From assembly GCA_003228115.1 (NCBI GenBank), contig QEVV01000004.1, positions 165,577-229,576 on the forward strand: a stretch of 64,000 nt of DNA. Direction: 5' to 3'. The position numbers were made by a program, and so were the translations under genes. The notes beneath the pieces are model-generated. The model was not told the origin of the DNA, ran no database searches, and worked only from the letters and a program-made list of their open reading frames with translations. This document shows positions 1 to 64,000 of the stretch, one piece after another (within the stretch, counting starts at the first letter, position 1; every line of letters begins with the position of its first letter). This DNA is from Chloroflexota bacterium. GTDB taxonomy: Bacteria > Chloroflexota > Dehalococcoidia > Lucifugimonadales > SAR202-VII-2.

Positions 1-123
1 CCTGGCGGCACCACCGCGGCAGCGCTCCAGGAGTTGGAACGGGGCGCTTTTCGTTCGACCATTGCAGAAGCCGTACGAGCGGCCTATGAGAGGTCCATAG
101 CATTAGGCCAAAAGGAGTCCTGA
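1..123 (+). CDS. proC: pyrroline-5-carboxylate reductase, C-terminal fragment (gene starts upstream of window)
   Basis: Frame-1 translation PGGTTAAALQELERGAFRSTIAEAVRAAYERSIALGQKES matches the conserved ProC C-terminal block (SPGGTT..LE.GGFR). TGA at 121-123. yggT follows, a common synteny. Confidence 0.6.
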   Translation, partial: PGGTTAAALQELERGAFRSTIAEAVRAAYERSIALGQKES

Positions 124-127
124 ATTA

Positions 128-385
128 ATGAAGGACCTACTACTCACAATCATAGATATCCTTACATATGTCATCTTCGCCCAGGTTCTCATCTCCTGGT
201 TGCTGGCCTTTGGCGTTCGCCACCCAATGATCCTCACCCTAAACCGGGCCGTCATGACCATAACCGACCCTCTCATGAGGCCCCTTCGCAGGGTTATTCC
301 CAACCTAGGCATGATCGACATCACGCCCATGGTGACTATTATCGCACTGGTCTTCCTGCGAAAGGCAGTCAGGGAATTACTCTAA
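128..385 (+). CDS. yggT: YggT family membrane protein
   Basis: 85-aa hydrophobic ORF with the YggT-like core (ILISWLL...NPL...LTDPLLRPLRR.IP..GGIDISPM pattern). Confidence 0.8.
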   Translation: MKDLLLTIIDILTYVIFAQVLISWLLAFGVRHPMILTLNRAVMTITDPLMRPLRRVIPNLGMIDITPMVTIIALVFLRKAVRELL

Positions 386-588
386 CCGCCGCCGCGCCTC
401 CACCTCTCCCAGCCTTCTATCTCCACAACCTTGTGCCTTGATGCGCACGGATTTCCCTCGTTTGCCTTGCCGTCCACTGGCGCCGCCGACAGCCGCACCC
501 GCAGGACGCCATCAACGAACCCTAAGATTTGGTTCTGACGAGCCTTGGGCTGAACATGGACAGCAATCGTGGCTGACATAACCAACAC
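382..588 (-). CDS. DUF167 (YggU-like) protein, apparently shortened
   Basis: The segment VHVQPKARQNQILGFVDGVLRVRLSAAPVDGKANE resembles the DUF167 core. About 20 aa expected between GKANE and SRHK..VEI appear to be missing. An ATG at 579 is an alternative start. Confidence 0.4.
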   Translation of the reverse strand: MLVMSATIAVHVQPKARQNQILGFVDGVLRVRLSAAPVDGKANEGNPCASRHKVVEIEGWERWRRGGG

Positions 589-772
589 CTACAAGATGTC
601 GCGGATACAAGGGTTGAAGGGCGGGTTGGGAAAGGCGCCGCCAGCCTCTCTACCAGAATCGACTGCTCGTAATGATCCCAAACGGCGAACCCCGCCGCAT
701 TGGCTCATATAGGTTGACCGGGGCTTCAACCAACGCGCATAATGACCCAAACCTGCCCCATAGGCGGCACTC

Positions 773-1105
773 ATGCACCGAAAAGAACTGCTGAAGGGTA
801 GCACGGAATCACTCCTCCTGGCGGTGCTGGAAGGGGGCCCTCATTATGGGTACCAGCTTGCCAAGGAAATGGAGAAGCGCAGCTCCGGGTACTTCCGCTT
901 TAAGGAAGGCACCCTCTACCCCGCGCTGCACCGGCTTGAAAAGGCAAACCTTCTTGAGGGCAAGTGGGAAACGGCTGCCAGCGGACAGCAACGCCGCTAC
1001 TATCATGTCACTGCGCAAGGCCTTGAGGCCCTGGCTAACATGATGGACGAATGGCGCAGCTTCTCCCGAGCCGTCAACTTGGTTATCCAACCAGAATTGG
1101 CCTGA
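773..1105 (+). CDS. PadR family transcriptional regulator
   Basis: Carries LLLAVLEGGPHYGYQLAKEM....FRFKEGTLYPALHRLEKANLLEGKWE...RRYYHVT, the classic PadR winged-helix signature. Confidence 0.9.
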   Translation: MHRKELLKGSTESLLLAVLEGGPHYGYQLAKEMEKRSSGYFRFKEGTLYPALHRLEKANLLEGKWETAASGQQRRYYHVTAQGLEALANMMDEWRSFSRAVNLVIQPELA

Positions 1106-1111
1106 GGCTTC

Positions 1112-2086
1112 ATGCTCTCAGAGTTTGAACTCTACCTGGGCTCCGTGGAACGCCGCCTGCATCTCAGGCCGGAGCAGGAACGCGACATCCTTGTTGAGCT
1201 CCGCGACCACCTGCAGGAGCGAGCGGACGACTATCGCCAACAGGGAATGAACCCCAAGCTTGCCTTCAAACAGGCCGTTGAAGACATGGGCGTCCCCGAT
1301 GACGTCGCCCGCCGCATGTACGACATTCACAGCGGCAATTCGTGGCGGGACGCCATTCTCGCAGCCACCCCTCACCTAACCTTGGCACTGCTTTTCGCGA
1401 TGCACCTCTGGACCCGTACCGCTTGGGTAGTGGTCATCGTTGGAATGTTGGCCCTCGTCAGCCTGCAGGGCTGGCGCCGCACCAAATCCATGTGGCTCTA
1501 CCCTTGGTTAAGCTACACCCTAGCGATCCCCATCCTATCCAGCCTCGCTGCCATGGGGGCGGTCGCCTACGGTGTGTGGAGCCTTGTACAGAATGGCCAT
1601 GCTCCGCTTGGTATCCCCTACTACATTCTGTTTGGCCTCTACGCGCCTTTCGCGCTGTACATCACCGCATCCATGGCCTCCAAAGTCGTGCGGAGAGACT
1701 GGCTGCTGGCCTCGCTCACAGCAACGCCGCTGCCGGTACTGATGGGTTGGCTGCTTTACATCCAGGACGAGGGCCGGGGCTTTGGTGAGAGCCCACAGCA
1801 GATCGGCCAGACCGACGGCTCCACGGCACTCGTGTTCCTAGCACTGGCGATCACGACTGCTGTGTTCCTGAGAGTGAGCCAACGCCTCTTCCGCATACTC
1901 CTCCTCATCACCGCCACCCCTATTCTTTCATTCTTTGCCTACCTCACCTTCATCGGAAGCCCAGGGTTGCTGACCCTCATCGTCATCATCGCCCTGTGCG
2001 CCGTCCTCCTCCTTGGCCCAGCCCTGCTTGACGCTCGTGCCAGCCAGTCATCTCCCACCGGCCCACCCGCCTTCAGCCGCCAATAG
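1112..2086 (+). CDS. PadR-associated polytopic membrane protein (N-terminal cytoplasmic helical domain)
   Basis: Starts 7 nt after padR. The soluble N-terminus (FELYLGSVERRL...RDILVELRDHLQE) is typical of membrane partners of PadR regulators. Multiple TM helices follow. Confidence 0.6.
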   Translation: MLSEFELYLGSVERRLHLRPEQERDILVELRDHLQERADDYRQQGMNPKLAFKQAVEDMGVPDDVARRMYDIHSGNSWRDAILAATPHLTLALLFAMHLWTRTAWVVVIVGMLALVSLQGWRRTKSMWLYPWLSYTLAIPILSSLAAMGAVAYGVWSLVQNGHAPLGIPYYILFGLYAPFALYITASMASKVVRRDWLLASLTATPLPVLMGWLLYIQDEGRGFGESPQQIGQTDGSTALVFLALAITTAVFLRVSQRLFRILLLITATPILSFFAYLTFIGSPGLLTLIVIIALCAVLLLGPALLDARASQSSPTGPPAFSRQ

Positions 2087-2199
2087 TTACCACTCTCTGA
2101 TCTCGTCCGGGTCCAGAAGGAGATCCTGCAGCCGGCACTGGCTGCAGGGATTACACCCCGCCGACGCTGCAGTTTTCGCCGCAAGGATTCCTAGCAACG

Positions 2200-2295
2200 G
2201 GGGTGCAGGGGCAAAGCCCCGCCGGGGGTTCGGGGGAGTCCCCCGACTCCTCAAACGTTCGTAGGGCGGGATCGGGTGGGACCACAACGTTAGCC
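2200..2295 (+). repeat. Family-A structured intergenic element, copy 1
   Basis: Sequence gggtgcaggggcaaagccccgccggggg..tcgggggagtcccccga..aacgttcgtagggcgggatcgggtgggac; shares the consensus with 15 other copies. Confidence 0.85.
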
Positions 2296-2425
2296 CTTAG
2301 AAGACCGTCCGACACTAGCCTCCACCCTTATTGGCGGGCTAGCCCTGCTAAGAGGGCCCTCTCCCTTGCAGCGCCCGCCGGGATACACTAACGTAGCTTC
2401 ACTACTAACAAGTTGGAGGTCGGCC

Positions 2426-3595
2426 ATGGTAGAAGCAGCCAAGAAAACACTCCGTATCGACGCTGACAGTCACTTTCAACCCCTCCTAGACCACGACTCT
2501 CTGTCCGTCCTGCTGCCAGACTTCGAGCCAAGGCTCGTGGACATGATCGCACGGGACGCCGCCGTCTTCTCTGACCCCAATGCACGTGGCGGGGGCTTCA
2601 GTGGCTCGGCAGCAGGCCAGCAGGTGGGAGCCTTGGTGGGCGGCATCGCTGCCCCAAAGAGTTCTGGGCCCATAGGCCACGCTGAGTTCGAAGAGCGCGC
2701 CAAGCTGCTTCCTGCGACCGGATTCGACATGCAGGTGCTCATCCCTGATGGCGTTTTCTTGGAGAAGCCCTTCAAGTCGCCGATTGAGGTGGCCGAGTCA
2801 GGGATCGACCCTCTCATCCGCTACGCGCTGTGCGTCGGTTATAACAACGCCGTATCCCAGGCGCAGACCACCTTGGCCAACACCTTCATCGGCGGGGCGC
2901 TGGTCCCCTTCGGCGGTGGCACCGTGCAACAGTGCTGCGACGAAGCCATCAGAGGCGTCAAGGAACTGGGCCTCAAGGCCATCGTCATCAACGACAACTG
3001 GGCGGGCCGCAACTACGATTCGCTTGACCTGTACCCCTTCTGGCAAACCGTCAACGACCTGAACGTGCCGATCATCGTGCACCCTGCCCCCTTTGCCTGC
3101 CAGGTCACAGACCATGTGCCTCGCACCTATCGTCTGGGCTGGGAACGCATGCGGCGTCTACACATCAGCAACTACTTGGGCTTCGCCTTTGAGTATATGG
3201 TGGCCCTCGCCAGCCTCACCCTGGGCGGCGTATTCAAAGAGTTCCCCAACCTCCGCTTCTGTTTCTACGAGGCTGGCGGCTCCTGGCTTCCTTGGGTCAT
3301 GTTCACTCTTGACCACACCTACAATGTGGAGCGCCAGTGTGCTCGCTGCGACATACCCCCCAGCGAGCAGATCATGAAGTCTTGCTTCATCGCCGTGGAG
3401 CCCTACGAAGAACCCATCGTCGGGACCATTGCACAGGTGGGAAGCAAGAATTTCCTCGTGGGCAGCGACTACCCCCACCCACCCTCCACCTTCCCCAACA
3501 CCGCCGTAGGAATCGAACGGCTGGAGGGCCTGACGCAGCAAGACAAGGACAACATCCTGGGCATCAACGCTCGGGCCGTTTTCCAGGTTCCCTAA
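2426..3595 (+). CDS. amidohydrolase family protein (PF04909/ACMSD-like metal-dependent hydrolase)
   Basis: N-terminal IDADSHF metal motif and C-terminal VGSDYPHP motif. Start moved to ATG 2426, which is preceded by GGAGG at 2415-2419. Confidence 0.85.
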   Translation: MVEAAKKTLRIDADSHFQPLLDHDSLSVLLPDFEPRLVDMIARDAAVFSDPNARGGGFSGSAAGQQVGALVGGIAAPKSSGPIGHAEFEERAKLLPATGFDMQVLIPDGVFLEKPFKSPIEVAESGIDPLIRYALCVGYNNAVSQAQTTLANTFIGGALVPFGGGTVQQCCDEAIRGVKELGLKAIVINDNWAGRNYDSLDLYPFWQTVNDLNVPIIVHPAPFACQVTDHVPRTYRLGWERMRRLHISNYLGFAFEYMVALASLTLGGVFKEFPNLRFCFYEAGGSWLPWVMFTLDHTYNVERQCARCDIPPSEQIMKSCFIAVEPYEEPIVGTIAQVGSKNFLVGSDYPHPPSTFPNTAVGIERLEGLTQQDKDNILGINARAVFQVP

Positions 3596-3608
3596 CGCAT
3601 CTCGAAAC

Positions 3609-3653
3609 AAAGAAACAGGCCCATCCAATGTTGGATGGGCCTGTTTCTTTTGG
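3609..3653 (+). terminator. intrinsic terminator
   Basis: Perfect 19-bp stem aaagaaacaggcccatcca / tggatgggcctgtttcttt, followed by a T-rich tail. Confidence 0.8.
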
Positions 3654-3808
3654 ACATCCGAGTCTAATTTTACCTATTGAGCCTCAATGGAAGGCCCTAT
3701 AAGCTTCCCGGAAAAGGCGGCTATGGCAGGGCTCCCAAGGTACATCATTGCCAAAACCGTCCTCCTGGCGCAGCATAACAACATCGCTATCTGACAAAGG
3801 CCAATCCC

Positions 3809-4126
3809 TTGATCAAAAAACGCAACATGTTCGGTCAGGTCCTGTGGTTCGTAAGTACGCTTGGCCTCTACGGCATTTATTGGGTGTACACCAGCTTCTC
3901 AGAGATGAACGACTACCTGCAGTTGGGAGAGAATCCAGCCCTTCTGACCGTCCTCTCGTTTATCCCGTTTCTCAACTACTACGCCCTCTATAAGCACGCT
4001 GAGGCCGTGGAGTCCCTCTCGGAAGGAAGCGTCAACAAGGTACTCATGTTCGTTGTGTGGGTAGTCTTCTCACCAGCAGCGTGGTTCATCACTCAAATGG
4101 AACTGAACAAACGAGCGACGGCCTAG
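3809..4126 (+). CDS. small membrane protein (DUF4234-like)
   Basis: 105-aa ORF with the GLYGIYWVY motif and hydrophobic helices. An alternative ATG lies at 3827. Confidence 0.5.
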   Translation: MIKKRNMFGQVLWFVSTLGLYGIYWVYTSFSEMNDYLQLGENPALLTVLSFIPFLNYYALYKHAEAVESLSEGSVNKVLMFVVWVVFSPAAWFITQMELNKRATA

Positions 4127-4171
4127 ACTCGGCGTGTAACATCGCCTAGTTGAGCAAGGCCGCTGTTTTGT

Positions 4172-4200
4172 TTGCGCCCCTCCCGTGTCTTCGTTACAAT
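4172..4200 (+). promoter_or_regulatory. candidate sigma-70-type promoter of the mrp cluster
   Basis: TTGCGC (4172-4177), a 17-bp spacer, then TACAAT (4195-4200), about 57 bp upstream of the mnhE start. Confidence 0.35.
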
Positions 4201-4213
4201 GCGTTCCACCTTG

Positions 4214-4240
4214 CGCCCCTAGCCACAGATGGTAGGGGCG
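4214..4240. repeat. REP-like hairpin (CGCCCCTA / TAGGGGCG)
   Basis: 8-bp perfect inverted repeat with an 11-nt loop in the mnhE leader. It shares the GTAGGGGCG head with families C and D. Confidence 0.6.
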
Positions 4241-4256
4241 TTTCCAGAGAGGAATC

Positions 4257-4850
4257 GTGGCCCAAGCCCCGGACGTCAAACGCAGCCGACGTCGCAGAAT
4301 TATCTTCATAGCCGCTCAGGCCATCTTCCTTTACGCCTTCTGGCTAGGCCTCTCCGGACGAACTAGGCCGTTGGAATTGGTAATGGGGCTCTTCGCCGTG
4401 GCCTTGGTCGTCACCATGACCAGCCATGTCGCTGAGTCTCATCACCCCGAAGGATCGGCGCTCCCCGGCACCCACCCGGAGCAGTTTCGGCCCTTTCGCC
4501 TACTCATGTATTTCCCATGGTTGCTCCTGCAGATTGTCAAAGCCAACCTAGAAGTGGCCTACCTGGTGCTGCACCCGGGGCACTTGAATCCTGTGCTGGT
4601 GGAGTTTCGCACGACCCTCCACAGCGAAGCGTCGCAGGTCCTGTTGGCGCACTCCATTACCCTCACACCAGGGACCATTACCATAGATGTCCATGATGGC
4701 CGTTACCTGGTGCACGCCATCACACCCGAATCTGCGGAATCGCTCTTCCAAGGGCACATGCAGCAGCGAGTGCAGCAGATCTTCGGCCTCGACCCAGAGC
4801 CGCCCACGGAGTTCACGATCACACGTGACCCTCATGAGGTGCACGTGTGA
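4257..4850 (+). CDS. mnhE: Na+/H+ antiporter subunit E (MnhE/MrpE/MbhA-like)
   Basis: Carries LLLQIVKANLEVAYLVL.P...P.LVEF.T.L.S......LAHSITLTPGT..IDV, the MnhE signature. GTG start. Confidence 0.85.
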   Translation: MAQAPDVKRSRRRRIIFIAAQAIFLYAFWLGLSGRTRPLELVMGLFAVALVVTMTSHVAESHHPEGSALPGTHPEQFRPFRLLMYFPWLLLQIVKANLEVAYLVLHPGHLNPVLVEFRTTLHSEASQVLLAHSITLTPGTITIDVHDGRYLVHAITPESAESLFQGHMQQRVQQIFGLDPEPPTEFTITRDPHEVHV

Positions 4851-5119
4851 CGACCCTGGTGTTGTACCTCGCCGTCCTTCTGGCGTTGCTTATGGCCGCT
4901 TCCATGTACCGGCTCATCAAGGGCCCCACCATCTTCGACCGCATGGTGGCAGCGGGAGCCATGGGAACCAAATCCCTACTGTTACTGGCGTTCGTCGGTT
5001 TCCTGTATGGACGCACGGATGTCTTCGTCGATCTAGCCATCGCTTACGGCTTGCTCAACTTCATTAGCGCCATCGTCGTTGCCAAGTACTTCGAACGGCG
5101 CAGGGAAGAAGCGCCATAA
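4847..5119 (+). CDS. mnhF: monovalent cation/H+ antiporter subunit F
   Basis: YRLIKGPTIFDRMVA......K...LL is the MnhF motif. Its start overlaps the mnhE stop by 4 nt. Confidence 0.85.
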   Translation: MTTLVLYLAVLLALLMAASMYRLIKGPTIFDRMVAAGAMGTKSLLLLAFVGFLYGRTDVFVDLAIAYGLLNFISAIVVAKYFERRREEAP

Positions 5120-5139
5120 CCAACATCGCCGGATCCATT

Positions 5140-5448
5140 TTGCTACTCTTAGGCGCAGCCTTCCTAGTCCTTGCCACTCTCGGCATTGTGCGGCTGCCCG
5201 ACTTCTTTACGCGGGCTCACGCCATGGGCAAATCGGAGACCCTCGGAGCGATCCTTATTCTGGTTGGCCTTGCCGTCCTCAACGGCCTCAGCCTGGCCAG
5301 CTTCAAACTTGTCCTAATCCTGATTCTCATCGCCGTCGCTAACCCTGTGGCTACCCATGCATTGGTGCGGGCTGCGCTCCGGTCCGGTTTAGCCCCCTGG
5401 GTGCGAAAGACCCATGACCAAGCCCCTGATTCGCGCGGCCAGGGCTAG
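5140..5448 (+). CDS. mnhG: monovalent cation/H+ antiporter subunit G
   Basis: LATLGIVRLPDFFTRAHAMGKSETLG is the MnhG signature. TTG start per the ORF track; the exact start is uncertain. Confidence 0.8.
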   Translation: MLLLGAAFLVLATLGIVRLPDFFTRAHAMGKSETLGAILILVGLAVLNGLSLASFKLVLILILIAVANPVATHALVRAALRSGLAPWVRKTHDQAPDSRGQG

Positions 5449-5456
5449 GAGTCGCC

Positions 5457-5702
5457 GTGGCCTGGCAACTCGACATCATTCTTTTCGTGCTCATCATCGT
5501 AGCCGCCATTTTCGCCTTGCAAATCAGGGACCTCCTGGCTGCAGTCATCGCTTTGGGGGCCTATAGCTTCTTCGCAGCGGTACTCCTTGCAGAGATGGGG
5601 GCAGTCGACGTGGCTTTCACCGAAGCTGCCCTTGGCGCAGGAGTCACGACAGTGCTATTCGTTGTTGCAATATTCGTCACCCGGCGGAGGTCAGAGGATT
5701 GA
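5457..5702 (+). CDS. DUF4040 domain membrane subunit (MbhD-like)
   Basis: 81-aa hydrophobic protein containing DLLAAVIALGAYSFFAAVLLAEMGAVDVAFTEAALGAG, typical of DUF4040. Confidence 0.7.
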   Translation: MAWQLDIILFVLIIVAAIFALQIRDLLAAVIALGAYSFFAAVLLAEMGAVDVAFTEAALGAGVTTVLFVVAIFVTRRRSED

Positions 5703-5977
5703 GGCGTCTACCTGTTCTTCTTGTGCTCGCTGCCTTCGCCGCCCTCCTTATCTACGCCGAGGGTGACCTTCCTGATCGTGGAGACGTGCAGGCGCCAGCA
5801 AACCAGCACGTGTCGGCTTACTACATACAACATGCTGAGGAGGAGGTTGAGACCCCCAACATCGTGAGCGGGGTACTGGCCGACTATCGGGGGTACGACA
5901 CGCTGGGCGAGACGGTGGTTATCTTTGCCGCCGGAATGGCCAGCCTCCTGATTCTGACACGCGGGGGCCACCGTTGA
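5699..5977 (+). CDS. MbhE-like small subunit of the Mrp/Mbh membrane module
   Basis: Carries NIVSGVLADYRGYDTLGETVVIFAAG, a motif characteristic of the MnhB/MbhE family. Overlaps its neighbours by 4 nt. Confidence 0.65.
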   Translation: MRRLPVLLVLAAFAALLIYAEGDLPDRGDVQAPANQHVSAYYIQHAEEEVETPNIVSGVLADYRGYDTLGETVVIFAAGMASLLILTRGGHR

Positions 5978-6405
5978 TTGACCGTTACGACAGCCTCATC
6001 GTCACCTTCACGACGCGCCTGCTAGTGCCCTTCATCCAGATCTTCGCGCTCTACGTCATTGCCCACGGGCATTTCAGCCCAGGCGGTGGTTTCCAGGGCG
6101 GAGCGATCCTCGCGGCCAGCGGACTGCTCGTCAGGATCTCGCTCGGCCAGCCCGTCGTACGGTGGTTCACTCACAGCCGCATGCGATGGCTTGGGGCTGC
6201 GGGTCTTCTCATCTTCGCTGGCACCGGCATAGTGCCGCTTTTCTTTGGCAGCGCCTACCTCGACTACAGCGGTCTGCCAATACCCTTCCTATCCGGCGCA
6301 GCCCTTCGAGCCACAGGGATTCTCATCGTTGAAATCGGCATAGCAATGGCAGTGCTGGGCATTTTGCTCACCATCTTCGACCATCTATCAGGCTGGGACC
6401 GGTGA
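5974..6405 (+). CDS. mnhB: Na+/H+ antiporter subunit B domain protein (MnhB/MbhF-like)
   Basis: Carries HGHFSPGGGFQGGAILAA, the MnhB core motif. Confidence 0.85.
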   Translation: MIDRYDSLIVTFTTRLLVPFIQIFALYVIAHGHFSPGGGFQGGAILAASGLLVRISLGQPVVRWFTHSRMRWLGAAGLLIFAGTGIVPLFFGSAYLDYSGLPIPFLSGAALRATGILIVEIGIAMAVLGILLTIFDHLSGWDR

Positions 6406-6479
6406 GTCAGCCAGCCACAGAAAGACCGATAACAAGCGACGAGGCGGCGTCAAATAACAATCAGCCCTCTGCCATTGCA

Positions 6480-6575
6480 GGGGTGCAGGGGCGCAGCCCC
6501 GCCGGGGGTCACAGGGGGTGTCCCCCTGTACCAAAGACGTTAGAGGGTGGGCCGGACGGGACAACAGCGTTAGCC
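6480..6575 (+). repeat. Family-A structured intergenic element, copy 2 (inside the mrp cluster)
   Basis: Sequence gggtgcaggggcgcagccccgccgggggtcacagggggtgtccccctgta..gacgttagagggtgggccggacgggac. Confidence 0.85.
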
Positions 6576-6663
6576 CATCCAAGCCGCTAGCAAACCGATA
6601 CGCAAATGGAAAAAGCCCCTTAGGGGCTACAGAATTACCACGCCAGGGGGAAAAGGACGATCC

Positions 6664-7035
6664 ATGTTTGACGACTTTCTAGCACGATACGCCTACTGGC
6701 TGACCACCGTCCTTATGGTGATCGGCCTTTACGGCATGCTAGGCAAACGCAACCTCATGAAGAAACTCATCGGCATGAACATTTTCCAGTCCGCCATCAT
6801 CCTCTTCTTCATCGCCGGCAGCGTAAAGGAAGGGGCAACCGTGCCCATCATTCAGGGCGGACACCACGAAGCCATAGACGTCGCCGCTTATGCCAATCCC
6901 CTTCCCCACGTGCTGATGCTGACGGCCATTGTCGTCAGCGTGGCGATAACGGGCGTCGCGTTGGCCTTCCTCATCGCCATGTACAAGCGTCATGGCAGCT
7001 TGGAAGAACCGACCATCCTTGGAGACATGCAATAG
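6664..7035 (+). CDS. mnhC: cation:proton antiporter subunit C (MnhC/NuoK-like)
   Basis: Carries LYGMLGKRNLMKKLIGMNIFQSAIILFFIA, the MnhC signature. Confidence 0.85.
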   Translation: MFDDFLARYAYWLTTVLMVIGLYGMLGKRNLMKKLIGMNIFQSAIILFFIAGSVKEGATVPIIQGGHHEAIDVAAYANPLPHVLMLTAIVVSVAITGVALAFLIAMYKRHGSLEEPTILGDMQ

Positions 7036-7067
7036 GCTTCCCCGACCAGCTACCCATCCTTATTCCC

Positions 7068-8519
7068 ATGGTCCCACTCTTAGGGGCCTTTCTTGCCTCC
7101 GTCCTCGGCTGGTACAGGGCAAAGTTAGCCTACACCGTGACGCTGGCGTCGGTCGGCTTTTCCCTCGCGGCCTCGGTGACAGTCCTGGTCGATGTCCTGC
7201 GAAACGGGGACGTCCAGTACCGCCTGGGCGGTTGGGCGCCCCCCATCGGCATCGAGGTCGCCATCGATCCCCTATCGGCATTCGTGGCGGTGGTTGTTAC
7301 CGCTGTGGCCCTGATTGTCCTCGTGCCTTCCCGCCAGCTCATGGCCAACGAGTTGCCCGCTGGCGGAGGCGGCCCCTACGCCAGCGTGGTACTGCTCTTG
7401 ATGGCCGGCCTGACCGGCATCATCATCACCGGCGACCTCTTCAACCTCTTTGTATTCCTGGAGATTGCCTCGCTGGCGGCCTACGCCCTCGTCGCCGTCG
7501 GCGGAGGAAAGGCGACCGTCTCAGGCTTCAGATACCTGATCCTGGGAACAATAGGCGGCTCCTTCTATCTGCTGGGGGTCGGTCTCATCTATTTCATGAC
7601 CGGGACCCTCAACATGGCAGACGCCGCTCGCCTGCTCCCAGAGGTCCAAAACACCACGACCATTGTTGCCGCGGTTGTGCTCATCACCACGGGCCTTGGC
7701 CTGAAGATGGCCCTCTTTCCCTTACACCAATGGCTCCCTGACGCCTACGCCTACGCACCATCGGCAGTATCCGCTCTTATCGCTCCGATCGTGACCAAGG
7801 TCTACGCGTACGCGCTGATTCGCATGTACCTCTCCGTTTTTCCTCCCAGCTATATCACTGACGTCCTGCCCATCTCCACCGTACTGGTGATCCTAGGCAT
7901 GACCGGGATAGTCTTCGGCTCCGTTATGGCCTTTGCTCAACAGGATATCCGGCGCATGTTGGCTTATAGCAGCATCAGCCAGCTTGCCTTCATTGCCCTG
8001 GGAATCGGCCTGGCCAATTCCCTCGCCCTCATTGGCGCCGTACTCCACATCATGAACCACGCGGTGATGAAGGCATGCCTGTTCTTAGCAGTAGGTTCCA
8101 TTCGCCGCCAGGCCGGCACGGCGTCAATACCCCAACTTGCAGGTCTGGGCCGGCGGATGCCGCTGACCATGGGCGCATTCACCGTAGGCGCACTATCCAT
8201 GATTGGCGTACCTCCCAGCAGCGGCTTCTTCAGCAAGTGGTACCTCATCCAGGGAGGAATAGACGCTTCTAATTGGGCTGCCGTCGCAGTCATCCTCATC
8301 AGCAGCCTTCTTACCGCCGTCTATTTCTTCAAGGTGCTGGAGAAAATCTATTTCGGCATACCTGAGCACTCCCAGAACGAGGCCGTGAATGAAGCGCCGG
8401 CAATCCTCGTGATACCTACATGGGTATTCGCCATTGCCATGGTCGCACTTGGAGTCGTGAACGCTTTCGTCGTGAGCGGGATACTGGACAAAGCCATCGG
8501 ACCGAATTGGGGTATTTAG
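7068..8519 (+). CDS. mnhD: antiporter-like subunit D (MnhD/NuoN family proton-conducting transporter)
   Basis: 483-aa polytopic protein with the motifs FNLFVFLEIASL, LFPLHQWLPDAY and MLAYSSISQL of the NuoL/M/N-MnhA/D family. Confidence 0.85.
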   Translation: MVPLLGAFLASVLGWYRAKLAYTVTLASVGFSLAASVTVLVDVLRNGDVQYRLGGWAPPIGIEVAIDPLSAFVAVVVTAVALIVLVPSRQLMANELPAGGGGPYASVVLLLMAGLTGIIITGDLFNLFVFLEIASLAAYALVAVGGGKATVSGFRYLILGTIGGSFYLLGVGLIYFMTGTLNMADAARLLPEVQNTTTIVAAVVLITTGLGLKMALFPLHQWLPDAYAYAPSAVSALIAPIVTKVYAYALIRMYLSVFPPSYITDVLPISTVLVILGMTGIVFGSVMAFAQQDIRRMLAYSSISQLAFIALGIGLANSLALIGAVLHIMNHAVMKACLFLAVGSIRRQAGTASIPQLAGLGRRMPLTMGAFTVGALSMIGVPPSSGFFSKWYLIQGGIDASNWAAVAVILISSLLTAVYFFKVLEKIYFGIPEHSQNEAVNEAPAILVIPTWVFAIAMVALGVVNAFVVSGILDKAIGPNWGI

Positions 8520-8548
8520 GGTAGGCCCCCTTCCCTATCAAAAACGAC

Positions 8549-10033
8549 ATGCCTTATACATCCTGGATACCCTTCGCGGCAGTGGCCGTTCCCTTCTTGG
8601 TGACGGTTCCCATTGTGCTGTCATCACGCCGGCCCAACCTGCGGGAAACGTGGACAATAGCAGCCGCCTTTGCCACAGTCGGCCTAGTGGTTTCTATGCT
8701 GCCGGGGGTTTTGGACGGCAATATCCCGGAACTCAAGCTGTTCCAGATTTCCCCGGCGATTCCATTCACCCTGCGGGCGGACCCTCTTGGCTTGTTCTTT
8801 GCCCTGATTTCCTCATCGCTCTGGCTTCTGACCTCGTTCTACTCCATCGGCTACATGCGAGGCCACCACGAGCACAAGCAAACCCGCTACTACGCCAGCT
8901 TCGCCATAACAATGGCGGCGGCCGTCGGCCTGGCGTTTTCAGCCAACCTTCTAACCTTCCTGATCTTTTTCGAAATCATGACCTTCGCTACCTATCCTCT
9001 CGTCATCCACAGAGAAACGCCCGAGGCCATAGCGGGAGGCCGTAAGTATCTTGCCTACACGATGGTCGGGGGCCTGGCACTGCTCGGAGCCACGGCCTGG
9101 ACGTACTCGCTCGTCGGCACGCTGGACTTCCGTCCCGGCGGCATACTCACCCTCGACATACCCGCGGCCCAGCACTGGGGCCTGTTTCTTCTCTTCTGCC
9201 TGGGCGTAGGAGTGAAAGCTGGCGTCATGCCTTTCCATAGCTGGCTACCGACGGCCATGGTGGCGCCGACTCCCGTCAGCGCACTGCTCCACGCTGTCGC
9301 CGTTGTGAAGGCCGGTGTATTCGGCTTCCTCAGGGTTATCGGCTTCGTCTTCGGCACAAGCGTCCTCCTGGATTCCGGCGCTTGGCAGGTACTAGCGATA
9401 CTGGCCAGCATCACCATCGTCGTAGGCTCCCTGCTCGCCCTTGGACAGGACCACCTGAAACGGCGCCTTGCCTATTCCACCATCAGCCACCTGTCCTATA
9501 TCGTGCTAGGCGCAGCCCTCCTGGGGACAACCGCCTGGATGGGTGCCGTGCTCCATCTCGCGGCGCACGCCATAATGAAAATAACGCTGTTCTTTTGTGC
9601 GGGCGCCATCAACGTCAAGACTCATCGCACCCTGGTCAGCGAAATGGACGGCGTGGGACGGCAGATGCCCATCACGATGGGCGCTTTCGCCTTGGCATCC
9701 ATTGGCATGGCCGGTCTGCCACCCATCATCGGCTTCACAAGCAAGTGGCACCTGGCGTTGGGCGTTACGGAAGCTGGCTACCCCATCTTCATGGCCTTTC
9801 TGCTGATTAGCGGCCTGCTGAACATGGCTTACTTATTCCCCATCGTCTATCGTGCCTTCATGATCCGCTCTCCGCACTTCACACGGTTCGACGAGGCGTC
9901 TTGGTTCATGGTGATCCCCCTGGCATTAACCGGTATATTCTCTCTGGTTCTTGGGATCGTGCCCAACGTGCCTTTGCAGCTCTTTCGCCTGGCAGCAACC
10001 ATCGCAGCCAGCGTCACGGGAGGCGGAGGGTGA
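8549..10033 (+). CDS. second antiporter-like subunit (MnhD/NuoM family)
   Basis: 494 aa with FLIFFEIMTFATYPLV, MPFHSWLPTAM and RLAYSTISHL. Confidence 0.85.
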   Translation: MPYTSWIPFAAVAVPFLVTVPIVLSSRRPNLRETWTIAAAFATVGLVVSMLPGVLDGNIPELKLFQISPAIPFTLRADPLGLFFALISSSLWLLTSFYSIGYMRGHHEHKQTRYYASFAITMAAAVGLAFSANLLTFLIFFEIMTFATYPLVIHRETPEAIAGGRKYLAYTMVGGLALLGATAWTYSLVGTLDFRPGGILTLDIPAAQHWGLFLLFCLGVGVKAGVMPFHSWLPTAMVAPTPVSALLHAVAVVKAGVFGFLRVIGFVFGTSVLLDSGAWQVLAILASITIVVGSLLALGQDHLKRRLAYSTISHLSYIVLGAALLGTTAWMGAVLHLAAHAIMKITLFFCAGAINVKTHRTLVSEMDGVGRQMPITMGAFALASIGMAGLPPIIGFTSKWHLALGVTEAGYPIFMAFLLISGLLNMAYLFPIVYRAFMIRSPHFTRFDEASWFMVIPLALTGIFSLVLGIVPNVPLQLFRLAATIAASVTGGGG

Positions 10034-10251
10034 CGTTGAGCCGCACCGTACTAACGCTGGCCGCCCTTTCCCTTTTGGCCGTCGCCTTGGAAGTGTTCCT
10101 CGTCGGTGAGGGCGACCACGGAGCAGAGCCGTCCTTTTACTTCACAGGGCTTTACGCACTAATCAGCATTGGCGCCGCTATCGTGATGACGGTGGGCGTC
10201 AAACTCGTAGGCCGCCTCTGGCTGGAGCGCCACGAGGACTACTATGACTAG
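10030..10251 (+). CDS. small two-TM membrane protein within the mrp cluster
   Basis: In-frame GTG at 10030 overlaps the upstream stop. The hydrophobic 73-aa product overlaps the next gene by 8 nt. Confidence 0.4.
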   Translation: MTLSRTVLTLAALSLLAVALEVFLVGEGDHGAEPSFYFTGLYALISIGAAIVMTVGVKLVGRLWLERHEDYYD

Positions 10252-12013
10252 TATCCCGCCGGGTATGATCCTGGTTGGTGGAGCTGTCCTGCTCCCCTTG
10301 GTGCCGCCTCGGCTGCGCTCTTCCTTCTGCCTGCTCTTACCAGCCCTAGCGTTATTCCTCTTGCTGTTCTATGGGCGCGAGCTGGGAGCGGAGCTTTCGT
10401 TCCTTCAGTATCAACTTCAACCCGTCATTGCCGGGAACGGGTTGAGCATTCCCTTCGGTTATGTGATGGTCATCATGGCCTTCATTGGTGGCCTCTTTGC
10501 CTTCCATTCGAAGGACCTCGGTCAGCAGATAGCCGCACTTCTCTATGCAGGTTCATCCTTGGGTGTCGTCTTCGCCGGTGACCTGTTCACCCTGTTCGTG
10601 TTCTGGGAAGGGATGGCCTTGGCCTCGGCGTACCTGATCTTCGCCCGCCGCACCGAAAGGTCTCGCGGCGCAGGTTGGCGCTACCTGTGGGTTCACCTTG
10701 CAGGCAGCGCCGTTCTCATGGCCGGCATCATGCTCCACATAGCTGACACCGGTTCCCTGGCCTTCGGCCTGTTCGACCCAGCGGCCAAGACCGCGGGCGC
10801 TTGGCTAATCTTGATAGGATTTGCCGTCAATGCGGCTATTCCCCCCCTGCATGCCTGGCTCTCAGATGCCTACCCCGAAGCCACTGTTACGGGGTCGGTG
10901 TTCCTGAGCGCCTTCACCACCAAGACCGCTGTCTACGTGCTAGCGGTCGGCTTCGCTGGCTGGGACCTTCTCATCTGGGCTGGCGTGACTATGGCCCTCT
11001 ATGGCGTCGTTTACGCCATCCTGGCAAACGACATCAGACGCCTGCTCGCCTACCACATCATCAGCCAAGTTGGTTACATGGTCGCTGCCGTGGGAATCGG
11101 CACGGAACTCGCAGTGAACGGAGCTACCGCCCATGCCTTCGCCCACATTATTTACAAGGGACTCATGTTCATGGGGGTGGGTGTCGTCTTGCATACCGTC
11201 GGCACTGCCAAGGCATCGGAGTTGGGCGGCTTTGCGAAGGCCATGCCGGTTGTCATGGTGCTCTACATGGTGGGAGCTGTCTCCATCTCTGGCTTTCCGT
11301 TGTTCAGCGGCTTCGTCAGCAAATCGATGGTCATAGCTGCCGCCTTCGAAGACCACCGAGACATCGTCGGTGTCCTACTCAGCGTTGCTTCGGTGGGGAC
11401 ATTCCTAAGCACTGGGCTAAAGTTGCCCTACTTCACCTGGTTCGGACGCAATCGGGGCGCCACCATGACCAGGGGTGTTCCCGTCAGCATGTATGTGGGC
11501 ATGGCGGCGGCCGCAGTGCTTTGCCTCGTCATCGGGGTATATCCTCACATCCTCTATAAGCTGCTCCCCTATGCAGTCCACTACGAGGCCTACACCTCGG
11601 CGCATTTGATGGAGACGGCCCAGATCCTTGTGGGAACGGCGCTCGTCTTCTACTTACTGATTAAGGTGCTCCAGCCCCACGACACCATAGCCCTGGATGT
11701 CGACTGGCTCTATAGAAAGGGGGCCAGGCCAGCCTACGTCCTTTTGGTCGAGGGCCCGGCATGGGTCTTCACTCGGATTGAAGAGAAGGCCGTCGCAGCC
11801 ATCAATGTTCTCACCAGGCTGGCCACAAACCCCGTGGCGTTCTTTCCAGCGGCGGCACGACGGCTCGGCATCGAGAGATCAGCGCTCCAAGGAGACGGCT
11901 CAAGCCCGCCACCCTTTAACCCAGACCGGTACCGGCTGTCGGTGGGCCTAGGATTGGGCCTGGTTGTCATGACCTTCGTTGTGGTCATAGCCTGGGCATT
12001 GCTAGTGCAATAG
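10244..12013 (+). CDS. third antiporter-like subunit (MnhA/D, NuoL-like)
   Basis: 589 aa with LFVFWEGMALASAYLI, PPLHAWLSDAYPEA and LLAYHIISQVGYM. Confidence 0.8.
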   Translation: MTSIPPGMILVGGAVLLPLVPPRLRSSFCLLLPALALFLLLFYGRELGAELSFLQYQLQPVIAGNGLSIPFGYVMVIMAFIGGLFAFHSKDLGQQIAALLYAGSSLGVVFAGDLFTLFVFWEGMALASAYLIFARRTERSRGAGWRYLWVHLAGSAVLMAGIMLHIADTGSLAFGLFDPAAKTAGAWLILIGFAVNAAIPPLHAWLSDAYPEATVTGSVFLSAFTTKTAVYVLAVGFAGWDLLIWAGVTMALYGVVYAILANDIRRLLAYHIISQVGYMVAAVGIGTELAVNGATAHAFAHIIYKGLMFMGVGVVLHTVGTAKASELGGFAKAMPVVMVLYMVGAVSISGFPLFSGFVSKSMVIAAAFEDHRDIVGVLLSVASVGTFLSTGLKLPYFTWFGRNRGATMTRGVPVSMYVGMAAAAVLCLVIGVYPHILYKLLPYAVHYEAYTSAHLMETAQILVGTALVFYLLIKVLQPHDTIALDVDWLYRKGARPAYVLLVEGPAWVFTRIEEKAVAAINVLTRLATNPVAFFPAAARRLGIERSALQGDGSSPPPFNPDRYRLSVGLGLGLVVMTFVVVIAWALLVQ

Positions 12014-12131
12014 CCGTAATCGAAGTGAGTTGGGCAGCAGCCGGTGGGGCGTTAGAGAAGCCGGTGTTGCGTCGTAGCGCCCATGCCGTTCTTTACGCCT
12101 GGCCGAGTCCTGCGCTATAGTCTCAGAGTAC

Positions 12132-12206
12132 GCCCCCGTAGCTCAGGGGATAGAGTGCTGGCCTCCGGAGCCAGAGACGGGAGTTCGAATCTCCCCGGGG
12201 GTACCA
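12132..12206 (+). tRNA. tRNA-Arg (anticodon CCG)
   Basis: Cloverleaf readable by eye. Acceptor gcccccg/cgggggt, D-arm tagctcaggggatagagtg, anticodon stem-loop ctggc-CTCCGGA-gccag, T-arm gggagttcgaatctccc, encoded CCA. Confidence 0.9.
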
Positions 12207-13360
12207 CCTTTCTCCTGTAGGGTTGGATCAAACTCCCGCGGGGTTTGGGATGGTTTACCCGAGCGCAGGAGCCTCAGTGGAGAGAACTCCTCAAGCTCCC
12301 CTAAAAGATCGTACTGCACGTATCGATCCGTTACACCCCCAGAGGCGTGTCCGAGCAACCTTTGGGCTACGTCCAACCGTCTTGAGAAGCGAAATACCCA
12401 CGTAGCGAACGTATCTCTAACGTCGTATGCGGCAGCCTCCACGCTAGCCTGCCTCAACATGGCCCTGAGGACATCCCCAATGCCACGAGAACTCAGCGGA
12501 AGTCCGTTCTTTACGGCCCGAAAGACAGTTTCGTCGTCAGCAAGGACTCCCCCCAGGCCACCAAGTAACGCCATGGTCTCCGGCAGCACCGGCGAGGGCG
12601 TCCGCCTGGGCTGGCCACTCCGCCTCTTCTGTCGCCGGTTAATAAGACGATCGTCTCCGACCCTTCGCACATCACCTGCGGTAAGCCTTGATTGCTCTAT
12701 CGGACGCCATCCGTGCCCAAAGGCCAAATGCCAAATTGCTTGATCCCTCGGGGATTTTTCGAGGGCGTCAACAGCCGCTGCCTCTCTGCCTCCCAGAGGA
12801 TTCGGTCCCGCCGAATCTACGCTGTCCTTAGACGGAGGGGCAACCGGGTTTCTCTCTAGCAGCCGCATAGAATCAATGGCATGCTGGTAGAGCCGTCGAA
12901 GGCTTGATTGTCGATTGAACCGCGTACGCCCGGTCGAGCCAGTCCAATGAAATTCCAAGAACTCTCGGATAGGCTGCCACTCCACCGGTAGAAAACGGAA
13001 TTCTCGCGCAAAAGGACCCCAGGCCTTCTGCCCCTCAGTAACGGCAGGCCTATGATCATTAAAGAGCAACTCCCTAACTAGGTCGTCAACGACATCGTTC
13101 GTCGGTATCGGGTGGTGGGCATTACTGACTGGCGGTGGCTGGGCAGGACGAACAAGTCCAAGGCACTCCCAGGTCGCTTTATGTAGCCGACCTCCTTCGT
13201 AACAATAGCCGAATGACGCCTGGGGCCAAGGCATTCCGAGAAGGGGATGAGGAGGAACACCCCAAAGCGGGGATTGCGTTGCAAACGTTGAAGATGAAAT
13301 TGGCCGACCTCCTCTACCAGTGAAATCCCCAAGTGGGCCGTTCGCAAAGTAACGACCCAT
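12143..13360 (-). mobile_element. tyrosine recombinase / phage-type integrase
   Basis: Box I GWRPIE, box II YDVRDTFATW, and LLGHASGGVTDRYV (His...Tyr nucleophile). The last 21 sense codons plus the stop (12143-12208) run antisense over the tRNA-Arg gene. The N-terminal start is uncertain. Confidence 0.8.
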
Positions 13361-13565
13361 TTAATTCTAATGGATCCCTGCCGCCACCCACCAACGCGGA
13401 AAAACCCTCACCTTCAAAAGCCTCCATGAACATCGGGACTTAGCGTTGTTGATCCCCCATCTTGACCTCTGCAATGCTGATTGCCGTAGCCTTTGCTGAA
13501 TTTGGGTTGCCCGCGAAGCCCGCCGCCGCATCGCTGTCACCGAACCGATGGGGGGGGTCCTGGAC

Positions 13566-13595
13566 GGGGAGATCGACTCTCCCCCGTCTCCACCA
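13566..13595 (+). repeat. tRNA 3'-end-like fragment (T-arm + acceptor strand + CCA)
   Basis: ggggag-atcgact-ctcccc T-arm-like hairpin, then cgtctcc-a-cca. No matching 5' half lies upstream. 14 nt resemble the tRNA-Arg T-loop region with 2 mismatches. Confidence 0.5.
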
Positions 13596-13611
13596 TGAAC
13601 ACAACAGGCTC

Positions 13612-13642
13612 GCGCTAGGTGGCTAGCGCCTTGAGTTTTTCT
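13612..13642 (+). terminator. intrinsic terminator-like hairpin after the tRNA-like fragment
   Basis: Stem-loop gcgctag-gtgg-ctagcgc, followed by cttgagtttttctttc. Confidence 0.45.
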
Positions 13643-13696
13643 TTCGTAGACCGCCTTTCGAGCCAGCCGTTTCTCAGAGGGGTATAGTATTATCCC

Positions 13697-14143
13697 ATGA
13701 GGCTTTTGTGGGTAATTCCTCTAGGAGCCGCCTCGGCCACTGCCGCCAACGCGGTTTTCTACTACTTAGTTACCGCTGGCTTTGGCGAAGAATTTCTTTT
13801 TCCGAATCAGTTCCCTCCGCCGGACCTGGCAGCCATGCCCGTGAACGACGTGATCATCTTCAGCGTGATTTTCTCTCTTGGCGCTGGGATCGTATTTGCC
13901 CAGGTCTCCAACCTAGCTAGAAAGCCCATTCGGATCTACCTAGTAATCGCCATTGTGACGCTCTTCCTCTCATTCGCTGTTCCCCTGAGTATCTCCTCAC
14001 CCCCAGTAGCCATGTCACACAAGCTCGTCCTCGTTGCTCTGCATGTTTTGGGTGCCATGGGTGTCGTCGGCACTCTCGTAGCCCTTGGTAGAGGAAATAA
14101 TCGTGGCAATCCTGGCCAGGCGGATGCAGAATTACGGGCATAG
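13697..14143 (+). CDS. four-TM membrane protein of unknown function
   Basis: 148-aa ORF with four clear hydrophobic helices. No recognisable catalytic motif. Confidence 0.5.
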   Translation: MRLLWVIPLGAASATAANAVFYYLVTAGFGEEFLFPNQFPPPDLAAMPVNDVIIFSVIFSLGAGIVFAQVSNLARKPIRIYLVIAIVTLFLSFAVPLSISSPPVAMSHKLVLVALHVLGAMGVVGTLVALGRGNNRGNPGQADAELRA

Positions 14144-14264
14144 CTCAGTAGATGGCTGGAAGCTAACGGAAAGGCCTGCAGGCACAACACGACGGTCGAA
14201 TCAAAAGGGCAGTAATGGGTGGCTCAGTAATCCTCAGGTTGTGAATATCAGGGGGTTCTAGGTC

Positions 14265-14450
14265 TTACCTAGCTATCCCCTGATGCAAGTCGGAACGCCA
14301 CGGTCTTGCCACTCCCATCACGCGACAGATCTCCGCCTTCGAATCACCTTGGAACTTTAGCGCCTTGGCCCTGGCTTTTCGGGCCTCCGATGATGTGCCG
14401 TCCCAGGGTACTTGTGTGTGGTCTCGCCTTTGCCGCTTCTTTCGAGCCAC
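14265..14450 (-). pseudogene. possible helix-turn-helix remnant of a recombinase or transposase
   Basis: 61-aa basic ORF. The KAEICRVMGVARPW segment looks like an HTH. It is isolated inside the island. Confidence 0.2.
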
Positions 14451-14542
14451 TACAGGCCGACTGTTTCTGGAACTTTCAGAGACCCCTGTCCGTCTGGAGA
14501 AAGTTGAACTGGTTTAGCAGCGCTCCTATTGGAGGACACTTC

Positions 14543-15283
14543 ATGAAAAGGTGTCTGTTAGTGCTTTTAGGACTTGCACCCTTGCTGGTGGCGGCTGTGG
14601 GTTGTGCCGGCGTCCTGAGCACTCCCACCCGGACGCCAATTCCATCGCCCACACCAGCCCCGCTCAAGGAATGGGTGTGGAAGGCGTTGGTGTGGAGGAT
14701 ACCACCGTTACGGTGCTGCTGCGGGTATACGCAGGTGTTGATGTCCAAGTGACCTTGGATGGCCAAGATGCTGACCAGGTCGAGGGTCCTCCGCCTATCC
14801 TTCGATACGTTTTTGAAAACGTGGCCCCTGGAACATATGAGGCGCAGGTAAGGGACGTGGTAGGCCACCATGAGAACCTTGAAGTTGTGGTGCCCCAGGT
14901 CGCTGAGCCCGCCGTCAGCTTCAATGACTTGTTTGCCAGCCCGGACACATACAGGGGAACCGAGATCTTGCTTGAGGGATTCTTCTTCATGGGGACTGAG
15001 ACCATTGTATTGAGCGAGCTGCTTGAGCCCTCCGGTCAGGCCGCCGGACACGTATGGCCCAAGGGACGCATGGTATGGGTGGAAGGCTCAATTCCATCTG
15101 ATATCTATGGACGGCCTCTACCAACAAATAGTAATTGGGCCATTGGAGCGCTATGGAAGCGTGCTGGTGAGAGGCCGCTTTGAGCACGGGGGTCGGTATG
15201 GGCATACGGGAGCCTTCGAGTCCCAGGTCGTTCTCACCGAGATGGAGTTGTTGCCGTGGTCGCCGCCACCGGGGCAAGGTTAG
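14543..15283 (+). pseudogene. lipoprotein gene disrupted by two frameshifts
   Basis: A lipobox signal peptide MKRCLLVLLGLAPLLVAAVGCAG begins at 14543. The body continues in another frame (ORF 14551-15183) from about 14660. The protein-like C-terminus returns to the first frame from about 15110 (ORF 15023-15283). Confidence 0.45.
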
Positions 15284-15345
15284 TCCCTAGGAAGCCCCTA
15301 TTTTTAGAACTGGCAAAGAACAAAGCTTAGGTGAGAGGCGATGTG

Positions 15346-15368
15346 GGTGGTGGAGCTGGAGGTCGAAT
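15346..15368 (-). repeat. tRNA-Ala-like 3'-end fragment, copy 1 (direct repeat)
   Basis: ggtggtggagctggagg+tcgaat; the reverse complement reads attcga..cctccagctccacca (T-loop, acceptor strand, CCA). Confidence 0.6.
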
Positions 15369-15722
15369 GTGGTCGCCTAGTCGACTGGTTGAACGGCTCG
15401 CAGAGTTGCTGGGAGCGTAGATTGAGCATCGCACCAACCTAGTACTGCTCCGCCAGACCCGTGAGCCAACAGTCGGTTAGGCAGCGTGCGAGCCTATTGG
15501 ACCAACTTGGTAGGAAGCGGCCCTCATTGAGCCCCATCGCGATTCGGGCCTCCCAGACTGGCTTCAACTCAGCGAATCCTGTGGCTGCATATGTGACTAC
15601 TTCCGCCAGGGCCGTGGGCTAGTCTGGCTTGGTGGCCTGCCTACAAAGCCACGTTCAAAGACCTTTTCTTGCGAATGTTTTCATGCTACAGTCCACTCAA
15701 AAGAGGCTCGCTTATTGGATAA

Positions 15723-16673
15723 ATGCGTCATGGAGGAGAGAGCATGCTGAAGAAGCTACAGTTAGAGACCACGTACCCGTTCCAGGGCCTCCCGGAGCTT
15801 GTCGCCTTCGACGAAGGCCTGTTCAAGGCTGAAGGGCTGGACATAGAGTGGACTCCCCGTCAGGAAGCCACCTACATCGTCAAGGCTGACCGTAACGTCA
15901 CCGACTGGAATGAGGTGAGCGCCTTCGCAAGCCACGGAAGCGCAGCCGAGGGTGGCCACGCTTGCCTGTACAACGCCTGCGAGTGGGGCAACTATCGCCG
16001 CGTCGACGACTCCAACAACAGCAGCAGGCAGATCGGTAGGCGGGCCATAATGACATACGGCGCCATTGCCGTGCCCCCGCACTCCGAGATTTACACCCTT
16101 CAGCAGCTTGCTAACATTCCGGTAGGTGTGCCCTACCACGCGGGCACCCACTATTTGGCGATTCTGCTGCTTGAGGGCTTTCTGCCCCGAGAGGCTATCA
16201 AGACCTGTCTGGCGCCAAACGGCGGCCGTAGACGGTTCGAGGCCCTCATGAGCGGGGAACTCGAGGCGACCACGCTCACCGAGCCTTATGTGACTGTAGC
16301 TGAGCGAGCGGGATGCCGCATCGTAGCGTCTGCCTTCTACCACGGCACCGAGGTGGCCACCCCCGAGGTGGACGGCCTCACCTACCTGGCATTCAACCGT
16401 GCGGTACGGGAAGCCGTCGTCCGTATCAACGCTGACAAGCTCAAGTATCTGCAGTATTTCATCGACTACCACAAGAGCGACCCTCTTGTGGCGGAATTGA
16501 CGGTCAACGACCTGCAGCCCGGCAGGCTCCAGGTCGCCAACCCGTCCCCGATCCCGGAGGACGAGCTTCGGCGCACCTACGAATGGATGAAGAGTTGGGA
16601 CATGCTTCAGGACGTTACCTTGGAAGAACTCGTCGATGTAGAAGCGCAGCGGCTCGCTCACGCGACTTTGTAG
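15723..16673 (+). CDS. NMT1/THI5-like (SsuA/TauA-type periplasmic-binding fold) protein without a signal peptide
   Basis: LPELVAFDEGLFKAEGLDIEW near the N-terminus and the overall layout resemble the NMT1-like domain. The start may be ATG 15744. Confidence 0.55.
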   Translation: MRHGGESMLKKLQLETTYPFQGLPELVAFDEGLFKAEGLDIEWTPRQEATYIVKADRNVTDWNEVSAFASHGSAAEGGHACLYNACEWGNYRRVDDSNNSSRQIGRRAIMTYGAIAVPPHSEIYTLQQLANIPVGVPYHAGTHYLAILLLEGFLPREAIKTCLAPNGGRRRFEALMSGELEATTLTEPYVTVAERAGCRIVASAFYHGTEVATPEVDGLTYLAFNRAVREAVVRINADKLKYLQYFIDYHKSDPLVAELTVNDLQPGRLQVANPSPIPEDELRRTYEWMKSWDMLQDVTLEELVDVEAQRLAHATL

Positions 16674-16856
16674 GATGGGGAAAGCACTGGGTTTGGGACC
16701 GCCGAAAGAAGAGCGGGGGATCCAGCCTGGAGTTTTTCAGCAGCCTGCTAGTGAAGGGCCTGATGCTACAGGCCAGAGCTACGAGTGGCAGAGTGAGGCC
16801 AACAGTAAAGGGAGCGGAGCGCTCGTGCCGGCCCCGCTGTCAGCAAGATTGGAGCG

Positions 16857-16889
16857 AAGGCCCCTCATAACGAGGGGCTTTCTTTTTAA
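16857..16889 (+). terminator. intrinsic terminator
   Basis: aaggcccctc-ataac-gaggggctt stem-loop followed by tctttttaa. Confidence 0.5.
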
Positions 16890-17054
16890 TAACGAGAACG
16901 TTCTCTGCCAGCATAAGCTCGACAACAGGCTGTGGTAGACTGCCGTATCAGCACAGCGGGTCAAGTCAAACCTACTAGGTTCAGCACCAAGCGCCAGTGT
17001 GTGTAGCCAGCGCTAGGAGGCGGACCGCTCGGTTACTAACGCAAGGAGGGAAAG

Positions 17055-18044
17055 ATGCCGAACTTTTACGACGAGTGGCTGGGCCTCTGGGATAAGGCAA
17101 CGAAAGAGAAGCAGGAGGCCCGCAGAGTCATTCATGCGGAAGAGATAGAGTGGGTCAGCACCCCCCAGGATGCGAGCGTGGGTCTGCTAGCGGCTCCGGA
17201 GACGGGCTTCCGTACCTGGGGTACGGTTACCATGATCGCCGAAATCCCGGTGGGCTGGAACACGGGGAAGCACGCCCACGGCGAAGAGGGCATCCACATC
17301 GTGGAGGGCGAGGGATTCAGCGTTGTCAACGGCGTTCGTTACGACTGGGACAAGGGAACCACAATCTGGATTCCCTTTGGGGCCACGCACCAGCACTTCA
17401 ACACGGGTTCGGAACCCGCCCTGTACTACTCGGCTATGGCGGTGCATCTGGAGCACTTCGTGGGACTGCACAAGATGGAGCAGATTGAGGAGTGTGGCTA
17501 TACCGAATACCTCCCTGAAACGGAGGCATCCCCCGACGGATTGGACGAACTCGGACGCCGGATCTCCCTGCGATGGGACGACGCTCCCCGGCGAGAAGGT
17601 GGGGAGGACACGAAAAAGAACGAAGCTGCCCACTTTTCCGGCGACACCAACGAGGCGACCAAGGCGGCCCATCACGCCTTTATGCTGGGCTTTATGGGTT
17701 CCCCCCGGGCTGGCCAAGGCTTTCACAACAAGGAGATCGAGATCAGCGGCGTCTTAGGGGACGCTCCTCACACCCACGGAGGCAGACACGCTCATATGGA
17801 GGCGATCCTTTACGTTCTTCAAGGCGAGGGGTACACAATTATGGACGACGAGAGGGTGGAGTGGAAGAAGGGTTCGTGTTTCCACGTGCAGGGACCCCAA
17901 ACAATGCACCAGCACTTCGTGACCAGCGACGTGGCCTCCCATCTGCTGCGGACGGCGCCTGGGATCCGCTCGCAGTTCTTCCAGGACCTCGCCAAGGAGC
18001 GCTTCCCCTATCAGGTGTTCGAGGGTGCAGGACCAAACAAGTAG
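17055..18044 (+). CDS. bicupin protein (gentisate 1,2-dioxygenase-like fold)
   Basis: Two cupin motifs: GKHAHGEEGIHIVEGEG....G.....PFGATHQHFN and HGGRHAHMEAILYVLQGEG.......G....V.GPQTMHQHF. Confidence 0.7.
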   Translation: MPNFYDEWLGLWDKATKEKQEARRVIHAEEIEWVSTPQDASVGLLAAPETGFRTWGTVTMIAEIPVGWNTGKHAHGEEGIHIVEGEGFSVVNGVRYDWDKGTTIWIPFGATHQHFNTGSEPALYYSAMAVHLEHFVGLHKMEQIEECGYTEYLPETEASPDGLDELGRRISLRWDDAPRREGGEDTKKNEAAHFSGDTNEATKAAHHAFMLGFMGSPRAGQGFHNKEIEISGVLGDAPHTHGGRHAHMEAILYVLQGEGYTIMDDERVEWKKGSCFHVQGPQTMHQHFVTSDVASHLLRTAPGIRSQFFQDLAKERFPYQVFEGAGPNK

Positions 18045-18302
18045 AGAATAAACGACGCCAGAGAAAAACTCGCTCAAGGCAATGGGCAGCGTGTGTGCAC
18101 TCTGCTCAGGGCCCTTGCGGCAATGCGTCGGCGCTAGTCCCGGTACTCAGGGACGTTGCCGGGATACCTGCTCCCACGTCACGCCGCCCTACAACAGGCC
18201 GACGCACTTCGGTTCAAGGAAGGCCTGATCATTGACAAGACACCACGGCGAGAGGCAATTCCAGGCCTATTGGCACAAGAATTGGCCTAGTGCGGACAAG
18301 GA

Positions 18303-18336
18303 AAGGCCCCCGGAACCTTCCGGGGGCCTTATTTCG
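18303..18336 (+). terminator. intrinsic terminator
   Basis: aaggcccccggaa / ttccgggggcctt stem followed by atttcg. Confidence 0.65.
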
Positions 18337-18345
18337 TGCCTAAGA

Positions 18346-18371
18346 GGTGGTGGAGCTGGAGGGACTCGAAT
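18346..18371 (-). repeat. tRNA-Ala-like 3'-end fragment, copy 2 (direct repeat)
   Basis: ggtggtggagctggagg+gac+tcgaat. The same 17-mer as copy 1 begins exactly 3000 bp downstream of it. Confidence 0.6.
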
Positions 18372-18494
18372 CACTGGCCCCCCCTGCCCGCATACGCGGC
18401 ATGCGGATTGAAGCTTTTGAGATCCCATTTGGGAGTCCTCCCTGTCACGGCACGCCGTGGCATTGCCACGTCTAGCTAGAAAATTCTTCGACGA

Positions 18495-19373
18495 CTACCG
18501 CTTCAAGCCGGAGTCGGCTGTCTTGTGTCGGTTGGGATCGGACTTCGTCGTCGCTAAACGCGGATCCACAAATTGGTGTGTCTCGTAGGATCTGTTGAAC
18601 CGTTCAAGGCACATGAGGAACCAGCCAATCCCACCCTCCATCCAGCCGAATCGCACGTTGGGATACTTGTCCAAAACACCGTTGAAGACAATGCTGGCAA
18701 AAGAAGTCATCAGGGTAACTGGGTGCCCCAACGCATGCGCTGAGGCCAGATACTCGAAGGTGTCGAAGCCCAGGCCAGAGTGGCCCCCGGCATGAGCGGC
18801 CATCATGCAGCCCAAACGGTTGGCCTCTTCATAAACGGGCCAATATTCCTTCGCTCCGTGATGCCTCCCAAGGTTCGGGGACGGGAGGATAGCGCCACAA
18901 AAGCCAAGGTCCGTCACAGCATGGTTCAGTTCTTCAACCGCCGCTTGAGGCTCGATCATCGGGATTATGCCCAGCCCCTTGAAGCGAGGGCTGCGTTGAA
19001 CGTAGGTCTGGTGCAGCCAGTCGTTGTAGCCTCGGGTCACCGCAATGGCCCATTCTCGGTTCGTTATCATACCGCTCGTCAGGGCCCTCGTGGCAAAGAG
19101 AACGGCGGTATCGATGCCGACATCGTCCAGAAAGTCGACCCACCCATCGGCGTCAGCTTGTACAAAGGAACCCTTGGGGTGGCGCACCGGTTGCGCAGCG
19201 TGCAGGTGGTCGGCCGCTGGAAACAGGCCCAAGCTGTTGTTCCAGCCCCTAGCCTGCCTGGCGACCAAGTCCTTGGGGATCAGGTCCTCCGGCATGAACT
19301 CGCCGATGGCATCCATGTCCTCGACCAAATGCCCGTCCCCATCGATAACAAGTTCCAGGTTCGTGTCCGCCAT
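18495..19373 (-). CDS. amidohydrolase family protein (PF04909-like)
   Basis: MADTNLELVIDGDGHLVE N-terminus. Start set to ATG 19373, preceded by AGGAGG. Paralogous to 2426-3595, 40173-41216 and 41459-42505. Confidence 0.85.
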   Translation of the reverse strand: MADTNLELVIDGDGHLVEDMDAIGEFMPEDLIPKDLVARQARGWNNSLGLFPAADHLHAAQPVRHPKGSFVQADADGWVDFLDDVGIDTAVLFATRALTSGMITNREWAIAVTRGYNDWLHQTYVQRSPRFKGLGIIPMIEPQAAVEELNHAVTDLGFCGAILPSPNLGRHHGAKEYWPVYEEANRLGCMMAAHAGGHSGLGFDTFEYLASAHALGHPVTLMTSFASIVFNGVLDKYPNVRFGWMEGGIGWFLMCLERFNRSYETHQFVDPRLATTKSDPNRHKTADSGLKR

Positions 19374-19490
19374 GTTATGCCTCCTAGGCTGATCACCTCG
19401 ACTACCAACGCAATCCCACCGAAGCATGCCAAGCGCCACTCGTCACTGCTCAAAAACCAAGACGCCCACTCGCGCCCTTCAACCCTCTTT

Positions 19491-19515
19491 GTCGTCCTTG
19501 AGCGAAGCGAAGGAC
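19491..19515. repeat. Family-E short hairpin repeat
   Basis: Sequence gtcgtccttgagcgaagcgaaggac (stem GTCCTT/AAGGAC). Related copies at 19543-19578, 26009-26032, 50352-50376, 50426-50450 and 55811-55869. Confidence 0.6.
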
Positions 19516-19617
19516 CTAGCCAGCCTAACCAACCACCAACTTGTCATTTCGACCGAAGCAAAGCGGAGCGGAGAAATCTTCTCTGCCCCGCAAACCGAAA
19601 CGCTTCTCACTATTCGC

Positions 19618-20586
19618 TCAGTCCGGCATCGCTAGCGCACGCCGCGGATTCTCAACCATGATCGTTTTGATCGTGTCATCACCCACCCCCGCCTTCCGCA
19701 GCATCGGCATGAAGTCGGTTATGAGCTGGTCGGCGGTAAACTCCTGCGCACCGCCCCCCGACAGGAAGTGCATGATGCGGTCGGTGGCGAAGATCATCTG
19801 CCGCTCGTACCCATGCTCTAACAGATTCAGAATCCACGGGATCCGCATCTCGTTGGCAAAGGCATAGGGCGCACCCACTTCATCGCTAATGTGGTCAAAG
19901 GCCACGAATGCCCCCGCTTTGGCGACTTCCAAATGATAGTCAGGTAGGCGGGTGGCGTCGCAGTGGCCGATGATTACCCGGCTTGGCTCAACCCCCTCTT
20001 CCTCTATGAGCACTTTCAACTGCTCCCGGCCTGAAATAACGCCCACAGGGCTCGGAAGATGACTGGAAATGTGGGTCGTTATGCACGCGCCGGTACGTTT
20101 GCTGGCTCGTGCCGCAGCTCTGAACAAACCTTCTTCCATAGGCGTCATGTGCTCGCCCTTGGTGCCGATCTTAATAATGCCTGCCAGCACGTCGGTCGTC
20201 CCCATGCCCTTGGTCAGTTCCCGAACGAATATCTCCTCAAGGTCGTCTACGCCCTTTAGCGGCGGGTGAAAATGAGGCGGCATGCCCCGCTCGCTCCAGA
20301 ACCCCGTGCAAGCAACGATCCGCATATCTGAAGCGGTGGCAGCCTCCACCATAAAATTCACGTCCCGCCCCGAGGCAATGGGAGACAGATCCACCAGTAG
20401 ATCGGCCCCTGCTTTCTTCAGCGCCCGCAACTCCTGAACCACGCCGTCCATCACCACTTGACGATCAAAGGCCATGGCAGGATCCAAATCCCACCCAGGC
20501 ATCCCAAAGAGCAGGTGCTCGTGCATGAACGAGATATCTATGGATTCGGGTGCGACGTTTCCCGTGACGGTTTGAATCTTTGACAT
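19618..20586 (-). CDS. phosphotriesterase family (PTE/PLL-like) metal hydrolase
   Basis: N-terminal G.V.PE.I.....HEHL motif and length typical of the phosphotriesterase-like lactonase/PHP family. Confidence 0.85.
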   Translation of the reverse strand: MSKIQTVTGNVAPESIDISFMHEHLLFGMPGWDLDPAMAFDRQVVMDGVVQELRALKKAGADLLVDLSPIASGRDVNFMVEAATASDMRIVACTGFWSERGMPPHFHPPLKGVDDLEEIFVRELTKGMGTTDVLAGIIKIGTKGEHMTPMEEGLFRAAARASKRTGACITTHISSHLPSPVGVISGREQLKVLIEEEGVEPSRVIIGHCDATRLPDYHLEVAKAGAFVAFDHISDEVGAPYAFANEMRIPWILNLLEHGYERQMIFATDRIMHFLSGGGAQEFTADQLITDFMPMLRKAGVGDDTIKTIMVENPRRALAMPD

Positions 20587-20618
20587 GATCTGCGCCTCTT
20601 AAAAGAAGACTTGGGGCA

Positions 20619-21584
20619 CTAGCTGGCTTGAACCGGCACGACCGCCAGTTCCTCAGAGAAATCGGCGATACCATCCGCTAGGTCAACAAACTGTGGGTCG
20701 TAGCCAAGCTCATTCCTTGAATGGGTCAGGTCAAGCGGCTGGTCCCGGTGCGTGACCTGCGTGGTCCCCGGCACGTCCATGACCCGAACGTCAACCGAAG
20801 GGAAAGCCTTCTTGAAGGCTTCAGCGACATCCTCCGGCGTGGCGAGGACGCCAGTACCCAAGTTGAACGTTTGGTTCGTCCCCTTCTGCTCAGCCGCCAA
20901 GGCCACCCCGCGAACAGCATCCTTTATATAGACGTACTCTGTGAGGTCCGTCAGCCGCCGCGGGTCTACGCTGACATCGCCGCCTTTCCTGGCAATATCA
21001 ACAAGCTCATGAATCGCAGAGGCCCCCAACCCACCACCGGCCCCGCCGGCATAATGGCCCGCCCCGTAGACATTGGCGAACCGGGTCACTGCGGTGGAAA
21101 TGCCATACCTATTCCCATACGCCCTCACAATGCGCTCCGCAGCAATCTTGCTTCCGGAGTAAAGAACATTGCCGGCCAGCACGTATTCTTCGGTTACCGG
21201 CTCAGTGGGCGGCAGGTTCCAGTGATAGACACCAAACGTGCTGGTATAGACCAGGCGCTCGACTCCCGTGAGCCGTGCTGCCTCCACCACGTTGATGGTG
21301 CCTCCGATGTTAATGTTCATACCTCTGTAGGGCTGGTCATCAAGCTTCTGCCCCATCAGTGCCACCGTGTGCACCACGACCTCTATCTGATTGCCCTTCA
21401 TAGTCTCCACGAGATCTGGCATTTCCCGAACATCGCCCGCAACTACCTGAACGTCCCCAGCCACCCATTTGATGTAATCCCTATACGGGGCCAACTCATA
21501 CAAAACAACGTTGTGGCCGCGCTCAATCAAATCGCGGGCCAGGTAACAACCGACCAAGCCAGCGCCGGTAATCAGGATATTCAC
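20619..21584 (-). CDS. NAD-dependent epimerase/dehydratase (extended SDR)
   Basis: MNILITGAGLVGCYLARDL Rossmann motif and a YSGSK catalytic Y..xK motif. Confidence 0.85.
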   Translation of the reverse strand: MNILITGAGLVGCYLARDLIERGHNVVLYELAPYRDYIKWVAGDVQVVAGDVREMPDLVETMKGNQIEVVVHTVALMGQKLDDQPYRGMNINIGGTINVVEAARLTGVERLVYTSTFGVYHWNLPPTEPVTEEYVLAGNVLYSGSKIAAERIVRAYGNRYGISTAVTRFANVYGAGHYAGGAGGGLGASAIHELVDIARKGGDVSVDPRRLTDLTEYVYIKDAVRGVALAAEQKGTNQTFNLGTGVLATPEDVAEAFKKAFPSVDVRVMDVPGTTQVTHRDQPLDLTHSRNELGYDPQFVDLADGIADFSEELAVVPVQAS

Positions 21585-21767
21585 GGAGTCCTCCGCACGT
21601 TTTCGGAAGGTTATGGCTATCGCATGGCGAATCTAATGCTTAGGAGGCGGCTGGTCAATAAGCAACCCGTCGAGCCTCTGCCAGGCGCTTCCCTTGACGA
21701 CGTCCCATCCCCGCTGTGGCCTAGATTGCCGTCGCACAAGTAGGGGGGACTCGTTGAGGCCGCCTCA

Positions 21768-21950
21768 GAAGTCGAGACGGCAGTCGAAGGGCACCGAAAG
21801 TCGTTAACGACAGTCGTAGGGGCATTTAATTGAGGCTGTCTCAAAAGTCGACCGGTCAATCTAAGGGCGCCGAAAGTCGTTAATGACAGTCGTAGGGGCG
21901 TTCAATTGAACGCCCCTACGACGCTGGTTTAGCAACGAGAATCGCTGTCC
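21768..21950. repeat. two tandem units of about 76 bp ending in a family-C 30-bp perfect palindrome plus tail
   Basis: Units 21768-21844 and 21845-21920 share ccgaaagtcgttaaYgacagtcgtaggggc. The palindrome cgtaggggcgttcaattgaacgcccctacg lies at 21891-21920. The tail ggtttagcaacgagaatcgctgtcc recurs inverted at 26191-26216. Confidence 0.8.
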
Positions 21951-22028
21951 ACTATCGCGACCCGATAAATCTGGGACGGCCTCCATTAAGTCGCCCCTCT
22001 TGGTCAGGAACCACCACATGCCTCTTTG

Positions 22029-22679
22029 CTATACGGGCCCGTACTTCCCCGACGCCCTCAGTGACATGTAGTTAGGCAGCGCCCTGTCCTTGAACCGGTC
22101 CCGCGAGAATACGGTCATCCACTCATCGAGAGGCCGTAGCGTACTTTCTGTCCCTGGCACGAAACCCTGCCAGTTCCTTGCGTGCTCTTCCGACCGGAAG
22201 AGGTTCATGCTCGCTCACTTCATTGCCCAGTCCATCTGAGTCGACAACTCCACCGGAGAATAGCCCACTACGGTACCGGGGTCCGACGACACTAGCACAC
22301 CATTCCGTACCTCCACGGCAACAGGGTCGCCGCAGTCCAGACAGAGCGCGTCTATGCGAATCGTCTTTCCTGGGAAAAGCCAGCACACGGCCAGCGATTC
22401 CAACCCTCACTGACCGTACCAGCGTTTCTGCCTGCCGATAGTGATGCGATAGTGGGTCGGCAGACTGCTGAAGGGCGCAATGGACACAATGGTGTCCGTG
22501 CCGGGGTGAAGCCACATGGGAATCCCCGAGGCCGCTAGATCATGGACAGCCTGTCTTCCCTCCTCCACCGGCAAAGCCAACTCCCTGGCCACCTCAGTGA
22601 AGTGGGGAGCCCTGCCCGTCTCAACAAATGAGCGGGTAATGAAATGGTATGTCCTGTCCAACAGTTCAATATCAGCCAT
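22029..22679 (-). CDS. MerB-like (alkylmercury lyase family) protein with two in-frame UGA codons; candidate selenoprotein (216 aa, U91 and U155)
   Basis: Three same-frame segments are joined by TGA at 22409-22407 and 22217-22215. ATG at 22679 is preceded by AAGGAAGG; TAG at 22031-22029. N-terminal HTH-like part, then YGQ-U-GLESL and AMK-U-ASMNLF align to MerB YAWC96ALD99TL and SFC159CHVHFF. Confidence 0.7.
22185..22202 (-). promoter_or_regulatory. SECIS-like hairpin 2
   Basis: The RNA CUCUUCC-GGUC-GGAAGAG is a perfect 7-bp stem. The GGUC loop starts 19 nt after UGA-2. Confidence 0.55.
22373..22401 (-). promoter_or_regulatory. SECIS-like hairpin 1
   Basis: The RNA GGAAUCGCUGGC-CGUGU-GCUGGCUUUUCC begins 6 nt after UGA-1. 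It has 10 pairs including two G.U, one 2x2 internal loop, and a GU in the apical loop. Confidence 0.5.
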
Positions 22680-22948
22680 GTACCTTCCTTCAAAATTCAC
22701 CCAGACACAAAGAAATAGAAACCTTCTGGGACCTTATCATGCTACCCATTGAGTAGGCCCGTGGCCTTGGTCGTCCGCTTCCTCGGAATCGTACGGTAAC
22801 CCTTCCTAGCGACCTATCTCTCTATGATCCCCTCGGCATTGCTCCAATAAATATCCGGAATGGCGCGAGCTTGCCCCAACTCTTGCCATACCCCTGCAAA
22901 CACCTCTATACCTTGCATCCTTCACACGGAGCCCGCATTTGCCGAAAT

Positions 22949-23035
22949 GGGGTGCAGGGGCGAAGCCCCGCCGGGGTCCGGGGTGTCCCCGGAAAGAACG
23001 TTCGAGGGCGGGCTGGTTGGGACAGCGGCGTCGGC
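22949..23035 (+). repeat. Family-A element, copy 3
   Basis: Sequence ggggtgcaggggcgaagccccgccggggtccggggtgtccccgga..aacgttcgagggcgggctggttgggacagcggcgtc. Confidence 0.85.
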
Positions 23036-23117
23036 TAAACCAACACCTTCGTCTTCATTCGCCCAGGTGCGCCGAAGGCCTGCTATCCCCGTCGCGTAAG
23101 TGCCTCGCGACCCCCTC

Positions 23118-23209
23118 GTGGCGCAGGGCGCAGCCCCGCCGGGGGTCTGGGGGTGCCCCCCAGATCTAGAAACGTTCGAGGGCGGGCTGGGCGGGACCGC
23201 GGCGTCAGC
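23118..23209 (+). repeat. Family-A element, copy 4
   Basis: Sequence gtggcgcagggcgcagccccgccgggggtctgggggtgccccccaga..aacgttcgagggcgggctgggcgggac. Confidence 0.85.
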
Positions 23210-23412
23210 TATTCATGGCCGTCAGATAACCCAGCGTCCCATTCTATGACCTGTCGTCAGCACGGCCAGTGGAAGAGTAACTCTTCGCCCAAGTTGTGAC
23301 TTGGAAGGCAGCTCCGCAAACACCTCTCAAGCCAGGTAGGCCGACGCTACGGAACCAAACCAGCCTCGACGCCCATGCACTTCCGAGCTAACATCGTGGA
23401 GGCATTTCACCC

Positions 23413-24660
23413 ATGCCGGTCCTTCCAGAAGGCCCAGCATCGCCATACTTACGAAAAAGAGCACCAGTGGGTAGTTCAAAACGAACCTCCATCCTCCAGG
23501 TCTTTCTACCATCGACCCTCATGAGCTTCGGCCTGGGGATCATCGTCCCTGCCATCCCCCACATGGCCAAGCAGTTTGGCGTCTCGGAAGCGTTCGCCGC
23601 GCAGGTCATCACCGCCCAGGGCCTGGGAAGAGTCCTTGCCCTCATGCCCGCTGGTATTTTCGTCGACCGCATTGGCAGACGGGCCACAATGGCCGCCGGG
23701 AGCGGGCTCGTAGCCGTGGGTGGAATCCTCGCTGCATCGACCGACAGTTTCTTCGTCCTCCTGTTCACGCAATTTCTCTGGGGAGTGGGAAACAGCGTCT
23801 ACATGGTCGGACGCGAGCTGGCCGCCGTAGATCTCATAGAGCCCCATCAGCGCGGGCGCTTCCTCAGCATCCTCTTCGGGCTTCATTCGGCGGGCATGGC
23901 CTTCGGGCCGGTACTGGGCGGGGTCCTTACCGACCGCTCCGGACTGGATATCCTGTTCCTCGTGTACGGAGGGGCGGGGTTTGTTGCAATGTTGCTAGCC
24001 TTGTCTATGAAGGAAACTAAGGGAACGGTCACCGCAGTCAAGGCCTCATTTCTCGGCTTCGGCAAACTTAGCGGAATCGATTCTTATTACCGGCTGACCT
24101 ACATAATCCTGATGGTCGTGGCGGTCAGCGCCATCATGCGCATGGCGGTCGTCAACAGCATGCTGCCGCTCCACAGCGACGAGCTAGGTTATTCGGCCAC
24201 CGAAGTCGGCTCCATCTTTCTCGTCTTCTCAGCGATGAGCCTCTTGATCATGTTCCCCGGAGGGTGGATCTCTGACAAGATGGGCCGCAAGGCCGCGGTG
24301 GTGCCCGCCGCCTTCATATCAGCGGCCGTCTTCGCCGCCCTGCCGTTTACTTCCACGCTGAGCCAGATCATGGTCCTCGTCGCATTCATGGGTATAGCCA
24401 ACGGCATGTCCCTGGGTTCCCTCACATCCTATACGTACGACATCGCCCCAGAGGGAGGCAAGGGCCGGTATCAGGCCCAACGGCGTCTCTTCGGCGAGTT
24501 CGGCGGGTTCGCCAGCCCCATCATTGCCGGGGGTTTGTTGGCCTATATGAATCCGGGGCTGACCTTCGCCTTCTTCGCGCCCGTCCATCTCCTAGCTGGG
24601 GTGCTGGTCCTCTTCCTGGCCAAAGAATCGGTTGGCCCCCGTAGAAAGGCCCCCATGTAG
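23413..24660 (+). CDS. MFS transporter
   Basis: 415 aa, about 12 TM helices. The loop motif GIFVDRIGRR between TM2 and TM3 is typical of MFS. Confidence 0.85.
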   Translation: MPVLPEGPASPYLRKRAPVGSSKRTSILQVFLPSTLMSFGLGIIVPAIPHMAKQFGVSEAFAAQVITAQGLGRVLALMPAGIFVDRIGRRATMAAGSGLVAVGGILAASTDSFFVLLFTQFLWGVGNSVYMVGRELAAVDLIEPHQRGRFLSILFGLHSAGMAFGPVLGGVLTDRSGLDILFLVYGGAGFVAMLLALSMKETKGTVTAVKASFLGFGKLSGIDSYYRLTYIILMVVAVSAIMRMAVVNSMLPLHSDELGYSATEVGSIFLVFSAMSLLIMFPGGWISDKMGRKAAVVPAAFISAAVFAALPFTSTLSQIMVLVAFMGIANGMSLGSLTSYTYDIAPEGGKGRYQAQRRLFGEFGGFASPIIAGGLLAYMNPGLTFAFFAPVHLLAGVLVLFLAKESVGPRRKAPM

Positions 24661-24742
24661 CGACGCGCATTGCGCGGGCCCGCTGTAAGGCCCATCATTT
24701 AAAGGCATCCGTCGAAACCAATCGATTCATGAGAACACCTTC

Positions 24743-25900
24743 ATGCTGCAAAGACTCTTCTACATCGCATCCCTAGCAGGCCTCATACTCCTTGCCGGGG
24801 CCTGCAGTTCCTCTGATTCCCCACCAACGTCCATTTTCGATGGTCCAACGACCACGCCGCGGCCCATCTCATCAGGGACCCTTGCCGATTTAGAGGAAGT
24901 GCTTGCCGATATTTACGATAATGTGAATGCCTCTGTGGTCAACATCCAGTTCTCTGGTGGGACCTCATCGGGTGGATTCCAAGACTTCAACTCCCAGGGT
25001 CTGGCCTCCGGGTTCGTTTGGGACAAAAAGGGCCATATCGTAACCAACGAACACGTGGTGATTGTCGGCGACTCCCTTGTCGTCACATTCCATGATGGAT
25101 TCTCCGCCCCTGCCAAGATCATTGGCACGGATCGGGATAGTGACCTAGCCGTTATTAAGGTAGATGTTCCGGAGGAAAGACTTTTCCCCATCGAAGTCGC
25201 CGACTCCACCCGGCTCAATGTTGGCCGGTTGGTGGCAGCCATCGGCAACCCATTCGGCCTGGCAGGCACCATGACGGTCGGTTTCGTCAGTGCCTTGGGA
25301 CGGGTGCTTCCCGTGAGAACGGACAGCCCGCAGGGAGGCATTTACAGCATCCCTGATGTCATCCAGACCGACGCCTCCATCAACCCCGGCAACTCAGGCG
25401 GCGTCCTTGTGGACTCGGACGGCCTGCTCGTCGGCGTGCCCTCAGCAATCATCTCTCCCTTGCAGGTTTCGGCTGGTTTGGGCTTCGCCATACCCTCCGT
25501 TATCGTAGGTAAGGTCGTCCCCGCCCTCATTGACGACGGCGAGTACAGGCATTCTTGGCTGGGCATCCGCGTGCTCACAGTCAACCCGGGTATCGCCGAG
25601 GCCCTGGATCTGGATGGCGGCACAAGAGGAGCAATGATCCTGGAGCTTACTCCGGGCAGCCCTGCAGAAAGAGCTGGCCTTGTGGGAAGCCAAAGGCTTG
25701 CCACGATCAACGGCACCGAAATTCGCGTCGGTGGCGACGTTGTAATAGCAATCGACGGTCAGACCATTAACAGCACCGATGACCTCATCACGCATCTGGC
25801 CCGCTACACAAGCGTGAACCAGACCATCACGATCCTGATCCTCAGGGACCGCCAGGAGCAGACGATTGAGGTCACCCTAGGAGCCCGCCCCTCTTTCTAA
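24743..25900 (+). CDS. S1C (HtrA/DegP-like) serine protease with PDZ domain; lipoprotein-type signal
   Basis: LLAGACSS lipobox, GSGF.W...GHIVTNEHVV, DLAVIKV, GNSGGVL catalytic Ser motif, and a C-terminal PDZ-like segment. Confidence 0.9.
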   Translation: MLQRLFYIASLAGLILLAGACSSSDSPPTSIFDGPTTTPRPISSGTLADLEEVLADIYDNVNASVVNIQFSGGTSSGGFQDFNSQGLASGFVWDKKGHIVTNEHVVIVGDSLVVTFHDGFSAPAKIIGTDRDSDLAVIKVDVPEERLFPIEVADSTRLNVGRLVAAIGNPFGLAGTMTVGFVSALGRVLPVRTDSPQGGIYSIPDVIQTDASINPGNSGGVLVDSDGLLVGVPSAIISPLQVSAGLGFAIPSVIVGKVVPALIDDGEYRHSWLGIRVLTVNPGIAEALDLDGGTRGAMILELTPGSPAERAGLVGSQRLATINGTEIRVGGDVVIAIDGQTINSTDDLITHLARYTSVNQTITILILRDRQEQTIEVTLGARPSF

Positions 25901-25901
25901 A

Positions 25902-26015
25902 ACAACCCTGCGTCCTTTTCAGGAGACAATCCCACATCCCCGTCAGGCCAACCCCGCATCCCCGTCAGAACAACCCCGCATTCTTGCTAAGGCCAAGCCC
26001 GCATTCTTGTCGTTC
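25902..26015 (+). repeat. five tandem 22-24 bp units
   Basis: The consensus (a/c)caaccccgcatyccygtcagg is repeated head to tail directly after the htrA-like stop. Confidence 0.7.
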
Positions 26016-26216
26016 TGAGCCGCGCGAAGAACCACAACGCCACCTCAAAAACTGCCTCCGCCATCAATGAATCTGCTATCCCCCTTCATCGTCGTGGCCC
26101 AGGTGCCTCTCTTCGTCGTTGCGAGTTTTGGTACTCCCGATCGTGGCAAACTGGCGGGGGGCCATCCAAAAAAGCATGACCCCAACACCGGACAGCGATT
26201 CTCGTTGCTAAACCAC

Positions 26217-26246
26217 CGTAGGGGCGTTCAATTGAACGCCCCTACG
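26217..26246. repeat. Family-C 30-bp perfect palindrome (REP-like)
   Basis: Sequence cgtaggggcgttcaattgaacgcccctacg, preceded by the inverted tail ggacagcgattctcgttgctaaacc. Confidence 0.85.
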
Positions 26247-26279
26247 CCCGACATCCAACGACGTCCCACTCCCTACCCT

Positions 26280-26555
26280 AGCGGCCACTCCAACCTGTTC
26301 ACCGCGGGTGCAGGGGCACAGCCCCGCCGGGGGAGTGGGGGTGTCCCCCACACAACTAAACGTTCGAGGGCGGCGGGTGGGAAAGCAGCCTCAGCCACAC
26401 CGAACCTTCAGGCAAACAGCGGCCACTCCAACCTGTTCACCGCGGGTGAAGGGGCACAGCCCTGCCAGGGGAGTGGGGGTGTCCCCCACACACAACTAAA
26501 CGTTCGAGGGCGGGTGGGACAACAGCCTCAGCCACACCCAACCGCTCGCCCTCAG
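26280..26555 (+). repeat. 138-bp tandem duplication, each unit containing a family-A element (copies 5 and 6 at 26306-26396 and 26444-26534)
   Basis: agcggccactccaacctgttcaccgcgggtg... occurs at 26280 and again at 26418. Confidence 0.85.
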
Positions 26556-26763
26556 CCCGGTCACTCCAAGGCCCAACCTCCCTCGCGGCTCCTTGACGAA
26601 TTCCTGCGTCCAGTGATACAGTTCCAGACGGTATCGCGCAGTCAGGTAGTCCTAAAATCAGGGCGTTCTGACTCGCCTCCCCTGAGCTCCGGCCAAACCC
26701 GGCGACCCTTGGCGCCGGAGAAATGAGAGCCCTTAAGTCCACTCTGAAGGTTGAGGTTCCTCA

Positions 26764-28791
26764 ATGACCTGGATCATTATCGCAATCGCCCTTGGCATCG
26801 TATCGCTCGCTTTCGCGGGGTTTAAGACCCTTCGGGTACTCCGCGAAGATCAGGGCGATGACACGATCAAAAGCATTACGCTGGCCATCAAAGAGGGATC
26901 CAACGCTTTCCTTTATAGGGAATACCAGTACCTCATCGCCTTTGTGGCCATCATCTACGTGATAGTCACGTTCCTAATCGACTGGGAAACCGGTCTGGCT
27001 TACCTCGTTGGCGCTATAGCTTCCGGGGTCGCTGGCTGGGCAGGTATGAACGTCGCCGTCCGGGCCAATGGGCGCACAACAGCAGCAGCGATACGGGGCC
27101 TTAACCCTGCACTACGGGTTGCCTTCTCCGGCGGCACCGTCATGGGCCACACGGTTGTAGGCCTAGGGCTGGTGGCGCTCACCGCGACGTACCTCATATT
27201 CCAGGACATCACCATTGTCACAGGGCTGGGCTTCGGAGCATCCAGCATTGCCCTGTTTGCCAGGGTCGGAGGGGGGATATTCACCAAGGCAGCCGACGTG
27301 GGAGCTGACCTGGTGGGCAAGGTGGAGCAAGGCATCCCGGAGGACGACCCTCGCAACCCAGCCACCATCGCTGACAACGTCGGCGACAACGTTGGTGACG
27401 TTGCGGGCATGGGCGCCGACCTATTCGAGTCTTACGTCGGTTCAATCATCGCCGCAATAACCATTGCCGCCGGCACCGCCATCGGAATCGGCTATGACAG
27501 CCCCTACGCAGTGCTGCCGCTCGCCATAGCCGCAGCCGGCATCTTCGCCGGCATCATCGGCACCTTCTTTGTAAGCGCCAGCGAGAACGCTGGTTTCAGC
27601 ACGCTCCTTTGGGCATTGCGCCGGGGTGTTTTCGTGGCGGGAGCCTTGGTCATAGCACTGTCACTCGGCATTGTTCTCTATATGGACGTGTCCTTCAACG
27701 TGTTCTGGATCATCATGACCGGCCTCGTGTCGGGAATCCTTATCGGCCTTGCCACGGAGTACTACACCTCCTACGAATACAAGCCAACCAGGAACGTGGC
27801 GGAGCAGAGCCTGTCTGGCCCAGCAACCACCATCATTAGTGGTTTCGCCACAGGCATGCAGAGCACCGTCATCCCGGTGATCGTCGTCGGCACGGCCATC
27901 ATCATCTCCTTTAAGCTTGCAGAGGCAATTCTGCCCGGTTTGGGCTTTTATGGAGTCGCCCTAGCCGCCGTCGGCATGCTATCCACACTGGGCATCACGC
28001 TTTCAACCGATGCCTACGGCCCAATTGCTGACAACGCCGGTGGCATAGCAGAGCAGGCCCACCTTGACCCTTCAATCCGCCAGCGCACCGACGCCCTTGA
28101 CTCCTTGGGCAACACGACTGCAGCAACCGGCAAGGGATTCGCCATTGGCTCTGCGGCCTTGACCGCCCTCGCCCTAATGGCCGCCTACGCCAACGCAGTT
28201 GGCCTGAATGACGGCATTGATATTCTCAACTTCCGCACCCTGGCTGGGGCGCTCGTTGGGGGCATGTTGCCCTTCATCTTCAGCGCCCTGACTATGAACG
28301 CCGTTGGCCGCGCCGCCCACGAGATCGTTAATGAGGTGCGGCGTCAGTTCAGGGAGATCCCCGGAATCATGGATGGCACTGGCCGTCCTGACTACGCCCG
28401 GTGCGTGGACATGAGCACCAAATCGGCCCTGCGGGAGATGGTGATCCCGGGCCTCATTGCAGTCCTTGTTCCGCTTGCCGTTGGCTTCGTCCTTGGCCCT
28501 GAGGCTTTGGGAGGCCTACTGGTGGGAGCCATTATCAGTGGTTTCATGATGGCCCTTACCATGTCTACCGCAGGCGGCGCATGGGACAACGCCAAGAAAT
28601 GGGTGGAAGCTGGCAACCTCGGCGGCAAGGGCTCTGACGCCCACAAGGCAGCCGTCGTCGGCGACACTGTTGGAGATCCCTTCAAGGACACATCTGGCCC
28701 GTCTCTGAACATCCTACTGAAGCTCATGGCCATTGTTGCCCTGGTATTCGCACCCGTCTTCCTCGAGGTAACGCCACTAATCGGCGGGTAA
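26764..28791 (+). CDS. hppA: membrane-bound pyrophosphatase (K+-dependent type, H+ or Na+ pumping)
   Basis: Motifs [27 protein letters not shown] and [18 protein letters not shown]. The Ala in GNTTAA indicates the K+-dependent subfamily. Confidence 0.95.
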
Positions 28792-28809
28792 GGTTCTACA
28801 CAGAAAACC

Positions 28810-28856
28810 AGAGACCCCAGGTAGCCGCATGTGGCTTCCTGGGGTCTCTTCCTTTT
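28810..28856 (+). terminator. intrinsic terminator
   Basis: agagaccccagg ... cctggggtctct 12-bp stem followed by tcctttt. Confidence 0.75.
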
Positions 28857-29017
28857 ACGAGCGCTCTTGGGAAAAATGCGTTTCTGCCTGGGCGTCATTC
28901 AACACCCGTCCATTACGCCCAGCCTGTGGCAAACCGCATCCATAGCGCAATGCCTGTCCACATCCTATGGCCCCACGCCTACAACCCATCAAGGCCTAGT
29001 CTGCCAGGACTACGTCG

Positions 29018-29656
29018 CTACGGCTGTCCACCCTGCCTAAAATCACCACGCCCTCCAAATGGGCCCTGAGCCAACCCCTCGCCACCGATCGTAATGGTCC
29101 GGGCCACTACCACGCCGTCCTCATTTCGGGCGCCGACAACTGTAACGGTAATTCCCTCTCCGAGATCGGCCGCTGTGCCAGAGGAGAATAGCTGAATCAA
29201 CGTGTTCTCATCGATAGCCGCCTGCAACACGCCCTGCGGAGTATCAACCGAGACCATGTTGCCATCTATAGCCTCAACTACCCCCTGGAGTAGGCCCCCG
29301 TCTCCCAGGGTCCCACCTCCTCCAAAGCCACCGGCGCCACCTCCTCCTTGAGCAAAGCCACCACCATCCTGGCCCGCCAGCCCCTGAAACTGAGAGCGAA
29401 TCTGTTCGATCTCTTCTTGGCTAACATCTCCGGACTGGATCCGCTCCCTCAGGGTCGCCAGATCGTTGATGCTAAGCTGGTCAGCGCCTTCCTGCGACTG
29501 GGGCGTTGGAAGGACCTGACCAGAAGATAGCTGCACCGTCGCGTCCGGGGTCTTCGCTTCCCCCACCGCAACGCCTCCCAAGAAGGACCCGCCAAGGGCC
29601 CCGCCAATGACCAAGGCCGCCACAACCAGCATCAGAAACGGTTTTGTGTTGCTCAT
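29018..29656 (-). CDS. secreted or membrane-anchored Gly-rich protein, last gene of the efflux operon
   Basis: ATG 29656 is preceded by GGAGGAGGGGGG. N-terminal TM helix, a GGGFAQGGGGAGGFGGGG tract, and a beta-rich C-terminus resembling the adaptor protein C-terminus. Confidence 0.5.
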   Translation of the reverse strand: MSNTKPFLMLVVAALVIGGALGGSFLGGVAVGEAKTPDATVQLSSGQVLPTPQSQEGADQLSINDLATLRERIQSGDVSQEEIEQIRSQFQGLAGQDGGGFAQGGGGAGGFGGGGTLGDGGLLQGVVEAIDGNMVSVDTPQGVLQAAIDENTLIQLFSSGTAADLGEGITVTVVGARNEDGVVVARTITIGGEGLAQGPFGGRGDFRQGGQP

Positions 29657-29710
29657 ATTACTTCCCCCCTCCTCCGATTCGTTCCGAGTTACCACAGACC
29701 TGCGGTGCGA

Positions 29711-30955
29711 TTACTCGTGCCGCAGAGCCTCAATTGGATGCAGGCGGGCTGCCCGCATGGCCGGGTAGATTCCGAAGAACAACCCAATTGCGGCCGACAC
29801 CACCAATGCCAACACAGCTATGTCACCGCTGAAAGTGGTATTGAAGGTCTGGGTACCCAGGGTCCAACCGTCCGCTAGGCGGGACAAGAGAATACCCAAT
29901 AACACTCCAATACCGCCCCCTCCAATGCTTAGCAGGGTCGCCTCCGTAACGAAGTGGAACAGAATGTCCCGCCGTTTCGCCCCCATTGCTTTGCGGATCC
30001 CGATTTCCCGCGTCCTCTCTGTCACCGACACCAGCATGATGTTCATGATGCCAATGCCGCCAACCAGCAGCGATATCCCGGCAATGGCCCCTAGAAAGAG
30101 CACGAATGTGTCCGTGGTCTCTTCCAAGGTCTCCAGAGTTTCCTGTTGGCTGGAAATGCTAAAGTCGTCCTCTCCGTTGATACGATGCCTCAATCGGAGC
30201 AAAGTAGAGATCTGTGCGGTAGCAGCATCCATTTCATCTGCACTTGCCACCTGCACATTGATAGTCTGAACACTGACGCCGCCCTGCGCCGTCCGCTCCG
30301 AGGCCAGGCGGTAGTACACCGTTGTAATCGGCACCAAGATTTGGTCGTCCAATAGGCCCTGAAGACCACTTCCCTGGCTTTCCAGAACGCCGATTACCGT
30401 GAACTGCCTGCCATTGATCCGGACGAATTGCCCCACCGGGTCCCGGAGGTCAAACAGTTTGTCCGCCACCTGCGACCCCAGCACCGCCACCAAGGAGCGG
30501 TTCTCCACATGTATGTCGGAAATGAACTGGCCAGACTCAACAGGGAAGTTTCTCACCGTCTCATACTCCGGCGTCACTCCTACGATCTGCGTGGAAGCGT
30601 TCTCCCTACCAGCCACCACCTGCCCTCCGGTCCGTAGCTCTGGAGCCACTGCCAGCACCGATGGAGCGAAAATCGGGTCCACAAGGGCTTCCGCATCTTC
30701 AAGCGTCAATGTCGCGGCAGAGCCCTGAGCACCGGCTATGCCACCTTGTGTCGTCGCACCCGGCCTGACGAAAAGCAAATTGGTGCCCAGAGATTCGATG
30801 CTGGAGGTAATGGCCTCCTGTGCTCCCCTGCCCACGGACATAAGGGAAATGACGGCAGACACCCCGATAACAATACCCAAGAGGGTAAGGCTCGCACGAA
30901 GCTTGTTCGACCCTAGGGAAGAAAGCGCCGTAGCTACGACCATGAGGGGCGTCAT
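29711..30955 (-). CDS. ABC transporter permease (MacB/FtsX-like)
   Basis: N-terminal TM helix, a large periplasmic domain and a C-terminal FtsX 3-TM bundle (REIGIRKAMGA motif). Confidence 0.9.
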   Translation of the reverse strand: MTPLMVVATALSSLGSNKLRASLTLLGIVIGVSAVISLMSVGRGAQEAITSSIESLGTNLLFVRPGATTQGGIAGAQGSAATLTLEDAEALVDPIFAPSVLAVAPELRTGGQVVAGRENASTQIVGVTPEYETVRNFPVESGQFISDIHVENRSLVAVLGSQVADKLFDLRDPVGQFVRINGRQFTVIGVLESQGSGLQGLLDDQILVPITTVYYRLASERTAQGGVSVQTINVQVASADEMDAATAQISTLLRLRHRINGEDDFSISSQQETLETLEETTDTFVLFLGAIAGISLLVGGIGIMNIMLVSVTERTREIGIRKAMGAKRRDILFHFVTEATLLSIGGGGIGVLLGILLSRLADGWTLGTQTFNTTFSGDIAVLALVVSAAIGLFFGIYPAMRAARLHPIEALRHE

Positions 30956-31680
30956 GACCCATCCTCCCCCAGCCGCTCAGCTTCTGTCGCATCCAATGGT
31001 GAAAGCACGGGCTCGTCCGTGATAATGGCCCCGTCACTAAGGGTCACAATCCGCCGTGTGTGAGCCGCAATATCGCGCTCGTGGGTGACCACAATGATGG
31101 TAATTCCCTCGTCCCGATTGAGCCGCTGAAGCGTGCCCATGATCGAAGCGCTGGCCCCGCTGTCCAGATTCCCTGTTGGCTCGTCAGCCAGCAAAAGGGC
31201 CGGCTGCTTCACCAACGCTCTGGCAATTCCCACCCGCTGCTGCTCACCGCCAGACAGCTCCACCGGGCGATGGCGAGCCCTGTGTGCCAGGCCCACTCGG
31301 TCCAGGGCCGCCATCGAACGCTTCCTGCCCTGCCGCCCGTTGCCATAGAGCAACGGCAACTCCACGTTGGCGATCGCCGTCAACCTTGGAAGAAGGTTGT
31401 ACGTCTGAAACACGAAGCCGACCTTCCGGTTGCGAATCTCTGCAAGCCGGTCGTCTTTGAGATGTGTCACCTCTTCGCCATCTAAAAGGTAGCTCCCGGC
31501 CGTGGGGATGTCCAAGCACCCCAAAATGTTCATCATGGTGGACTTGCCTGACCCCGATCGTCCCACCAGGGCCATCATCTCCCCCTGCTCCACAGCAAGA
31601 GAGACATCTTGCAATGCCCGCACCTCTACACTGCCCATCCGGTATGTTTTGCTAACGTTTTCTAGCTTAATCATCGGCAT
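30952..31680 (-). CDS. ABC transporter ATP-binding protein (MacB/LolD-type)
   Basis: Walker A GRSGSGKST, signature LSGGEQQRV, Walker B LLLADEPTG. Confidence 0.95.
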   Translation of the reverse strand: MPMIKLENVSKTYRMGSVEVRALQDVSLAVEQGEMMALVGRSGSGKSTMMNILGCLDIPTAGSYLLDGEEVTHLKDDRLAEIRNRKVGFVFQTYNLLPRLTAIANVELPLLYGNGRQGRKRSMAALDRVGLAHRARHRPVELSGGEQQRVGIARALVKQPALLLADEPTGNLDSGASASIMGTLQRLNRDEGITIIVVTHERDIAAHTRRIVTLSDGAIITDEPVLSPLDATEAERLGEDGS

Positions 31681-31685
31681 CGCCC

Positions 31686-33683
31686 CTATCTTTGCTGGTT
31701 CGCGCCGCCACCACCACCACCAGGGGCGGCGCCATTCGGCCTGAACTGACCTCCGCCTCCCTGTACGGCTCCGCCAAAGCCTCCGCCTCCAAAGCCACCC
31801 CCGCCACGAAGTGCAGCGAAGTTAAGGCCTCCTACCGACGCCGCCTCGGTCTCAATAACCACCTGTTCGCCCGGAACAAGACCCGCCTCGATGACCACCC
31901 AGAAGTCGTCGTTGCTACCCAGAGTTACGGGGCGGTCCACCAGGTTGCCATCCTCAAGTACCAGCACCGTTGGCTGGGCCACGGACCCACGGATCGATTG
32001 GAGAGGCACCAACAGCACGTTCTGCTCCTCCCGGATGATGACAGCAGCTACGGCTGTCAGGCCCTCTCTTAACGACACTCCCTGTGGCACTTCCACCCGA
32101 ATGCTTATCGGATAGGTAACCACTCCATTTTGGTTATTGCCCGTGGCAGCGACGCTCGAGACCGAGCCGGCCAACGTCTGGCCGGGCAGAGCGTCCAGCG
32201 TCACCGCCGCCTGAGCTCCCACCTGAACGAACAGCACATCAATCTCGTCGACTATGCCATCCACTTCCAGGACCGTGGGGTCCACCACCTCGAATGCAGC
32301 AGTATTACCATTGACTGCCTGCCCCTCTTCCACATTCACCAGCGAGACCATGCCGTCCATCGGCGAACGTAAAACAGCGTCGTCGAGCCGTTCTTGGGCC
32401 TGTTCAAGAGACGCCTGAGCGGAGGCCGCCTCCGCCTCACGAAGGGCAATATCCAGGGAATCGCCCCCCGCATTGATCTCTGCCAGGACTTCCTCAGCAG
32501 TGTCTAGGCTTGCTACCGCCAACAAGAGCTTGCTCTCTTTGATCTGAACGTCCAGCAAGTCAACATCTTCCTGGAGATCGGCAAGGGTCTCGCGATCAGC
32601 CTCAAGGCGCCTCTCGGCGTTTTCCACCGATGCCTCGGATGCGGCAAGGGCTTTAGCTCCCGCCACCTGTAACTGCTCAAGGTCATTCTTCGCTATTTGA
32701 TAGGCATCCCACCTGTCCTCCATCTCCTGAGCAATGCACAGGCTCTGGGGAGGCATCAACCCGTCCTCGCAAGACACGAGAATCTGGCCGGGGAACAGGT
32801 TCACCCATGCGAACACCACCGGTTCGCTCCACACTGTGGCAGGATCATCAAACGGAAAGTTAGCCGTCGTCCGCCCCCCACTAGAACGAGCCTCCTCGCC
32901 GAAGAGCGTCTCGAGTTCTATGGCTAGGGAGGCCAACAGTTCGTCGGGGTCCAAGCTCGCTGCATCATCCGCCACCTCGATGCCCAGCCATCGCTCGAAA
33001 ACCGAGCGGTAGTTACTGAGAGCTTCGGTGCTAACGGCAGGAGCATCCTCAAGCGTCTGGTCCCATTCGGCAATCGTCAGACGCTGCTCTGCTTGGATGT
33101 TGGACAGCGACTCCTCAGCCGCAGCAACATCTGTCTCGGCGTTGGCTACTTCGGCCGTAGAAGGTCCGGCCTTTAGCTCTTCCAAAGAGTCTTCGGCATC
33201 CTGAAGCGCCTTGCGAGCGTTGGCCACAACAAGTTCCGACTGGGCCTTTTGCTCTTCGGAGTAAGGCGACTGGGCCTCTTCCAGCGATGTCTCGGCCCTG
33301 TCCAGGTCTACCCGCGCTTGGGCCACAGCCCTTTCAAGCCCAGTCACAGTCGCCGCATCAAAGGACGCCAATGGCTGGCCATCTTCTACCAACTGGCCCT
33401 CAACCACCGCCACCTGGCCTATTGTCCCTTGTGACCCAAAGGTGAGCGTCTCGCGAGTAGCAAAGAGAAGGCCGCCGCTAACGGACACCTGGTTTACCAG
33501 GTCATTGATCTGGGCCGGAATCGTCTGCTGGTTGTCGGCCAGGGCAGTGGACGGGGACTTGTTGACCAGAGAATAGATGCCGTAGACAGCACCTCCGGTC
33601 CCCAACACCACAGCCAGGAGGACCAAGACCTGCCACGGCCGCAAAGTTTTAAGTGCGTCGATCAACGATTGCATAATGCCCAC
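31686..33683 (-). CDS. HlyD/MacA-like periplasmic adaptor with an unusually long coiled coil and a Gly-rich tail
   Basis: N-terminal TM helix, lipoyl-like halves flanking about 350 aa of helical repeats, a beta-barrel part, and the C-terminal tail GGGGFGGGGFGG...GGGGGG. Confidence 0.8.
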   Translation of the reverse strand: MGIMQSLIDALKTLRPWQVLVLLAVVLGTGGAVYGIYSLVNKSPSTALADNQQTIPAQINDLVNQVSVSGGLLFATRETLTFGSQGTIGQVAVVEGQLVEDGQPLASFDAATVTGLERAVAQARVDLDRAETSLEEAQSPYSEEQKAQSELVVANARKALQDAEDSLEELKAGPSTAEVANAETDVAAAEESLSNIQAEQRLTIAEWDQTLEDAPAVSTEALSNYRSVFERWLGIEVADDAASLDPDELLASLAIELETLFGEEARSSGGRTTANFPFDDPATVWSEPVVFAWVNLFPGQILVSCEDGLMPPQSLCIAQEMEDRWDAYQIAKNDLEQLQVAGAKALAASEASVENAERRLEADRETLADLQEDVDLLDVQIKESKLLLAVASLDTAEEVLAEINAGGDSLDIALREAEAASAQASLEQAQERLDDAVLRSPMDGMVSLVNVEEGQAVNGNTAAFEVVDPTVLEVDGIVDEIDVLFVQVGAQAAVTLDALPGQTLAGSVSSVAATGNNQNGVVTYPISIRVEVPQGVSLREGLTAVAAVIIREEQNVLLVPLQSIRGSVAQPTVLVLEDGNLVDRPVTLGSNDDFWVVIEAGLVPGEQVVIETEAASVGGLNFAALRGGGGFGGGGFGGAVQGGGGQFRPNGAAPGGGGGGANQQR

Positions 33684-33685
33684 CC

Positions 33686-35062
33686 TTACTGTTCAAAAGT
33701 ATCCGTCGCGTCAGAAATATGGAGATCAAAAGAGAACGTTGTGCCCACCCCTACGGTGCTTTCAACTCGAATGTCAGAGCCGTGGGCCATTACGAGCTGG
33801 CGGGCGATGGTCAGCCCAAGCCCTGCGCCTCCCGTGCTCCGGGTCCGCGACTGGTCCACCCTGTAGAAACGCTCAAACACCATCGCCAGGTTTTCCGGAG
33901 AAATCCCCTCGCCGGTGTCAGCCACGGAGACCGTCACCAGCCCTTCACCAACTTCCGCTGAAGCTGTTACCTGGCCTCCCGCCAAGGTATGGACAATCCC
34001 GTTATCCAGCAGGTTACCCACAACCTGGGAAAGCCTCGTCCTATCCATGCTGACCAGCGGCAAGTCCTCAGGCAATTCCAAAGAGAGAGCCACGCCCTTG
34101 GCGTCGGCTCTGGCCCGGAACGCCTCCACAGACCGCTGCAGAGCATTCCCTAGCGAGTCTGGCTCAATCTGAAGCCGTAGGTCCCCAGCCTCTAGGTGCA
34201 CCAGAAGGCGTAGGTCTTCCAGCAGGTCGGCAAGGTGCAGCACTTGCTGATGAATAACGTCGATTGTGGTCCCGTCCGGTTGCAGCAGGCCGTCCTTCAT
34301 CGCCTCCAGATAGCCCTGAATATTAGAGAGGGGCGTACGTAGCTCATGCGCCACGTCGGCAATGAGGTTGCGGCGATGTTGCTCCGCTCTTTGCAGGTTT
34401 TCGGCCATCCCATTGAAAACCTGTGCCATCTCTTTGACCTCGCGCGGGCCTCCCTCAGCTATGCGCTGGGAGAGGTCGCCCTGCCCCAGGGCCCTCGCCG
34501 CCGATGTCAGGGATTGCACCGGCGAAAGCACCCGTCGCGATGTGAAGGACACCAGCACTACGCCCGCAGCGCCTGCGATCAAACCCGTCCACAGAATGGA
34601 GCGGTTCAGCCGAGAAACTAGCCCGCTAACCACGGGTTCAGGAGGCAGCCCAGGAGCAATACTTTCGGCGACTGAAAAGGAGCCCACCTGCTGTCCCTGG
34701 CTCTCCAAAGCGAGTTGCTCGAATATATATCGAGGCTCGAAGGGGGGCCGGCCAAACAGGCGATGCGAGTCCCCAATGACGTTTCCTTCTCTGTCCCTGA
34801 CCAATATCCTCCAACCGTAGAGCGACCCAGCCTGTTCCAGGGCTTCCTGAAGGCCGGATTCTGGTCGGCGCTGAACATAGAACTGGTTGACTAGGTTCTC
34901 CAGTCTCCGAGCGCGGGCCTCTTCCACTTCCTCCTGGAACCGGTCGGCCTCCCTCTGGGCTGCGTACCCCGTGTAGAGGCTGAGACTAGTCAGCGCCACG
35001 ACCAAAACGGCAGTGAAGCCAAGCAGCAAGCGAAATTGAAGGCCAGTGAACCATTTACGCAT
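33686..35062 (-). CDS. sensor histidine kinase (HAMP-HisKA-HATPase_c)
   Basis: H-box ADVAHELRTPL, N-box VVGNLLDNGI, G-boxes DTGEGI and GGAGLGLTI. Confidence 0.9.
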   Translation of the reverse strand: MRKWFTGLQFRLLLGFTAVLVVALTSLSLYTGYAAQREADRFQEEVEEARARRLENLVNQFYVQRRPESGLQEALEQAGSLYGWRILVRDREGNVIGDSHRLFGRPPFEPRYIFEQLALESQGQQVGSFSVAESIAPGLPPEPVVSGLVSRLNRSILWTGLIAGAAGVVLVSFTSRRVLSPVQSLTSAARALGQGDLSQRIAEGGPREVKEMAQVFNGMAENLQRAEQHRRNLIADVAHELRTPLSNIQGYLEAMKDGLLQPDGTTIDVIHQQVLHLADLLEDLRLLVHLEAGDLRLQIEPDSLGNALQRSVEAFRARADAKGVALSLELPEDLPLVSMDRTRLSQVVGNLLDNGIVHTLAGGQVTASAEVGEGLVTVSVADTGEGISPENLAMVFERFYRVDQSRTRSTGGAGLGLTIARQLVMAHGSDIRVESTVGVGTTFSFDLHISDATDTFEQ

Positions 35063-35744
35063 CGCCGAACCTATAACCTACGCCGTAGACCGTGTGAATA
35101 TACCGGGCACCGTTGGCGGCTCGCTCCACCTTCCGGCGCAGGTTGGAGACGTGAGCGTCCACGGTGCGGTCAAATCCTTCGAAATCAGCGCCAAGGACTC
35201 GATCGATGATGCGATCTCTGGAGACCGGAACGCCGGGATGGCGCATCATGATCACCAAGATGTGGAACTCAGTTGGAGTGAGACGCAGGTGCGTCTCACC
35301 CGCCCAGACCGCCCGCCTGAGCATGTCCACCTTCACGTCCCCATACGACAATTCGGACGGGCCGGGGTCTGGAGCGATCCGCGAGGTGCGCCGCAACACA
35401 GCCCGGACCCTGGCGCTCAGTTCCTTGGGGCTGAAGGGCTTGGTCACATAGTCGTCTGCACCCAGTTCAAGCCCTTCAAGTCGGTCTTCCTCTTCCACAC
35501 GAGCCGTAAGCATAATGATAGGTACCGCCGACTCTTCGCGAAGCTGGCGACACACCTCCAGGCCATCGATGGAGGGAAGCATCAGGTCTAGAACTACTAG
35601 GTCCGGCTTCATCTCCCTAGCGAGCCGGAGCCCTTCTCCACCGTCCCCTGCGGAAAGCACCTTGTAGCCATCACGCCTAAGGTAAAGAGTCACAATCTCA
35701 ACAGCGTTGGGGTCGTCTTCAACGATGAGTACCGTGCCTGCCAT
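35055..35744 (-). CDS. OmpR-family response regulator
   Basis: Receiver DLVVLDLMLP with Asp, and a winged-helix C-terminus (LTPTEFHIL...VYGVGYRF). Confidence 0.95.
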   Translation of the reverse strand: MAGTVLIVEDDPNAVEIVTLYLRRDGYKVLSAGDGGEGLRLAREMKPDLVVLDLMLPSIDGLEVCRQLREESAVPIIMLTARVEEEDRLEGLELGADDYVTKPFSPKELSARVRAVLRRTSRIAPDPGPSELSYGDVKVDMLRRAVWAGETHLRLTPTEFHILVIMMRHPGVPVSRDRIIDRVLGADFEGFDRTVDAHVSNLRRKVERAANGARYIHTVYGVGYRFGDA

Positions 35745-35956
35745 GAGATCGCTCCTCTTCTTCCCATCTGCATTACGTGAGGTGCCGGGCCTATCGTCCC
35801 TCAGAGCTAGTGAATGAATCGCCGCACCCTGTTACCGCCTTTCCGGCGAAGGCCGAAAGCCATCGACACCCGGCCCATTCCAGTATGCGCATTTGATAAA
35901 CGAAGCGCCCTCCTGGGTTCAGCCCTCCCCGCAGTCGCCTCAGAACCGCCTTCCCA

Positions 35957-36046
35957 GGGTGCAGGGGGCTTGCCCCCGCCGGGGTCTGGGGTGTCCCCAG
36001 AACAAGAAACGTTCGTGGGCGGTGGGGGGGGAAGACGGCGTCTGCG
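35957..36046 (+). repeat. Family-A element, copy 7
   Basis: Sequence gggtgcagggggcttgcccccgccggggtctggggtgtccccaga..aacgttcgtgggcggtgggggggg. Confidence 0.8.
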
Positions 36047-36106
36047 CTGCCACCCCTCAGCCAACACGAAGCTCCAACCTTTTGTACCCGACCACCCGTC
36101 CTACCG

Positions 36107-36168
36107 GGGTGCGGCGGCGCAGCCCCGCCGGGGGTCACAGGGAGGGAACAAGGGGGAATATTCGTTTG
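36107..36168 (+). repeat. Family-A element, copy 8 (degenerate, 3' part missing)
   Basis: Sequence ggggtgcggcggcgcagccccgccgggggtcacagggaggg... Confidence 0.6.
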
Positions 36169-36206
36169 GTAAAGTATGCTCTTGTGCACGTAATAGAGAG
36201 ACCAGC

Positions 36207-36911
36207 CTAAGAAACTGGCAGACCAGTGATGGAGGCCGGGTCCACTGCCGGCTCCTCTTCACCACCATCGCTGTCCAAGCGATCGTGCCACTTCTCCAGG
36301 AAATCGCCGAACATGCCATCCATCTCAGGACCGCGTGGGCCGGAGAATCCGCCGTGGAAGCGCATCCTGAAGCCCTCATCCCCAATCTGGAAATCGATGC
36401 CGTCTTCCAGAAGCCCGTCCAGCGGAGAGTTCTCCAAGAATTCCCGGAGCTGCCCACCCAAAGGCATACCGCCCCCACCGAATGGCATTCCTCCATGTCC
36501 TATCCTTGGTCCACGCCCGGGACCCCTAGGACCGTGATTACCGAAAGGCAGCCCTTCAGGTAGCCCCTCTGGACGAGCCTCAAACCAGGCCAACGCCTCG
36601 TCTGCTTCCTCTTGGGTTAGGCGGCCGGCGGCGACCAACTTGTCCAGGATACCCGCTGCCCTTTCACTGCCTATCTGAAGCTTGGCCTGGGCAAACGCAT
36701 CCTCAACCTCTGAAGCCGGCAGGCCAAGAATCTCAGCCACCCTTTCAGCGAAGGCCTTCTTTTGCGATTCCTCGCCTGCCGGCTCCGTTTGGACCTGCGG
36801 GGGTGCATCTTCTGCGCCACCGCCATCCTGGGCCAGGATCACGCCACTCGTAACACCCAGAGCCAGTAGAGCCGATCCGACAATGGTAACCGCAAACCGT
36901 CGCTTTCTCAT
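36207..36911 (-). CDS. secreted protein of unknown function
   Basis: ATG 36911 is preceded by AAAGGAG. Signal peptide MRKRRFAVTIVGSALLALGVTSGVILA. Acidic helical region and Gly/Pro-rich segments. Confidence 0.5.
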   Translation of the reverse strand: MRKRRFAVTIVGSALLALGVTSGVILAQDGGGAEDAPPQVQTEPAGEESQKKAFAERVAEILGLPASEVEDAFAQAKLQIGSERAAGILDKLVAAGRLTQEEADEALAWFEARPEGLPEGLPFGNHGPRGPGRGPRIGHGGMPFGGGGMPLGGQLREFLENSPLDGLLEDGIDFQIGDEGFRMRFHGGFSGPRGPEMDGMFGDFLEKWHDRLDSDGGEEEPAVDPASITGLPVS

Positions 36912-37007
36912 GACAACTCCTTTCTGCGGGAAGTTTGTTTGCACACCTAACAACCCCACAATAACCAAGGAGTTTGAACAAATTATGAAGACAAGGGAAA
37001 AAACCAT

Positions 37008-37045
37008 TCCCTCGCCCTGAGGGAGAGGGGATGGGATAGGGGGAA
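37008..37045. repeat. Family-B hairpin repeat
   Basis: Sequence tccctcgccc-tga-gggagaggg+gatgggataggggg. Related copies at 38011, 40019, 44537, 45872, 59028, 59116 and 59362. Confidence 0.7.
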
Positions 37046-37238
37046 ACGCCCTTAGCCTGTTGCCGCCGCGGGGTCAAGGACCGGCGTCCGTTGACGTCTA
37101 TTCAACGACGAAGAGCTCGCGTTCACTGGGGAGCGCCCCGCGCCACAGGGAATGTCCCTGTTCCAGAAAGCGCCTAAGGGCAAAACGGGCAGGGCAGCGG
37201 CGGGGAGCCAGCTCTTATACGTGGGGTAAGATGCTGCG

Positions 37239-37883
37239 CTACGAGATCTCGTCGTGGATGGTGTACCCACAATCGGCCAGGCTCGGGACATCGTCAATAT
37301 TGACGATGTCCCATGCAATTCGGCTGAGCGTGTCGTAAGTCATGCAGACCGTCATCACCTGGCCCTCAATTTCCTGCCCATTCGAATCTGGGAGCTCTAT
37401 CCACCAGCCAATTTCGACTTGGACGGGCGATGAGCTTACCCCATCAAGAATGGCCTGCATCACTTTCAAGGTGTCCCGGTGCAGAACACTCTGCGTCGAA
37501 ATGAAGAAGCCCACGTCGCCGGACAAGTCCACGGCGTAGGTGGTATCCGACAAACGAACGTCCCTTACGCGAAGCAGGCCCTCTGCACTCCTGACGCCAA
37601 GTTCGTCGGCAAGGAGTCGGTGGATTTGCTCGCTCATGGTAGCAGTGGAGGTGGGAGCGGGCGTTGGTGTAGAAGACGATGACTGCCAACGGAAAATCAG
37701 CACCTCCTCATTCGAAGCGGCCACGAGACCGATGCCCGCAAGAAACAAGGCGGCCAGCGCAACCAACATGAATACGGGCGCTCTCAATGCCCTTTCCCGT
37801 CGTCCTCTGCTGATAAGCCAGATGATCATCGACGGAACGCCGACCATCCCAATGGCCACAAGGACAAGGCCGACAGCTACCAT
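37239..37883 (-). CDS. membrane-anchored protein of unknown function
   Basis: Two N-terminal TM helices, a Ser/Thr/Pro linker and a globular C-terminal domain. No motif recognised. Confidence 0.45.
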   Translation of the reverse strand: MVAVGLVLVAIGMVGVPSMIIWLISRGRRERALRAPVFMLVALAALFLAGIGLVAASNEEVLIFRWQSSSSTPTPAPTSTATMSEQIHRLLADELGVRSAEGLLRVRDVRLSDTTYAVDLSGDVGFFISTQSVLHRDTLKVMQAILDGVSSSPVQVEIGWWIELPDSNGQEIEGQVMTVCMTYDTLSRIAWDIVNIDDVPSLADCGYTIHDEIS

Positions 37884-38010
37884 TGCCTAATCCTCCTCCC
37901 CTTCCACACCCAGCTTGTGATCCGGCCCATCCTCGCGCTCGAACCGGACGACGGCGGAGAGCTGCCATCCTGCTTCCGGATCTTCAAGCCCATACAGAAA
38001 AGGTGTCGTT

Positions 38011-38042
38011 TCCTCCCCTGAGGGGGAGGACTAAGGTGGGGG
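38011..38042. repeat. Family-B hairpin repeat
   Basis: Sequence tcctcccctgagggggaggactaaggtggggg, nearly identical to 59362-59397. Confidence 0.7.
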
Positions 38043-38051
38043 CAGACCTCC

Positions 38052-39746
38052 CTAGGAAGCTCCCACCACCTCGGCAATTACCTCTGCTTCCAGCCCATAG
38101 ATTTCCGCCGCTGCCTGCGCCGTAATAAACCCCGACTCAAGGTCCTCAATGACCCGCTCCCGGTCGCGCTCCTTGGGAGAGCCAACGCCACCGCCACCGC
38201 CTGGCTCCAAGCGAAGTACATCACCACCGCCCACAACCAAACCTGAGACCGGCTTGTCGTACTTCTGTTCCTCAGAAGTGCCGGGGTTCACGAACACGAA
38301 GCCCAGCTTGCCCTCGCCACCGCCAACAACTCCCGACGAGGGACGCCTGGCCGACCCACCGGTAAACTTGGAGTTGCCGTGAATCAAATAGTCCCTGCGG
38401 TAACCAAGTCCTCCCCGGAACTTACCTGCGCCGCCGGAGTCTGGCACCACCTCAAAGCTTTGAATCTGAATATCGAATTCTGATTCCACGATCTCAACGC
38501 TTGTGAACTTAGCGCCGCCGCTCCAGCCGTGGCCCGCCCCAGACCAGCCATCGCCGCCGTCAAAAGCTGGTCCACCGGGCGACAGCAGCTCGTACTGAAC
38601 GTAGGGTGGGCTGTCGTCCGACACATGGCTGATGATTGTTGAGCATTGCTGGCCCGAGTACGCCATGATTGGACGCCCCGCAGCCTGGCTAACCGCCGAG
38701 TAGACCATCGTAGAAACGCCGGGCATCGTCTGAGAGTAGTAGCCCACTGGCGCCGGGAACTCCGGGTCCAGAATGCTCCCCTTGCGGAAGCGGCACTCAA
38801 CGGTATCGGCCAGCGCGTAGTTGTTCGGCATGGATGGGTCGATAACGGCCAGGACAGCATGGTAGGCAATGCCTCGTGCGAAGGGGGGACGGATGTTGAT
38901 GGGGCCAGCGCTCTGGTCACCAGACGCTGAGAAGTCCAACACCACCTTATCGCCCTCCTTTATTACGGCCACGTGGAGCTTGATATAGACGCCCGGGTTC
39001 ACAATATCCTCAATGGAGCCTTCCATTTCCGTAACCCCATCGGGCCACAAAGCCACGTCATGGCGAATGCGGTCCGCGGTCCGAGAGGCAATCTGTTCGA
39101 ACGCTGACAACACCACGTCCTTGCCGTAGGTGTCCATCAAGTCCTGCATCCGCTGGATTCCCATGGTCTGTAGCGCCCCCGCTTGGGCGCTAAGGTCGCC
39201 AAGTACAAGGTGCGGCGTTCGGCTATTGGCCGTAATAAAGTGCTCGGTTTCTTTTATTCTCTTGCCCTGGCTCAAGAACTTCACCGGCAAGATGTGAAGG
39301 CCCTCACCGTAGATGTCCCTAGCTTGTGAATTGCGGCTCCCCGGAGAAATCCCGCCGATGTCGCTCTTGTGCCCCATGCTGGCGAAGAAGGCCACGACCT
39401 CGCCGTCGTAGAAGGCCGGAGCTACCACCACCATGTCCATGGGATGAGGAACCCCGCTGTAGTAAGGGTGGTTGCTCAGAAAACAGTCGCCCTCCTCCAT
39501 CTCTTCAATATCGTAGAACTGGAGCACGCCCTTAACGCAGTCGGGGTAGGCCCCCAGGTGGGGGGGAAGACCGGAGTACTGGCCGATCACACGCCCTTCT
39601 TGGTCCAAAATCCCGCAGCTGAAATCATGCGACTCACGAATAATGGTGGAAAATCCTGTGCGCAGCACAGCAACTTCCATCTCACGCACAATGCCATCCA
39701 AGCGCGCCTGGATGACCTCCTGAGTTATAACGTCAACGTCAACCAT
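38052..39746 (-). CDS. hydantoinase B / oxoprolinase family protein (HyuB-like)
   Basis: The N-terminus D.IT.EVI...L..I..EM.....R...S.IIRE..DFSCGI.D..G is the hallmark of Hydantoinase_B. Confidence 0.9.
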   Translation of the reverse strand: MVDVDVITQEVIQARLDGIVREMEVAVLRTGFSTIIRESHDFSCGILDQEGRVIGQYSGLPPHLGAYPDCVKGVLQFYDIEEMEEGDCFLSNHPYYSGVPHPMDMVVVAPAFYDGEVVAFFASMGHKSDIGGISPGSRNSQARDIYGEGLHILPVKFLSQGKRIKETEHFITANSRTPHLVLGDLSAQAGALQTMGIQRMQDLMDTYGKDVVLSAFEQIASRTADRIRHDVALWPDGVTEMEGSIEDIVNPGVYIKLHVAVIKEGDKVVLDFSASGDQSAGPINIRPPFARGIAYHAVLAVIDPSMPNNYALADTVECRFRKGSILDPEFPAPVGYYSQTMPGVSTMVYSAVSQAAGRPIMAYSGQQCSTIISHVSDDSPPYVQYELLSPGGPAFDGGDGWSGAGHGWSGGAKFTSVEIVESEFDIQIQSFEVVPDSGGAGKFRGGLGYRRDYLIHGNSKFTGGSARRPSSGVVGGGEGKLGFVFVNPGTSEEQKYDKPVSGLVVGGGDVLRLEPGGGGGVGSPKERDRERVIEDLESGFITAQAAAEIYGLEAEVIAEVVGAS

Positions 39747-39770
39747 CGATTTCCTCCATCTCTTTCTTTG

Positions 39771-39805
39771 GTAGGGGCGGGTCGGTGACCCGCCCGAAGC
39801 GTCTG
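39771..39805. repeat. Family-D REP-like hairpin
   Basis: Sequence gtaggggcgggtcggtgacccgcccgaagcgtc (GGGCGGG / CCCGCCC stem). Confidence 0.7.
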
Positions 39806-39938
39806 CCTACTCCATCGTCCGCCATTCCAGAAGAAACCCCTCACCGCCGCCCGTCCACCCTCGTCCTTGCGAGCGGAGCGCAGCAAGCTGGCGGGACGAG
39901 AGCCAATCCTTTGTAAAAGTTCTTGTTTCCAGATCCAA

Positions 39939-39967
39939 CGTAGGGGCGTTCAACTGAACGCCCATCG
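39939..39967. repeat. Family-C palindrome, diverged copy
   Basis: Sequence cgtaggggcgttcaactgaacgcccatcg. Confidence 0.7.
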
Positions 39968-40018
39968 CTCGCCACCCAACGACGTTCGCCAATGCCGTAG
40001 TCGAGGCCCCCCCCCAAA

Positions 40019-40057
40019 CCTCCCCTCGCCGTTCACGGAGAGGGGCCGGGGGTGAGG
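40019..40057. repeat. Family-B hairpin repeat
   Basis: Sequence cctcccctcgccgttcacggagaggggccgggggtgagg. Confidence 0.7.
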
Positions 40058-40172
40058 TCTCCACAAGCGCCCCGATTGTACCAGAACGCCTCAGGAACGT
40101 CCGCTAGACACACCCAACCCTGCTTACTATGATGGCGCTGAACTCCGCAAGTACTCAGGGGAGACGCAAAGC

Positions 40173-41216
40173 ATGATCATAGACTGCGACACCCACTACC
40201 TGCCCCGCACATGGCTCGACCGCGTCGATCCCGCCCTCGTTGGCGATGCCATCGCTATCGAATGGAATGGCGCTGACGGTGTGTTCTATCGCAATGGACG
40301 CCGCGTCATGGACCTAGCGGAACCAGTGTGGAATCTTGAGCAGCGAGTGCCAGGCATGCAGCAGGATGGGTTCGACCTTCAGGTGCTTATCCCGGAGAAC
40401 CGGCCACTGCTCTATGAGACGGACCGCGACCTGGGGTGCGCCCTCGCCCGAGCCTACAACGATGCAGCAGCCGATGACTTGAAAGCAGGCGGTCCCTTTT
40501 TCGGCGTCGCTTGGGTCTACCTGCCCGATATCGAAGAGGCCATCGTTGAGATGGAGCGGGCTGTAAAGGTCCTCGGACTTAAGGCCGTAAAACTCATGGG
40601 GAACTTCGGTTCAGTTCACCTGGGCGGCCCGGAGCTGCAGCCCTTCTACGCCAAGGCTGCCGAGCTTGATGTTCCCATTATCCTCCACCCACCAGCCCGC
40701 ACCTACGACGACCAGCCGATCAACCCCTTGTTGGTTGGGGCACCCAGCTTCGAGCACGAATATTGGTTCCTCTCGTCGGCGTATGGCTTTCCCTTCACCT
40801 ACATGGTCACCATTGCCAACCTCATTTTCAGCGGCACCATGGACCGCTTCCCAGACCTCCGCTTCGGTTTCTTCGAGGCTGGCGGCGAATGGGTCCCCTA
40901 CGCTATGGATAGGCTGGACGTTTACTACGACGAACACTACCGCCGCGGGACAGAAGTCGTTACCAAGCTCCAGCACAGACCCTCTGAGTACTTCACTAGG
41001 TTCTATGTTGCCATCCTCTCTCGCGAGCGCCACCTCCCTGCCCTATTGCAGCAAATCCCAGACCATCGCCTCATTGTGGGCAGCGACTTCCCGCACCAAG
41101 ACCCTAGTGGCACTTGGCCCGACACCCTCTCCGAGTTGCGAGGCATAGAAGGCTTCGCCCCCGGTGACCTTAACGCCATGCTCGACACCAACGCCCGTTC
41201 CTTCCTGGGCCTCTAG
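40173..41216 (+). CDS. amidohydrolase family protein (PF04909-like)
   Basis: MIIDCDTHY N-terminus, IILHPP, FFEAGGEW and VGSDFPH motifs. Confidence 0.85.
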   Translation: MIIDCDTHYLPRTWLDRVDPALVGDAIAIEWNGADGVFYRNGRRVMDLAEPVWNLEQRVPGMQQDGFDLQVLIPENRPLLYETDRDLGCALARAYNDAAADDLKAGGPFFGVAWVYLPDIEEAIVEMERAVKVLGLKAVKLMGNFGSVHLGGPELQPFYAKAAELDVPIILHPPARTYDDQPINPLLVGAPSFEHEYWFLSSAYGFPFTYMVTIANLIFSGTMDRFPDLRFGFFEAGGEWVPYAMDRLDVYYDEHYRRGTEVVTKLQHRPSEYFTRFYVAILSRERHLPALLQQIPDHRLIVGSDFPHQDPSGTWPDTLSELRGIEGFAPGDLNAMLDTNARSFLGL

Positions 41217-41238
41217 CAGCAAGCAGGAGGGCGCTCGG

Positions 41239-41333
41239 GGGGTGCAGGGGCGGCGCCCCGCCGGGGGCTCGGGGGTGTCCCCCGAAACCAAAAACATTAG
41301 CGGGTGGGCTGGGAGGGACAGCCAGCGCCAGCC
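41239..41333 (+). repeat. Family-A element, copy 9
   Basis: Sequence ggggtgcaggggcggcgccccgccgggggctcgggggtgtcccccga..aacattagcgggtgggctgggagggac. Confidence 0.85.
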
Positions 41334-41400
41334 ACCCCCAGCCCTATGCGGCTGCCAAGGGCTCTCCACCCGCTCGGCTGACCACCAATCGCTACAAAGA

Positions 41401-41436
41401 GAAAGGCCCCGGAGACACTCCGGGGCCTTTCTTATT
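41401..41436. terminator. bidirectional intrinsic terminator between convergent genes
   Basis: gaaaggccccgga / tccggggcctttc stem, with an A-rich tract on one side and a T-rich tract on the other. Confidence 0.7.
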
Positions 41437-41458
41437 CCAACACAACGTCAGTCTGTGT

Positions 41459-42505
41459 CTAAAGCCCGTACAAGCGGCGAGGGTTGTCATCCATAATCTT
41501 GTCCACTGCCTGCATCGGAATAACGCCCGACGTCCGCAGCTTGCGCAACGCCTCCAGCTCACTGGACGTGTCAGCGTGGCCGTAGTCGGAGCCGATCAAC
41601 AAATTGTCCTCCCCTGCGTACCCTAAGATATAGGGAAGGTCGTCATCTGTCTGGCAAGCCACAAACATCTGGTAGTCCTTCATCAAGCTTCCTACCGTCC
41701 GGTCGGGAAAGGCCCACGACATCCTCTGGAACCGGGCCGATAGATCGTGCATAACGTAGGGCACCCAGGACGCACTGACCTCTACGAAACCCCAGCGCAG
41801 GTCAGGGAACTTCTCCGGGAGTTGGGCCACCACGATGCAATGGAAGGCCGCTATCGCCGGCACCTTGGCAAGCCACAACAATGCCAGGTTGGACGTCATC
41901 ACCGCGTCGAAGAAGGGACTCGCTGATCCAGCGTGAAAGCAAATAGCCAAGTCCAGCTTGCTTGCTTCTTCATACAAGGGGAAGAAGTAAGGGTCGATCG
42001 GGATTCTGCTTTGCTCCATGCCCCGCATGAACACCCCTGAAGCCCCGTTTTCCTTCCCAAAGTGGAGTTCAGCCAGTGCCTGGTTCATATCCATGGTCGG
42101 CGCCATGACCACCCATCCTAGACGGCCCTTGGCCGCCTTCCAAATGTCGGCCATCCAGCGGTTGTAGCCGCGGCACATGGCCGCTTCCACCTCCGGCCGG
42201 TTGAACGACAAATTTAGAAAGATGGTCGGGTATAACACCTGAACATCTACGCCCAACTCGTCCATGTGACTAAGGCGAGCGCTAACATCCACCATGTCCG
42301 AGCTTTCGACAGCCGTACCAGTCCTTGCCGGGTCGAAGGTCCTACGGGTCTGTAACCGGCCTTCAATGTTCCAGTAGGCACGTTCTTGTCCTTGCCCATC
42401 CGGAGCCATCACCGTAGTAGGCTGATACTTCTCGTCCGCATCAACCATGTACGACCAAGTGTGTTCGTTCTCGATAACGTGGCAGTCAGAATCAATGATC
42501 GGCAT
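41459..42505 (-). CDS. amidohydrolase family protein (PF04909-like)
   Basis: MPIIDSDCHV N-terminus, FVEVSASW and IGSDYGHAD motifs. Confidence 0.85.
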   Translation of the reverse strand: MPIIDSDCHVIENEHTWSYMVDADEKYQPTTVMAPDGQGQERAYWNIEGRLQTRRTFDPARTGTAVESSDMVDVSARLSHMDELGVDVQVLYPTIFLNLSFNRPEVEAAMCRGYNRWMADIWKAAKGRLGWVVMAPTMDMNQALAELHFGKENGASGVFMRGMEQSRIPIDPYFFPLYEEASKLDLAICFHAGSASPFFDAVMTSNLALLWLAKVPAIAAFHCIVVAQLPEKFPDLRWGFVEVSASWVPYVMHDLSARFQRMSWAFPDRTVGSLMKDYQMFVACQTDDDLPYILGYAGEDNLLIGSDYGHADTSSELEALRKLRTSGVIPMQAVDKIMDDNPRRLYGL

Positions 42506-42617
42506 TTGTTTACCCCTTTGGCTTCAAGACCCTGCGCCATGACCTGATGATTTCAGGTAGCTGTGGTATGGATAACAGAAAAAGCGCCCCGTGAAAAGGG
42601 GCGACAGCGAAGGTAGT

Positions 42618-42692
42618 TGGCTCCCGGAGCAGGATTCGAACCTGCGGCCAACCGGTTAACAGCCGGTTGCTCTACCGCTGAGCTATCCGGGA
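42618..42692 (-). tRNA. tRNA-Asn (anticodon GTT)
   Basis: The reverse complement reads TCCCGGATAGCTCAGCGGTAGAGCAACCGGCTGTTAACCGGTTGGCCGCAGGTTCGAATCCTGCTCCGGGAGCCA. The cloverleaf and the CTGTTAA anticodon loop are readable. Confidence 0.9.
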
Positions 42693-42796
42693 GCGTGGAT
42701 ACACCCTGTAGCGGCGCACGGGTCTAATCCTAGCAGAGGGATGCAGACCGGACAAGGTGGAGACAGCCTTGGCTGTTGGCAGAACGCTGGCGCTCC

Positions 42797-43318
42797 TCAA
42801 TCTCGGTCAAGTGCCCGCAGGCGCCGCCCCAAAGAGAACGCCCAGAGCGGATAGCCGAAATACAGCCCCGCCAGGACTGTCAGAGCGACACTCCTTGGCA
42901 CGATCTCTGTGGACTGATGCAAGTTACGGACTACAAGAAACCATCCCAAGACCACCATGAATCCGGCAGTCACCAGTCCAATGTATTGTGAGTACGGCAA
43001 CACCCCAGTCATGAAAAGCAACTGAAGGACTATTACCACCAACATGCCCACCAGTCCCAGCAGCAATCCAACCTGGCTGAGGCTCGGCCTCGAAGGCCTC
43101 AAGATTTTGTGGAGCCCCAGAGCGATCGGAATCATAAGGAAGTGCTGAATCACCACTGCAATGTCGTTGAGAACCCCAAGCATGCCGACAAAGCTTGAGA
43201 AGAACGCCACCAAGAACACAATGCCGAAGATGGACACGATCCCGCTGGTGTAGGCGCACCATATGGTCACACGCGTCAGCCCGTCCCGTGTCGACGTAGG
43301 GTAAAGCGTTGTGGGCAT
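42797..43318 (-). CDS. polytopic membrane protein of unknown function
   Basis: ATG 43318 is preceded by AGGAGG. About 5 TM helices. Divergent from the TetR gene. Confidence 0.5.
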   Translation of the reverse strand: MPTTLYPTSTRDGLTRVTIWCAYTSGIVSIFGIVFLVAFFSSFVGMLGVLNDIAVVIQHFLMIPIALGLHKILRPSRPSLSQVGLLLGLVGMLVVIVLQLLFMTGVLPYSQYIGLVTAGFMVVLGWFLVVRNLHQSTEIVPRSVALTVLAGLYFGYPLWAFSLGRRLRALDRD

Positions 43319-43344
43319 TGGACCACCTCCTTCGCACTGGTGGT

Positions 43345-43366
43345 ATACTTTACGCATGTAAAGTAT
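43345..43366. promoter_or_regulatory. candidate TetR operator (9-4-9 perfect inverted repeat)
   Basis: ATACTTTAC-GCAT-GTAAAGTAT in the 75-bp divergent intergenic region. It overlaps a TATACT -10-like hexamer. Confidence 0.5.
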
Positions 43367-43393
43367 GGCGATTATTGCAGCGGGAGTTTATAC

Positions 43394-43975
43394 GTGTCAA
43401 GTGCCAAGCAAGATACTCATGCCCGTCTCCTTACAGTTGCCCTAAGACTGTTCAAGAAGCATGGCAGTGGCGTGCGGATAGAGGACGTCGCAAGGGAGGC
43501 AGGCGTTACGCGTCAGAGTGTTTACCTGCACTTTGGCTCCAGGGCCGGCCTGCTGGTGGCCCTGGCAGAGCACGTAGATGCTACTGGGAGTCTCGCCCAG
43601 CTTATCGATCGGATCGTGACCGCACCAAACGCGCTGGCGGCCCTGGATGCGTTCGTCGCACTTGAGGCTGACTACAATCCGGAAGTCTACCCATTGGCAA
43701 TGTGGCTGATGCGCGACCGGTACACTGACGAAGCCGCAAGAGCAGCCTGGGAAAACCGCATGGAGGCGCGGCGTAGTGGGACCAGGCAACTAGTCCAGTG
43801 GCTGGAGCGGGATGGCCTGCTAAAACCCGAATGGGATATCGACACAGCTACCGATGCGATCTGGGCCTTGGCGTCCCTACAGGTATGGGAGCAACTTGTC
43901 ATTGACCGAGGCTGGTCCAAGGAGCGTTACCAGCAACATCTCGGTCAACTGTTGAGGGCAACGTTCGTCAAGTAA
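43394..43975 (+). CDS. TetR family transcriptional regulator
   Basis: ARLLTVALRLFKKHGSGVRIEDVAREAGVTRQSVYLHF is the TetR HTH. A GTG start at 43394 is proposed; the ORF track start 43340 is also possible. Confidence 0.85.
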   Translation: MSSAKQDTHARLLTVALRLFKKHGSGVRIEDVAREAGVTRQSVYLHFGSRAGLLVALAEHVDATGSLAQLIDRIVTAPNALAALDAFVALEADYNPEVYPLAMWLMRDRYTDEAARAAWENRMEARRSGTRQLVQWLERDGLLKPEWDIDTATDAIWALASLQVWEQLVIDRGWSKERYQQHLGQLLRATFVK

Positions 43976-44017
43976 CGGAGGAAGCAGGAACAAGTGAGCA
44001 CCACTAGATCGAATCAG

Positions 44018-44431
44018 CTACGCCCCAGGTATCTCGCTGATCTCGAAAAGGTGGCCGTCTGGGTCGCGGAAGAAGGCCCTGACCTCGTACTCGCTCCGCA
44101 CGGGCGGCGTTAGGAACTCCCCTCCTCTGGACCGCAACGTCTCATACAACCCATCGCAGTCCTTCACCCTGATGGTGAATGAGGCACTGACCCTGTCCAC
44201 ATCCTCGGGAGGCGTAAAGGTCACCATCGGCTTGTCCTCGGTAGGTCCTCCGCCCGTCACCAGCAGGAGCCAGTCGCCCAGGAACTTCATGATCACCGAA
44301 GTTCCGCCGTACTCCCCTACGATCGTCGCTCCCAGCACATCCCGATAGAACGGCAGCGACTTGCTCATGTCGCTCACCACCAAGATCCGGGTCATCTCCA
44401 TATCGTCGGTGGGAAAAACTGCGTTTGCCAC
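44018..44431 (-). CDS. VOC (glyoxalase/bleomycin resistance) family protein
   Basis: 137 aa. Carries S..FYRDVLG and FRDPDGHLFEI motifs. Confidence 0.8.
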   Translation of the reverse strand: MANAVFPTDDMEMTRILVVSDMSKSLPFYRDVLGATIVGEYGGTSVIMKFLGDWLLLVTGGGPTEDKPMVTFTPPEDVDRVSASFTIRVKDCDGLYETLRSRGGEFLTPPVRSEYEVRAFFRDPDGHLFEISEIPGA

Positions 44432-44531
44432 GTTATCTCCTTTGACTTACCTTTTGCGATTCGCCCAATGTACGAGGGAAGTAAAAAGCCTTCCCTCGTA
44501 CCCGGGGGAAGGTTGGATGGGGGTTCCCAGC

Positions 44532-45176
44532 TTAATCCTCCCCAGAGTACGGGGGAGGGGGGCCCGGCACACCCGGCCTCGTCATGGTCCAACCCGGCGG
44601 CCCATCCTTGCCAATCTGTATCTGCTCCGTTACCTCGAAGCCATACCTGCGGTAAATGGCGACGTTGCCTTCTTTGCTGGAATCCAGATAGCAGGGCATC
44701 CCTTCCGCATCCGCCCGAGGCAGCATAGGCCTGATGAGCCGACTGGCGATACCTTCACCCTGCTTCTCTGGGAGAACGCCTATGGCCGATAAGAACCAGT
44801 GCGGAGCCTTCATATGCCGATCCTTAGACCGCTCCAGGACGGCAAACCCGCTCAACCTCATCATGCCGCTGAGTCCCAAAACAAACGGTGCGCTCCACCA
44901 CCCTGTTCTGATGGACTGCTTTAGCCCCACTTTTGGATATCCAGGGGCCAACCACACAGCCACCCCATCCATAGCCTCAGTCGCATGGACCTCGCCATAG
45001 AGGAATCCCATGCGCACAATGCCGGTCATTAACCACACCAGCCCCTTTGAGCGCTTCGCCTCTTCAGGAAAGAGATAACGAACGTGGGGATCGTCGTCAA
45101 AAGCACGGCACAGCACAGCAACGGCCTCGGGAAGCCGTTGCCTGTCCAAGTGTATCAGCCCCTCAGCGTTCATCAA
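44532..45176 (-). CDS. GNAT family N-acetyltransferase
   Basis: The PEKQGEGIASRLIRP (Q/RxxGxG/A) acetyl-CoA motif, then YRRYGFE. The last codons are encoded by a family-B repeat (44537-44562). Confidence 0.8.
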   Translation of the reverse strand: MMNAEGLIHLDRQRLPEAVAVLCRAFDDDPHVRYLFPEEAKRSKGLVWLMTGIVRMGFLYGEVHATEAMDGVAVWLAPGYPKVGLKQSIRTGWWSAPFVLGLSGMMRLSGFAVLERSKDRHMKAPHWFLSAIGVLPEKQGEGIASRLIRPMLPRADAEGMPCYLDSSKEGNVAIYRRYGFEVTEQIQIGKDGPPGWTMTRPGVPGPPPPYSGED

Positions 45177-45376
45177 CTTCCCGCCCGACGTGTCTTGGTC
45201 TGGGCAAAACTATCGCGCCAGCGAACCAAGCCTATGCCCAATCCTTCGTCTCGGTCTTCCACCTGCGCAGCCCCAACTTGTTCCAGAGCAACCTTGCTCA
45301 ATTACTCGTTCCTAAATACAAGGAAGGCCCGGCTCATAGAGCCGGGCCTTCCTACAAGCTTCACAATTGAAAGCGT

Positions 45377-45829
45377 CTAACTTCCTCCGACCTTGGCCTG
45401 AAGGTTCTTTGCGAATTCCTTCATCTGGCCGTCGGCCTTGCGCCGGATGATCGGCTGGCCGAACTCGCCCAACTTGCCCATGAAGGTCGTCTCAGTTTCG
45501 ATGACTAGGTCGGTGGTCTCGGCGTCCTGCGGTACAAGCTGCATGGCCATACGTACGCGCACGCCGCCAGCCACCCGCCGGTCGGTGGCCTCAGCCACCA
45601 TGGTCCCGCTGTGAGCCGCCTCATTAATGTCTTCCATCGTTAGCTTGCCAGATAGGCTGAGACCAATGGGCCCAACCTTCACCCGCATAACTCCCTTGTA
45701 GTTGCCCTCGCCCAAGTCCTCTACTTCCTGAACCCCCGGTATGCAACTACCAACAGCAGGCACATCCATGAGGAATGCCCACAGCTTTTCAGGTGTTGCC
45801 TTCACTGATACGGTTTGTTCGAACTTCAT
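45377..45829 (-). CDS. SRPBCC / CoxG family protein
   Basis: The profile MKFEQTVSVKATPEKLWAFLMDV..VGSCIPG and the gene's position next to the coxM/coxS-like genes. Confidence 0.8.
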   Translation of the reverse strand: MKFEQTVSVKATPEKLWAFLMDVPAVGSCIPGVQEVEDLGEGNYKGVMRVKVGPIGLSLSGKLTMEDINEAAHSGTMVAEATDRRVAGGVRVRMAMQLVPQDAETTDLVIETETTFMGKLGEFGQPIIRRKADGQMKEFAKNLQAKVGGS

Positions 45830-45871
45830 ACTTCAATCCTCCTGCTAAAATGCCGCCCCTATCCAGCAAGC

Positions 45872-45926
45872 GTCTCCCCCCATCCTGGCCTTCCCCTGCG
45901 GGGGAGAGTCAGTGAGGGGGGAGACG
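45872..45926. repeat. Family-B hairpin repeat nested in a longer inverted repeat
   Basis: Sequence cgtctcccccc...cttcccctgcggggag...ggggggagacg. Confidence 0.6.
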
Positions 45927-45962
45927 TAGATCAGTCAGTTGAGCTTGGAAGCTCTAAGGGTC

Positions 45963-46829
45963 CTAGCTTCGGGCGTTGGCGAAAGCCTGCTCAAGTGCCC
46001 GGCGTGTGAACACCACGGACATGTCAGTCTTGTACTCTTTGGAGCCCCTGATATCTGCCGTCGGGTCCACCGCAGCCCGGACCGTCTCGGCGGCCTCGCG
46101 GATGGCCTCAGGTGTTACCTGCTGGCCCTGGAGCACTGCCTCAGCATCAGTGGCCCTAATCGGAGTGGGCCCTGCGGCGCCCAGAGCAATGCCAACCGAC
46201 TGGCACTTGCCACTCGCATCGACATCAAGAACGGCCGCCACGCAGACCGTAGCGTAATCGTCCGCAGTACGGGGAAGGAACTTCAGGAAGGCCGCACCAG
46301 CGCTGGCAGACTGCTTAGGCACAATCACTTCCGTCAGCACTTCGTCCGGCTCGGTGACGGTGGTGTAGTAGTCCTCGAAGAAGTCGGCAAGGTCGACCGT
46401 GCGCTCACCCTTACCATTCGCCAGCTTGACCGATGCACCAAGGGCCAGAAGGGCCGGCGGCGAGTCCTGGGCCGGGTCGGCGTGTGTTAGCGCCCCACCA
46501 ACCGTCGCCACTTCACGGATTCGGATGGTAGCAACATGCTTGTAGGTGTCGTGTAGCAATGAAGCGCCCTGAAGCGCAACATCTGACATCTCCAACGTCC
46601 GGTGCGTGGTCAACGCCCCAATGCGCAGGCTGCCGTTCTCGCTGGCGATGCCACTGAGTTCGGCAACATTCGCAAGGCTGATGACGTGATCAGGCACCAC
46701 GAGCTGCTGCTTCATCATGAGCACGAGTCCCGTGCCTCCGGCAATCAGCTTGGCGTTCTCGCCGTGCTGCGCCAGTAGGTTGTGAACCTCTTTTAGAGTG
46801 CTGGGAGCGTGAAACTCAAATCCTCTCAT
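45963..46829 (-). CDS. FAD-binding medium subunit of a molybdenum hydroxylase (CoxM/XdhB-like)
   Basis: F.FHAPSTL.E........A.L.AGGT.L...MK pattern and 288-aa length. Confidence 0.9.
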   Translation of the reverse strand: MRGFEFHAPSTLKEVHNLLAQHGENAKLIAGGTGLVLMMKQQLVVPDHVISLANVAELSGIASENGSLRIGALTTHRTLEMSDVALQGASLLHDTYKHVATIRIREVATVGGALTHADPAQDSPPALLALGASVKLANGKGERTVDLADFFEDYYTTVTEPDEVLTEVIVPKQSASAGAAFLKFLPRTADDYATVCVAAVLDVDASGKCQSVGIALGAAGPTPIRATDAEAVLQGQQVTPEAIREAAETVRAAVDPTADIRGSKEYKTDMSVVFTRRALEQAFANARS

Positions 46830-46879
46830 CGACTAGCCCCCTTCGGCTTCGTTTATCTTCATTCTAGCAAGCGTGTGTT

Positions 46880-47386
46880 TTAGTCGGAAGCGCCGGGAAT
46901 CGGCTCTACTTCCTGACCGGATGCAGCCTTGATAGCCCGGATAATGCCGTAGTAACCGGTGCAGCGGCACAGGTTGCCCATCATCCATTCCTTAATCTCT
47001 TGCTCGTTCGGCTTGGAGTTGAAGTCCAGCAGCGCCTTAGCCGCCGTTACCTGTCCAGGCGTGCAAATTCCACATTGGAACCCGCCCTGGTCGATGAACG
47101 CCTGCTGAATCGGCAGCAACTCACCGTCTGCCTTGGCAATCCCCTCAATCGTCGTGATATCCGTCCCGTTCGCCATGGGCGTCAGGGTCAGGCAAGAACT
47201 AACCATCTTGCCGTCAACCAGTACAGTGCAAGCGCCGCAGACGCCAACGCTGCAACCTTCCTTGGTTCCCGTCAAGCCAACGTCATATCGGATGAAGTCA
47301 ACCAGAAGCCGGTTGGGCTTCACTTCCTTCTCGTACGTTTGCCCGTTGATGGTCAGCTTTACGGCTACCTTATTTGTGTCACTCAT
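46880..47386 (-). CDS. [2Fe-2S] small subunit of a molybdenum hydroxylase (CoxS-like)
   Basis: Cys motifs C.VGVCGAC.V and GFQCGICTPG....CRCTGY. Confidence 0.9.
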   Translation of the reverse strand: MSDTNKVAVKLTINGQTYEKEVKPNRLLVDFIRYDVGLTGTKEGCSVGVCGACTVLVDGKMVSSCLTLTPMANGTDITTIEGIAKADGELLPIQQAFIDQGGFQCGICTPGQVTAAKALLDFNSKPNEQEIKEWMMGNLCRCTGYYGIIRAIKAASGQEVEPIPGASD

Positions 47387-47694
47387 TCGTTATCCTCTTT
47401 CCTACAAAATCTGCGCCATGATAAACTACCGCCCACTCACATGCAAGCAGAGTCGGCAGGCGGAGGGAGACCAAATCTATCAGCATCTACGGCTACATTC
47501 TAAGGCCCAAGCGAACCGCCACGCTAGTGCTACGAGACCCGTCCCTTCATCACACCCAGGGTACCTTCGCTAGCCGCGCTCAATAGCCGCTCGAAAGGGC
47601 GTTCCGGGTTGAAAGCAACGTAGCCAACGCAAGCCACTAGAGAACGAACACACCCCGCGGCTAGACGACAACACCACTCCCTGTGCCGCGGGCT

Positions 47695-47770
47695 GGGGTG
47701 CAGGGGCAAAGCCCCTCCGGGGGGCAAGGGGGACGTCCCCCTCTTTACCAAAACGTTCGATGGTGGGCCC
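47695..47770 (+). repeat. Family-A element, copy 10 (3' part degenerate)
   Basis: Sequence ggggtgcaggggcaaagcccctccggggggcaagggggacgtccccctc..aaaacgttcgatggtgggcc. Confidence 0.75.
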
Positions 47771-47873
47771 TAAGCCTGCCGAAGGGATGGGCCGGGCAGA
47801 AAGCAGCGTAGGCCAAGGCAGGAGAAACACACCCGTCTGGTAGACAATAACGCCACCCTCCACGCCTCCACCT

Positions 47874-47964
47874 GGGGTGCAGGGCGCAGCCCGCCGGGGG
47901 CAAGGGGGGTGTCCCCCCTCTACCAAAACATTTGAGGGTGGGCCGGGCGGGACAGCAGCGTCAC
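47874..47964 (+). repeat. Family-A element, copy 11
   Basis: Sequence ggggtgcagggcgcagcccgccgggggcaaggggggtgtcccccct..aaaacatttgagggtgggccgggcgggacagcagcgtc. Confidence 0.85.
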
Positions 47965-48027
47965 TGACGCAAGACCGTCCATCCCTAACGCAGGCCTTTA
48001 AACCAATACGTAACACCTGGAGACCCC

Positions 48028-50280
48028 ATGACAACCCTTCGCGTCGTTGGCACCCGTACTCCTCGAAAAGAGGGCGGCCAAAAAGTCCAAGGCCAAAGCA
48101 AATTCGCCGCAGACTTCACACTCCCTGGCGTGCTCTGGGGCAAAACGCTCCGCAGCCCCTATCCCCACGCCCGGATCCTCAGCATGGACGCCTCCAAGGC
48201 CCGCCAACTTCCCGGGGTCGCCGCAGTTATCACGGGGCTCGATATTCCGGCGCACCAATTGGTTGGCCGAAGAGTGCGAGACCAGCACCTGCTTGCTCGC
48301 GACAGAGTCCGCTTCGTCGGCGAGCGAGTGGCGGTAGTAGCGGCTGAGGACCCCAACGTCGCAGAAGAAGCCCTGGCCTTGATCGAAGTCGAATACGAGC
48401 AGCTTCCCGCTGTATTCGATTCTCTGGAAGCCGTGAGACCTGACGCCCCTCGGCTCCATGACGACCCCCGAGCTTACCCCGGCGCTAACCCGGCAGATGG
48501 CGCGCCCGACTATCCCAACATCTGCTCGTATAACCGCTGGGGGGAGGGCGACCTTGACGACGCCTTCGCCAAGGCCGACCGGGTGTTTGAGGGCGTCTAT
48601 CACACGCCCCTGGAGCACCACGGTTACATTGAACCCAACGCCTGCCTGGTCTCGGTCGACCCCGTCAGCGGCCACGCCGACGTCTGGACCTCGGTCAAGG
48701 CCCCGGTCCCCATGCGTAAGAACGCCGCCGAAGCCCTGGAAGTGGACCAGTCCAGCCTTACCCTTCATCCGCTGGCCATTGGTGGCGACTTCGGAGGCAA
48801 GGGGCATCCCCTCGACGTGACCTCCGCCTATCTTCTTTCCAAAGAAACGGGCCGCCCCGTCAAGATGGTCATGTCCTACACAGAGGACCTGATGGCGGCC
48901 AACGCCCGCCACCCCTCCACGATCTTCGTGAAGTCCGCTGTTTCCAACGAAGGCATACTCCTGGGAATGCGCGTGGAAGCCTACTTCAACAGTGGCGGCT
49001 ACGGCGGCTTCAAGCCCATTCCAACCGTGCAGGTCCACGGCATCCACCAGGCTGCCAGTTGTTACCGGGTGCCCGCCATCGATGTCCAGAGCTTTGTGAT
49101 CTACACCAACATAGTTCCGTCCGGCCACATGCGAGCCCCGGGCGCGCCGCAGACCTCTTTGGCTATTGAGGCCCACTTCGACGAGATTGCTAACGCTTTG
49201 GGTATTGACCGCGGTGAGTTCCGCCTGCAGAACGTCCTCAAAGAGGGGGACCCCAACCCAATGGGCGAGTTATGGACGGACAACCGCGCAAAGGAGACGT
49301 TGGCTAAGGCAATGGATGCCGCCGGCTGGCACGATGCCAAGGCCCCCTACGTCGGCCGCGGCATCGGCATGTACGAGCGCTCGGCAGGCGGCGGCGATGC
49401 CAACGTGAAAATCTCCGTCAACGCCAAGGGCAACGTCTCTGTCATCACCCCGGCGCCTGACCCTGGCCAGGGCGGCTACACCGTGATGGCCCAGATCGCC
49501 AGCGAGAAGCTCGGCGTGCCCATTGAGGACATTAGCATTCAGACCATCACCACCGATAACTTTGAGTCCGACTCAGGAGTCGGCGGAAGCAGGGTCACTT
49601 ATGTGGGCGGGCAAGCGACCTTCCGGGGATGCGAGCAAGTCCAGGAACAAATGCTCCACGTCGCCGCCGAGCGCTTCGGAGAGAACGTGGACACCCTTCG
49701 TTGGGAGAACGGCTCGGTCGTAGGCGGCAAACGTGTGGTTTCCTTCCAGGAAATGGCCTCGGTGGCCGTAGAAACGCTGGGGGGACCGGTTGAGTCCGCC
49801 ATCCGCTTCGTTGGAGAGGCGCAGGAAGTCACGTCCTTCGCAGCCCAGGTCGCTGAAGTTGAAGTCGACCCCGAGACCGGCCAGGTCACACTCCGCCGCC
49901 TGACCACGTCCCACGACATCGGCACAATCGTCAACCCCGTTGGTCACCAAAGCCAAATCGAGGGCGGCGCAATCCAGGGCATCGGCTTCGGCCTCATGGA
50001 GGAGCATGTCCTCGACGACGGACGGCCTATTGCCCTGCATTTGGGCGACTACAAGATACCCAACATCCAGGACATCCCTGAGCTAACAACCGTGCTCCTA
50101 GAGCCAGCGAAGGGGCCTGCCCCCTACAGCGCCAAAGCGATCGGCGAACACTCCAACGTTCCCACGGCTGGCGCAATCGCCAACGCCGTCGCCGACGCCA
50201 TCGGCATGCCCGTCACGGAAATCCCCGTCACCGCAGAGCGGATTTACAACCTCTTAAAGCAAAAAGCCAAGACCCGGTAG
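48028..50280 (+). CDS. molybdopterin-binding large subunit of a xanthine dehydrogenase/aldehyde oxidase family enzyme (CoxL-like; not a form-I CODH)
   Basis: 750 aa. N-terminal R.EG..KV.G...F..D and GGDFGGK motifs. No AYxCSFR CODH active-site loop was seen. Confidence 0.9.
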   Translation: MTTLRVVGTRTPRKEGGQKVQGQSKFAADFTLPGVLWGKTLRSPYPHARILSMDASKARQLPGVAAVITGLDIPAHQLVGRRVRDQHLLARDRVRFVGERVAVVAAEDPNVAEEALALIEVEYEQLPAVFDSLEAVRPDAPRLHDDPRAYPGANPADGAPDYPNICSYNRWGEGDLDDAFAKADRVFEGVYHTPLEHHGYIEPNACLVSVDPVSGHADVWTSVKAPVPMRKNAAEALEVDQSSLTLHPLAIGGDFGGKGHPLDVTSAYLLSKETGRPVKMVMSYTEDLMAANARHPSTIFVKSAVSNEGILLGMRVEAYFNSGGYGGFKPIPTVQVHGIHQAASCYRVPAIDVQSFVIYTNIVPSGHMRAPGAPQTSLAIEAHFDEIANALGIDRGEFRLQNVLKEGDPNPMGELWTDNRAKETLAKAMDAAGWHDAKAPYVGRGIGMYERSAGGGDANVKISVNAKGNVSVITPAPDPGQGGYTVMAQIASEKLGVPIEDISIQTITTDNFESDSGVGGSRVTYVGGQATFRGCEQVQEQMLHVAAERFGENVDTLRWENGSVVGGKRVVSFQEMASVAVETLGGPVESAIRFVGEAQEVTSFAAQVAEVEVDPETGQVTLRRLTTSHDIGTIVNPVGHQSQIEGGAIQGIGFGLMEEHVLDDGRPIALHLGDYKIPNIQDIPELTTVLLEPAKGPAPYSAKAIGEHSNVPTAGAIANAVADAIGMPVTEIPVTAERIYNLLKQKAKTR

Positions 50281-50310
50281 GGGCGGTGTCTCAGACCCGC
50301 CCAAAACGTC
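50276..50310. repeat. Family-D REP-like hairpin
   Basis: Sequence ggtaggggcggtgtctcagacccgcccaaaacgtc, overlapping the coxL-like stop codon. Confidence 0.75.
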
Positions 50311-50696
50311 CGCCTTGCGCATCCAGCCATCATCCAGGAGCTGCCTCCAATGTCGTTTCGAGCGGAGCCAAGAAACCTTGTCAACCAACCCGAAACACAT
50401 TCTTTTTACTGTCGTCCTTCTTGCTGTCGTCCTAGAGCGTAGCGAAGGACCTTGTCAGCCAGCGCGAGCGTCAGCATGTGATCATCACCATCGTCGGCTC
50501 GGCGTCCCTCAGCAAGCTCAGGACAGGCTCGGCGAAGGACATTCGTCAACCCAGCCAACAGCATTAGCCAACGGCCTCCAACACAGTCGCCGACGCCCTT
50601 CAGAATCCCCATCACCACAGAGCGGGTGTACAATCTATTCGCACAACAGGGAGGGACAGTCTAAGGGACCATGATTCCCCAAAAGCGCCCCAGACT

Positions 50697-50793
50697 GGGG
50701 TGCAGGGGCAAAGCCCCGCCGGGGGTAAAAAAGGGGGTGTCCCCCTTTCTGAAAACGTTAGAGGGCGGGCCGGGAGGGACCTCAACGTCAGCC
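50697..50793 (+). repeat. Family-A element, copy 12
   Basis: Sequence ggggtgcaggggcaaagccccgccgggggtaaaaaagggggtgtcccccttt..aaaacgttagagggcgggccgggagggac. Confidence 0.85.
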
Positions 50794-50876
50794 AAACCAA
50801 CCCTCCGCGCACCCATCTTGCTTGTAGCTGGAGACCGAAGACAACAGCCAATCCAATCCCACGGAGGTACAGACCC

Positions 50877-51311
50877 ATGACAACCCAGAGCGACCGCGAC
50901 CAGCGCCTTGAGAGAAACGCCAAAGTGATTGAAGAGTTCCGAAGCAACGGCGGCCAGATGAGCGGCAGCTTTGCCACCATGCCACTGGTCCTTCTCCACA
51001 CCACCAGCGCCAAAACCGGACAGGAGCGCACTATCCCCCTGGCCCACATGCGCGATGGCGACTGCGTCCTTATCTTTGCTTCCAAGGGCGGAAACCCCAA
51101 GCATCCTGACTGGTACCACACCATCCTGGCCAACCCCAACGTCACCGTGGAAGTGGGCACGGAGACCTTCGAAGCAGAGGCCGTAGTGCTTACGGGCGAA
51201 GAGAGGGACCAACTCTTCGCAAAGCAGGCGGAGAGCCACCCAGTCTTTGCTGAATACCAAACACGAACGGAAAGGCAGATCCCCGTCATAGCCCTGAACC
51301 GAAAGAGCTAA
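50877..51311 (+). CDS. deazaflavin (F420)-dependent nitroreductase family protein (DUF385/Ddn-like)
   Basis: NAKVIEEFRSNGG......P.VLLHTTSAKTGQERT.PL and KGG....PDWYHN..ANP.V.VE. ATG 50877 is preceded by GGAGG. Confidence 0.8.
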   Translation: MTTQSDRDQRLERNAKVIEEFRSNGGQMSGSFATMPLVLLHTTSAKTGQERTIPLAHMRDGDCVLIFASKGGNPKHPDWYHTILANPNVTVEVGTETFEAEAVVLTGEERDQLFAKQAESHPVFAEYQTRTERQIPVIALNRKS

Positions 51312-51348
51312 ACCACTCAAGGCAAGGTTCAGCCACGATGCAGCCTGC

Positions 51349-51380
51349 ACGTAGGGGCGTTCAATTGAACGCCCCTACGT
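51349..51380. repeat. Family-C perfect palindrome (32 bp), probable terminator
   Basis: Sequence acgtaggggcgttcaattgaacgcccctacgt, followed by ttgtt. Confidence 0.85.
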
Positions 51381-51527
51381 TTGTTAGCAACGGCCCCGCT
51401 TGCAAAGTAAGCCCACCAGCACCAGAGTCGACGGGCGGGTAGACGGAAATCGACAGCCGGACTATGATAGCCCGACCCTCCCTTCTGCCAGTTCCCATCC
51501 CAGCTAGCAAGGTTAGGTGCCCACTTT

Positions 51528-53804
51528 ATGTCAATGGAAAACCTGGATCAGCACCCAGCGCTCAAGGGGCCAACCATTGACCCCAACTTCGAAAGGGAAC
51601 TGAACCAGCTGGTCTCCCTGGCGAAGAAAGGCCAGAAAGCTGACAGCCCCTTCTACAACCCCCCCAACGAATGGCTGATCTCCCGTATGCGCATTCTCCA
51701 GGACCTGCCCCCCAGCGAGCAGCAGGCTGTCCTAGAGGAAGCCGCACGTCTCGCTACAGAAATTGCGGCGGCCAACTCCCAGGGAAAGGCCGCCACCCGC
51801 GCCTGGCCAGAGGTCGTTTTCAGGCTGGAAACCGGCGGCCTGGACTTCTTCAGCCAACTGGGCGTAGCCCGCAGGCCCGACCTAACCCAGTACTTTGTCG
51901 ATGGATTCGCCAAGAACCGCGACGCCCATTCCTTCAACGAAGCCAACCAGGCACTATTCGCTGAGGTCCTGCCCTACATCAATCGCCGTATGGAACAGCA
52001 TTTCGCCGCGGGTGACGGTGTCATCCAGCTCGACCGCCAGATTGGCGACGAGCCCTCACGGGCCTTTCACGCCCGTCAATTGGTCTTCGGCGACCGTTAT
52101 TTGCAGATGCCTTACATGTGGCGTCAGCTCACCTTCGACCTCCCCCCAGAGAAAATGACCGGCGCACCCGACATTCTCGAGGTCTCGCTACCCCGTTGGC
52201 TTGATGACCTGGGACTTCCGGATGAGCTTAAGGGCCGCGTCCGCGAGAGCGGCCTTACGCAACTTGTATTCAAGGCCCCTACCAAGGGGCTATCGCTCCA
52301 TTTGGGCTTCGACTACGTGGGGGAGCACAAGATGGGCCCCCTCTCCATAGCTATGTTCTTGGTTAAAGAACAACAGGGCCTGGCCGTTCAGGCCGCTCTC
52401 AGCGTGGCCAGGATCAGGGCGCTCGACGGCTCGCTGAGGAGTTCGGCCCTGGTTACCGTTGGCCCCTCGCTTCACGGGAAGAGCACCCTGACCGTCATGA
52501 TCGAGCCAAAGGGCAGCGAGCTCGGAGGCCTCCTTGGTTTGTCGGATGACCCGGAAGAAGGCGTCTACCCCATGAACGACGACATCGTGCTCCTTCGTCC
52601 TATGCAGAAGCCGGTAGAGGTCAAGCGAAACGGGCGGACCGTCAAAATCACACACGCCATCGACGGCACGGAGAACAACCTCTACGCCGTACCCTCTGGC
52701 CTCACCTATCAAGACGACCCCGTCACCCATGACGTGCTGAGAGGCACGCCGGGGAGCCCCAACCCCCAAGAGACCCTGGAAAACGTCCCCGTAAACGTCC
52801 AGGGCGGCTCGCCCAACTTCCTGGAGAACCCCGTCCGCAATATGCGAATGGCGCTTTCCCGTCCCCGCCTGCTTGCCCGCAAGGGCGCGGACCACCTGCT
52901 GGAGTCCATCACCCAAGGCCACGCCAAGGAAGGCGTTCACGTTCCTATGGAGTGGATAGACCGGGTCCTCTGGCAGGCCGTCATGCGTCAGAACACGGTC
53001 ATCCCCGCTCTGAGGCGTCTCACCCTCGAACAGTACATTCGAGTGCTCATGTACGGGGAGGCTGTTCAGATGGGGGCCGCCGCAGGGGCCATTGGAAGGC
53101 CCTACGTGGAATACTTCTCAGACCCTTTCATCATCGGCCTGGAAGATGAGAACGCCAATGTTCTGCATGACATCCTGACCCGCATGGCTGAGGGAGGGTT
53201 GCCGCAGGAGTATTACGTCTTCAACACCGGCGGACTGGGTGCCGACACCAATGACGAGGCCAGCGGGAAGCGTTACAAGAAAATCCCAAGGGAGCTGACC
53301 CTCATGCTCCAAGAAGCCCTGCTCCGTGAGGCCGTCAAGTTCGAGCACGATTCCATCCTCGGCTCGGACATCGCCGTCGCCATCGTCGACAGCCAGGGCA
53401 AAGAGATAGTCGATCTCCGGGGCGAGTGGTCCCCCCGGGCCATTTACGGAGATGACGAGTACAGGGCAAGGGTGGAAGAGGTGAAGCGGCGGCGCTACTA
53501 CGGCCGCGATTCCAGCGATAAGGCGGGCATTCTCAGGTACACCAAGGTCTCCAATCCGCTCATTAACCTCGCCGACATCCCGCCGCCTGCAAACGAGCGA
53601 GAGTTGTCCTGGCTCCTCTCCTTCTACTGGAGCGTAGACCAGGCCTGCGACACCCTTGCCGCCTTGATTGAGCACCTCTCAGAGGGCCAGGCCCCAAAGG
53701 CTGACTTCTTGAAGGCGCTCGTTCCAATCACCAAGGCAGCCATCGGCTTGCCGCCGGAGAGCCAAGCTCTGCTCGCGGCATTGGGTCTTACCTCCACCGG
53801 ATAG
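51528..53804 (+). CDS. divergent PEP carboxykinase (ATP)-like P-loop protein with an N-terminal extension of about 300 aa
   Basis: Collinear weak matches to PckA blocks: GPSLHGKSTLT (GLSGTGKTTLS), NDDIVLL (GDDEHGW), ETLENV (LLENV), LTLEQYIRVLMYGE (LTADQTQYHFLSGF), YVFNTGGLG (YLVNTGWNG). Confidence 0.5.
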   Translation: MSMENLDQHPALKGPTIDPNFERELNQLVSLAKKGQKADSPFYNPPNEWLISRMRILQDLPPSEQQAVLEEAARLATEIAAANSQGKAATRAWPEVVFRLETGGLDFFSQLGVARRPDLTQYFVDGFAKNRDAHSFNEANQALFAEVLPYINRRMEQHFAAGDGVIQLDRQIGDEPSRAFHARQLVFGDRYLQMPYMWRQLTFDLPPEKMTGAPDILEVSLPRWLDDLGLPDELKGRVRESGLTQLVFKAPTKGLSLHLGFDYVGEHKMGPLSIAMFLVKEQQGLAVQAALSVARIRALDGSLRSSALVTVGPSLHGKSTLTVMIEPKGSELGGLLGLSDDPEEGVYPMNDDIVLLRPMQKPVEVKRNGRTVKITHAIDGTENNLYAVPSGLTYQDDPVTHDVLRGTPGSPNPQETLENVPVNVQGGSPNFLENPVRNMRMALSRPRLLARKGADHLLESITQGHAKEGVHVPMEWIDRVLWQAVMRQNTVIPALRRLTLEQYIRVLMYGEAVQMGAAAGAIGRPYVEYFSDPFIIGLEDENANVLHDILTRMAEGGLPQEYYVFNTGGLGADTNDEASGKRYKKIPRELTLMLQEALLREAVKFEHDSILGSDIAVAIVDSQGKEIVDLRGEWSPRAIYGDDEYRARVEEVKRRRYYGRDSSDKAGILRYTKVSNPLINLADIPPPANERELSWLLSFYWSVDQACDTLAALIEHLSEGQAPKADFLKALVPITKAAIGLPPESQALLAALGLTSTG

Positions 53805-53815
53805 CCCCCCTGTCC

Positions 53816-54106
53816 CTACGGAGCATGGCCTAGGACATCGAAGAGCCGGGCGTCGGGGGGACTGGTGATGTTCCCTTGAAGGTGTTGCTCAAGCTTCGGC
53901 CTTATGACCGAGGCGGCAGCATCGGCGTTCTCTTGGGTATCCCACACAACGAATAGACCATACTCACCCTCGTCGTCGTCGCCAAAGCAAATGACGCTCT
54001 GACATCCAGGGCGAGCGGCTATGGCTGGCACCAAGTCACCCGCCAGGCCCTTTGCAACCTCTCCCTTGCCCTCGCCAAGACCGAACCTAACTAAGCGGAC
54101 CATCAT
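53816..54106 (-). CDS. small ABM/Dabb-like ferredoxin-fold protein
   Basis: 96 aa. The pattern VRL.RF........G.......I....PG.....CF.....GEYGLFVVWD....ADA is typical of the ABM-like fold. Confidence 0.45.
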   Translation of the reverse strand: MMVRLVRFGLGEGKGEVAKGLAGDLVPAIAARPGCQSVICFGDDDEGEYGLFVVWDTQENADAAASVIRPKLEQHLQGNITSPPDARLFDVLGHAP

Positions 54107-54150
54107 GTTGTCACCTCAGTTCCCTTTACTATTTTGATGCCCACAGGCAT

Positions 54151-54177
54151 GGTAGGGGCGGTGTCTCAGACCCGCCC
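54151..54177. repeat. Family-D REP-like hairpin
   Basis: Sequence ggtaggggcggtgtctcagacccgccc. Confidence 0.75.
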
Positions 54178-54201
54178 TCTGCGTTCGCTACGCACCCCCC
54201 T

Positions 54202-55665
54202 CTACTCCCCGCTGCCGCTCATCGACAGCGACATATCGCCCTTTTGAACAACAACATGCGTGAAACCACTCTTCTTGGACAGCTGTTCTACCAACGCAAC
54301 CAGTGGTTGCCGAGCGCTTAAAAAGTCCTCAGGCGTACTGGCTACGCCCATGGCATTGAACCCTTCATCGCCCCCGAACACACGTAGGATCAACTCTTCG
54401 TCGGAAATGTTCTCGCCGTACTGGTGGCGAAGCTCCTTTAGCGACGGATCCGGCGGCTCCCAGTTGGCCCATTCCCTACCCCGCGGCCGGTCGAGTATCT
54501 TGGCCCGCACGTCCTGGTTCATACCGGTGACGGGTTCCCTACCCCACAGGCCCAGGCTGTACTGGATAACTTCGTCGCTGACCTGCTTGTACCGCTCGCC
54601 GGTGATCACGTTCATCGCCGCCTGGCTGCCCACAAACTGCGATAGCGGCGTCACCATAATGGGGTACCCGAACTCCTCCCGCACCTTGACCGCTTCCTCC
54701 AACGTCTCCTGGAGCTTGTCTCCCATTCCCACGATCTTCAACTGATACGCCAGGTTGGAAATCATCCCGCCCGGCACCTGATGCGTGTAGACCGCCTGGT
54801 CGAACACGCGCGGCTCGCCAATCGGCAGATGCTCCCGCTTGGCGATGATATTCAATTTTTCCTCAGCGGCCCGCAGCGGCTCTTCGTCGATAACGGCATC
54901 AAAGCCCAACGCTCGCAGGTTCTGCGCCACGTTGAAAATCGACGGTTGAGAGGTGCCGTTTGCCAGCGGTGGCACTGACGTGTGGATGTACTTGATCCCA
55001 CCCTTGGCCACTTCCAAGGCGTTGAGTGGCGACAGCCCGTTGTTGGAATGGGCGTGGAACTCCAGTTCGATGTCGCCAACGTTCTCGGTGTAGATGGGGG
55101 TTAGCTCCCGTACCCGCTCGGGCGTCAGTAACCCCCCAACGTCCTTGAAGCAAATGCGGTACGGCTTGATCTCAGCAGCCTTCTTGATGCGCTCCAGCCA
55201 ATACTCGTTCGTGTGCTTGGGCGACTCCGAATAGATAACGTTGAGGACCGTCTTCATCCCCAGAGCTTTGAGGTCGTCCAGTTCTTCCTTGAACTCGTCG
55301 AAGTCGTTCCAAGGGTTGGACGTCCGGTTGACGTGAATGCCGTGGTCGAAAACCATCTGCGCCAGAAGCCGGCACGCCGACAGCGGAACCTTGCTCAACC
55401 CCCCTCGGATGCCTCCGTGCAGCCGGAGTTCGGTCTTGGTATTGAGGGCCGTGCCCCGCTTCAGCCACTCAAGCGCGTCCTCGCCCAGGTCCTTGCCCAT
55501 CTTCCTGATCTGAGCCGTCAGCACCGTGAACTCAATGGCATCGAATCCCGCTTTGTCCAAGTCGGGAAGAACGGACAACATCATGCCCGTCTTCATGTTC
55601 AGCGCCCAAAGACTCTGGTGGCCGTCTCGAATAGTAGTGTCAACGAACTTGATCTCTGTAGCCAT
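54202..55665 (-). CDS. carboxyltransferase (oxaloacetate decarboxylase alpha / pyruvate carboxylase B / transcarboxylase 5S-like) lacking a biotinyl domain
   Basis: F.DTTIRDGHQSL, EFHAHSNNG, THQVPGGMISNL and TPLSQFVGSQA motifs. 487 aa with no C-terminal AMKM biotinylation motif. Confidence 0.85.
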   Translation of the reverse strand: MATEIKFVDTTIRDGHQSLWALNMKTGMMLSVLPDLDKAGFDAIEFTVLTAQIRKMGKDLGEDALEWLKRGTALNTKTELRLHGGIRGGLSKVPLSACRLLAQMVFDHGIHVNRTSNPWNDFDEFKEELDDLKALGMKTVLNVIYSESPKHTNEYWLERIKKAAEIKPYRICFKDVGGLLTPERVRELTPIYTENVGDIELEFHAHSNNGLSPLNALEVAKGGIKYIHTSVPPLANGTSQPSIFNVAQNLRALGFDAVIDEEPLRAAEEKLNIIAKREHLPIGEPRVFDQAVYTHQVPGGMISNLAYQLKIVGMGDKLQETLEEAVKVREEFGYPIMVTPLSQFVGSQAAMNVITGERYKQVSDEVIQYSLGLWGREPVTGMNQDVRAKILDRPRGREWANWEPPDPSLKELRHQYGENISDEELILRVFGGDEGFNAMGVASTPEDFLSARQPLVALVEQLSKKSGFTHVVVQKGDMSLSMSGSGE

Positions 55666-55893
55666 GCCTTCTCCACGTTAAGGGGTTGTCGTCGTTTGCC
55701 CCGACACAGTACCACGCAGGGCAAAAAGCGCCAATCAGGTTGCCGTGGTGGGGCATTGTCATGCTGGAGCGACCAGAAGAGAACGGCCTAGATCTTGCAC
55801 CCGTAAACTTGTCGTTTCGACCGGAGCACAGCCCTTCGAGGATACTCAGGACAGGCTCCGCGGAGAAACCTTGCTAGTGAAGAACCACGTTCC

Positions 55894-55930
55894 GGTAGGG
55901 GCGGTGTCTCAGACCCGCCCAAAACGTCGG
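55894..55930. repeat. Family-D REP-like hairpin
   Basis: Sequence ggtaggggcggtgtctcagacccgcccaaaacgtcgg. Confidence 0.75.
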
Positions 55931-56013
55931 TCATCACCGGCCCAGGCCATCTGGCACCCCGGGCCGGTCTGGTACCAGTATTCGGGACTATAATACTCCA
56001 GCGAAAGGAATAC

Positions 56014-56459
56014 ATGCCCAACCCCACCCAACCGACCCCCCAACAAGCGGCCATCCTGCACAGCGCCCGCGTCGCCCGCCTAGCCACCGCCGACGCCAAG
56101 GGCCAACCCTATACCTTGTGCCCCTCTGCTTCGCGTACGACGGCGCCCACATCTACACCACCACCGACGCCAAGCCAAAGTCGACCCAGGGGCGCCTGCT
56201 CAAAAGGGTGCGCAACATCCTAGAGAACCCGCAGGTCTCCGTCCTCATCGACCACTACGAAGAAGACTGGGACAAGCTCTACTACGTCCTGGTGTTGGGG
56301 AAAGCCGTCGTGCTGGAAAAGGGCAATGAGCGAGGCCGAGCATTGACCCTGTTGAGTGACAAGTACCCTCAGTACAAACACATGGACCTTGCCGAGGAGG
56401 CCGTCCTCCGCATCACGCCTCGCCGTGTTCGCAGCTGGGGCAGGCTGCCGGACGCCTAG
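56014..56459 (+). pseudogene. PPOX-class (F420-dependent, TIGR03668-like) oxidoreductase with a frameshift near 56113
   Basis: N-terminal ARVARLATADAKGQPY in one frame joins LVPLCFAYDGAHIYTTTDAKPK...LLKRVRNILENPQVSVLIDHYEEDW in another. Two extra nt (ac, 56113-56114) lie between them. Confidence 0.55.
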
Positions 56460-56850
56460 GGTGCATCGGTGGCCAGCCCGAAACATCTGCCGTCGCCGGC
56501 CCACGCCCCCTCTGACAGGCATCATTTGAACCGTCCATGACATGAGCGCCTTCTCGGCTGCAGTTGGCAAGCCAGAGGGTAGCGCGCCCCAACATGCTCC
56601 CGATCCCACTCCTGAGCAGGCATCGGACCTACGCCTTCCCCGAGTCCCCCCGTCCCGTTATCGCAACTGTAAGGGCCATCCCCATCATTGGGCATAACAG
56701 TGTCGTCAGGCTAAGTGCTAGCCACTCGTTAATAATCATGTCAGTGCCAAGGTCAGGGAAAGAGCGCAATTCAACCCAACTCTGGATTAAGGGGTGTCCG
56801 GTTTTCTGGCCCCCAAGCATTACAGTTAGTGAGGCGGTAAGAAAAGGAGC

Positions 56851-57399
56851 TTGGAATTGGACGATTCGCTCGTTATAGAACAGGTACGGGGTGGCAGGAC
56901 GGACGCGTTCAGCCATGTCGTGGAGCGCTACCAGGCTCCCATCGCACGATACCTATCGCGCATGACCGGGAACCATGACGTCGCCCAAGACTTGGCGCAG
57001 GACACGTTCATTCAGGCCTACCGCGGAATCCTGAAAACGACGTCCGAACTGAGCTTCAAGGCCTGGCTATACAAGATCGCCACCAACAACGCCCGCCAGT
57101 ACCACCGAAGACGGCAACTTCTGTCGTTCCTTCCCTTCACGGGGTCGGAGAACTTCAGCGTTGGGGGTGACGACCCCGTGTCCGACTCCGTGGGCGACCG
57201 TCTGATGGTGCAGCAGGCAATGTTGAAGGTGTCGCATGACCGCCGCACGTGCATGGTCCTCCATTTCGTGGAAGGGCTGAAGTACAGAGAGATAGCGGAG
57301 GTCATCGGCACAACGGAGGAAGCAGTGCGGAAGCAAGTTGCGAGAGGAAGCAAGGACTTTCGCGAGGCGTACGGGAAACTATCGGGAGAGAGCCAATGA
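56851..57399 (+). CDS. ECF-type RNA polymerase sigma-70 factor
   Basis: Region 2 (F..VVERYQ..I..Y....TGN...AQDLAQDTFIQAY) and region 4 (L.F.EGLKYREIAEV.G..E..V). The start is TTG 56851 or 56857, after AAAGGAG. Confidence 0.9.
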   Translation: MELDDSLVIEQVRGGRTDAFSHVVERYQAPIARYLSRMTGNHDVAQDLAQDTFIQAYRGILKTTSELSFKAWLYKIATNNARQYHRRRQLLSFLPFTGSENFSVGGDDPVSDSVGDRLMVQQAMLKVSHDRRTCMVLHFVEGLKYREIAEVIGTTEEAVRKQVARGSKDFREAYGKLSGESQ

Positions 57400-58520
57400 T
57401 GGAACACAACAACATCCAAGAACTCTTGTCGGCCTATGCCAATGACGAACTGGCCCGTACCCAACGGGAATTTGTCGAACAGCACCTCCCCAGCTGCCCA
57501 AGCTGCCAGGCGGAGCTGAACGATTACCGGTGGGTGCGGAGCAGGGTTGGCCTTTTGGCTACGGTCCCGGCGGAGTCAGACATTAAGGGGAAAACAATGG
57601 CTTCCATTAGAACCATCGCCGCTCAGAATGAAGGTGTCTATGCAGGAAACGCCAAAGCTGATTGGCGTAGGAGACTCGGCATCCATCGGCTGCCGCGCCC
57701 TGCTCTGGTCATCGCTGCCGTCGCAGCAGTGATCATCACTCCACTAGCACTGCAACTGACAGGTGGAGGACCAGGAGGAGGAATTGCCTCGGCCTATGCA
57801 GCAACTGAGGCGCTTGGGTCGTTCAGGATGTCGGGGACGACGGTGTCTTCCTTCGGCGGCTCAACATCAGAGGTGGCCTTCAATTGGGACTTCGTGGCGC
57901 CGGACAGGTACAAGGGTGCCCTGGCAACTCCAGCCGGGTTGCAGGAATTCGTCATCGTTGGTGATGAGCAGTATTCCCGCCTGCCGGAAAACGCCGGGAA
58001 TGGTGTCACGGTCATTGAAATGGACGGCTACAGCGTCTTCAGTCCAGTCCCCACCCGGGCTGGCACGCTGCTGATCCTCGACTCCCTCACCGGCGTGGAG
58101 ACCCTGCCCGACGTGACGGTTGATGGCATCCCCACACTGCATTATCAAGGAGCGGTCGATGTCGATCGAATAATCGACGAGCAGGCGGCGCTTCTCAACC
58201 CTGGCGCATCGGACTACCTGGAGCAGGTCGCAGCGCTGGACTATCAGCGCTCGGTGAAGATCGATGTCGAACTGTGGATTAATGCCGATGATTCGACGCT
58301 GCGGCAAATGACCCTGAACACGGAAGCTCCAACGTTCGTCAGCGACGAAAACGGCAGCCGCTTTGAAGGGGTGTCGACCTTCAGCACCGCTGTGAAGTTC
58401 TCCGACCTGAATGCGCCATTCTCCATTGACCCTCCAATGGATGAGAACGGCGAGCTGCAATCCGGCTGGCAGGCTTCGGGCAGTGCCCCAGCGCCAGCAG
58501 TGCAGAAAGAAGTCAGATAG
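57396..58520 (+). CDS. anti-sigma factor (zf-HC2) with TM helix and extracytoplasmic domain
   Basis: The ATG overlaps the sigma stop (ATGA). HLPSCPSCQAEL zinc-finger motif, a single TM helix (ALVIAAVAAVIITPLAL), and a beta-rich ectodomain of about 230 aa. Confidence 0.7.
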   Translation: MMEHNNIQELLSAYANDELARTQREFVEQHLPSCPSCQAELNDYRWVRSRVGLLATVPAESDIKGKTMASIRTIAAQNEGVYAGNAKADWRRRLGIHRLPRPALVIAAVAAVIITPLALQLTGGGPGGGIASAYAATEALGSFRMSGTTVSSFGGSTSEVAFNWDFVAPDRYKGALATPAGLQEFVIVGDEQYSRLPENAGNGVTVIEMDGYSVFSPVPTRAGTLLILDSLTGVETLPDVTVDGIPTLHYQGAVDVDRIIDEQAALLNPGASDYLEQVAALDYQRSVKIDVELWINADDSTLRQMTLNTEAPTFVSDENGSRFEGVSTFSTAVKFSDLNAPFSIDPPMDENGELQSGWQASGSAPAPAVQKEVR

Positions 58521-58565
58521 CGTTCTGCCTGAGATAGTGAATTCGAACAAAAAAGGAGACATATC

Positions 58566-58799
58566 ATGGACTGGGGATGGATCATACTATTCGGTTTGGC
58601 GATAGTCGGAGCGGCGTTGATAGTCGGTGGAGTCGTCGCCTACCGTGGCATGGCAGATGGCGCCCCGAAGGGCATGGCGGCAGCAGGAATCGCAGCAGGG
58701 ATAGTCATGTGGGCAATCGTCCTCATGGCGGCGCCACTCTCAATGTCCTCCAGCGAGTCGCCTCCGCCGGACATCACCATGCAAACGACGGCGCAATAG
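58566..58799 (+). CDS. small two-TM membrane protein
   Basis: 77-aa hydrophobic ORF preceded by AAAGGAG, co-oriented with the sigma/anti-sigma pair. Confidence 0.4.
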   Translation: MDWGWIILFGLAIVGAALIVGGVVAYRGMADGAPKGMAAAGIAAGIVMWAIVLMAAPLSMSSSESPPPDITMQTTAQ

Positions 58800-58859
58800 C
58801 TTCTCAGCGCAACGTCGTTCAAGGAACCGGCCGCGCTAACGAACCAATAGGGCTAGGAA

Positions 58860-58898
58860 CTAGGGAGCGAAGTCATCCTTCGCTCCCTAGTTGTTTGT
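58860..58898 (+). terminator. intrinsic terminator
   Basis: ctagggagcgaag-tcatc-cttcgctccctag followed by ttgtttgt. Confidence 0.75.
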
Positions 58899-59027
58899 CG
58901 ACTCCCCGCTCGGTTGCCTCCGCACCACACCGCACCACATCCGAAGCTGGGGGACTCTGCCGGAGGGGTGAAAGACTAGAGAGTACTAATTCAGCACCAG
59001 AATTGCCCAAGGGAGGACGGCAATCCG

Positions 59028-59066
59028 TCCCCTCTCCCTCGAGGGAGAGGGCTAGGGAGAGGGGGG
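59028..59066. repeat. Family-B hairpin repeat
   Basis: Sequence tcccctctccctcgagggagagggctagggagagggggg. A half-copy (cggagagggccgggggtgagc) lies at 59116-59136. Confidence 0.7.
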
Positions 59067-59144
59067 AACTTGCGCCCCCCACAGGTCATGCCACGCTGGA
59101 CCCCCCATCAGCTTGCGGAGAGGGCCGGGGGTGAGCCTGCCCCC

Positions 59145-59348
59145 CTACCCGCCCCCCACCGGCCGCACTATCTCAAGATCGTCGCCCTGCTTGAGCACAA
59201 TGCCGCCGAAGTCGGCCCGGTCAACTACCTGCCCGTTGTAAGCCACCGCCACAAACTGCAAGTTGACCCCCAACGACTCCAGGTACCCCTGAAGCGTAAA
59301 GTCGTCCTCTAGCTCTCGCGTCTTGCCGTTGACAGTCAGAGTTGCCAT
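59145..59348 (-). CDS. thiS: sulfur carrier protein ThiS
   Basis: MATLTVNGKTRELE....L..L........VAVA.NG.VV.R.......L..GD.LEIV.PVGGG with a C-terminal GG. An upstream ATG at 59360 is also possible. Confidence 0.85.
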   Translation of the reverse strand: MATLTVNGKTRELEDDFTLQGYLESLGVNLQFVAVAYNGQVVDRADFGGIVLKQGDDLEIVRPVGGG

Positions 59349-59361
59349 GAATTTGCTCATC

Positions 59362-59397
59362 TCCTCCCCTGTAGACGGGGGAGGATTAAGGTGGGGG
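59362..59397. repeat. Family-B hairpin repeat between thiE and thiS
   Basis: Sequence tcctcccctgtagacgggggaggattaaggtggggg. Confidence 0.7.
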
Positions 59398-59399
59398 TG

Positions 59400-60041
59400 T
59401 TACTCGTTCCTCTTCCGCCACTCAGCTTCGATCACGCGCTTTAGCGTAGCCGAAGCCGCCTCCGGCTCCTCAGACGCCAGAATTGCCCGCACCACCGCCA
59501 CTCCCGACGCTCCTCCCTCGATGACCTCTCTGGCGTTTCCCCCGGTGATGCCACCAATCCCGACGACCGGCGCCGAGACGCATGACGCCAGCACAGTGAC
59601 CAACCCAACTCCCGACGCTTCAAGCTCTGGATGCGTTTGGGACGGAAAGACGGTGCCAACCTGCACCAGGTCCGCCCCCTGCTCGGCGGCTTCGATGGCT
59701 GTCTGGAGGCTGTGTACCGACCGGCCAATGAGCAAACGGTCCCCGGCTATTCTCCGGGCCTCGGCCACCGGAAGACCGGCCTCCGGCAACTGCACGCCGT
59801 CCGCCTCGGATGCCAAAGCGACGTCAATTCGGTCATTCACAAAGAGGAGGGCTCGGCCCTGAGTCACGATCCGCAACTCGCAGGCCAAAGCTAGCAATTC
59901 ACGGGCGGGAAGGCTTCTGTCTCGAAGCTGAACGAGGTTCACCCCACCGGCCACCGCCTTGTCGACGGCTTCCACGAGCGGCCGGGCTCCCAACACCGAT
60001 GCGTCGGTTACCAGGCAGAGGATGGGTCTCGGTAGGTCCAT
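59400..60041 (-). CDS. thiE: thiamine-phosphate synthase
   Basis: LCLVTD, VQLRDR, NDRIDVALA..ADGVQL, and GGI....A......GA.GVAV motifs. Start set to ATG 60041. Confidence 0.9.
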   Translation of the reverse strand: MDLPRPILCLVTDASVLGARPLVEAVDKAVAGGVNLVQLRDRSLPARELLALACELRIVTQGRALLFVNDRIDVALASEADGVQLPEAGLPVAEARRIAGDRLLIGRSVHSLQTAIEAAEQGADLVQVGTVFPSQTHPELEASGVGLVTVLASCVSAPVVGIGGITGGNAREVIEGGASGVAVVRAILASEEPEAASATLKRVIEAEWRKRNE

Positions 60042-60048
60042 CGTGTAG

Positions 60049-60831
60049 CTAGCCCTTGCTGCCCACGACGCCCTCAATCGGGCTGCTGGCGGTAGCGTAG
60101 GCCTTCCGTGGAATGCGGCCCGCCAAGAACGCCTTGCGCCCCGCTTCAACGCCAAGCTTGAAAGCCTCGCCCATCAGCGCCGGGTCCTGTGCCTGAGCGA
60201 TGGCCGTGTTCACCAGCACCGCGTCGGCCCCCAACTCCATTGCCATCGAGGCGTCGGAGGGAACACCCAGCCCGGCGTCGACAACTACAGGAATCGACGC
60301 CTGTTCAATGATGATCTTGATCTGCTCAAAGGAGACCATGCCCTGCCCCGACCCGATGGGAGCGGCCAGCGGCATGACCGTGGCGCAGCCCGCCTCTTCT
60401 AAGTGCCGGGCCAGCACGGGGTCGTAGTTGATGTAGGGCAAAACGGTGAACCCTTCTTCGACCATCTGCCGCGCCGCCTCCAATGTGCCGATGGGGTCCG
60501 GCAGCAGGTACTTGGCGTCCGGAATCACCTCAAGCTTGATGAGGTCGCCCAAACCCATCGCCCTGGCCAGCCGTGCGACCGTTAGCGCTTCCTCTGCGGT
60601 CTGGCACCCGGCCGTATTGGGGAGAATCGTGTAGCGGTTCCAGTCGATCTCGTCCAGGATGGTGCGCTTGTTGGGGTCGTCCAAGTCCAAGCGGCGCAGC
60701 GCGACCGTGACCATTTCCGCCCCCGACGCCTCAATGGAAGCAATCATTTCTTCCGTAGACCGGTGCTTCCCCGTGCCCACGATCAGGCGAGACCGAAAAG
60801 TCTTGCCACCGATAACCAAGTCATCCGCCAT
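60049..60831 (-). CDS. thiG: thiazole synthase
   Basis: L.IGGK.F.SRL..GTGK...........ASG.E.VTVA.RR and PIG.G.G motifs. ATG 60831 is preceded by AGGAGG. Confidence 0.95.
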
Positions 60832-60846
60832 CAAGCACCTCCTAGC

Positions 60847-60883
60847 CCAAAAGAAACGCCGCTGGCTATGATCGCCAGCGGCG
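60847..60883 (-). terminator. riboswitch expression-platform terminator
   Basis: The minus-strand RNA reads ccgccgcuggcg-aucaua-gccagcggcg followed by uuucuuuugg, between the TPP aptamer and the thiG RBS. Confidence 0.7.
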
Positions 60884-60894
60884 GAATACGTTCG

Positions 60895-60990
60895 ACACGT
60901 CACTCCCTGTCTGGCATTACCCAGTTAGGTCAGGCGGTCGGCGACGTGCTGGTCGCCCTCTCAGCCCGGCCAACCCCGAGCTCCCGACTG
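60895..60990 (-). promoter_or_regulatory. TPP (THI-box) riboswitch
   Basis: The minus strand reads GCUCGGGGUUGGCCGGGCUGAGAGGGCGACC...CCUGACCUAACUGGGUAAUGCCAGACAGGGAGUG. The conserved elements CUGAGA, CCUGA..CUGG.UAAUGCCAG and AGGGA are all present. Confidence 0.85.
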
Positions 60991-61206
60991 TCTCTCTGCG
61001 ATTTTCGTCACCTTAGCAAAGGGGCAGAAGCCCCGTCAATTACAACACATCGTTGCGAGTCTCGGTACTCCGAAACGTGGCAACCTAGTGGGGCGGGACA
61101 TGCACCGAAGATACCGCCGACGGCGCGGAGAGCACCCGGAGTATATATACCCGGGACAACGGATCTCTCCCTGCCTGCACACCCTCCGCATTCAACATTT
61201 CCCCAG

Positions 61207-61313
61207 CGCCGCAGGCTCGGGTGCAGGGGCAAAGCCCCGCCGGGGATTACAGGGGGCGTCCCCCTGTAACTAAAACATTCGAGGGCGGGCTGGGTGGGAC
61301 AGCGGCCTCCGCC
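61207..61313 (+). repeat. Family-A element, copy 13
   Basis: Sequence cgccgcaggctcgggtgcaggggcaaagccccgccggggattacagggggcgtccccctgtaa..aacattcgagggcgggctgggtgggacagcggc. Confidence 0.9.
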
Positions 61314-61418
61314 ACACCAAACCGCCCGCCCTGGCAGCCCCCCAGATGCTTCGTCGGCAAAAGTCAGTCTAGAGCCAGCGCGTCCAACCGACTCCTCAGC
61401 GTGACAATTTTCCTCCAT

Positions 61419-61524
61419 GCGCCGCAGGCTCGGGTGCAGGGGCGGAAGCCCTGCCGGGGTTACAGGGGGTGTCCCCCTGTAACTAAAACATTCGAGGGCG
61501 GGATGGGTGGGACCTCAGCGTCCG
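61419..61524 (+). repeat. Family-A element, copy 14
   Basis: Sequence gcgccgcaggctcgggtgcaggggcggaagccctgccggggttacagggggtgtccccctgtaa..aacattcgagggcgggatgggtgggac. Confidence 0.9.
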
Positions 61525-61591
61525 TTTTACGAAACCCTCAGCCCACAACGCGCCAATGCACAAAAGCCAATCGTGTCTACGGCAAGCCCTC

Positions 61592-61618
61592 GGGCGGGTC
61601 TGAGACCCGCCCCCTACC
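61592..61618. repeat. Family-D REP-like hairpin (inverted orientation)
   Basis: Sequence gggcgggtctgagacccgccccctacc, about 30 bp downstream of the fdh stop; a probable terminator. Confidence 0.75.
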
Positions 61619-61646
61619 AACCGCCCATCCGGCGACTGCCCCGCCG

Positions 61647-62702
61647 CTACTTCTCGTAAGCTGAGCGATAGCTGGGGCTCACCACCTTGCCCCCGTCCAC
61701 AATCAAGAAGTCCGGGTCCAGCGCCTGCCCTTTGAAGAACCGCTCCAAACAGTCGCCAACGCCGTCGGCGTAGCGCTTCTGCGCCTCCAACGTCGTGCCC
61801 GACACATGGGGCGTCATCGCATGGTTCGGCATAGAACGCCAAGGGTGGTCGGCAGGCGCAGGCTGGGGATACCACACGTCGCCGGCGTACCCGGCAAGCT
61901 GCCCCGACTTCAGCGCCTCAACCAGCGATTCTGCATGCACGATGCGTCCCCGCGCCGTATTGACAACATTCACCCCGCGCTTCATTTTGGCGAACATCTC
62001 CCGGTTGAACATCTCCTGGGTCGCCGGCGTCAGTGGAGCGTTGATGCTCAACACATCGCAGATGGGCAGCATCTTTTCCAGGGGCAGGTAGCGGCAACCC
62101 AGCACCTGCTCCTCCGTCGTCGTCATGCGGCGCTGGTCGTGGTAGTAGACCGTTACGTCGAAGGGCTTCAGCCGCGCGGCAACCCGCTGACCGATGCGGC
62201 CCATGCCAAAGATGCCAACCGTCTTGTCCTCTAAGTCATGCGACCTCGCAGCGACGGTGCCGATGTCCCACAGCCCGTCCACCACCTGCTGGTAAGAGGG
62301 AATGTAGTTGCGAACCAGCGCCAGAGTCATCATGACAACGTGCTCAGCCACGCTGACCACGTTGCTGCCGGTGACCTCTGCCACCGTCACGTTGTGGTCC
62401 GCCGCCGCCGCCAAGTCGAAGTGGTCCGACCCCACGCCCGCCGTCAGCAACAGTTTCAAGTTCGGCGCCTTTTCGATGCGGTCACGCATGACATAAGCAG
62501 GCCAGAAAGGTGTGGCGATGATGACGTCAGCCGTAGGGACATGGGCGTCCAGCCCTGCCCCGGCATCGGTGATCGATACCAACTCATGGCCCGCCGCCTC
62601 CACCATCTCTCGCAGGCCCAGCGCATTCTCGGCGCAACCCAGCAACTCAGGCGTAGTCTTCGCAGCCTCGCCCCCCGGATACAACACAGCAACGATCTTC
62701 AT
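61647..62702 (-). CDS. fdh: NAD-dependent formate dehydrogenase (D-2-hydroxyacid dehydrogenase superfamily)
   Basis: Strong collinear similarity to the Pseudomonas sp. 101 type FDH: PFWPAY, LLLTAGVGSDH.DL, NVTVAEVTGSNV.SVAEHVVM, GRIG, NTARG, LAGYAGDVW.PQPAP.DHPWR.MP, TPH.SGTTL.AQ.RY. Confidence 0.9.
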   Translation of the reverse strand: MKIVAVLYPGGEAAKTTPELLGCAENALGLREMVEAAGHELVSITDAGAGLDAHVPTADVIIATPFWPAYVMRDRIEKAPNLKLLLTAGVGSDHFDLAAAADHNVTVAEVTGSNVVSVAEHVVMMTLALVRNYIPSYQQVVDGLWDIGTVAARSHDLEDKTVGIFGMGRIGQRVAARLKPFDVTVYYHDQRRMTTTEEQVLGCRYLPLEKMLPICDVLSINAPLTPATQEMFNREMFAKMKRGVNVVNTARGRIVHAESLVEALKSGQLAGYAGDVWYPQPAPADHPWRSMPNHAMTPHVSGTTLEAQKRYADGVGDCLERFFKGQALDPDFLIVDGGKVVSPSYRSAYEK

Positions 62703-62860
62703 AACGAGTTCTCCTTACTGGAGCCGGGTAAGGGCCCCTATTCGCGGATAAGTATTTGGATGCCCAACGCCTTTGTATACCTGCCCTGAGGCTGCCTCGT
62801 CAAGCGAAAGCTACCCTGAGAGGCGATCTCAACGCAGGAAGCAGTCTGAAGGAACGGGAT

Positions 62861-62964
62861 TGCGCCGCAGGCGGGGTGCAGGGCGAAGCCCGCCGGGGTC
62901 GCAGGGGTGTCCCCTGCTTCTTAAAACGTTCGAGGGCGGGATGGGTGGGAGCGCGGCGTTCGCC
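62861..62964 (+). repeat. Family-A element, copy 15
   Basis: Sequence tgcgccgcaggcggggtgcagggcgaagcccgccggggtcgcaggggtgtcccctgc..aaaacgttcgagggcgggatgggtgggagc. Confidence 0.9.
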
Positions 62965-63158
62965 GCGCCAATCCGTCCATACAAGCCGAGCTCGCTCCCT
63001 CATCTTCCTTGGCGCAACCTCAGCCCCCCTGACCCCACCTGCACAAGCAGGACAACCTCTTCCCTGGCCTTCCAGGGAGCCGTGTTCTGGCAGGTGGCAG
63101 CGGAGTGCGGAAGAACCCATCCTTTTGCTGCTACAGACCACCAGCTGGAATACTCACC

Positions 63159-63611
63159 CTACTTACCGCTCCTCATCCACTGCTCGTGCGACGGGACCTC
63201 TTCACCTATTACATGAAGGAAGTAGTAGGCCCCCATGTTGCCTAGGAAGTTGAACTCCTTACGCAAGTTTTTAACCAGCGTCTCGAAGTCAGGAAAGGAG
63301 CGCAAATAGGTCTGGAAGGAACCGTGCTTCGCCTGTAGATCTATCAGCTTCTCGGCATTGCTGACCACCGCCTCCAGTTTCTTGCGGTTGCGGATTACCC
63401 TGGTGTCGACGACAAGCTCGTCGATCTCTGGTGGCGACATAGAAGCCACAGCCTCGATATCAAAGTTGTGAAAGGCCTCCCGGGTGCCCGGCCACTTGGA
63501 CTCCACAACCTTCCAGGAAATGCCTGCCTGGAAGGCGGCCTTGCTCATGACGTCCAGGTAATCGCCCAGCGCCCGCGGAACAACCTGGTCTGGGGCTTGC
63601 ATATCAGGCAT
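63159..63611 (-). CDS. tag: DNA-3-methyladenine glycosylase I family (Tag-like) protein
   Basis: FQAGISW..V..KW...REAF..FD...VA.M...EI..L.....VIRNR.K..A...NA matches the Tag HhH core. The N-terminal Zn-snap Cys/His residues of E. coli Tag are not evident. Confidence 0.7.
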   Translation of the reverse strand: MPDMQAPDQVVPRALGDYLDVMSKAAFQAGISWKVVESKWPGTREAFHNFDIEAVASMSPPEIDELVVDTRVIRNRKKLEAVVSNAEKLIDLQAKHGSFQTYLRSFPDFETLVKNLRKEFNFLGNMGAYYFLHVIGEEVPSHEQWMRSGK

Positions 63612-63754
63612 GAGTTGCTCCTCCGTAAGTCGAATCTACCAGCAGGCTACCCCTTCCCAGAGGGTCGCCGCAATATCCGGGCGGCAACTCGCACCGCCTT
63701 GGCATCGAGAAGCATCCAAGGGGTGAGTCCAGCAATGGGCGCTAGCCCGCTTCC

Positions 63755-63844
63755 GGGGTGCCGGGGCAGAGCCCCGCCGGGGTTCGGGGTGTCCCCGATA
63801 CCTAAAACGTTTGCGGGCGGGTCGGGCGGGTCCGCGGCGCTAGC
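63755..63844 (+). repeat. Family-A element, copy 16
   Basis: Sequence ggggtgccggggcagagccccgccggggttcggggtgtccccga..aaaacgtttgcgggcgggtcgggcgggtcc. Confidence 0.85.
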
Positions 63845-63912
63845 TACCAAAGACCGTTAGCCCAAAAGAGCCACGGTATCCTAGACCTCACAACGGAACA
63901 AAAGGAGCCAAC

Positions 63913-64000
63913 ATGCCAAGAGTTGTATTGAACGGCGCGGTACTCGCCGAAAGCACTGAAACCGTCAAGGTCGAGGGAAACCACTACTTTCCCCCGTCGT
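63913..64000 (+). CDS. DUF427-like protein, N-terminal fragment (continues beyond window)
   Basis: The ATG is preceded by AAAGGAG. MPRVVLNGAVLAESTETVKVEGNHYFPPS resembles DUF427 N-termini (..A.S.....EG..YFP). Confidence 0.4.
   Translation, partial: MPRVVLNGAVLAESTETVKVEGNHYFPPS

Follow-up and report, generated by a model that had tools for sequence, protein, structure and literature searches.

In the stretch of 64,000 nucleotides analysed here (the window), from a marine Chloroflexota bacterium of the Dehalococcoidia, a structured repeat occurs about once per 4 kb, and every copy lies on the + strand. This raises the question of what the repeat is and what sets its orientation: the neighbouring genes, a transcript of its own, or the replication of the DNA that carries it.

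Copies of the repeat and their age

The copies were located with two models. An nhmmer search with an HMM of the copies recovered 15 full copies (E values of 1e-16 to 3e-28), and its best match on the - strand had an E value of 2.6. A covariance model (CM) with filters off found the identical 15 copies at 43-89 bits, together with two weak extra + matches (36108-36165 and 37120-37201); its top - strand score in the window was 12.7 bits. The claim of the sequence-only reading that the copies occupy one strand thus holds by both methods, and the census comprises 15 full copies, a truncated copy and a degenerate 17th copy. They are listed below, where a strict G4 motif is the short-loop motif (G3+N1-3)x4.

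2197..2313, + strand, full copy flanked by a HAAS-domain gene (+) and an amidohydrolase gene (+); nhmmer 81.5 bits; CM 2202-2288, 68.9 bits; strict G4 motif 2264-2280
6477..6594, + strand, full copy in the mnhB-mnhC gap of the mrp operon, sense to the operon; CM 84.7 bits
22947..23057, + strand, full copy, member 1 of a tandem pair between an epimerase gene (-) and an MFS transporter gene (+); CM 72.7 bits
23118..23229, + strand, full copy, member 2 of this pair; CM 67.7 bits; strict G4 motif 23180-23195
26303..26414, + strand, full copy, unit 1 of a 138-nt tandem duplication, neighbours HtrA-like protease gene (+) and H+-pyrophosphatase gene (+); CM 73.9 bits
26442..26552, + strand, full copy, unit 2 of this duplication, with three G tracts only; CM 59.3 bits
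35953..36062, + strand, full copy, antisense to its two neighbours, a response-regulator gene (-) and an ORF (-); CM 67.6 bits
36102..36165, + strand, truncated copy with H1 and the beginning of H2 only; nhmmer 36102-36140, E 0.045; CM 15.5 bits
37120..37201, + strand, weak, degenerate 17th copy (GGGGAGCGCCCC..ACAGGGAATGTCCCTGT..GGGCAAAACGGGCAGGGCAGCGGCGGGG) flanked by two - strand ORFs; CM 15.6 bits, E 0.09
41238..41348, + strand, full copy flanked by convergent amidohydrolase genes; CM 75.5 bits; strict G4 motif 41302-41317
47693..47810, + strand, copy with an insertion of ~25 nt in the G-tract region, member 1 of a pair between divergent CoxS-like (-) and molybdopterin dehydrogenase (+) genes; nhmmer 56.5 bits, CM 43.3 bits
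47871..47986, + strand, full copy, member 2 of this pair; CM 80.5 bits; strict G4 motif 47936-47951
50695..50806, + strand, full copy between + genes at 48028-50280 and 51528-53804; CM 78.3 bits; strict G4 motif 50763-50778
61216..61330, + strand, full copy (5′ extension from 61207), member 1 of a pair that is antisense to its two neighbours, thiG (-) and a 2-hydroxyacid dehydrogenase gene (-); nhmmer 93.9 bits, CM 87.4 bits; strict G4 motif 61283-61298
61429..61547, + strand, full copy, member 2 of this pair; CM 88.9 bits; strict G4 motif 61496-61511
62872..62983, + strand, full copy flanked by the 2-hydroxyacid dehydrogenase gene (-) and a methyladenine glycosylase gene (-); CM 73.3 bits; strict G4 motif 62934-62949
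63752..63866, + strand, full copy upstream of the methyladenine glycosylase gene (-), the run going on in contig L148; CM 68.6 bits; strict G4 motif 63815-63830

The units of the 138-nt duplication are 96% identical, the 26-nt flank included. Three starts given earlier (61207, 61419 and 62861) take in a shared 5′ extension of 12-15 nt (GCGCCGCAGGC..); the true cores of these copies start at 61220, 61433 and 62875. A 27-nt stretch of the consensus has 6 matches at ≤3 mismatches versus 0 expected. All copies in the window are intergenic, and the spurious ORFs attributed to them were found as two clusters of 69 and 55 ORFs that traverse copies. The 17th copy, the covariation of the first hairpin (H1) and the G-quadruplex-type tract had been overlooked in the sequence-only reading. 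The window also contains GTAG-tagged palindromes of other families (21891, 26217, 51350; 50276, 54150, 55894, 61592).

Outside the window, the CM gave 92 matches in 45 sources, exclusively Dehalococcoidia/Chloroflexota assemblies. The metagenome contig L148 is identical to 62619-64000 and carries 9 further copies past the window end, all on the + strand. Because the same copies were recovered in separate assemblies of other samples (L121-L124, L144, L148 and L153), they are no assembly artefact, a concern that had been raised when the element was first noticed.

Outside tandem pairs, the window copies are ~76% identical to one another (0.76); tandem partners are more alike (0.81-0.90). With tandem pairs set aside, similarity shows no fall with distance (Spearman 0.07), so the shared orientation is not due to local copying. 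A chance of 1 in 33,000 had been put on this uniformity under random orientation. The uniformity stands, but the figure overstates independence because five sites are tandem pairs, and ~12 independent sites give ~1 in 2,000. Copies have also been gained or lost. The population variant L144 has one copy where the window has two (the 22947/23118 pair). L109, whose MnhD is 89% identical to that of the window, holds orthologues of two window copies (2197..2313, partly degenerate, and 6477..6594) and two extra + copies. Across the same 21 kb, L112-L120 (MnhD 83-85% identical) have zero copies, also at the 6477..6594 site. Neither a clean empty site nor a target duplication was visible at gained or lost sites, where the boundaries are blurred by age. 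The window copies are old, largely vertically inherited relics, local tandem duplications excepted.

Structure of the unit

The repeat measures 85-115 bp. Its core is ~85 nt, and conservation fades ~25 nt past the last G tract, which extends the unit to ~110 nt. Its 5′ part begins with G-T, followed by H1, composed of GCA, stem, loop, complementary stem and (T)GC. After CGGGG comes the second hairpin (H2), whose top, GGGG(G)-TGT-CCCC(C), is invariant and sits on a variable base of 3-5 bp. Next, a linker rich in A and with AACGTT at its end leads to four G tracts with loops of 1-3 nt and then to GAC-A-nC-rGCG. The 3′ half, ~40 nt, is non-palindromic. Reading of the sequence revealed no inverted counterpart of the 5′ end (GGGTGCAGG) at the 3′ side of the unit. 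A 3′ hairpin is unsupported (14 folded 3′ halves, z -1.8 to +1.9 with a mean of about +0.1 versus shuffles), and the G tract has no supported complementary arm.

The compensatory changes described earlier at the base of the hairpin were confirmed statistically. In H2, 91.9% of cells are paired versus 74% in shuffles, and 66 cells carry double changes versus 20.5; none of 500 shuffles reached either observed value. When H1 and H2 were taken together in 90 distinct copies, double changes occurred at 12 of 16 pairs and covariation was 0.257 versus 0.086 (0/500 shuffles), with slid controls at ≤0.068. H1 stems differ wholly by lineage (GGGGC/GCCCC, GAGGGC/GCCCTC, AGGAAC/GTTCCT and GGGAACC/GGTTCCC). 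Both hairpins are under constraint.

Strict G4 motifs are present in 9 of the 15 full window copies and in 15 of 24 copies from other lineages. In a soil subfamily, 0 of 52 distinct copies carry one, because the third tract is GG. Quadruplex formation by the repeat is predicted: G4-aware folding puts a G4 in 11 of 14 copies.

Orientation and its possible causes

The copies lie in ++, --, convergent and divergent gene contexts, and all four of these arrangements, reported before from the open reading frames, were verified with genes supported by Pfam. GC skew of the window + strand is negative whichever way the genes point (-0.065 for + genes, -0.113 for - genes). Of 19 independent metagenome contigs of the window lineage, 18 carry the G-rich strand of the repeat on their C-skewed strand (p = 7.6e-5); counted by copies, this is 44 of 46. 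Across 14 genomes, orientation is concordant with skew at 26 of 35 loci (p = 0.006), or at 17 of 20 when OZ253584.1 is left out. Multi-copy loci are uniform in 16 of 17 cases; all five window clusters are head-to-tail, and one head-to-head doublet occurs in L158. In OZ253584.1, a soil genome, the copies switch from ++ to -- in the interval 1.16-1.19 Mb, at the sign change of the skew. Its young, near-identical copies number 13+/1- in one replichore and 7+/6- in the other; insertion in this genome is not strictly polar.

Replication direction is taken here from GC skew alone, as a proxy; a search for markers of ori or ter located none. By the usual rule, the C-skewed strand is the leading-strand template. 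The G-rich strand of the repeat would then lie on the leading-strand template, so that its C-rich complement with the two hairpins is on the lagging-strand template. With this proxy, our data support that the orientation of the copies follows the replication strand and not transcription. A replication-strand link had been suggested from the window, and the flip of orientation with skew sign across independent contigs bears it out. Uniform orientation relative to replication, and not to neighbouring genes, suggests that the repeat acts at the DNA level rather than as RNA.

In our best reading, this is a new DNA repeat akin to REP and PATE, with a polarity set by the replication strand. We propose, with a little less than even confidence, a previously undescribed family of interspersed DNA repeats of the Dehalococcoidia (Chloroflexota), non-coding, non-autonomous and replication-strand-polarised, that would have spread via single-stranded DNA. 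Most likely this spread would have used a single-stranded intermediate at the replication fork, and the two hairpins may have given a grip to an enzyme of the HUH/Y1 type, which recognises hairpins and would be encoded elsewhere. If copies in the wrong orientation were also purged, this could have added to the polarity.

It is conceivable, although rather unlikely, that the polarity comes from selection and not from insertion, the repeat being tolerated or useful in only one orientation through the effects of its hairpins and G tracts at the fork. On the lagging-strand template, for instance, which DnaB helicase encircles, such a hairpin or a G-quadruplex could do harm. Alternatively, the host could use the repeat as a polar signal, and mobilisation would then be separate and non-polar. 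The window has 11 strict G4 motifs on the + strand and 0 on the - strand, 9 of the 11 within copies, and the G tracts are kept despite variable loops (C 31, T 26, others); together with the predicted quadruplexes, this speaks for selection. Additionally, old copies are almost perfectly polar and the youngest copies of OZ253584.1 are mixed in one replichore, as predicted by purging over time, and different species have kept orthologous copies, one of which lies within the mrp operon. On the other hand, the soil subfamily lacks the canonical motif and yet CBDDDS is concordant with skew in 6 of 7 cases. The strict motif is absent from 6 of 15 window copies, G4 formation is a prediction only, and relatives with 83-85% protein identity manage with no copy at all in the corresponding 21 kb. 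We know of no function that requires one unit per 4 kb. Selection could also go further, and it seems improbable but worth stating that the repeat is a polar structured element of genome architecture and more than a relic of strand-specific transposition. As a pair of hairpins joined to a quadruplex-capable tract, it would be kept on the leading-strand template about every 4 kb by selection for an effect that it has, or has to avoid, at the replisome. If true, the repeat would be, in a major lineage of marine bacteria, the structured equivalent of polar signals such as Chi and KOPS.

Readings at the RNA level fare less well. The sequence-only reading had also offered a small-RNA family, that is, RNA genes of ~95-110 nt transcribed from the + strand. 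Two covarying hairpins and a single strand within the window suit such genes, but we consider them very unlikely. An Rfam scan of the window returned only two tRNAs at gathering score and no match to the copies even at E ≤10, and a scan of 7 copies revealed neither a sigma-70-like promoter nor an intrinsic terminator. None of the copies is covered by a metatranscriptome contig, though adjacent genes are covered at a depth of 2-4, shallow enough that absence is weakly shown; no RNA run contains 61200-61560. G·U pairs and A·C mismatches are similarly rare (39 and 30 of 1324 pair cells), so there is no G·U excess. An RNA gene would have no reason to be oriented by GC skew, as the copies are, and one copy per 4 kb is far above any sRNA family known to us.

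Cis-acting mRNA elements of the kind suggested for REP sequences (stabilisers, attenuators or terminators) have a slimmer chance still. The copies are strictly intergenic, one is in sense orientation in the mrp operon, and their hairpins are GC-rich and stable. However, three sites hold five copies that run antisense to the genes on either side, others lie between convergent or divergent genes, and orientation goes with skew and not with genes. Neither hairpin is followed by a T run on either strand; H2 has an A-rich stretch after it on the + strand and a T-rich stretch before it on the - strand. H2 as an intrinsic terminator (GC-rich hairpin plus T run) was rejected, given this lack of a T run and the negative scan at 7 copies.

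Sites for site-specific recombination of folded single strands, such as integron-like attC/VCR-type sites, have hardly any probability. attC sites function as folded single strands with a replication-strand preference. Like attC and Vibrio VCR (~60-140 bp), the repeat forms structured, co-oriented units, here across tens of kb, in which pairing is kept over sequence; covariation is Watson-Crick only, and a tyrosine recombinase gene is located at 12143-13360. Unlike them, the unit is not an end-to-end imperfect palindrome, has no R′′/R′ cores (RYYYAAC/GTTRRRY) and delimits no cassettes. Between copies lie housekeeping genes in both orientations, syntenic across species, and the recombinase sits at a tRNA-Arg island without copies.

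Coincidence, local duplication or assembly artefact can be dismissed: the tandem pairs are local duplications, with a one- versus two-copy variant in L144, but the distance test beyond these pairs, the independent assemblies and the skew concordance of 18 of 19 contigs refute this explanation.

Mobilisation and comparison with known systems

A mobilising gene was sought in the window and in related DNA. Pfam detected no Y1/HUH domain among 50 window ORFs, and phmmer with two approximate Y1 queries gave no match in ~10,500 ORFs (related DNA of ~1.5 Mb in total, covering little of each genome). No other candidate mobilising gene or transposase was found in the window or in this ~1.5 Mb. The 16 nt upstream of 49 window-type copies hold ≤0.48 bit per position, which indicates no conserved 5′ target. 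Of the IS200/IS605- or RAYT-like spread suggested earlier, the link to orientation is retained, but the mechanism is not supported by a Y1/HUH gene, a 5′ target, a 3′ hairpin or a clean empty site.

REPs are single palindromes of 20-40 nt with a GTAG or CGTC tag, typically in inverted pairs, and are mobilised by RAYT (TnpA-REP), a Y1 HUH protein (PMC2817692, PMC3116915, PMC3333891, PMC3733652). Like REP/BIME/REPIN, the repeat is high-copy, intergenic only, non-coding, often clustered and built of GC-rich hairpins (PMC2817692, PMC3116915, PMC3333891, PMC3733652), and it is inherited vertically with lineage-specific bursts. It differs from REPs in its length of 85-110 nt, its two different hairpins with a non-palindromic G-tract half and the absence of a tag, and from the inverted pairs of REP/BIME in that its clusters are head-to-tail and polarised with GC skew.

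IS200/IS605 elements have their top strand on the lagging-strand template (PMC5027513, PMC6006769). The repeat shares with them and with the ORF-less PATEs the lack of terminal inverted repeats, conserved hairpins and a fork-linked orientation (PMC5027513, PMC6006769); an orientation bias relative to replication, as in PATEs, is seen with GC skew as the proxy. In contrast to these elements, no tnpA/tnpB with repeat ends and no conserved 5′ target tetranucleotide were found, the hairpins are at one end only, and the ends are not sharply defined. Because a 3′ hairpin is unsupported, the two-ended hairpin layout of IS200/IS605 is missing. A MITE mobilised by a DDE enzyme was rejected, as there are no terminal inverted repeats and no target-site duplication is visible at boundaries blurred by age.

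Chi and KOPS/SRS are words of 5-8 nt that are overrepresented on the G-rich leading strand and recognised as duplex or by RecBCD/FtsK. The repeat resembles them in its G-rich sequence and its orientation by replichore, but is a structured unit of 85-110 nt on the C-skewed strand. E. coli HPG1/HPG2 occur in a handful of copies, often paired on opposite strands, with no replication polarity reported (PMC5100583). Like the repeat, they recur in intergenic DNA and have both a G4-capable tract and the potential to form a hairpin (PMC5100583).

Copies and structure of the repeat

The window was searched with an HMM built from the copies listed by the sequence-only reading. This search returned 15 full copies of the repeat (E-values of 1e-16 to 3e-28) and a truncated copy at 36102–36140, all on the plus strand, and no match better than E = 2.6 on the minus strand of the window. 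With filters off, a covariance model that includes the two hairpins recovered the same 15 full copies in the window at 43–89 bits. It also gave two weak matches:

36108–36165, plus strand: truncated copy
37120–37201, plus strand: degenerate 17th copy

The top minus-strand score of this model was 12.7 bits, and weak minus-strand matches lay mostly over plus-strand copies, often at the palindrome of the second hairpin (H2). The initial list of copies thus holds as to strand, while its starts at 61207, 61419 and 62861 take in a common 5′ extension of 12–15 nt. About 3% of the window consists of this roughly 100-nt repeat. Nine further copies, all on the plus strand, are found in a metagenome contig that is identical to window positions 62619–64000 and extends 13.3 kb past the window end. 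Because independent assemblies from other samples carry the same copies, an assembly artefact, considered at the outset, is ruled out. Short-read assemblies are broken by the copies, where contigs end. As first noticed, the copies give rise to many spurious ORFs, and these contaminate protein databases.

The anatomy was determined from a comparison of the window copies with 75 others taken from related genomes. The 5′ part comprises G-T, the first hairpin (H1, GCA-stem-loop-stem′-(T)GC), CGGGG and H2, which has a variable base of 3–5 bp below an invariant GGGG(G)-TGT-CCCC(C) top. The 3′ part comprises an A-rich linker ending in AACGTT, four G tracts separated by loops of 1–3 nt, and GAC-A-nC-rGCG, with conservation fading about 25 nt further on. 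H1 stems are wholly lineage-specific (GGGGC/GCCCC, GAGGGC/GCCCTC, AGGAAC/GTTCCT, GGGAACC/GGTTCCC). The compensatory changes reported from the sequence are backed by pair counts for both hairpins. H2 was counted on its own in 48 distinct copies, each cut to an ungapped 25-nt slice: 91.9% of cells were paired compared to 74.0% in shuffles, and 66 double-change cells were observed compared to 20.5; none of 500 shuffles reached the observed value, and slid controls were far lower. For H1 and H2 together, 90 distinct model-aligned copies showed double changes in 12 of 16 pairs and a covariation of 0.257 versus 0.086 (0 of 500 shuffles), figures that lean towards structure, given the relatedness of the copies and an alignment fitted to the model. 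A long 3′ hairpin between the G tracts and a downstream C-rich arm, seen by eye and in single RNA folds, was rejected: DNA folds of 14 window 3′ halves were no stabler than dinucleotide shuffles, and the C-rich arm is absent from distant lineages.

The G tracts of 9 of the 15 window copies fit the strict (G3+N1-3)x4 pattern. Strict short-loop motifs of this kind occur 11 times on the plus strand of the window, 9 of them inside copies, and never on the minus strand. For 11 of 14 copies, G-quadruplex-aware folding predicts use of the quadruplex. No copy of the soil subfamily has the motif, its third tract being GG, so that the quadruplex is frequent and not defining.

An insert of about 25 nt, GCCTGCCCTGAGC(A/T)YGCCGAAGGG (shorter in the window version), is located at differing positions in three copies:

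47693–47810 of the window: copy with insert
4100–4316 of the related locus L109: copy with insert
6837–6942 of L109: copy with insert

The insert was rejected as a repeat family of its own, as no other copy occurs in the window.

Gene context and orientation

Pfam scans of 50 ORFs confirmed that the copies lie strictly between genes and that every gene arrangement is represented.

Flanking genes of the plus-strand copies (Pfam)
2200; 6480; 26306/26444; 50697, plus strand: both genes on plus
35957/36107; 61207/61419; 62861, plus strand: both genes on minus
41239, plus strand: convergent genes
22949/23118; 47695/47874, plus strand: divergent genes

Copy 6480 lies within the mrp operon, between mnhB and mnhC. 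The sole recombinase of the window is a tyrosine integrase (12143–13360, minus strand) whose gene abuts tRNA-Arg (12132–12206). Beyond it, third-position GC is low (0.55–0.58 compared to 0.7 or more elsewhere), and 12132–22000 looks like an integrated island with no repeat copy inside. In L109, the corresponding site behind the mrp operon is occupied by another island, which encodes a serine recombinase. Four Amidohydro_2 paralogs (2366–3595, 18495–19439, 40173–41216, 41459–42505) share 22–60% identity among themselves and with many paralogs in related loci, and so make up a large paralog expansion; they recur beside repeats in relatives simply because they are so abundant.

The plus-strand GC skew is negative across the whole window, with −0.065 in plus genes and −0.113 in minus genes. 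As it is negative in both, it is of the replication type, and transcription contributes little to it. Since assemblies orient contigs arbitrarily, copy orientation against skew sign makes a fair test. With copies masked, 19 independent contigs from the lineage of the window were scored, and in 18 of them (p = 7.6e-5) the repeat's G-rich strand was found on the C-skewed strand; counted by copy, concordance was 44 of 46 (about 96% polar with respect to GC skew). The reference genomes and relatives, 14 genomes in all, gave 26 concordant loci of 35 (p = 0.006), and orientation was uniform in 16 of 17 multi-copy loci. On OZ253584.1, the complete chromosome of a soil relative, 13 of 14 copies are plus in the negative-skew arc (2.98 Mb across zero to 1.16 Mb), and orientation flips to minus-minus at 1.19 Mb, where the skew becomes positive; the remainder of the positive-skew arc holds 7 plus and 6 minus copies. 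Polarity is thus pronounced in the lineage of the window and holds elsewhere as a general trend, without being absolute. The only inverted arrangement met in this lineage is a rare head-to-head doublet in the related locus L158 (10199–10358), where two partial copies overlap at the H2 palindrome.

Our data show a structured intergenic DNA repeat whose orientation follows GC skew and not the genes. The proposed link to the replication strand is supported by proxy, with GC skew standing for replication direction; the positive-skew arc of OZ253584.1 is mixed. The leading strand is usually the G-rich one; by this rule, the repeat's G-rich strand would be the leading-strand template and its C-rich complement would lie on the lagging-strand template. 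The two loci flanking the skew switch of OZ253584.1 contained no origin markers. Local spread was rejected as the cause of co-orientation, as similarity does not drop with distance.

Occurrence, turnover and neighbouring repeats

Sequencing runs containing the window are marine or seawater metagenomes. In a pattern scan of reference genomes, true members were found solely in Dehalococcoidia/Chloroflexota assemblies; the HMM does not recognise the pattern matches in Streptomyces and other high-GC genomes. The relatives found in this way, the marine source and the amidohydrolase paralog expansion suggest that the window comes from a SAR202-type marine Dehalococcoidia. Window copies share about 76% identity, a level exceeded only by tandem partners (0.81–0.90). 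L109, with 89% identical MnhD, carries orthologues of the copies at 2200 and 6480 and two extra plus copies, and the corresponding 21 kb of relatives at 83–85% MnhD identity is free of copies. L144, a population variant of window 21003–23546 (99% identical, 168 nt shorter), has a single hybrid copy in place of the tandem pair 22949/23118, due either to unequal recombination between neighbours or to short-read assembly collapse. These differences indicate that the family gains and loses copies. In the empty-site comparison of orthologous loci, the flanks were too diverged to give ends, targets or duplications. Comparison of DNA-run contigs with the window for precise excisions gave only chimeric joints, due to other family copies.

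Separate from this family is a 30-nt perfect palindrome, CGTAGGGGCGTTCAATTGAACGCCCCTACG, which bears the GTAG tag typical of classical REP and occurs at 21891–21920, 26217–26246, 39939–39968 and 51350–51379. Two tandem 76-nt units (21740–21891, 78% identical), each opening with GTAGGGG, directly precede its first copy. A second GTAG-tagged hairpin repeat, GGTAGGGGCGGTGTCTCAGACCCGCCC, is found in both orientations, unlike the family studied here (50276–50302, 54150–54177 and 55894–55920, plus; 61592–61619, minus). Another hairpin repeat, CCTCCCC..GGGGGAGGATTAAGG, forms an inverted pair (44526–44558 and 59363–59395) and could represent one more repeat conserved in the clade; its tail also lies downstream of a family copy in the related locus L047.

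In soil relatives, a co-repeated segment of about 400 nt lies downstream of family copies; the OZ253584.1 and CBDDDS loci examined contain it at about 30 places (e.g. L001 2626–3070). It opens with a promoter-like TTGCAA-17-TATAGT. The next 190 nt or so have a strong consensus fold (−63 kcal/mol), are too conserved to show covariation, and contain a 68-codon ORF broken by indels. An array of GTAACG or GTTACG units with a 10–11-nt period closes the segment. The segment does not occur in the window and matches nothing in Rfam; it may represent a candidate ncRNA gene or else a second element targeting the repeat.

Mode of spread and likeness to known systems

Given the skew-linked polarity and the covarying hairpins, we tentatively rank first an ssDNA-based spread by an enzyme encoded elsewhere. 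HUH enzymes use hairpins as a handle, and the two hairpins could serve an HUH-type enzyme in this way, the repeat spreading through ssDNA at the fork. Single-strand transposition of IS200/IS605 at the fork yields such polarity (PMC5027513, PMC6006769). In the search for a recurrent neighbour gene as transposase, all-against-all ORF clustering of element-bearing loci gave spurious repeat ORFs and Amidohydro_2 only. IS3/IS5 transposases in two related loci (L050 and L026) and an IS3-type pair in a third (L120) are ordinary insertion sequences untied to copies.

The main rival, which we consider less likely, is that orientation is selected owing to G tracts and hairpins at the replisome; it is favoured by the contrast of old, polar copies with young, partly mixed ones and weakened by the soil subfamily, which has no quadruplex motif.

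If the polarity does reflect selection, the family offers a natural experiment on hairpins and G-quadruplexes meeting the bacterial replisome; if it reflects the mode of spread, the family is a means of finding, in uncultured marine Dehalococcoidia, a new mobilisation system that acts on ssDNA.

We saw no sign of an RNA product, and the small-RNA family proposed from the sequence was not borne out. Rfam gave no match to the repeat in the window or six related loci (gathering and E-value modes), seven scanned copies showed no consensus promoter or terminator, and no T run follows H1 or H2. Metatranscriptome contigs cover neighbouring genes and no copy, and 61200–61560 is present in no RNA run, which is weak evidence at a depth of only 2–4. 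The stems show no excess of G·U (39) over A·C (30) in 1324 cells; these counts show no asymmetry that would indicate the folding strand, and the lack of a G·U excess is more in keeping with a DNA palindrome than with an RNA helix. Readings of the repeat as a small RNA, an mRNA element, an attC-like site or a product of chance are all unlikely.

A literature search with the repeat's sequence words gave nothing relevant. Interspersed hairpin repeats are common in bacteria; to our knowledge very few are replication-oriented, the clear precedent being the IS200/IS605 family. Of the IS200/IS605- or RAYT-like spread suggested earlier, the polarity stands. The repeat differs from IS200/IS605 derivatives in that it shows neither hairpins at both ends nor a conserved target on its 5′ side; a Y1/RAYT search with two query sequences, covering the window and about 1.5 Mb of related DNA, found no cognate mobilising gene. 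It behaves most like REP/PATE-type repeats and belongs to neither group.

Follow-up and report, generated by a model that had tools for sequence, protein, structure and literature searches.

The window considered here (the whole 64-kb stretch of DNA that was analysed) contains a gene with two in-frame TGA codons, each at the position of a catalytic cysteine of the organomercurial lyase MerB. This raises the question of how the gene should be read: as a decaying copy, as one in which TGA has some other meaning, or as one encoding a protein with two selenocysteines (Sec). It lies on the minus strand, in a single frame running from an ATG at 22679-22677 to a TAG stop at 22031-22029; over its 651 nt (216 sense codons), TGA 91 and TGA 155 are the only in-frame stops before the TAG. 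Direct re-reading of the sequence confirmed the coordinates, frame, ribosome-binding site, start and stop given in the initial annotation. A scan for promoter and terminator signals around the gene found none above shuffled expectation. Assemblies of this lineage come from ENA records labelled COLA18, presumably the metagenomes that Colatriano et al. obtained from the Canada Basin (Arctic Ocean). The features discussed below are:

22029..22679, minus strand: putative MerB-like selenoprotein coding sequence, complete, 216 residues including 2 Sec, with a Pfam MerB match
22683..22690, minus strand: Shine-Dalgarno-like AAGGAAGG, with a 3-nt spacer to the ATG, from direct reading of the sequence
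22407..22409, minus strand: UGA codon 91, predicted to be read as Sec, on the MerB Cys96 column
22398..22400, minus strand: Glu94 codon (GAA), on the MerB Asp99 column
22379..22395, minus strand: SECIS-type hairpin 1, nt 15-31, where nt 1 is the U of UGA-91
22332..22343, minus strand: CLDC motif (Cys113-x-x-Cys116), clade-specific by family conservation and MerB alignment
22215..22217, minus strand: UGA codon 155, predicted to be read as Sec, on the MerB Cys159 column
22185..22202, minus strand: SECIS-type hairpin 2, nt 16-33, where nt 1 is the U of UGA-155

The read-through product matches the Pfam MerB domain (PF03243) with an E-value of 1.9e-18 and a score of 67 bits, where the cut-off is 27, and its N- and C-termini line up with the ends of its homologues. 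In phmmer/HMMER alignments to the PDB sequences of solved MerB structures, codon 91 falls on Cys96, Glu94 on Asp99, and codon 155 on Cys159. The initial annotation had placed the two TGAs on the catalytic cysteines by alignment with MerB of plasmid R831b, and had noted their spacing (64 residues, vs. 63 in MerB) and the conservative replacement of Asp99 by Glu; the phmmer alignment bears out all three points. Asp99 is the proton donor of MerB. Its column is Glu in all 151 family sequences collected from DNA (with a collecting pattern that allowed E or D), and Asp in a few protein records. The CxxC motif downstream is also well conserved in these 151 sequences (C113 in 99%, C116 in 94%), and MerB matches only its first cysteine, at Cys117.

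An AF2 model of the protein (pLDDT 85.4) has significant Foldseek matches in the PDB only to MerB2 (5c17), MerB (3f0o/3f2f), and related entries, with E-values of 1e-9 to 1e-6 and TM-scores of 0.49-0.62, moderate values that come to about 0.6 for MerB. By domain match and modelled fold, the window protein is MerB-like. The exact MerB triad of Cys96, Asp99, and Cys159 is not present: its three columns are kept, filled by Sec, Glu, and Sec, which would be chemically analogous but not identical.

The same two TGAs recur well beyond this contig. The 651-nt gene is found, identical and with both TGAs, in 9 other independently assembled metagenomes (one further contig with the gene stops short of codon 155), and these assemblies answer the question of whether TGC or TGT might be the true codon at either site: both are TGA. 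A further 75 distinct metagenomic homologues have TGA at both columns and no other stops. They come from a DNA-pattern scan of metagenomes that gave 79 loci with TGA at site 1, of which 75 have TGA at site 2 too, the other 4 being cut by a contig end; site 2 is thus TGA in 75/75 metagenome loci, and is so also in 80/80 genome loci drawn from the 181 matching species. All 80 genome loci continue in frame past this codon as xxMNLFRSEEHxxxW. The species-genome scan, which by itself matched 181 species from many phyla, was limited to genes whose site-1 codon is Cys or Trp, and two-Sec genomes are not countable from it. The residue before Sec155, K in the window gene, is R, A, S, T, L, or K across the family.

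The first site is more variable: among distinct sequences of the family, 79 have TGA there and 72 have TGC or TGT. More distant relatives (P0111, P0112, P0113, P0166, P0185, P0197, and P0229) have Cys at both columns of the alignment. The relatives' columns, proposed in the initial annotation as a check, are therefore TGA or, farther off, Cys, with no scattered stops. From these comparisons the clade is a distinct one in which the second Sec is obligatory, while the first position has apparently changed several times from one of the two residues to the other. A neighbor-joining tree, which is crude and was used solely for this purpose, intersperses the Sec forms with the Cys forms, and this arrangement is backed by shared indels and motifs, such as a 68-codon spacing common to a Cys form (L069) and three Sec forms (L092, L144, and L155).

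A profile search of 1.84 billion representative sequences found 1192 clusters at E<=0.001, a number that includes fragments and more distant MerB relatives. Because most rows of the source alignment (A1) were truncated, this profile spanned only 155 positions, and it gives no ranking of full-length forms by C-terminus; it did expose the Cys/Cys outgroup and many 90-aa fragments. Among the best 150 representative clusters, 42 terminate exactly before site 1.

A decaying merB-like gene with two nonsense mutations, or TGAs arising from sequencing or assembly errors, would explain both the in-frame stops and the output of gene callers, which break the gene up into a piece of 90 aa and some remnants. 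This reading is scarcely credible, and was rejected: it is refuted by the identical sequence in the 9 other independent assemblies, by the 75 other distinct genes with the same two TGAs and no further stops, and by the low dN/dS: 0.16 for the part preceding site 1, 0.19 from there to site 2, and 0.24 for the remainder. The hairpins found 3′ of both stops (see below) argue against it as well. The reading frame past each UGA is, to judge from these ratios, under purifying selection. The initial annotation had called nonsense mutations on both catalytic Cys codons a remarkable coincidence; with the same two columns TGA in 75 other genes, they would be far beyond chance.

It is also very improbable that an alternative code or near-cognate read-through makes TGA stand here for Trp, Gly, or Cys. 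The apparent support for this comes from public protein records: 28 database proteins of the family show W at both columns. These records derive from gene calls on contigs of 1-3 kb, however, and the underlying DNA (L001 and L006) has in-frame stops at both columns, shown to be TGA. TGA is the stop codon of 5 of the 27 Pfam-supported genes in the window, in agreement with the earlier statement that it functions there as an ordinary stop, and the phyla over which the family is spread have the standard code. Within the gene, TGA is confined to two columns that are Cys in relatives, and the presence of SECIS-type hairpins tracks that of TGA; tRNA-Sec genes have also been found near the gene in two loci.

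A published model of bacterial SECIS elements calls for a stem of 4-16 bp, a loop of 3-9 nt with G in one of its first two positions, 16-37 nt between the UGA and the loop, and a minimum free energy of -7.5 kcal/mol or lower (PMC13188914, Fig. 2). The hairpins 3′ of both TGAs in the window gene fall within these limits, with the energy of hairpin 1 taken together with its lower stem. Hairpin 2 (CUCUUCC-GGUC-GGAAGAG) lies within the codons for L-F-R-S-E-E, at a UGA spacing of 19 nt, and has a 7-bp stem and an energy alone of -9.8 kcal/mol. Its loop is GGUC in 145 of 151 sequences, and 97.9% of the cells in its stem are paired, as against 60% or less in slid controls. Compensatory changes occur at three pairs: C-G to U-A in 8 sequences (Phe UUU with Lys AAA), C-G to A-U in one, and, at the closing pair, C-G to U-A in 12, giving 21 such cells vs. 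4.0 in shuffles (0/500 shuffles reached this number).

Hairpin 1 has a 6-bp stem (GCUGGC/GCUGGC) with two tandem G-U pairs, a CGUGU loop (consensus NGUNN in the family), and a UGA spacing of 17 nt. A lower stem (nt 9-12 with 34-37) extends the element to 22373-22401 and brings its energy from -7.2 kcal/mol to -12.2 kcal/mol. In 77 Sec forms, 462 of 462 stem cells are paired. Covariation is scant (one compensatory pair), because the stem is almost invariant. Part of this pairing is forced by the conserved peptide, and by its Trp codon above all. All six pairs are complete in 79/79 Sec forms vs. 16/72 Cys forms. Where the peptide is the same, Sec forms fix the synonymous sites (position x3 is G in 74/74, and the NGC codon is used in 74/74), while hairpin 1 is complete in only 16 of 28 Cys forms. 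The conserved peptide, (S/A)LAV(C/R/S)WL, nearly encodes the required hairpin on its own, and with the structure nearly pre-formed in this way, a switch between Cys and Sec would plausibly be easy.

Both elements resemble the E. coli fdhF type of SECIS in being small coding-region hairpins, 17-18 nt long and starting 11-12 nt past the UGA, and they share with the bSECISearch consensus a loop of 4-5 nt opening with G followed by U or G. The GGUC loop at site 2 is the same as that of fdhF. They differ from the fdhF type in that two elements, 192 nt apart, occur on one short mRNA, and in the stem at site 1, which includes two tandem G-U pairs and owes most of its sequence to the peptide. This geometry, with a G-U or G-G-U-C loop shortly past each UGA, is that recognized by bacterial SelB, and a SelB-GTP-Sec-tRNA(Sec) complex would then be recruited twice on the same mRNA, inserting Sec91 and Sec155.

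No components of the Sec machinery were found close to the gene. The 64-kb window contains no recognizable selA, selB, selC, or selD: Pfam searches of 30 of its ORFs gave no SelA, SelB, or SelD, and ARAGORN and Rfam identified only a tRNA-Arg and a tRNA-Asn. In two other loci, a tRNA-Sec (Rfam RF01852) lies near the homologous gene: 9 kb away in L048 (71 bits) and 2.2 kb away in L072 (69 bits). Pfam searches of the genes surrounding these two detected no sel genes. The locus nonetheless combines a Sec/Cys pair among homologues, a conserved UGA followed by a conserved frame, and bSECIS-type hairpins, and on these grounds is predicted to be a bacterial selenoprotein gene. The initial proposal of Sec at both catalytic Cys positions of a MerB homologue is supported by the aligned columns, the relatives, the independent assemblies, and the hairpins together.

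If so, is this a known selenoprotein? One MerB-like selenoprotein has been described: SaoL ("selenocysteine-assisted organometallic lyase," NF040728), the marker of an SAO locus of nine genes that occurs in some 50 species, all strict anaerobes (Haft and Gwadz, bioRxiv 10.1101/2022.07.06.499078). The NCBIfam model that the window protein matches best is that of SaoL, and the two have in common the MerB fold, the PF03243 domain, a Sec on the Cys159 column (10.1101/2022.07.06.499078), and a location outside mer operons. It is nevertheless highly unlikely that the gene belongs to SaoL or to canonical mer-operon MerB. The window protein scores 45.7 bits with NF040728, for which the cut-off is 140, and 27.6 and 24.1 bits with the MerB models NF009710 and NF033555, for which the cut-offs are 193 and 200; nine other diverse members score 27.8-44.3 bits with the SaoL model and 20-48 bits with the MerB models. 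SaoL has a single Sec in a Cys-Sec (CU) dipeptide, and its proton-donor column is Asp. In the present clade the CU dipeptide is missing (the window protein has K-U) and Glu occupies the proton-donor column; the window gene also has a second Sec, which SaoL lacks, on the Cys96 column, and a separate SECIS for it. In place of the nine-gene SAO locus there are no conserved neighbors, and no Sao or Mer model matched any of the ten neighboring proteins. The 181 species genomes, of many phyla, also include lineages far beyond the strictly anaerobic hosts of SaoL. The clade is separate from SaoL, and much larger.

The comparison with MerB and MerB2 themselves (EC 4.99.1.2; PDB 3F0P, 3F0O, and 5C17) is similar. 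Overall fold (Foldseek E 1e-9, TM about 0.6), the near-equal spacing of the three active-site columns, and length (216 vs. 212 aa) are shared, whereas the present clade has Sec/Glu/Sec for Cys96/Asp99/Cys159, an extra CxxC, an identity of only 16-20%, scores below the MerB equivalog cut-offs, and no merA, merR, merT, or merP nearby. The absence of these four genes, already remarked in the initial annotation, holds within about 8 kb.

Proteins with more than one Sec are known: of 119 prokaryotic selenoprotein families, a small subset has two or three (2026 review, PMC13188914). As in those, a single gene carries multiple Sec-UGA codons, and every one of them requires a SECIS. The difference is that the two Sec residues here are both ligands of one predicted metal site, rather than forming a redox motif of the UxxU or CxxU type. 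The same review lists MerB-like proteins only as SaoL, with one Sec, and no prior description of this two-Sec MerB-like family was found in the literature.

As a whole, the observations are most probably explained by a MerB-superfamily selenoprotein with two Sec residues, in which Sec91, Glu94, and Sec155 make up the predicted site for protonolysis of a carbon-metal bond. In this mechanism, the three residues, at the places of Cys96, Asp99, and Cys159, would form a site of two selenolates and a carboxylate; this would bind the soft metal(loid) center of an organometallic compound, and the carbon ligand would be protonated. The protein would thus be a putative organomercurial lyase, one that works independently of mer operons and has no MerA dedicated to it. 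One difficulty is that a bis-selenolate should hold Hg(II) so tightly that release of the product without a partner is hard to picture.

Another possibility is that the gene does encode a genuine two-Sec protein, but one which is no lyase. It might be a very high-affinity trap or chaperone for soft metals (Hg, Cd, Ag, Cu), or a redox center, with a diselenide or selenenyl-sulfide recycled by the clade-specific Cys113-x-x-Cys116. Consistent with this, neither MerA nor any other conserved partner is present to remove a metal product, the clade has its own conserved CxxC, absent from MerB, and the best-matching MerB2 and D99S structures are metal-binding variants. The immediate neighbors in the window are an epimerase, a PTE-family hydrolase, an amidohydrolase, an MFS transporter, and an HtrA protease; across 151 family loci there is no conserved neighbor, so that function cannot be read from gene context. 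Those that recur are, where present, oxidoreductase-like: the best cluster, a luciferase-like or F420-type oxidoreductase judged from sequence alone, occurs in 16 of the 151 loci, and a zinc-type dehydrogenase (identified by eye) in 10; a Cys-rich protein with CxxC-type motifs occurs in 4. Against such a role, every member has an acidic residue at the proton-donor position (Glu, rarely Asp), which fits protonolysis and not mere binding, and in the predicted structure the whole MerB fold is kept, including the substrate-side core. A function without lyase activity is a real possibility, if not a likely one.

With carbon-metal protonolysis as the favored reading, it seems conceivable, although doubtful, that the family comprises obligately selenium-dependent, mer-independent organometal lyases that demethylate methylmercury, or cleave other organometal(loid) compounds, in marine, soil, and sediment bacteria. 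Were they lyases, surveys requiring Cys96, Asp99, and Cys159 would miss much of the environmental demethylation potential, because protein databases cut every member at TGA. The bis-selenolate versions might then be tuned for trace levels of substrate, and the repeated switching of the first ligand between Cys and Sec would amount to a natural experiment on the reasons for using selenium. Should methylmercury be the substrate, the family would bear directly on which organisms demethylate it in oceans and in soils with little canonical merB.

Whatever the substrate, a large and phylogenetically broad family is added to the predicted selenoproteins. No NCBIfam model names its members, and as annotated now they end after 90 or 155 residues. 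Bacterial proteins with two Sec residues are rare, and to our knowledge this is the first in which selenolates provide both ligands of a predicted metal site. The natural U/U, C/U, and C/C versions offer a clean system for comparing selenium with sulfur in metal-carbon chemistry, and a peptide that nearly pre-forms a SECIS suggests a concrete route to repeated conversion of Cys to Sec.

The MerB-like gene opens with an ATG at 22679 on the minus strand, with AAGGAAGG ahead of it, and continues in a single frame of 216 sense codons to a TAG at 22031-22029. Its only interruptions are two TGA codons:

22409-22407, minus strand: in-frame TGA, codon 91 (site 1), at the MerB Cys96 column
22217-22215, minus strand: in-frame TGA, codon 155 (site 2), at the MerB Cys159 column

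The read-through product matches Pfam MerB (PF03243; E=1.9e-18), and a phmmer search against all PDB sequences returned only MerB2 (5c17, E=1e-8) and MerB (1s6l, 3f0p, and related entries). Because these alignments put codon 91 on Cys96, Glu94 on Asp99 and codon 155 on Cys159, the column placement in the initial annotation was right. So was its view of TGA as an ordinary stop elsewhere in the window, where it ends 5 of the 27 Pfam-supported genes.

A word-indexed search of 5.8 billion proteins found 82 relatives in two classes: about 28 are “full-length” with Trp at both columns, and about 54 are roughly 155 residues long, with Cys at the first column and an end exactly ahead of the second. 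The second column is Cys in none of the 82. The apparent Trp is a gene-calling artefact: in the DNA of two such relatives (L001 and L006), both columns are in-frame stops, in each case TGA. The double-Trp records (JGI/ENA; P0001-P0023, P0026, P0030, P0058, and P0071; loci L001 and L006-L010) stem from short contigs called with a TGA=Trp table, and are a useful mark by which multi-Sec genes can be recognised in metagenome protein catalogues. In a Cys form on an Anaerolineaceae chromosome (L003), the second column is TGA, followed in frame by SGMNFFRSEEH.

A scan of one genome per species, with a pattern that required a Cys or Trp codon at the first column, found relatives in 181 species, the closest to the window gene being Dehalococcoidia. 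All of the best 80 loci have TGA at the second column, each time followed in frame by xxMNLFRSEEHxxxW; these loci include Dehalococcoidia, Acidimicrobiia, Methylomirabilota/Rokubacteria, Nitrospinota, Burkholderiales, Alphaproteobacteria, and deltaproteobacterial lineages. As that pattern is blind to two-Sec forms, metagenome contigs were scanned with the DNA pattern TGGTWYGSNCARTGAGSNYTNGAR, which gave at least 120 stretches, among them at least 79 MerB-like genes whose first column is TGA. Every listed gene of this kind that reaches the second column (75 of 75) has TGA there too, 65-70 codons downstream.

Cluster representatives, 1.84 billion in all, were also searched exhaustively with a profile. 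Among the best 150 matches, 42 are N-terminal pieces of two-Sec genes, breaking off exactly ahead of the first column; in another 19 the first column is Cys and the protein stops at the second; and six more distant, full-length proteins have Cys at both. The alignment places Cys beneath both TGAs in seven proteins (P0111, P0112, P0113, P0166, P0185, P0197, and P0229), so both positions carry the classical Sec/Cys signature. One family member of 184 aa (P0108) has an in-frame internal deletion that takes out the second-Sec region and fuses the CLDCG segment directly to the C-terminal tail.

The gene is neither a sequence error nor a product of decay. Its 90-residue N-terminal fragment is recorded from 12 contigs, and the entire 651-nt gene, with TGA and not TGC or TGT at both sites, is identical to that of the window in nine independently assembled metagenomes:

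JGI: 3300009409, 3300036808, 3300009786, 3300027844
ENA: ERZ23486727, ERZ23486729, ERZ27247693
Logan: SRR11563580, SRR5819239

A tenth contig (ERZ23486728) stops short of codon 155. The COLA18-labelled ENA records with the same gene are presumably the Canada Basin (Arctic Ocean) metagenomes of Colatriano et al. (2018), in the OceanDNA re-assembly. Pooled Nei-Gojobori dN/dS, over 333 family pairs at 75-95% identity and with the SECIS codons left out, is 0.16 across the 60 codons ahead of site 1, 0.19 in the stretch from there to site 2, and 0.24 beyond site 2; the segments past both TGAs are translated. Two two-Sec copies, L146 (about 1740-1800) and L189 (about 759-810), lose the frame a few codons past the second TGA through a single-base indel within or just past the SECIS, which may be assembly error or true decay.

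Each TGA is followed by a SECIS-type hairpin:

nt 15-31 from the U of UGA-91, minus strand: hairpin 1, GCUGGC-NGUNN-GCUGGC, within (Ser/Ala)-Leu-Ala-Val-(Cys/Arg/Ser)-Trp-Leu codons
nt 16-33 from the U of UGA-155, minus strand: hairpin 2, CUCUUCC-GGUC-GGAAGAG, within Leu-Phe-Arg-Ser-Glu-Glu codons

All six pairs of hairpin 1 are present in 79 of 79 sequences with TGA at site 1, as against 16 of 72 with Cys there; in a 77-sequence alignment 462 of 462 pair cells are paired, with one compensatory change (G-C to C-G). A matched comparison was limited to sequences sharing the peptide pattern (74 Sec forms, 28 Cys forms). In the Sec forms the preceding codon has a third-base G (74/74), Leu is CUG or CUA (74/74), and the Cys/Arg/Ser codon is always NGC (TGC, CGC, or AGC), whereas the Cys forms use CGG, CGA, CGT, TCC, TTG, and others at that codon, and the hairpin is complete in 16 of 28. 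Since the Sec forms fix these synonymous sites and the Cys forms do not, hairpin 1 tracks the TGA rather than the peptide.

For hairpin 2, 97.9% of pair cells are standard across 140 distinct sequences, as against at most 60% when the partner strand is slid by 1-3 nt. Compensatory double changes occur in 3 of the 7 pairs, in 21 cells versus 4.0 in shuffles (none of 500 reaches 21). Where Glu is replaced by Lys (GAA to AAA), Phe is UUU and not UUC (8 of 8 cases); similarly, Arg AGG goes with Ser UCU and elsewhere Arg CGG with Ser UCG, although each has six synonymous codons. Of 151 sequences, 145 have a GGUC loop. In the window, hairpin 1 has a predicted energy of -7.2 kcal/mol (-12.2 including a lower stem at nt 9-12/34-37), and hairpin 2 of -9.8 kcal/mol. 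The minimal E. coli fdhF SECIS has an 11-nt spacer, a 17-nt minihelix and a GGUC-type loop, features that the window hairpins have in common with it. Both also fall within all four constraints of the published bacterial SECIS model: the loop has 3-9 nt and the stem 4-16 bp, a G stands within the first two loop positions, and the loop lies 16-37 nt from the UGA (PMC13188914).

The only tRNA genes in the 64-kb window are tRNA-Arg and tRNA-Asn, with no tRNA-Sec, and no SelA, SelB, or SelD domains were found in it. Across all fetched loci, 2 of 13 tRNA genes are tRNA-Sec, in unrelated MAGs and with no sel protein genes adjoining either:

L072, 12803-12900: tRNA-Sec, Methylomirabilota MAG, 2.2 kb from the MerB-like gene (Rfam RF01852, 69 bits)
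L048, 12825-12920: tRNA-Sec, alphaproteobacterial MAG, about 9 kb from the MerB-like gene (Rfam RF01852, 71 bits)

An AlphaFold2 model built from the protein alignment (A1; mean pLDDT 85.4, pTM 0.80) was compared with 350,542 PDB chains, and only MerB2 and MerB matched significantly (E 1e-9 to 1e-6, TM 0.49-0.62, about 200 aligned columns); the next matches were weak winged-helix hits to the N-terminal domain. Invariant or nearly so, in part because the collecting pattern forces it, are Trp87, Gln90, Glu94, Trp100, Pro103, Gly104, Asp126 (Asn in the window protein), Sec155, Met158, Phe161, and Arg162; position 94 is Asp in a few database members. Cys113 is present in 99% and Cys116 in 94% of the family. 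This Cys113-x-x-Cys116 pair is specific to the clade, MerB having only the first Cys, and may act as a resolving dithiol, pass on metal, or serve a structural purpose.

The known MerB-like selenoprotein, SaoL, has one Sec, in a Cys-Sec dipeptide at the Cys159 column, and is the marker of a nine-gene SAO locus present in about 50 species, all strict anaerobes (Haft and Gwadz, 10.1101/2022.07.06.499078); it is the only MerB-like protein, with one Sec only, in the 2022 and 2026 reviews of prokaryotic selenoproteomes (PMC9312934, PMC13188914). The window protein falls well short of the model cut-offs for SaoL (45.7 bits, cut-off 140) and MerB (24-28 bits, cut-offs 193-200); for nine other members chosen across the clade, the scores are 28-44 bits with SaoL and 20-48 bits with MerB. 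Unlike SaoL, the clade lacks the CU dipeptide; none of the ten proteins neighbouring the window gene matches a Sao or Mer model, and no neighbour is conserved across 151 loci. The clade therefore forms a third MerB-superfamily branch, one that no curated model covers, its members named “hypothetical protein” or truncated “organomercurial lyase” in databases. At four two-Sec loci (L163, L148, L151, and relatives) a Cys-rich protein of ~340 residues, with several CxxC-type motifs and the look of an Fe-S/CCG-type subunit, is encoded directly downstream on the same strand; of the neighbours observed, it alone is confined to two-Sec forms.

In a rough neighbour-joining tree built from 137 core sequences, the Sec/Sec forms are interspersed among the Cys/Sec forms, with ~12 parsimony changes versus ~46 for shuffled labels. 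Markers independent of the tree agree: a rare 68-codon spacing is common to L069 (Cys) and L092, L144, and L155 (Sec), RAWR-U-AGMNLF to L012, L014, L018, and L027 (Cys) and L147 (Sec), and LPQA-U-STMNLF to L019 (Cys) and L165 (Sec). The tree places the window protein alongside marine-looking Sec/Sec forms (L161, L193, and L171) and Dehalococcoidia Cys/Sec forms. The first Sec has been gained or lost repeatedly, and Cys forms with a full hairpin could be recent reversions or pre-adapted ancestors; the second Sec is obligatory.

Two conserved UGA codons under selection coincide with the catalytic Cys positions, both have a SECIS-type hairpin behind them, and the fold is that of MerB. The initial reading of a double-selenocysteine MerB homologue is essentially correct; what is new is a large, formerly unrecognised clade of MerB-like selenoproteins, with two Sec in the window gene. 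SelB would deliver Sec-tRNA(Sec) at codons 91 and 155, and Sec91, Sec155, and Glu94 would make up a bis-selenolate/carboxylate site where a soft metal(loid) is bound and its carbon ligand protonated, by analogy with Cys96/Cys159/Asp99 of MerB. As no Cys version of the second position occurs inside the clade, selenium there is suggested to be mechanistically required, not merely advantageous. A simple methylmercury lyase, however, sits poorly with the lack of a MerA-like acceptor and with two selenolates, which would be expected to hold Hg(II) very tightly. A metal trap or chaperone, or a redox protein whose resolving thiols are the CxxC pair, is a serious rival to the lyase function, but to that function only and not to selenoprotein status.

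Elsewhere in the window, a phage-type integrase ORF on the minus strand (12143-13360) lies immediately next to a tRNA-Arg(CCG) gene (12132-12206), and beyond it GC3 is low (0.55-0.58, versus about 0.72 in flanking genes); 12132-15200 may be a small element integrated at the tRNA gene. The window is also rich in catabolic paralogues, which is compatible with a SAR202-like marine Chloroflexota genome and, along with the Dehalococcoidia affinity of the MerB-like gene, makes such an origin plausible. There are four Amidohydro_2 paralogues (2366-3595, 18495-19439, 40173-41216, and 41459-42505), together with cupin dioxygenase-like (17055-18044), phosphotriesterase-family (19618-20586), hydantoinase B (38052-39746), and xanthine/CO-dehydrogenase-type molybdoenzyme (45963-50280) genes.

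Follow-up and report, generated by a model that had tools for sequence, protein, structure and literature searches.

A MerB-family gene with two in-frame UGA codons, each followed by its own SECIS-like hairpin, as a probable double selenoprotein

The gene and its surroundings

On the reverse strand of the window (the whole 64-kb stretch of DNA that was analysed) lies a gene of 216 codons that contains two in-frame UGAs, 64 codons apart (codons 91 and 155); its features are collected in Table 1. The encoded protein is a member of the MerB/alkylmercury-lyase family (Pfam PF03243, E 1.9e-18, 67.1 bits against a cutoff of 27) and matches the structure of MerB2 (PDB 5c17, E 1e-8) over residues 58-188, so that both UGAs fall inside the matched region. 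With both codons read as predicted selenocysteine (Sec, U), the active-site pattern of the translation is U91-G-L-E94 ... U155. The pair Cys113/Cys116 might offer thiols for metal hand-off or resolution. The gene is wholly identical in a separate public assembly record.

Table 1. Features of the MerB-like gene (positions in the window)
Feature	Position	Strand	Description	Basis
Shine-Dalgarno-like sequence	22683..22690	-	AAGGAAGG, 3 nt 5' of the ATG; putative	read from the sequence
Predicted MerB-like selenoprotein gene	22029..22679	-	ATG at 22679-22677, 216 codons, stop TAG at 22031-22029	translation
UGA-1	22407..22409	-	codon 91, read as predicted selenocysteine	aligns with MerB Cys96 (MerB and MerB2 alignment)
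Glu94	22398..22400	-	position of the MerB catalytic Asp99 (C-x-x-D becomes U-x-x-E)	alignment; Glu in 100% of 81 sequences
SECIS-1	22373..22401	-	lower stem GGAA/UUCC, 2x2 internal loop, 17-nt upper stem-loop GCUGGC-CGUGU-GCUGGC (22395-22379)	
CxxC motif	22332..22343	-	Cys113-Leu-Asp-Cys116	each of the four residues 100% conserved in 81 sequences
UGA-2	22215..22217	-	codon 155, read as predicted selenocysteine	aligns with MerB Cys159
SECIS-2	22185..22202	-	CUCUUCC-GGUC-GGAAGAG, begins 12 nt past UGA-2; loop at 22195-22192; encodes Leu-Phe-Arg-Ser-Glu-Glu	

The neighbouring genes encode a phosphotriesterase (PTE), an epimerase, an amidohydrolase, an MFS transporter and an HtrA protease, and the flanking genes have homologues in Chloroflexota. 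Neither selA, selB and selD nor a tRNA-Sec was detected within the 64 kb (Pfam on about 40 ORFs; Rfam scan), and the Rfam scan returned, at gathering thresholds, two tRNAs only and no match to a SECIS family. No partner gene is common to the flanks of 80 genomic relatives, which hold no mer or SAO locus either; in one Dehalococcoidia subset of the relatives, a regulator with HTH and PBP_like domains and an SBP_bac_11 binding protein occur in the flanks. Closer orthologues were also sought through synteny, and the contigs with an 84-90% identical neighbour gene proved not to be syntenic at the MerB-like gene. A phage-type integrase adjoins a tRNA-Arg about 9 kb from the gene; a genomic island was considered and rejected, as no repeat of the tRNA-Arg 3' end (att) lies within the window. 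Same-frame ORF pairs joined by a TGA elsewhere in the window are mostly spurious GC-rich ORFs. The most promising of these candidates for a further selenoprotein, the ORF pair 773-1105 / 1112-2086, was discarded, the TGA between its halves being a true stop because a complete PadR gene is followed there by a separate gene.

The two hairpins and the bacterial SECIS model

The initial annotation, made from this sequence alone, had described a hairpin of its own behind each UGA, and both hairpins were recovered exactly as described. UGA-1 (22409-22407) is followed by GGGUU and then by GGAA-UC-GCUGGC-CGUGU-GCUGGC-UU-UUCC (22401-22373), which forms 10 pairs, two of them G.U, with one 2x2 internal loop; the upper stem-loop begins 11 nt past the codon and the 5-nt apical loop (22389-22385) after 17 nt. 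The calculated energy is -11.4 kcal/mol for the 29-nt hairpin alone and -12.2 kcal/mol for the 50 nt from UGA-1. UGA-2 (22217-22215) is separated by 12 nt (GCGAGCAUGAAC) from CUCUUCC-GGUC-GGAAGAG (22202-22185), a perfect 7-bp stem whose 4-nt loop begins after 19 nt and whose energy alone is -9.1 kcal/mol.

Both structures agree with the four criteria of the bacterial SECIS (bSECIS) consensus model (PMC13188914, Fig. 2). The first asks for a loop of 3-9 nt on an upper stem of 4-16 bp (here 5 nt on 6 bp plus a 4-bp lower stem at site 1, and 4 nt on 7 bp at site 2), the second for the loop pattern N1-G-[G/U]-N-N2, with a G among the first two positions (C-G-U-G-U and GGUC, respectively), the third for a UGA-to-loop distance of 16-37 nt (17 and 19 nt) and the fourth for a minimum free energy of -7.5 kcal/mol or lower (-11.4 and -9.1 kcal/mol). 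N1 and N2 are able to pair in this pattern, and site 1 of the window has a C/U mismatch there.

The minimal SECIS of Escherichia coli is a 17-nt stem-loop 11 nt from the UGA, with a bulged U17 and with G23/U24 in the loop (PMC8659212). Measured against it, site 1 shows exactly 11 + 17 nt and site 2 shows 12 + 18 nt, and G-U is present in both loops, whereas the bulged U17 is absent from both hairpins; in its place, site 1 has a conserved tandem U.G/G.U. For the fdhF element itself, the initial annotation had given an apical loop with GGUC about 18 nt past the UGA, and this is correct: UGA-CACGGCCCAUC-GGUUGCA-GGUC-UGCACC is found exactly in fdhF of 5419 of 5426 E. coli genomes, with the loop beginning after 18 nt. 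Like the hairpins studied here, the fdhF element lies within the coding sequence and exposes a small apical loop with GGUC or G-U, but the loop register here differs by -1 nt (site 1) and +1 nt (site 2) and the stem sequences are unrelated.

In this one sequence, the folding energies are no better than those of shuffled controls (z = +0.28 and -0.31), an outcome that the initial annotation had listed among those speaking against its proposal. Short coding hairpins seldom pass such a test. Under loose bSECIS criteria a hairpin follows 14.5% of the 1859 TGA trinucleotides in the window; under strict criteria, set post hoc (six or more stacked pairs, a loop no longer than 5 nt with G[G/U], and a loop start 16-20 nt past the TGA), only nine of them (0.5%) are left, both sites of the gene among the nine. 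The seven other strict hairpins lie outside open frames. That the hairpins exceed chance is said because of the comparative data, not because of the energy of this sequence.

Conservation among relatives

About 1000 relatives were retrieved and the best 160 were examined; they are about 45-55% identical, the window protein being at most 55% identical to any found, and belong to Chloroflexota, Desulfobacterota, Binatia, Nitrospinota and other groups. Among these best 160, TGA occupies both sites in 146, Cys and TGA are combined in 13 and Cys occupies both sites in one, which amounts to TGA in 146 and Cys in 14 at site 1 and to TGA in 159 at site 2. The two-UGA layout is thus shared by at least 146 uncultured bacteria and metagenome contigs, and Cys stands at both sites in distant full-length relatives. 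The 160 sequences are collinear along the whole gene, the hairpin alignments are free of gaps and the UGA-to-loop spacing is invariant. A further in-frame stop occurs in a single sequence (L104), the frame being open and conserved past each UGA in 159 of the 160. Synonymous variation, evaluated in 81 sequences, is at background except in codons 95-99 and 160-165.

The contribution of the RNA was separated from that of the protein by redrawing synonymous codons for the same proteins. Intact stems would be expected by this procedure in 10.7% (site 1) and 4.6% (site 2) of cases, against 97.8% and 85.4% observed, and the GGUC loop in 25%, against 94.9% observed. Fixation of codons is confined to the hairpins (Arg CGG 93%, Ser TCG 100%, Leu CTG 95%), and in SECIS-2 the codons CTC, TTC, CGG, TCG and GAA are 93-100% fixed despite the six codons available for each of Arg and Ser. 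Pairing is maintained in 95.6% of cells for SECIS-1 (78 distinct sequences) and in 98% for SECIS-2, slid controls reaching at most 58% in either case.

Covariation, which the initial annotation had proposed to look for, is seen in each hairpin, where compensatory changes tie synonymous to non-synonymous sites. Pair 21-25 of SECIS-1 covaries (GU 31, GC 16, AU 13, CG 5) and pair 15-31 switches from GC to CG in 6 sequences; in SECIS-2, pair 16-33 changes from CG to UA in 10 distinct sequences when all 160 relatives are counted (7 among the first 81) and pair 22-27 from CG to GC in one. The compensatory pairs are only one or two per hairpin because conserved amino acids dictate much of each stem. 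The stems are made in part from conserved residues, the codons of Leu-Phe pairing with those of Glu-Glu and those of Leu with that of Trp, so that constraints on RNA and protein overlap, as they usually do in bacterial SECIS elements.

The stems also follow the UGAs. At site 1, 135 of 138 distinct TGA forms have the stem intact, versus 8 of 12 Cys forms (Fisher p = 7e-4); at site 2, 128 of 149 distinct TGA forms have it intact, and SECIS-2 is lost in L051, the sole Cys/Cys relative and the sole Cys form at that site. Conservation of the hairpins in TGA-containing orthologues, on which the earlier proposal had been made to depend, is therefore strongly borne out. As regards the window itself, site 2 is the same as the family consensus, and the site-1 loop CGUGU, with its closing C/U mismatch, is unique among 136 distinct TGA-form site-1 sequences; the relatives have G-GUC-U, A-GUU-U and similar loops, in which N1-N2 is the covarying pair. 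At the level of sequence comparison, these data show an intact gene on which purifying selection acts across both UGAs, and hairpins that are each selected at the RNA level in connection with their UGA.

Relation to MerB and SaoL

Both UGAs align with catalytic Cys residues of MerB and with Cys of the distant relatives, and TGA-containing orthologues exist, as in a Cys/Sec pair. With MerB and MerB2 (PDB 3F0P and 5C17; EC 4.99.1.2) the protein shares the Pfam family, the fold, and two chalcogen ligands with an acidic residue three positions after the first; it differs from them in having Sec/Glu/Sec in the place of Cys/Asp/Cys, at an identity of 15-23%. The AlphaFold model of a full-length relative (P0002), translated with Trp at both sites, has a pLDDT of 94.5 and finds MerB and MerB2 as its only significant PDB matches (E 2e-9); on this model, the region past UGA-2 can be assigned to the MerB fold with high confidence. 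Identity with a canonical organomercurial lyase MerB was rejected, given scores far below the NCBIfam equivalogs NF009710 and NF033555 (27.6 bits against 193 and 24.1 against 200), the Sec/Glu/Sec site and the lack of a mer operon, none of merR, merT, merP and merA being found near the gene in the window or near its relatives.

The only catalogued MerB-like selenoprotein is SaoL, which has one Sec in a CU motif and is encoded inside the SAO locus (NCBIfam NF040728; Haft and Gwadz, bioRxiv 10.1101/2022.07.06.499078). The Sec of SaoL is reported to align with Cys159 of MerB, the position of UGA-2 here (bioRxiv 10.1101/2022.07.06.499078). The two proteins have in common the MerB fold, the Sec at this position, truncation at the UGA in databases, occurrence in anaerobes and a location outside the mer operon, and NF040728 is the best NCBIfam match of the protein studied here. 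In SaoL, however, the only Sec is part of a Cys-Sec (CU) dipeptide, the Cys96 position is still Cys and the gene is the marker of a nine-gene SAO locus, whereas the present protein has predicted Sec at both catalytic positions and the context M-K-U (A-U or R-U in relatives, never Cys before Sec155). Assignment to SaoL was consequently rejected (45.7 bits against a cutoff of 140, no CU dipeptide, no SAO neighbours).

Interpretation and alternatives

Taken together, the product of the locus is very probably a MerB-family enzyme with selenocysteine in place of both catalytic, metal-binding Cys, each UGA being recoded by its own SECIS hairpin. The reading of the two like-spaced hairpins as signals for Sec insertion, already advanced in the initial annotation, thus finds support in the comparative data.

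Among the alternatives, the one that survives best, although improbable, holds that the gene has a true selenoprotein ancestry and yet is, in this host, silent or truncated, for instance after a recent gain by a host without Sec machinery. The window's want of sel genes, the integrase beside the tRNA-Arg, the distance from every relative found and the atypical site-1 loop would fit such a history. Both SECIS elements are intact, though, as is the frame throughout, with site 2 at the family consensus, and the missing att repeat and the Chloroflexota affinity of the flanking genes do not suggest a recent arrival; moreover, a related Chloroflexota contig holds another selenoprotein gene (DUF3179, with W-U-P-L-C) whose hairpin has the loop CGUGU, as at site 1.

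It is very unlikely that the UGAs are read as a standard amino acid, either by reassignment to Trp or Gly or by near-cognate read-through with Cys or Trp, with hairpins that stimulate read-through or pausing instead of binding SelB. Public gene callers do give full-length relatives Trp at both sites, and the Sec machinery was not seen in the window. TGA nevertheless acts as an ordinary stop there, ending 11 of the 45 long ORFs, the complete PadR gene (at 1105) included, and the relatives come from phyla with the standard code. Furthermore, homologues and the solved MerB structures have Cys at both positions, as in the classic Cys/Sec pair, the G-U and GGUC loops stand at SECIS spacing, and several host MAGs are catalogued as rich in selenoproteins, the hosts of L011, L036 and L067 being listed among the most selenoprotein-rich bacteria (PMC13326102).

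A similarly small chance attaches to the view that the hairpins have no RNA function and are a by-product of the amino-acid motifs LAVCW and LFRSEE. The complementarity of Leu-Phe and Glu-Glu codons lends it some plausibility, as does the conservation of F-x-S-x-E in Cys-containing MerB relatives as well, but it accounts neither for a codon choice fixed inside the hairpins only, nor for stems intact in 85-98% where 4.6-10.7% would be expected with the protein held constant, nor for the compensatory changes and the decay of the stem where Cys replaces UGA. Finally, a decaying pseudogene, in which the TGAs would be inactivating mutations and the hairpins chance, can be set aside despite the single-sequence z near 0 and the frequency of loose SECIS-like hairpins after TGAs, because 159 of 160 relatives conserve the frame beyond each UGA, synonymous variation there is at background and the region past UGA-2 models as MerB fold. 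In addition, the same two TGAs, both on catalytic Cys positions, recur in 146 of the 160, which are about 50% identical, another in-frame stop is limited to one locus and a separate assembly record is identical. This agrees with the initial annotation, which had argued against a decaying pseudogene.

Proposed mechanism and implications

According to the selenoprotein reading, SelB-GTP-Sec-tRNA(Sec) bound in this host to the apical loop of each hairpin, which bears G-U or GGUC about 17-19 nt past the UGA, would deliver Sec in place of release; the RNA-level selection linked to the UGA lends this function indirect support. Recoding would be needed twice per protein, and failure at either codon would leave a fragment of 90 or 154 residues. 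By homology with MerB, the two selenolates of the U-x-x-E...U site would bind an organometal between them, either an organomercurial or some other compound of carbon with a metal(loid), and protonation of the leaving carbon would fall to Glu94. Since the gene lies outside a mer operon, its role is probably not classical mercury resistance. Substitution of Sec for both metal-binding Cys of the MerB type would alter metal affinity, pKa and leaving-group chemistry, and prompts the question of what organometal(loid) such an enzyme acts on and by what route it lets go of its product. A diselenolate-Hg complex could give up the product very slowly.

A further, tentative suggestion, which we consider rather unlikely as it stands, is that these proteins form an uncatalogued and widespread MerB-like family with a diselenolate site (U-x-x-E...U), cleaving carbon-metal bonds outside mer operons. 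The family occurs in Desulfobacterota, Chloroflexota and Nitrospinota, lineages that also include many mercury methylators, which would make it a candidate for mer-independent demethylation of methylmercury. If this were true, anoxic sediments, groundwater and the deep ocean would be candidate habitats of such demethylation, and enzymes acting on methylmercury would have a bearing on mercury cycling in anoxic and deep-sea habitats.

From the point of view of recoding, the gene offers a clean natural case of a bacterial coding sequence with two mutually independent SECIS elements, for each of which RNA-level selection can be separated from protein selection, and a test bed for SelB recognition beyond Proteobacteria and Firmicutes. 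Other bacterial selenoproteins likewise have more than one UGA-encoded Sec per protein, namely a UxxU metal-binding protein, an FmdB-family regulator and MduS (table in PMC13188914). In the two UxxU entries of that table the Sec residues lie within one short motif, whereas here they are 64 codons apart, each with its own SECIS, and, judging from MerB structures, only folding would bring them together in the active site.

Searches of public protein collections show members of the family as fragments of 90 or 155 residues or as 'organomercurial lyase' stubs, and for this reason environmental surveys could miscount merB-like genes and selenoproteomes. Members of the family with a single Sec are likewise annotated in public records as truncated, with 155 residues.

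The gene and its two hairpins

The MerB-like gene carries two in-frame UGA codons, and the initial annotation, which placed a SECIS-like hairpin behind each, described both structures and their coordinates correctly; RNAfold recovers the two hairpins. The GGUC loop that it gives for E. coli fdhF is also correct: the loop begins 18 nt past the UGA, and a 42-mer (UGACACGGCCCAUCGGUUGCAGGUCUGCACC...) has an exact match within fdhF in all but 7 of the 5426 E. coli genomes (5419). In the present gene the loop begins 17 nt (site 1) and 19 nt (site 2) after the UGA. Both hairpins fall within the published bSECIS model, which has a loop of 3-9 nt, a stem of at least 4 bp, a G in the first two loop positions, a spacing of 16-37 nt and an MFE <=-7.5 (PMC13188914). 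In the E. coli layout the stem-loop is 17 nt long and set 11 nt from the UGA, with a bulged U17 in fdhF (PMC8659212); site 1 has the same length and distance, whereas site 2 has 18 nt at 12 nt, and both lack the bulged U17. An Rfam scan of the window gave no family matching either hairpin.

The single sequence alone does not put the hairpins above chance. A folding energy no better than that of shuffled controls had been named in advance as an argument against them, and this is what dinucleotide shuffles gave for both (z = +0.28 and -0.31). Of the window's 1859 TGA trinucleotides, 14.5% have a structure downstream that satisfies loose bSECIS criteria. A stricter filter, chosen only after the hairpins had been seen, is passed by nine TGAs, including UGA-1 and UGA-2, the other seven lying outside open frames.

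Features of the MerB-like gene and its surroundings (window positions)
Feature	Position	Strand	Basis
MerB-like ORF, 216 codons	ATG at 22679 to TAG 22031-22029	minus	translation
UGA-1, codon 91, in frame	22409-22407	minus	sequence
Site-1 hairpin GGAA-UC-GCUGGC-CGUGU-GCUGGC-UU-UUCC, after UGA-1 and GGGUU	22401-22373	minus	RNAfold -11.4 kcal/mol
Cys-Leu-Asp-Cys motif, residues 113-116	22332-22343	minus	
UGA-2, codon 155, in frame	22217-22215	minus	sequence
Site-2 hairpin CUCUUCC-GGUC-GGAAGAG, 12 nt past UGA-2	22202-22185	minus	RNAfold -9.1 kcal/mol
G+C-rich repeats	2200-2242, 6480-6522, 22949-23043, 23117-23217, 26305-26485, 35957-36148, 41239, 47695, 50697, 61218, 62873, 63755		
Perfect 30-nt palindrome CGTAGGGGCGTTCAATTGAACGCCCCTACG, three exact copies	21891-21920, 26217-26246, 51350-51379		
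83% copy of the palindrome	39939-39968		
76-nt unit in tandem	21740-21891		
tRNA-Arg (CCG) and phage-type integrase gene	12132-13360		
Four paralogous Amidohydro_2 (PF04909) genes	2366-3595, 18495-19439, 40173-41216, 41459-42505		

Conservation of the UGA codons and selection on the hairpins

Relatives were collected from a scan of one genome per species (496) and from a metagenome scan (516), the best 80 of each being read. These 160 share about 45-55% identity with the window protein and belong to Dehalococcoidia and other Chloroflexota, Desulfobacterota, Binatia, Poribacteria, Nitrospinota and others. Conservation of the UGAs was confirmed: TGA stands at both sites in 146 of the 160, Cys/TGA in 13 and Cys/Cys in one, and a further in-frame stop occurs in a single locus (L104). 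Among more distant relatives (17-36% identical), full-length ones carry Cys in both positions, so that, together with the conserved TGAs, the classic Cys/Sec pair is found twice.

The hairpins, too, are conserved in TGA-containing relatives, on which the initial annotation had staked its reading: stems are kept, codons are fixed beyond protein-level expectation and compensatory pairs occur. Where two of 81 sequences agree in an amino acid, the probability that they also share its codon matches the gene-wide expectation at virtually all columns, except at codons 95-99 (TCG CTG GCG GTC TGC) and 160-165 (CTC TTC CGG TCG GAA GAG). These blocks coincide exactly with the stems and loops of the two hairpins, and within them Ser is TCG in 98-100%, Arg CGG in 93% and Leu CTG or CTC in 95-97%. 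With each protein held fixed and synonymous codons resampled from the family's own usage, an intact stem was expected in 10.7% (site 1) and 4.6% (site 2) against 97.8% and 85.4% observed, and the GGUC loop in 25% against 94.9%. Paired cells amount to 95.6% (site 1) and 98.0% (site 2); sliding the partners by 1-3 columns leaves no more than 58%.

Covariation is real, if limited. At site 1 the pair that closes the loop varies between G.U, G-C, A-U and C-G, the synonymous third base of Ala tracking the first base of the next Cys, Arg or Gly codon, and six distinct sequences carry C-G in place of G-C at pair 15-31. At site 2, ten distinct sequences replace C-G with U-A, a Leu-to-Phe substitution going together with a synonymous GAG-to-GAA change, and one replaces C-G with G-C. 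A complete site-1 stem is kept by 135 of the 138 TGA forms vs 8 of the 12 Cys forms (Fisher p = 7e-4), and L051, the only Cys form at site 2, no longer has its hairpin.

That the hairpins are a by-product of amino-acid motifs is partly true of their raw material, as Leu-Phe is complementary to Glu-Glu and the F-x-S-x-E motif is present in Cys relatives too, but this leaves the codon fixation unexplained. Reassignment of UGA in the host code is unlikely, given that TGA terminates 11 of the 45 long ORFs in the window, including a complete PadR gene, and that the relatives are drawn from several phyla. A pseudogene is excluded by the UGA conservation, by the RNA-level selection on the hairpins and by a separate public assembly record (L161) identical over the whole gene. 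The initial reading of two separate, conserved bacterial SECIS elements, one per Sec codon, was right, and the recoding mechanism is well supported and highly probable.

Selenocysteine capacity of the host

Neither a sel gene nor a tRNA-Sec was found within the 64-kb window. Three observations bear indirectly on whether the host makes Sec: the flanking genes have homologues in Chloroflexota; the host MAGs of three relatives are among the most selenoprotein-rich bacteria listed (PMC13326102); and a 1.28-Mb contig of a related organism (L164) holds a DUF3179 gene with W-U-P-L-C, whose hairpin GGGCAU-CGUGU-AUGCCC has a loop identical to the atypical site-1 loop. This gene is called as two ORFs in related Chloroflexota contigs (L164:5946-7142, minus; L168:5262-6456). 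In L164, in whose sequence alone the joining was seen, an in-frame TGA (V-T-W-U-P-L-C) connects them and the hairpin follows; here gene calling has split a member of a known selenoprotein family.

Protein family, database records and known systems

The translated protein, with Cys put in for the in-frame stops, matches Pfam MerB (PF03243; E 1.9e-18) as well as solved MerB2 and MerB structures. In the alignment UGA-1 corresponds to Cys96 (W-C-A-L-D), Glu94 to Asp99 and UGA-2 to Cys159, the residues with which MerB binds mercury and donates a proton to the leaving carbon. The AlphaFold model of a relative (P0002) has a pLDDT of 94.5 over its whole length, the part past the second UGA included, and matches significantly only MerB and MerB2 in the PDB. 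The predicted product is a MerB-like enzyme with a diselenolate active site, whose putative substrate is suggested by homology only. The Cys-Leu-Asp-Cys motif is invariant in 81 of 81 sequences, its second Cys lying close to the MerB Cys117 position.

Full-length relatives in the protein database (P0001-P0023, P0058) carry Trp at both sites, which is TGA translated by a gene caller falling back on a Trp-reading code, evidently on short contigs; this is a systematic artefact that conceals selenoproteins. Many other database relatives end exactly before site 2, and a search of 1.8 billion representatives returned many fragments ending at profile position 90 or 155, or starting at 93 or 159. In public records, single-Sec members appear with 155 residues, under the name 'organomercurial lyase' or 'hypothetical protein'.

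SaoL is the sole MerB-like selenoprotein that the 2022 and 2026 catalogues contain; its single Sec, part of a CU dipeptide, occupies the Cys159 position, and its gene lies within the nine-gene SAO locus. Unlike SaoL, the window protein lacks the CU motif and has Sec also at the Cys96 position. By NCBIfam it is closer to SaoL (45.7, cutoff 140) than to canonical MerB (27.6 vs 193 and 24.1 vs 200), yet far under all three cutoffs. The gene is neighboured by phosphotriesterase, epimerase, amidohydrolase, MFS transporter and HtrA genes; among relatives no neighbour is conserved across the family and mer genes are absent. No two-Sec MerB relative was described in the literature searched, and as far as could be checked from that literature and the 2022 and 2026 catalogues the subfamily is not yet catalogued.

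Genomic surroundings

In a Dehalococcoidia/SAR202 subset (L002-L012, L015, L028, L036) the gene sits between two recurrent flanking genes, a divergent HTH_3 + PBP_like regulator (11-12 loci) and an SBP_bac_11 (ModA/WtpA-type) binding protein (8 loci), which may point to a connection with oxyanion transport in this clade. The window itself contains 14 copies of G+C-rich interspersed intergenic repeats (GGGGTGCAGGGGCAAAGCCCCGCCGGGG...), in many cases with a second module (AACGTTCGAGGGCGGGCTGG...GGGAC; 9 copies) after them. The repeats resemble REP or MITE elements, and the MerB-like gene has two copies just upstream of it. One copy of the 30-nt palindrome lies ~110 nt downstream of the stop codon of this gene, adjoined by the tandem 76-nt unit. 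A tRNA-Arg (CCG) is followed at once by the integrase gene on the opposite strand, an arrangement that could represent one boundary of an integrated element, at a distance of ~9 kb from the MerB-like gene; a repeat of the tRNA-Arg 3' end was searched for in the window and not found. The long ORFs stop with TAG (25), TGA (11) or TAA (9), an unusually high TAG share for 59% G+C DNA. The window is rich in hydrolytic and catabolic genes, which include, besides the Amidohydro_2 paralogues, a phosphotriesterase, hydantoinase B, a xanthine-dehydrogenase-type molybdoenzyme and a cupin.
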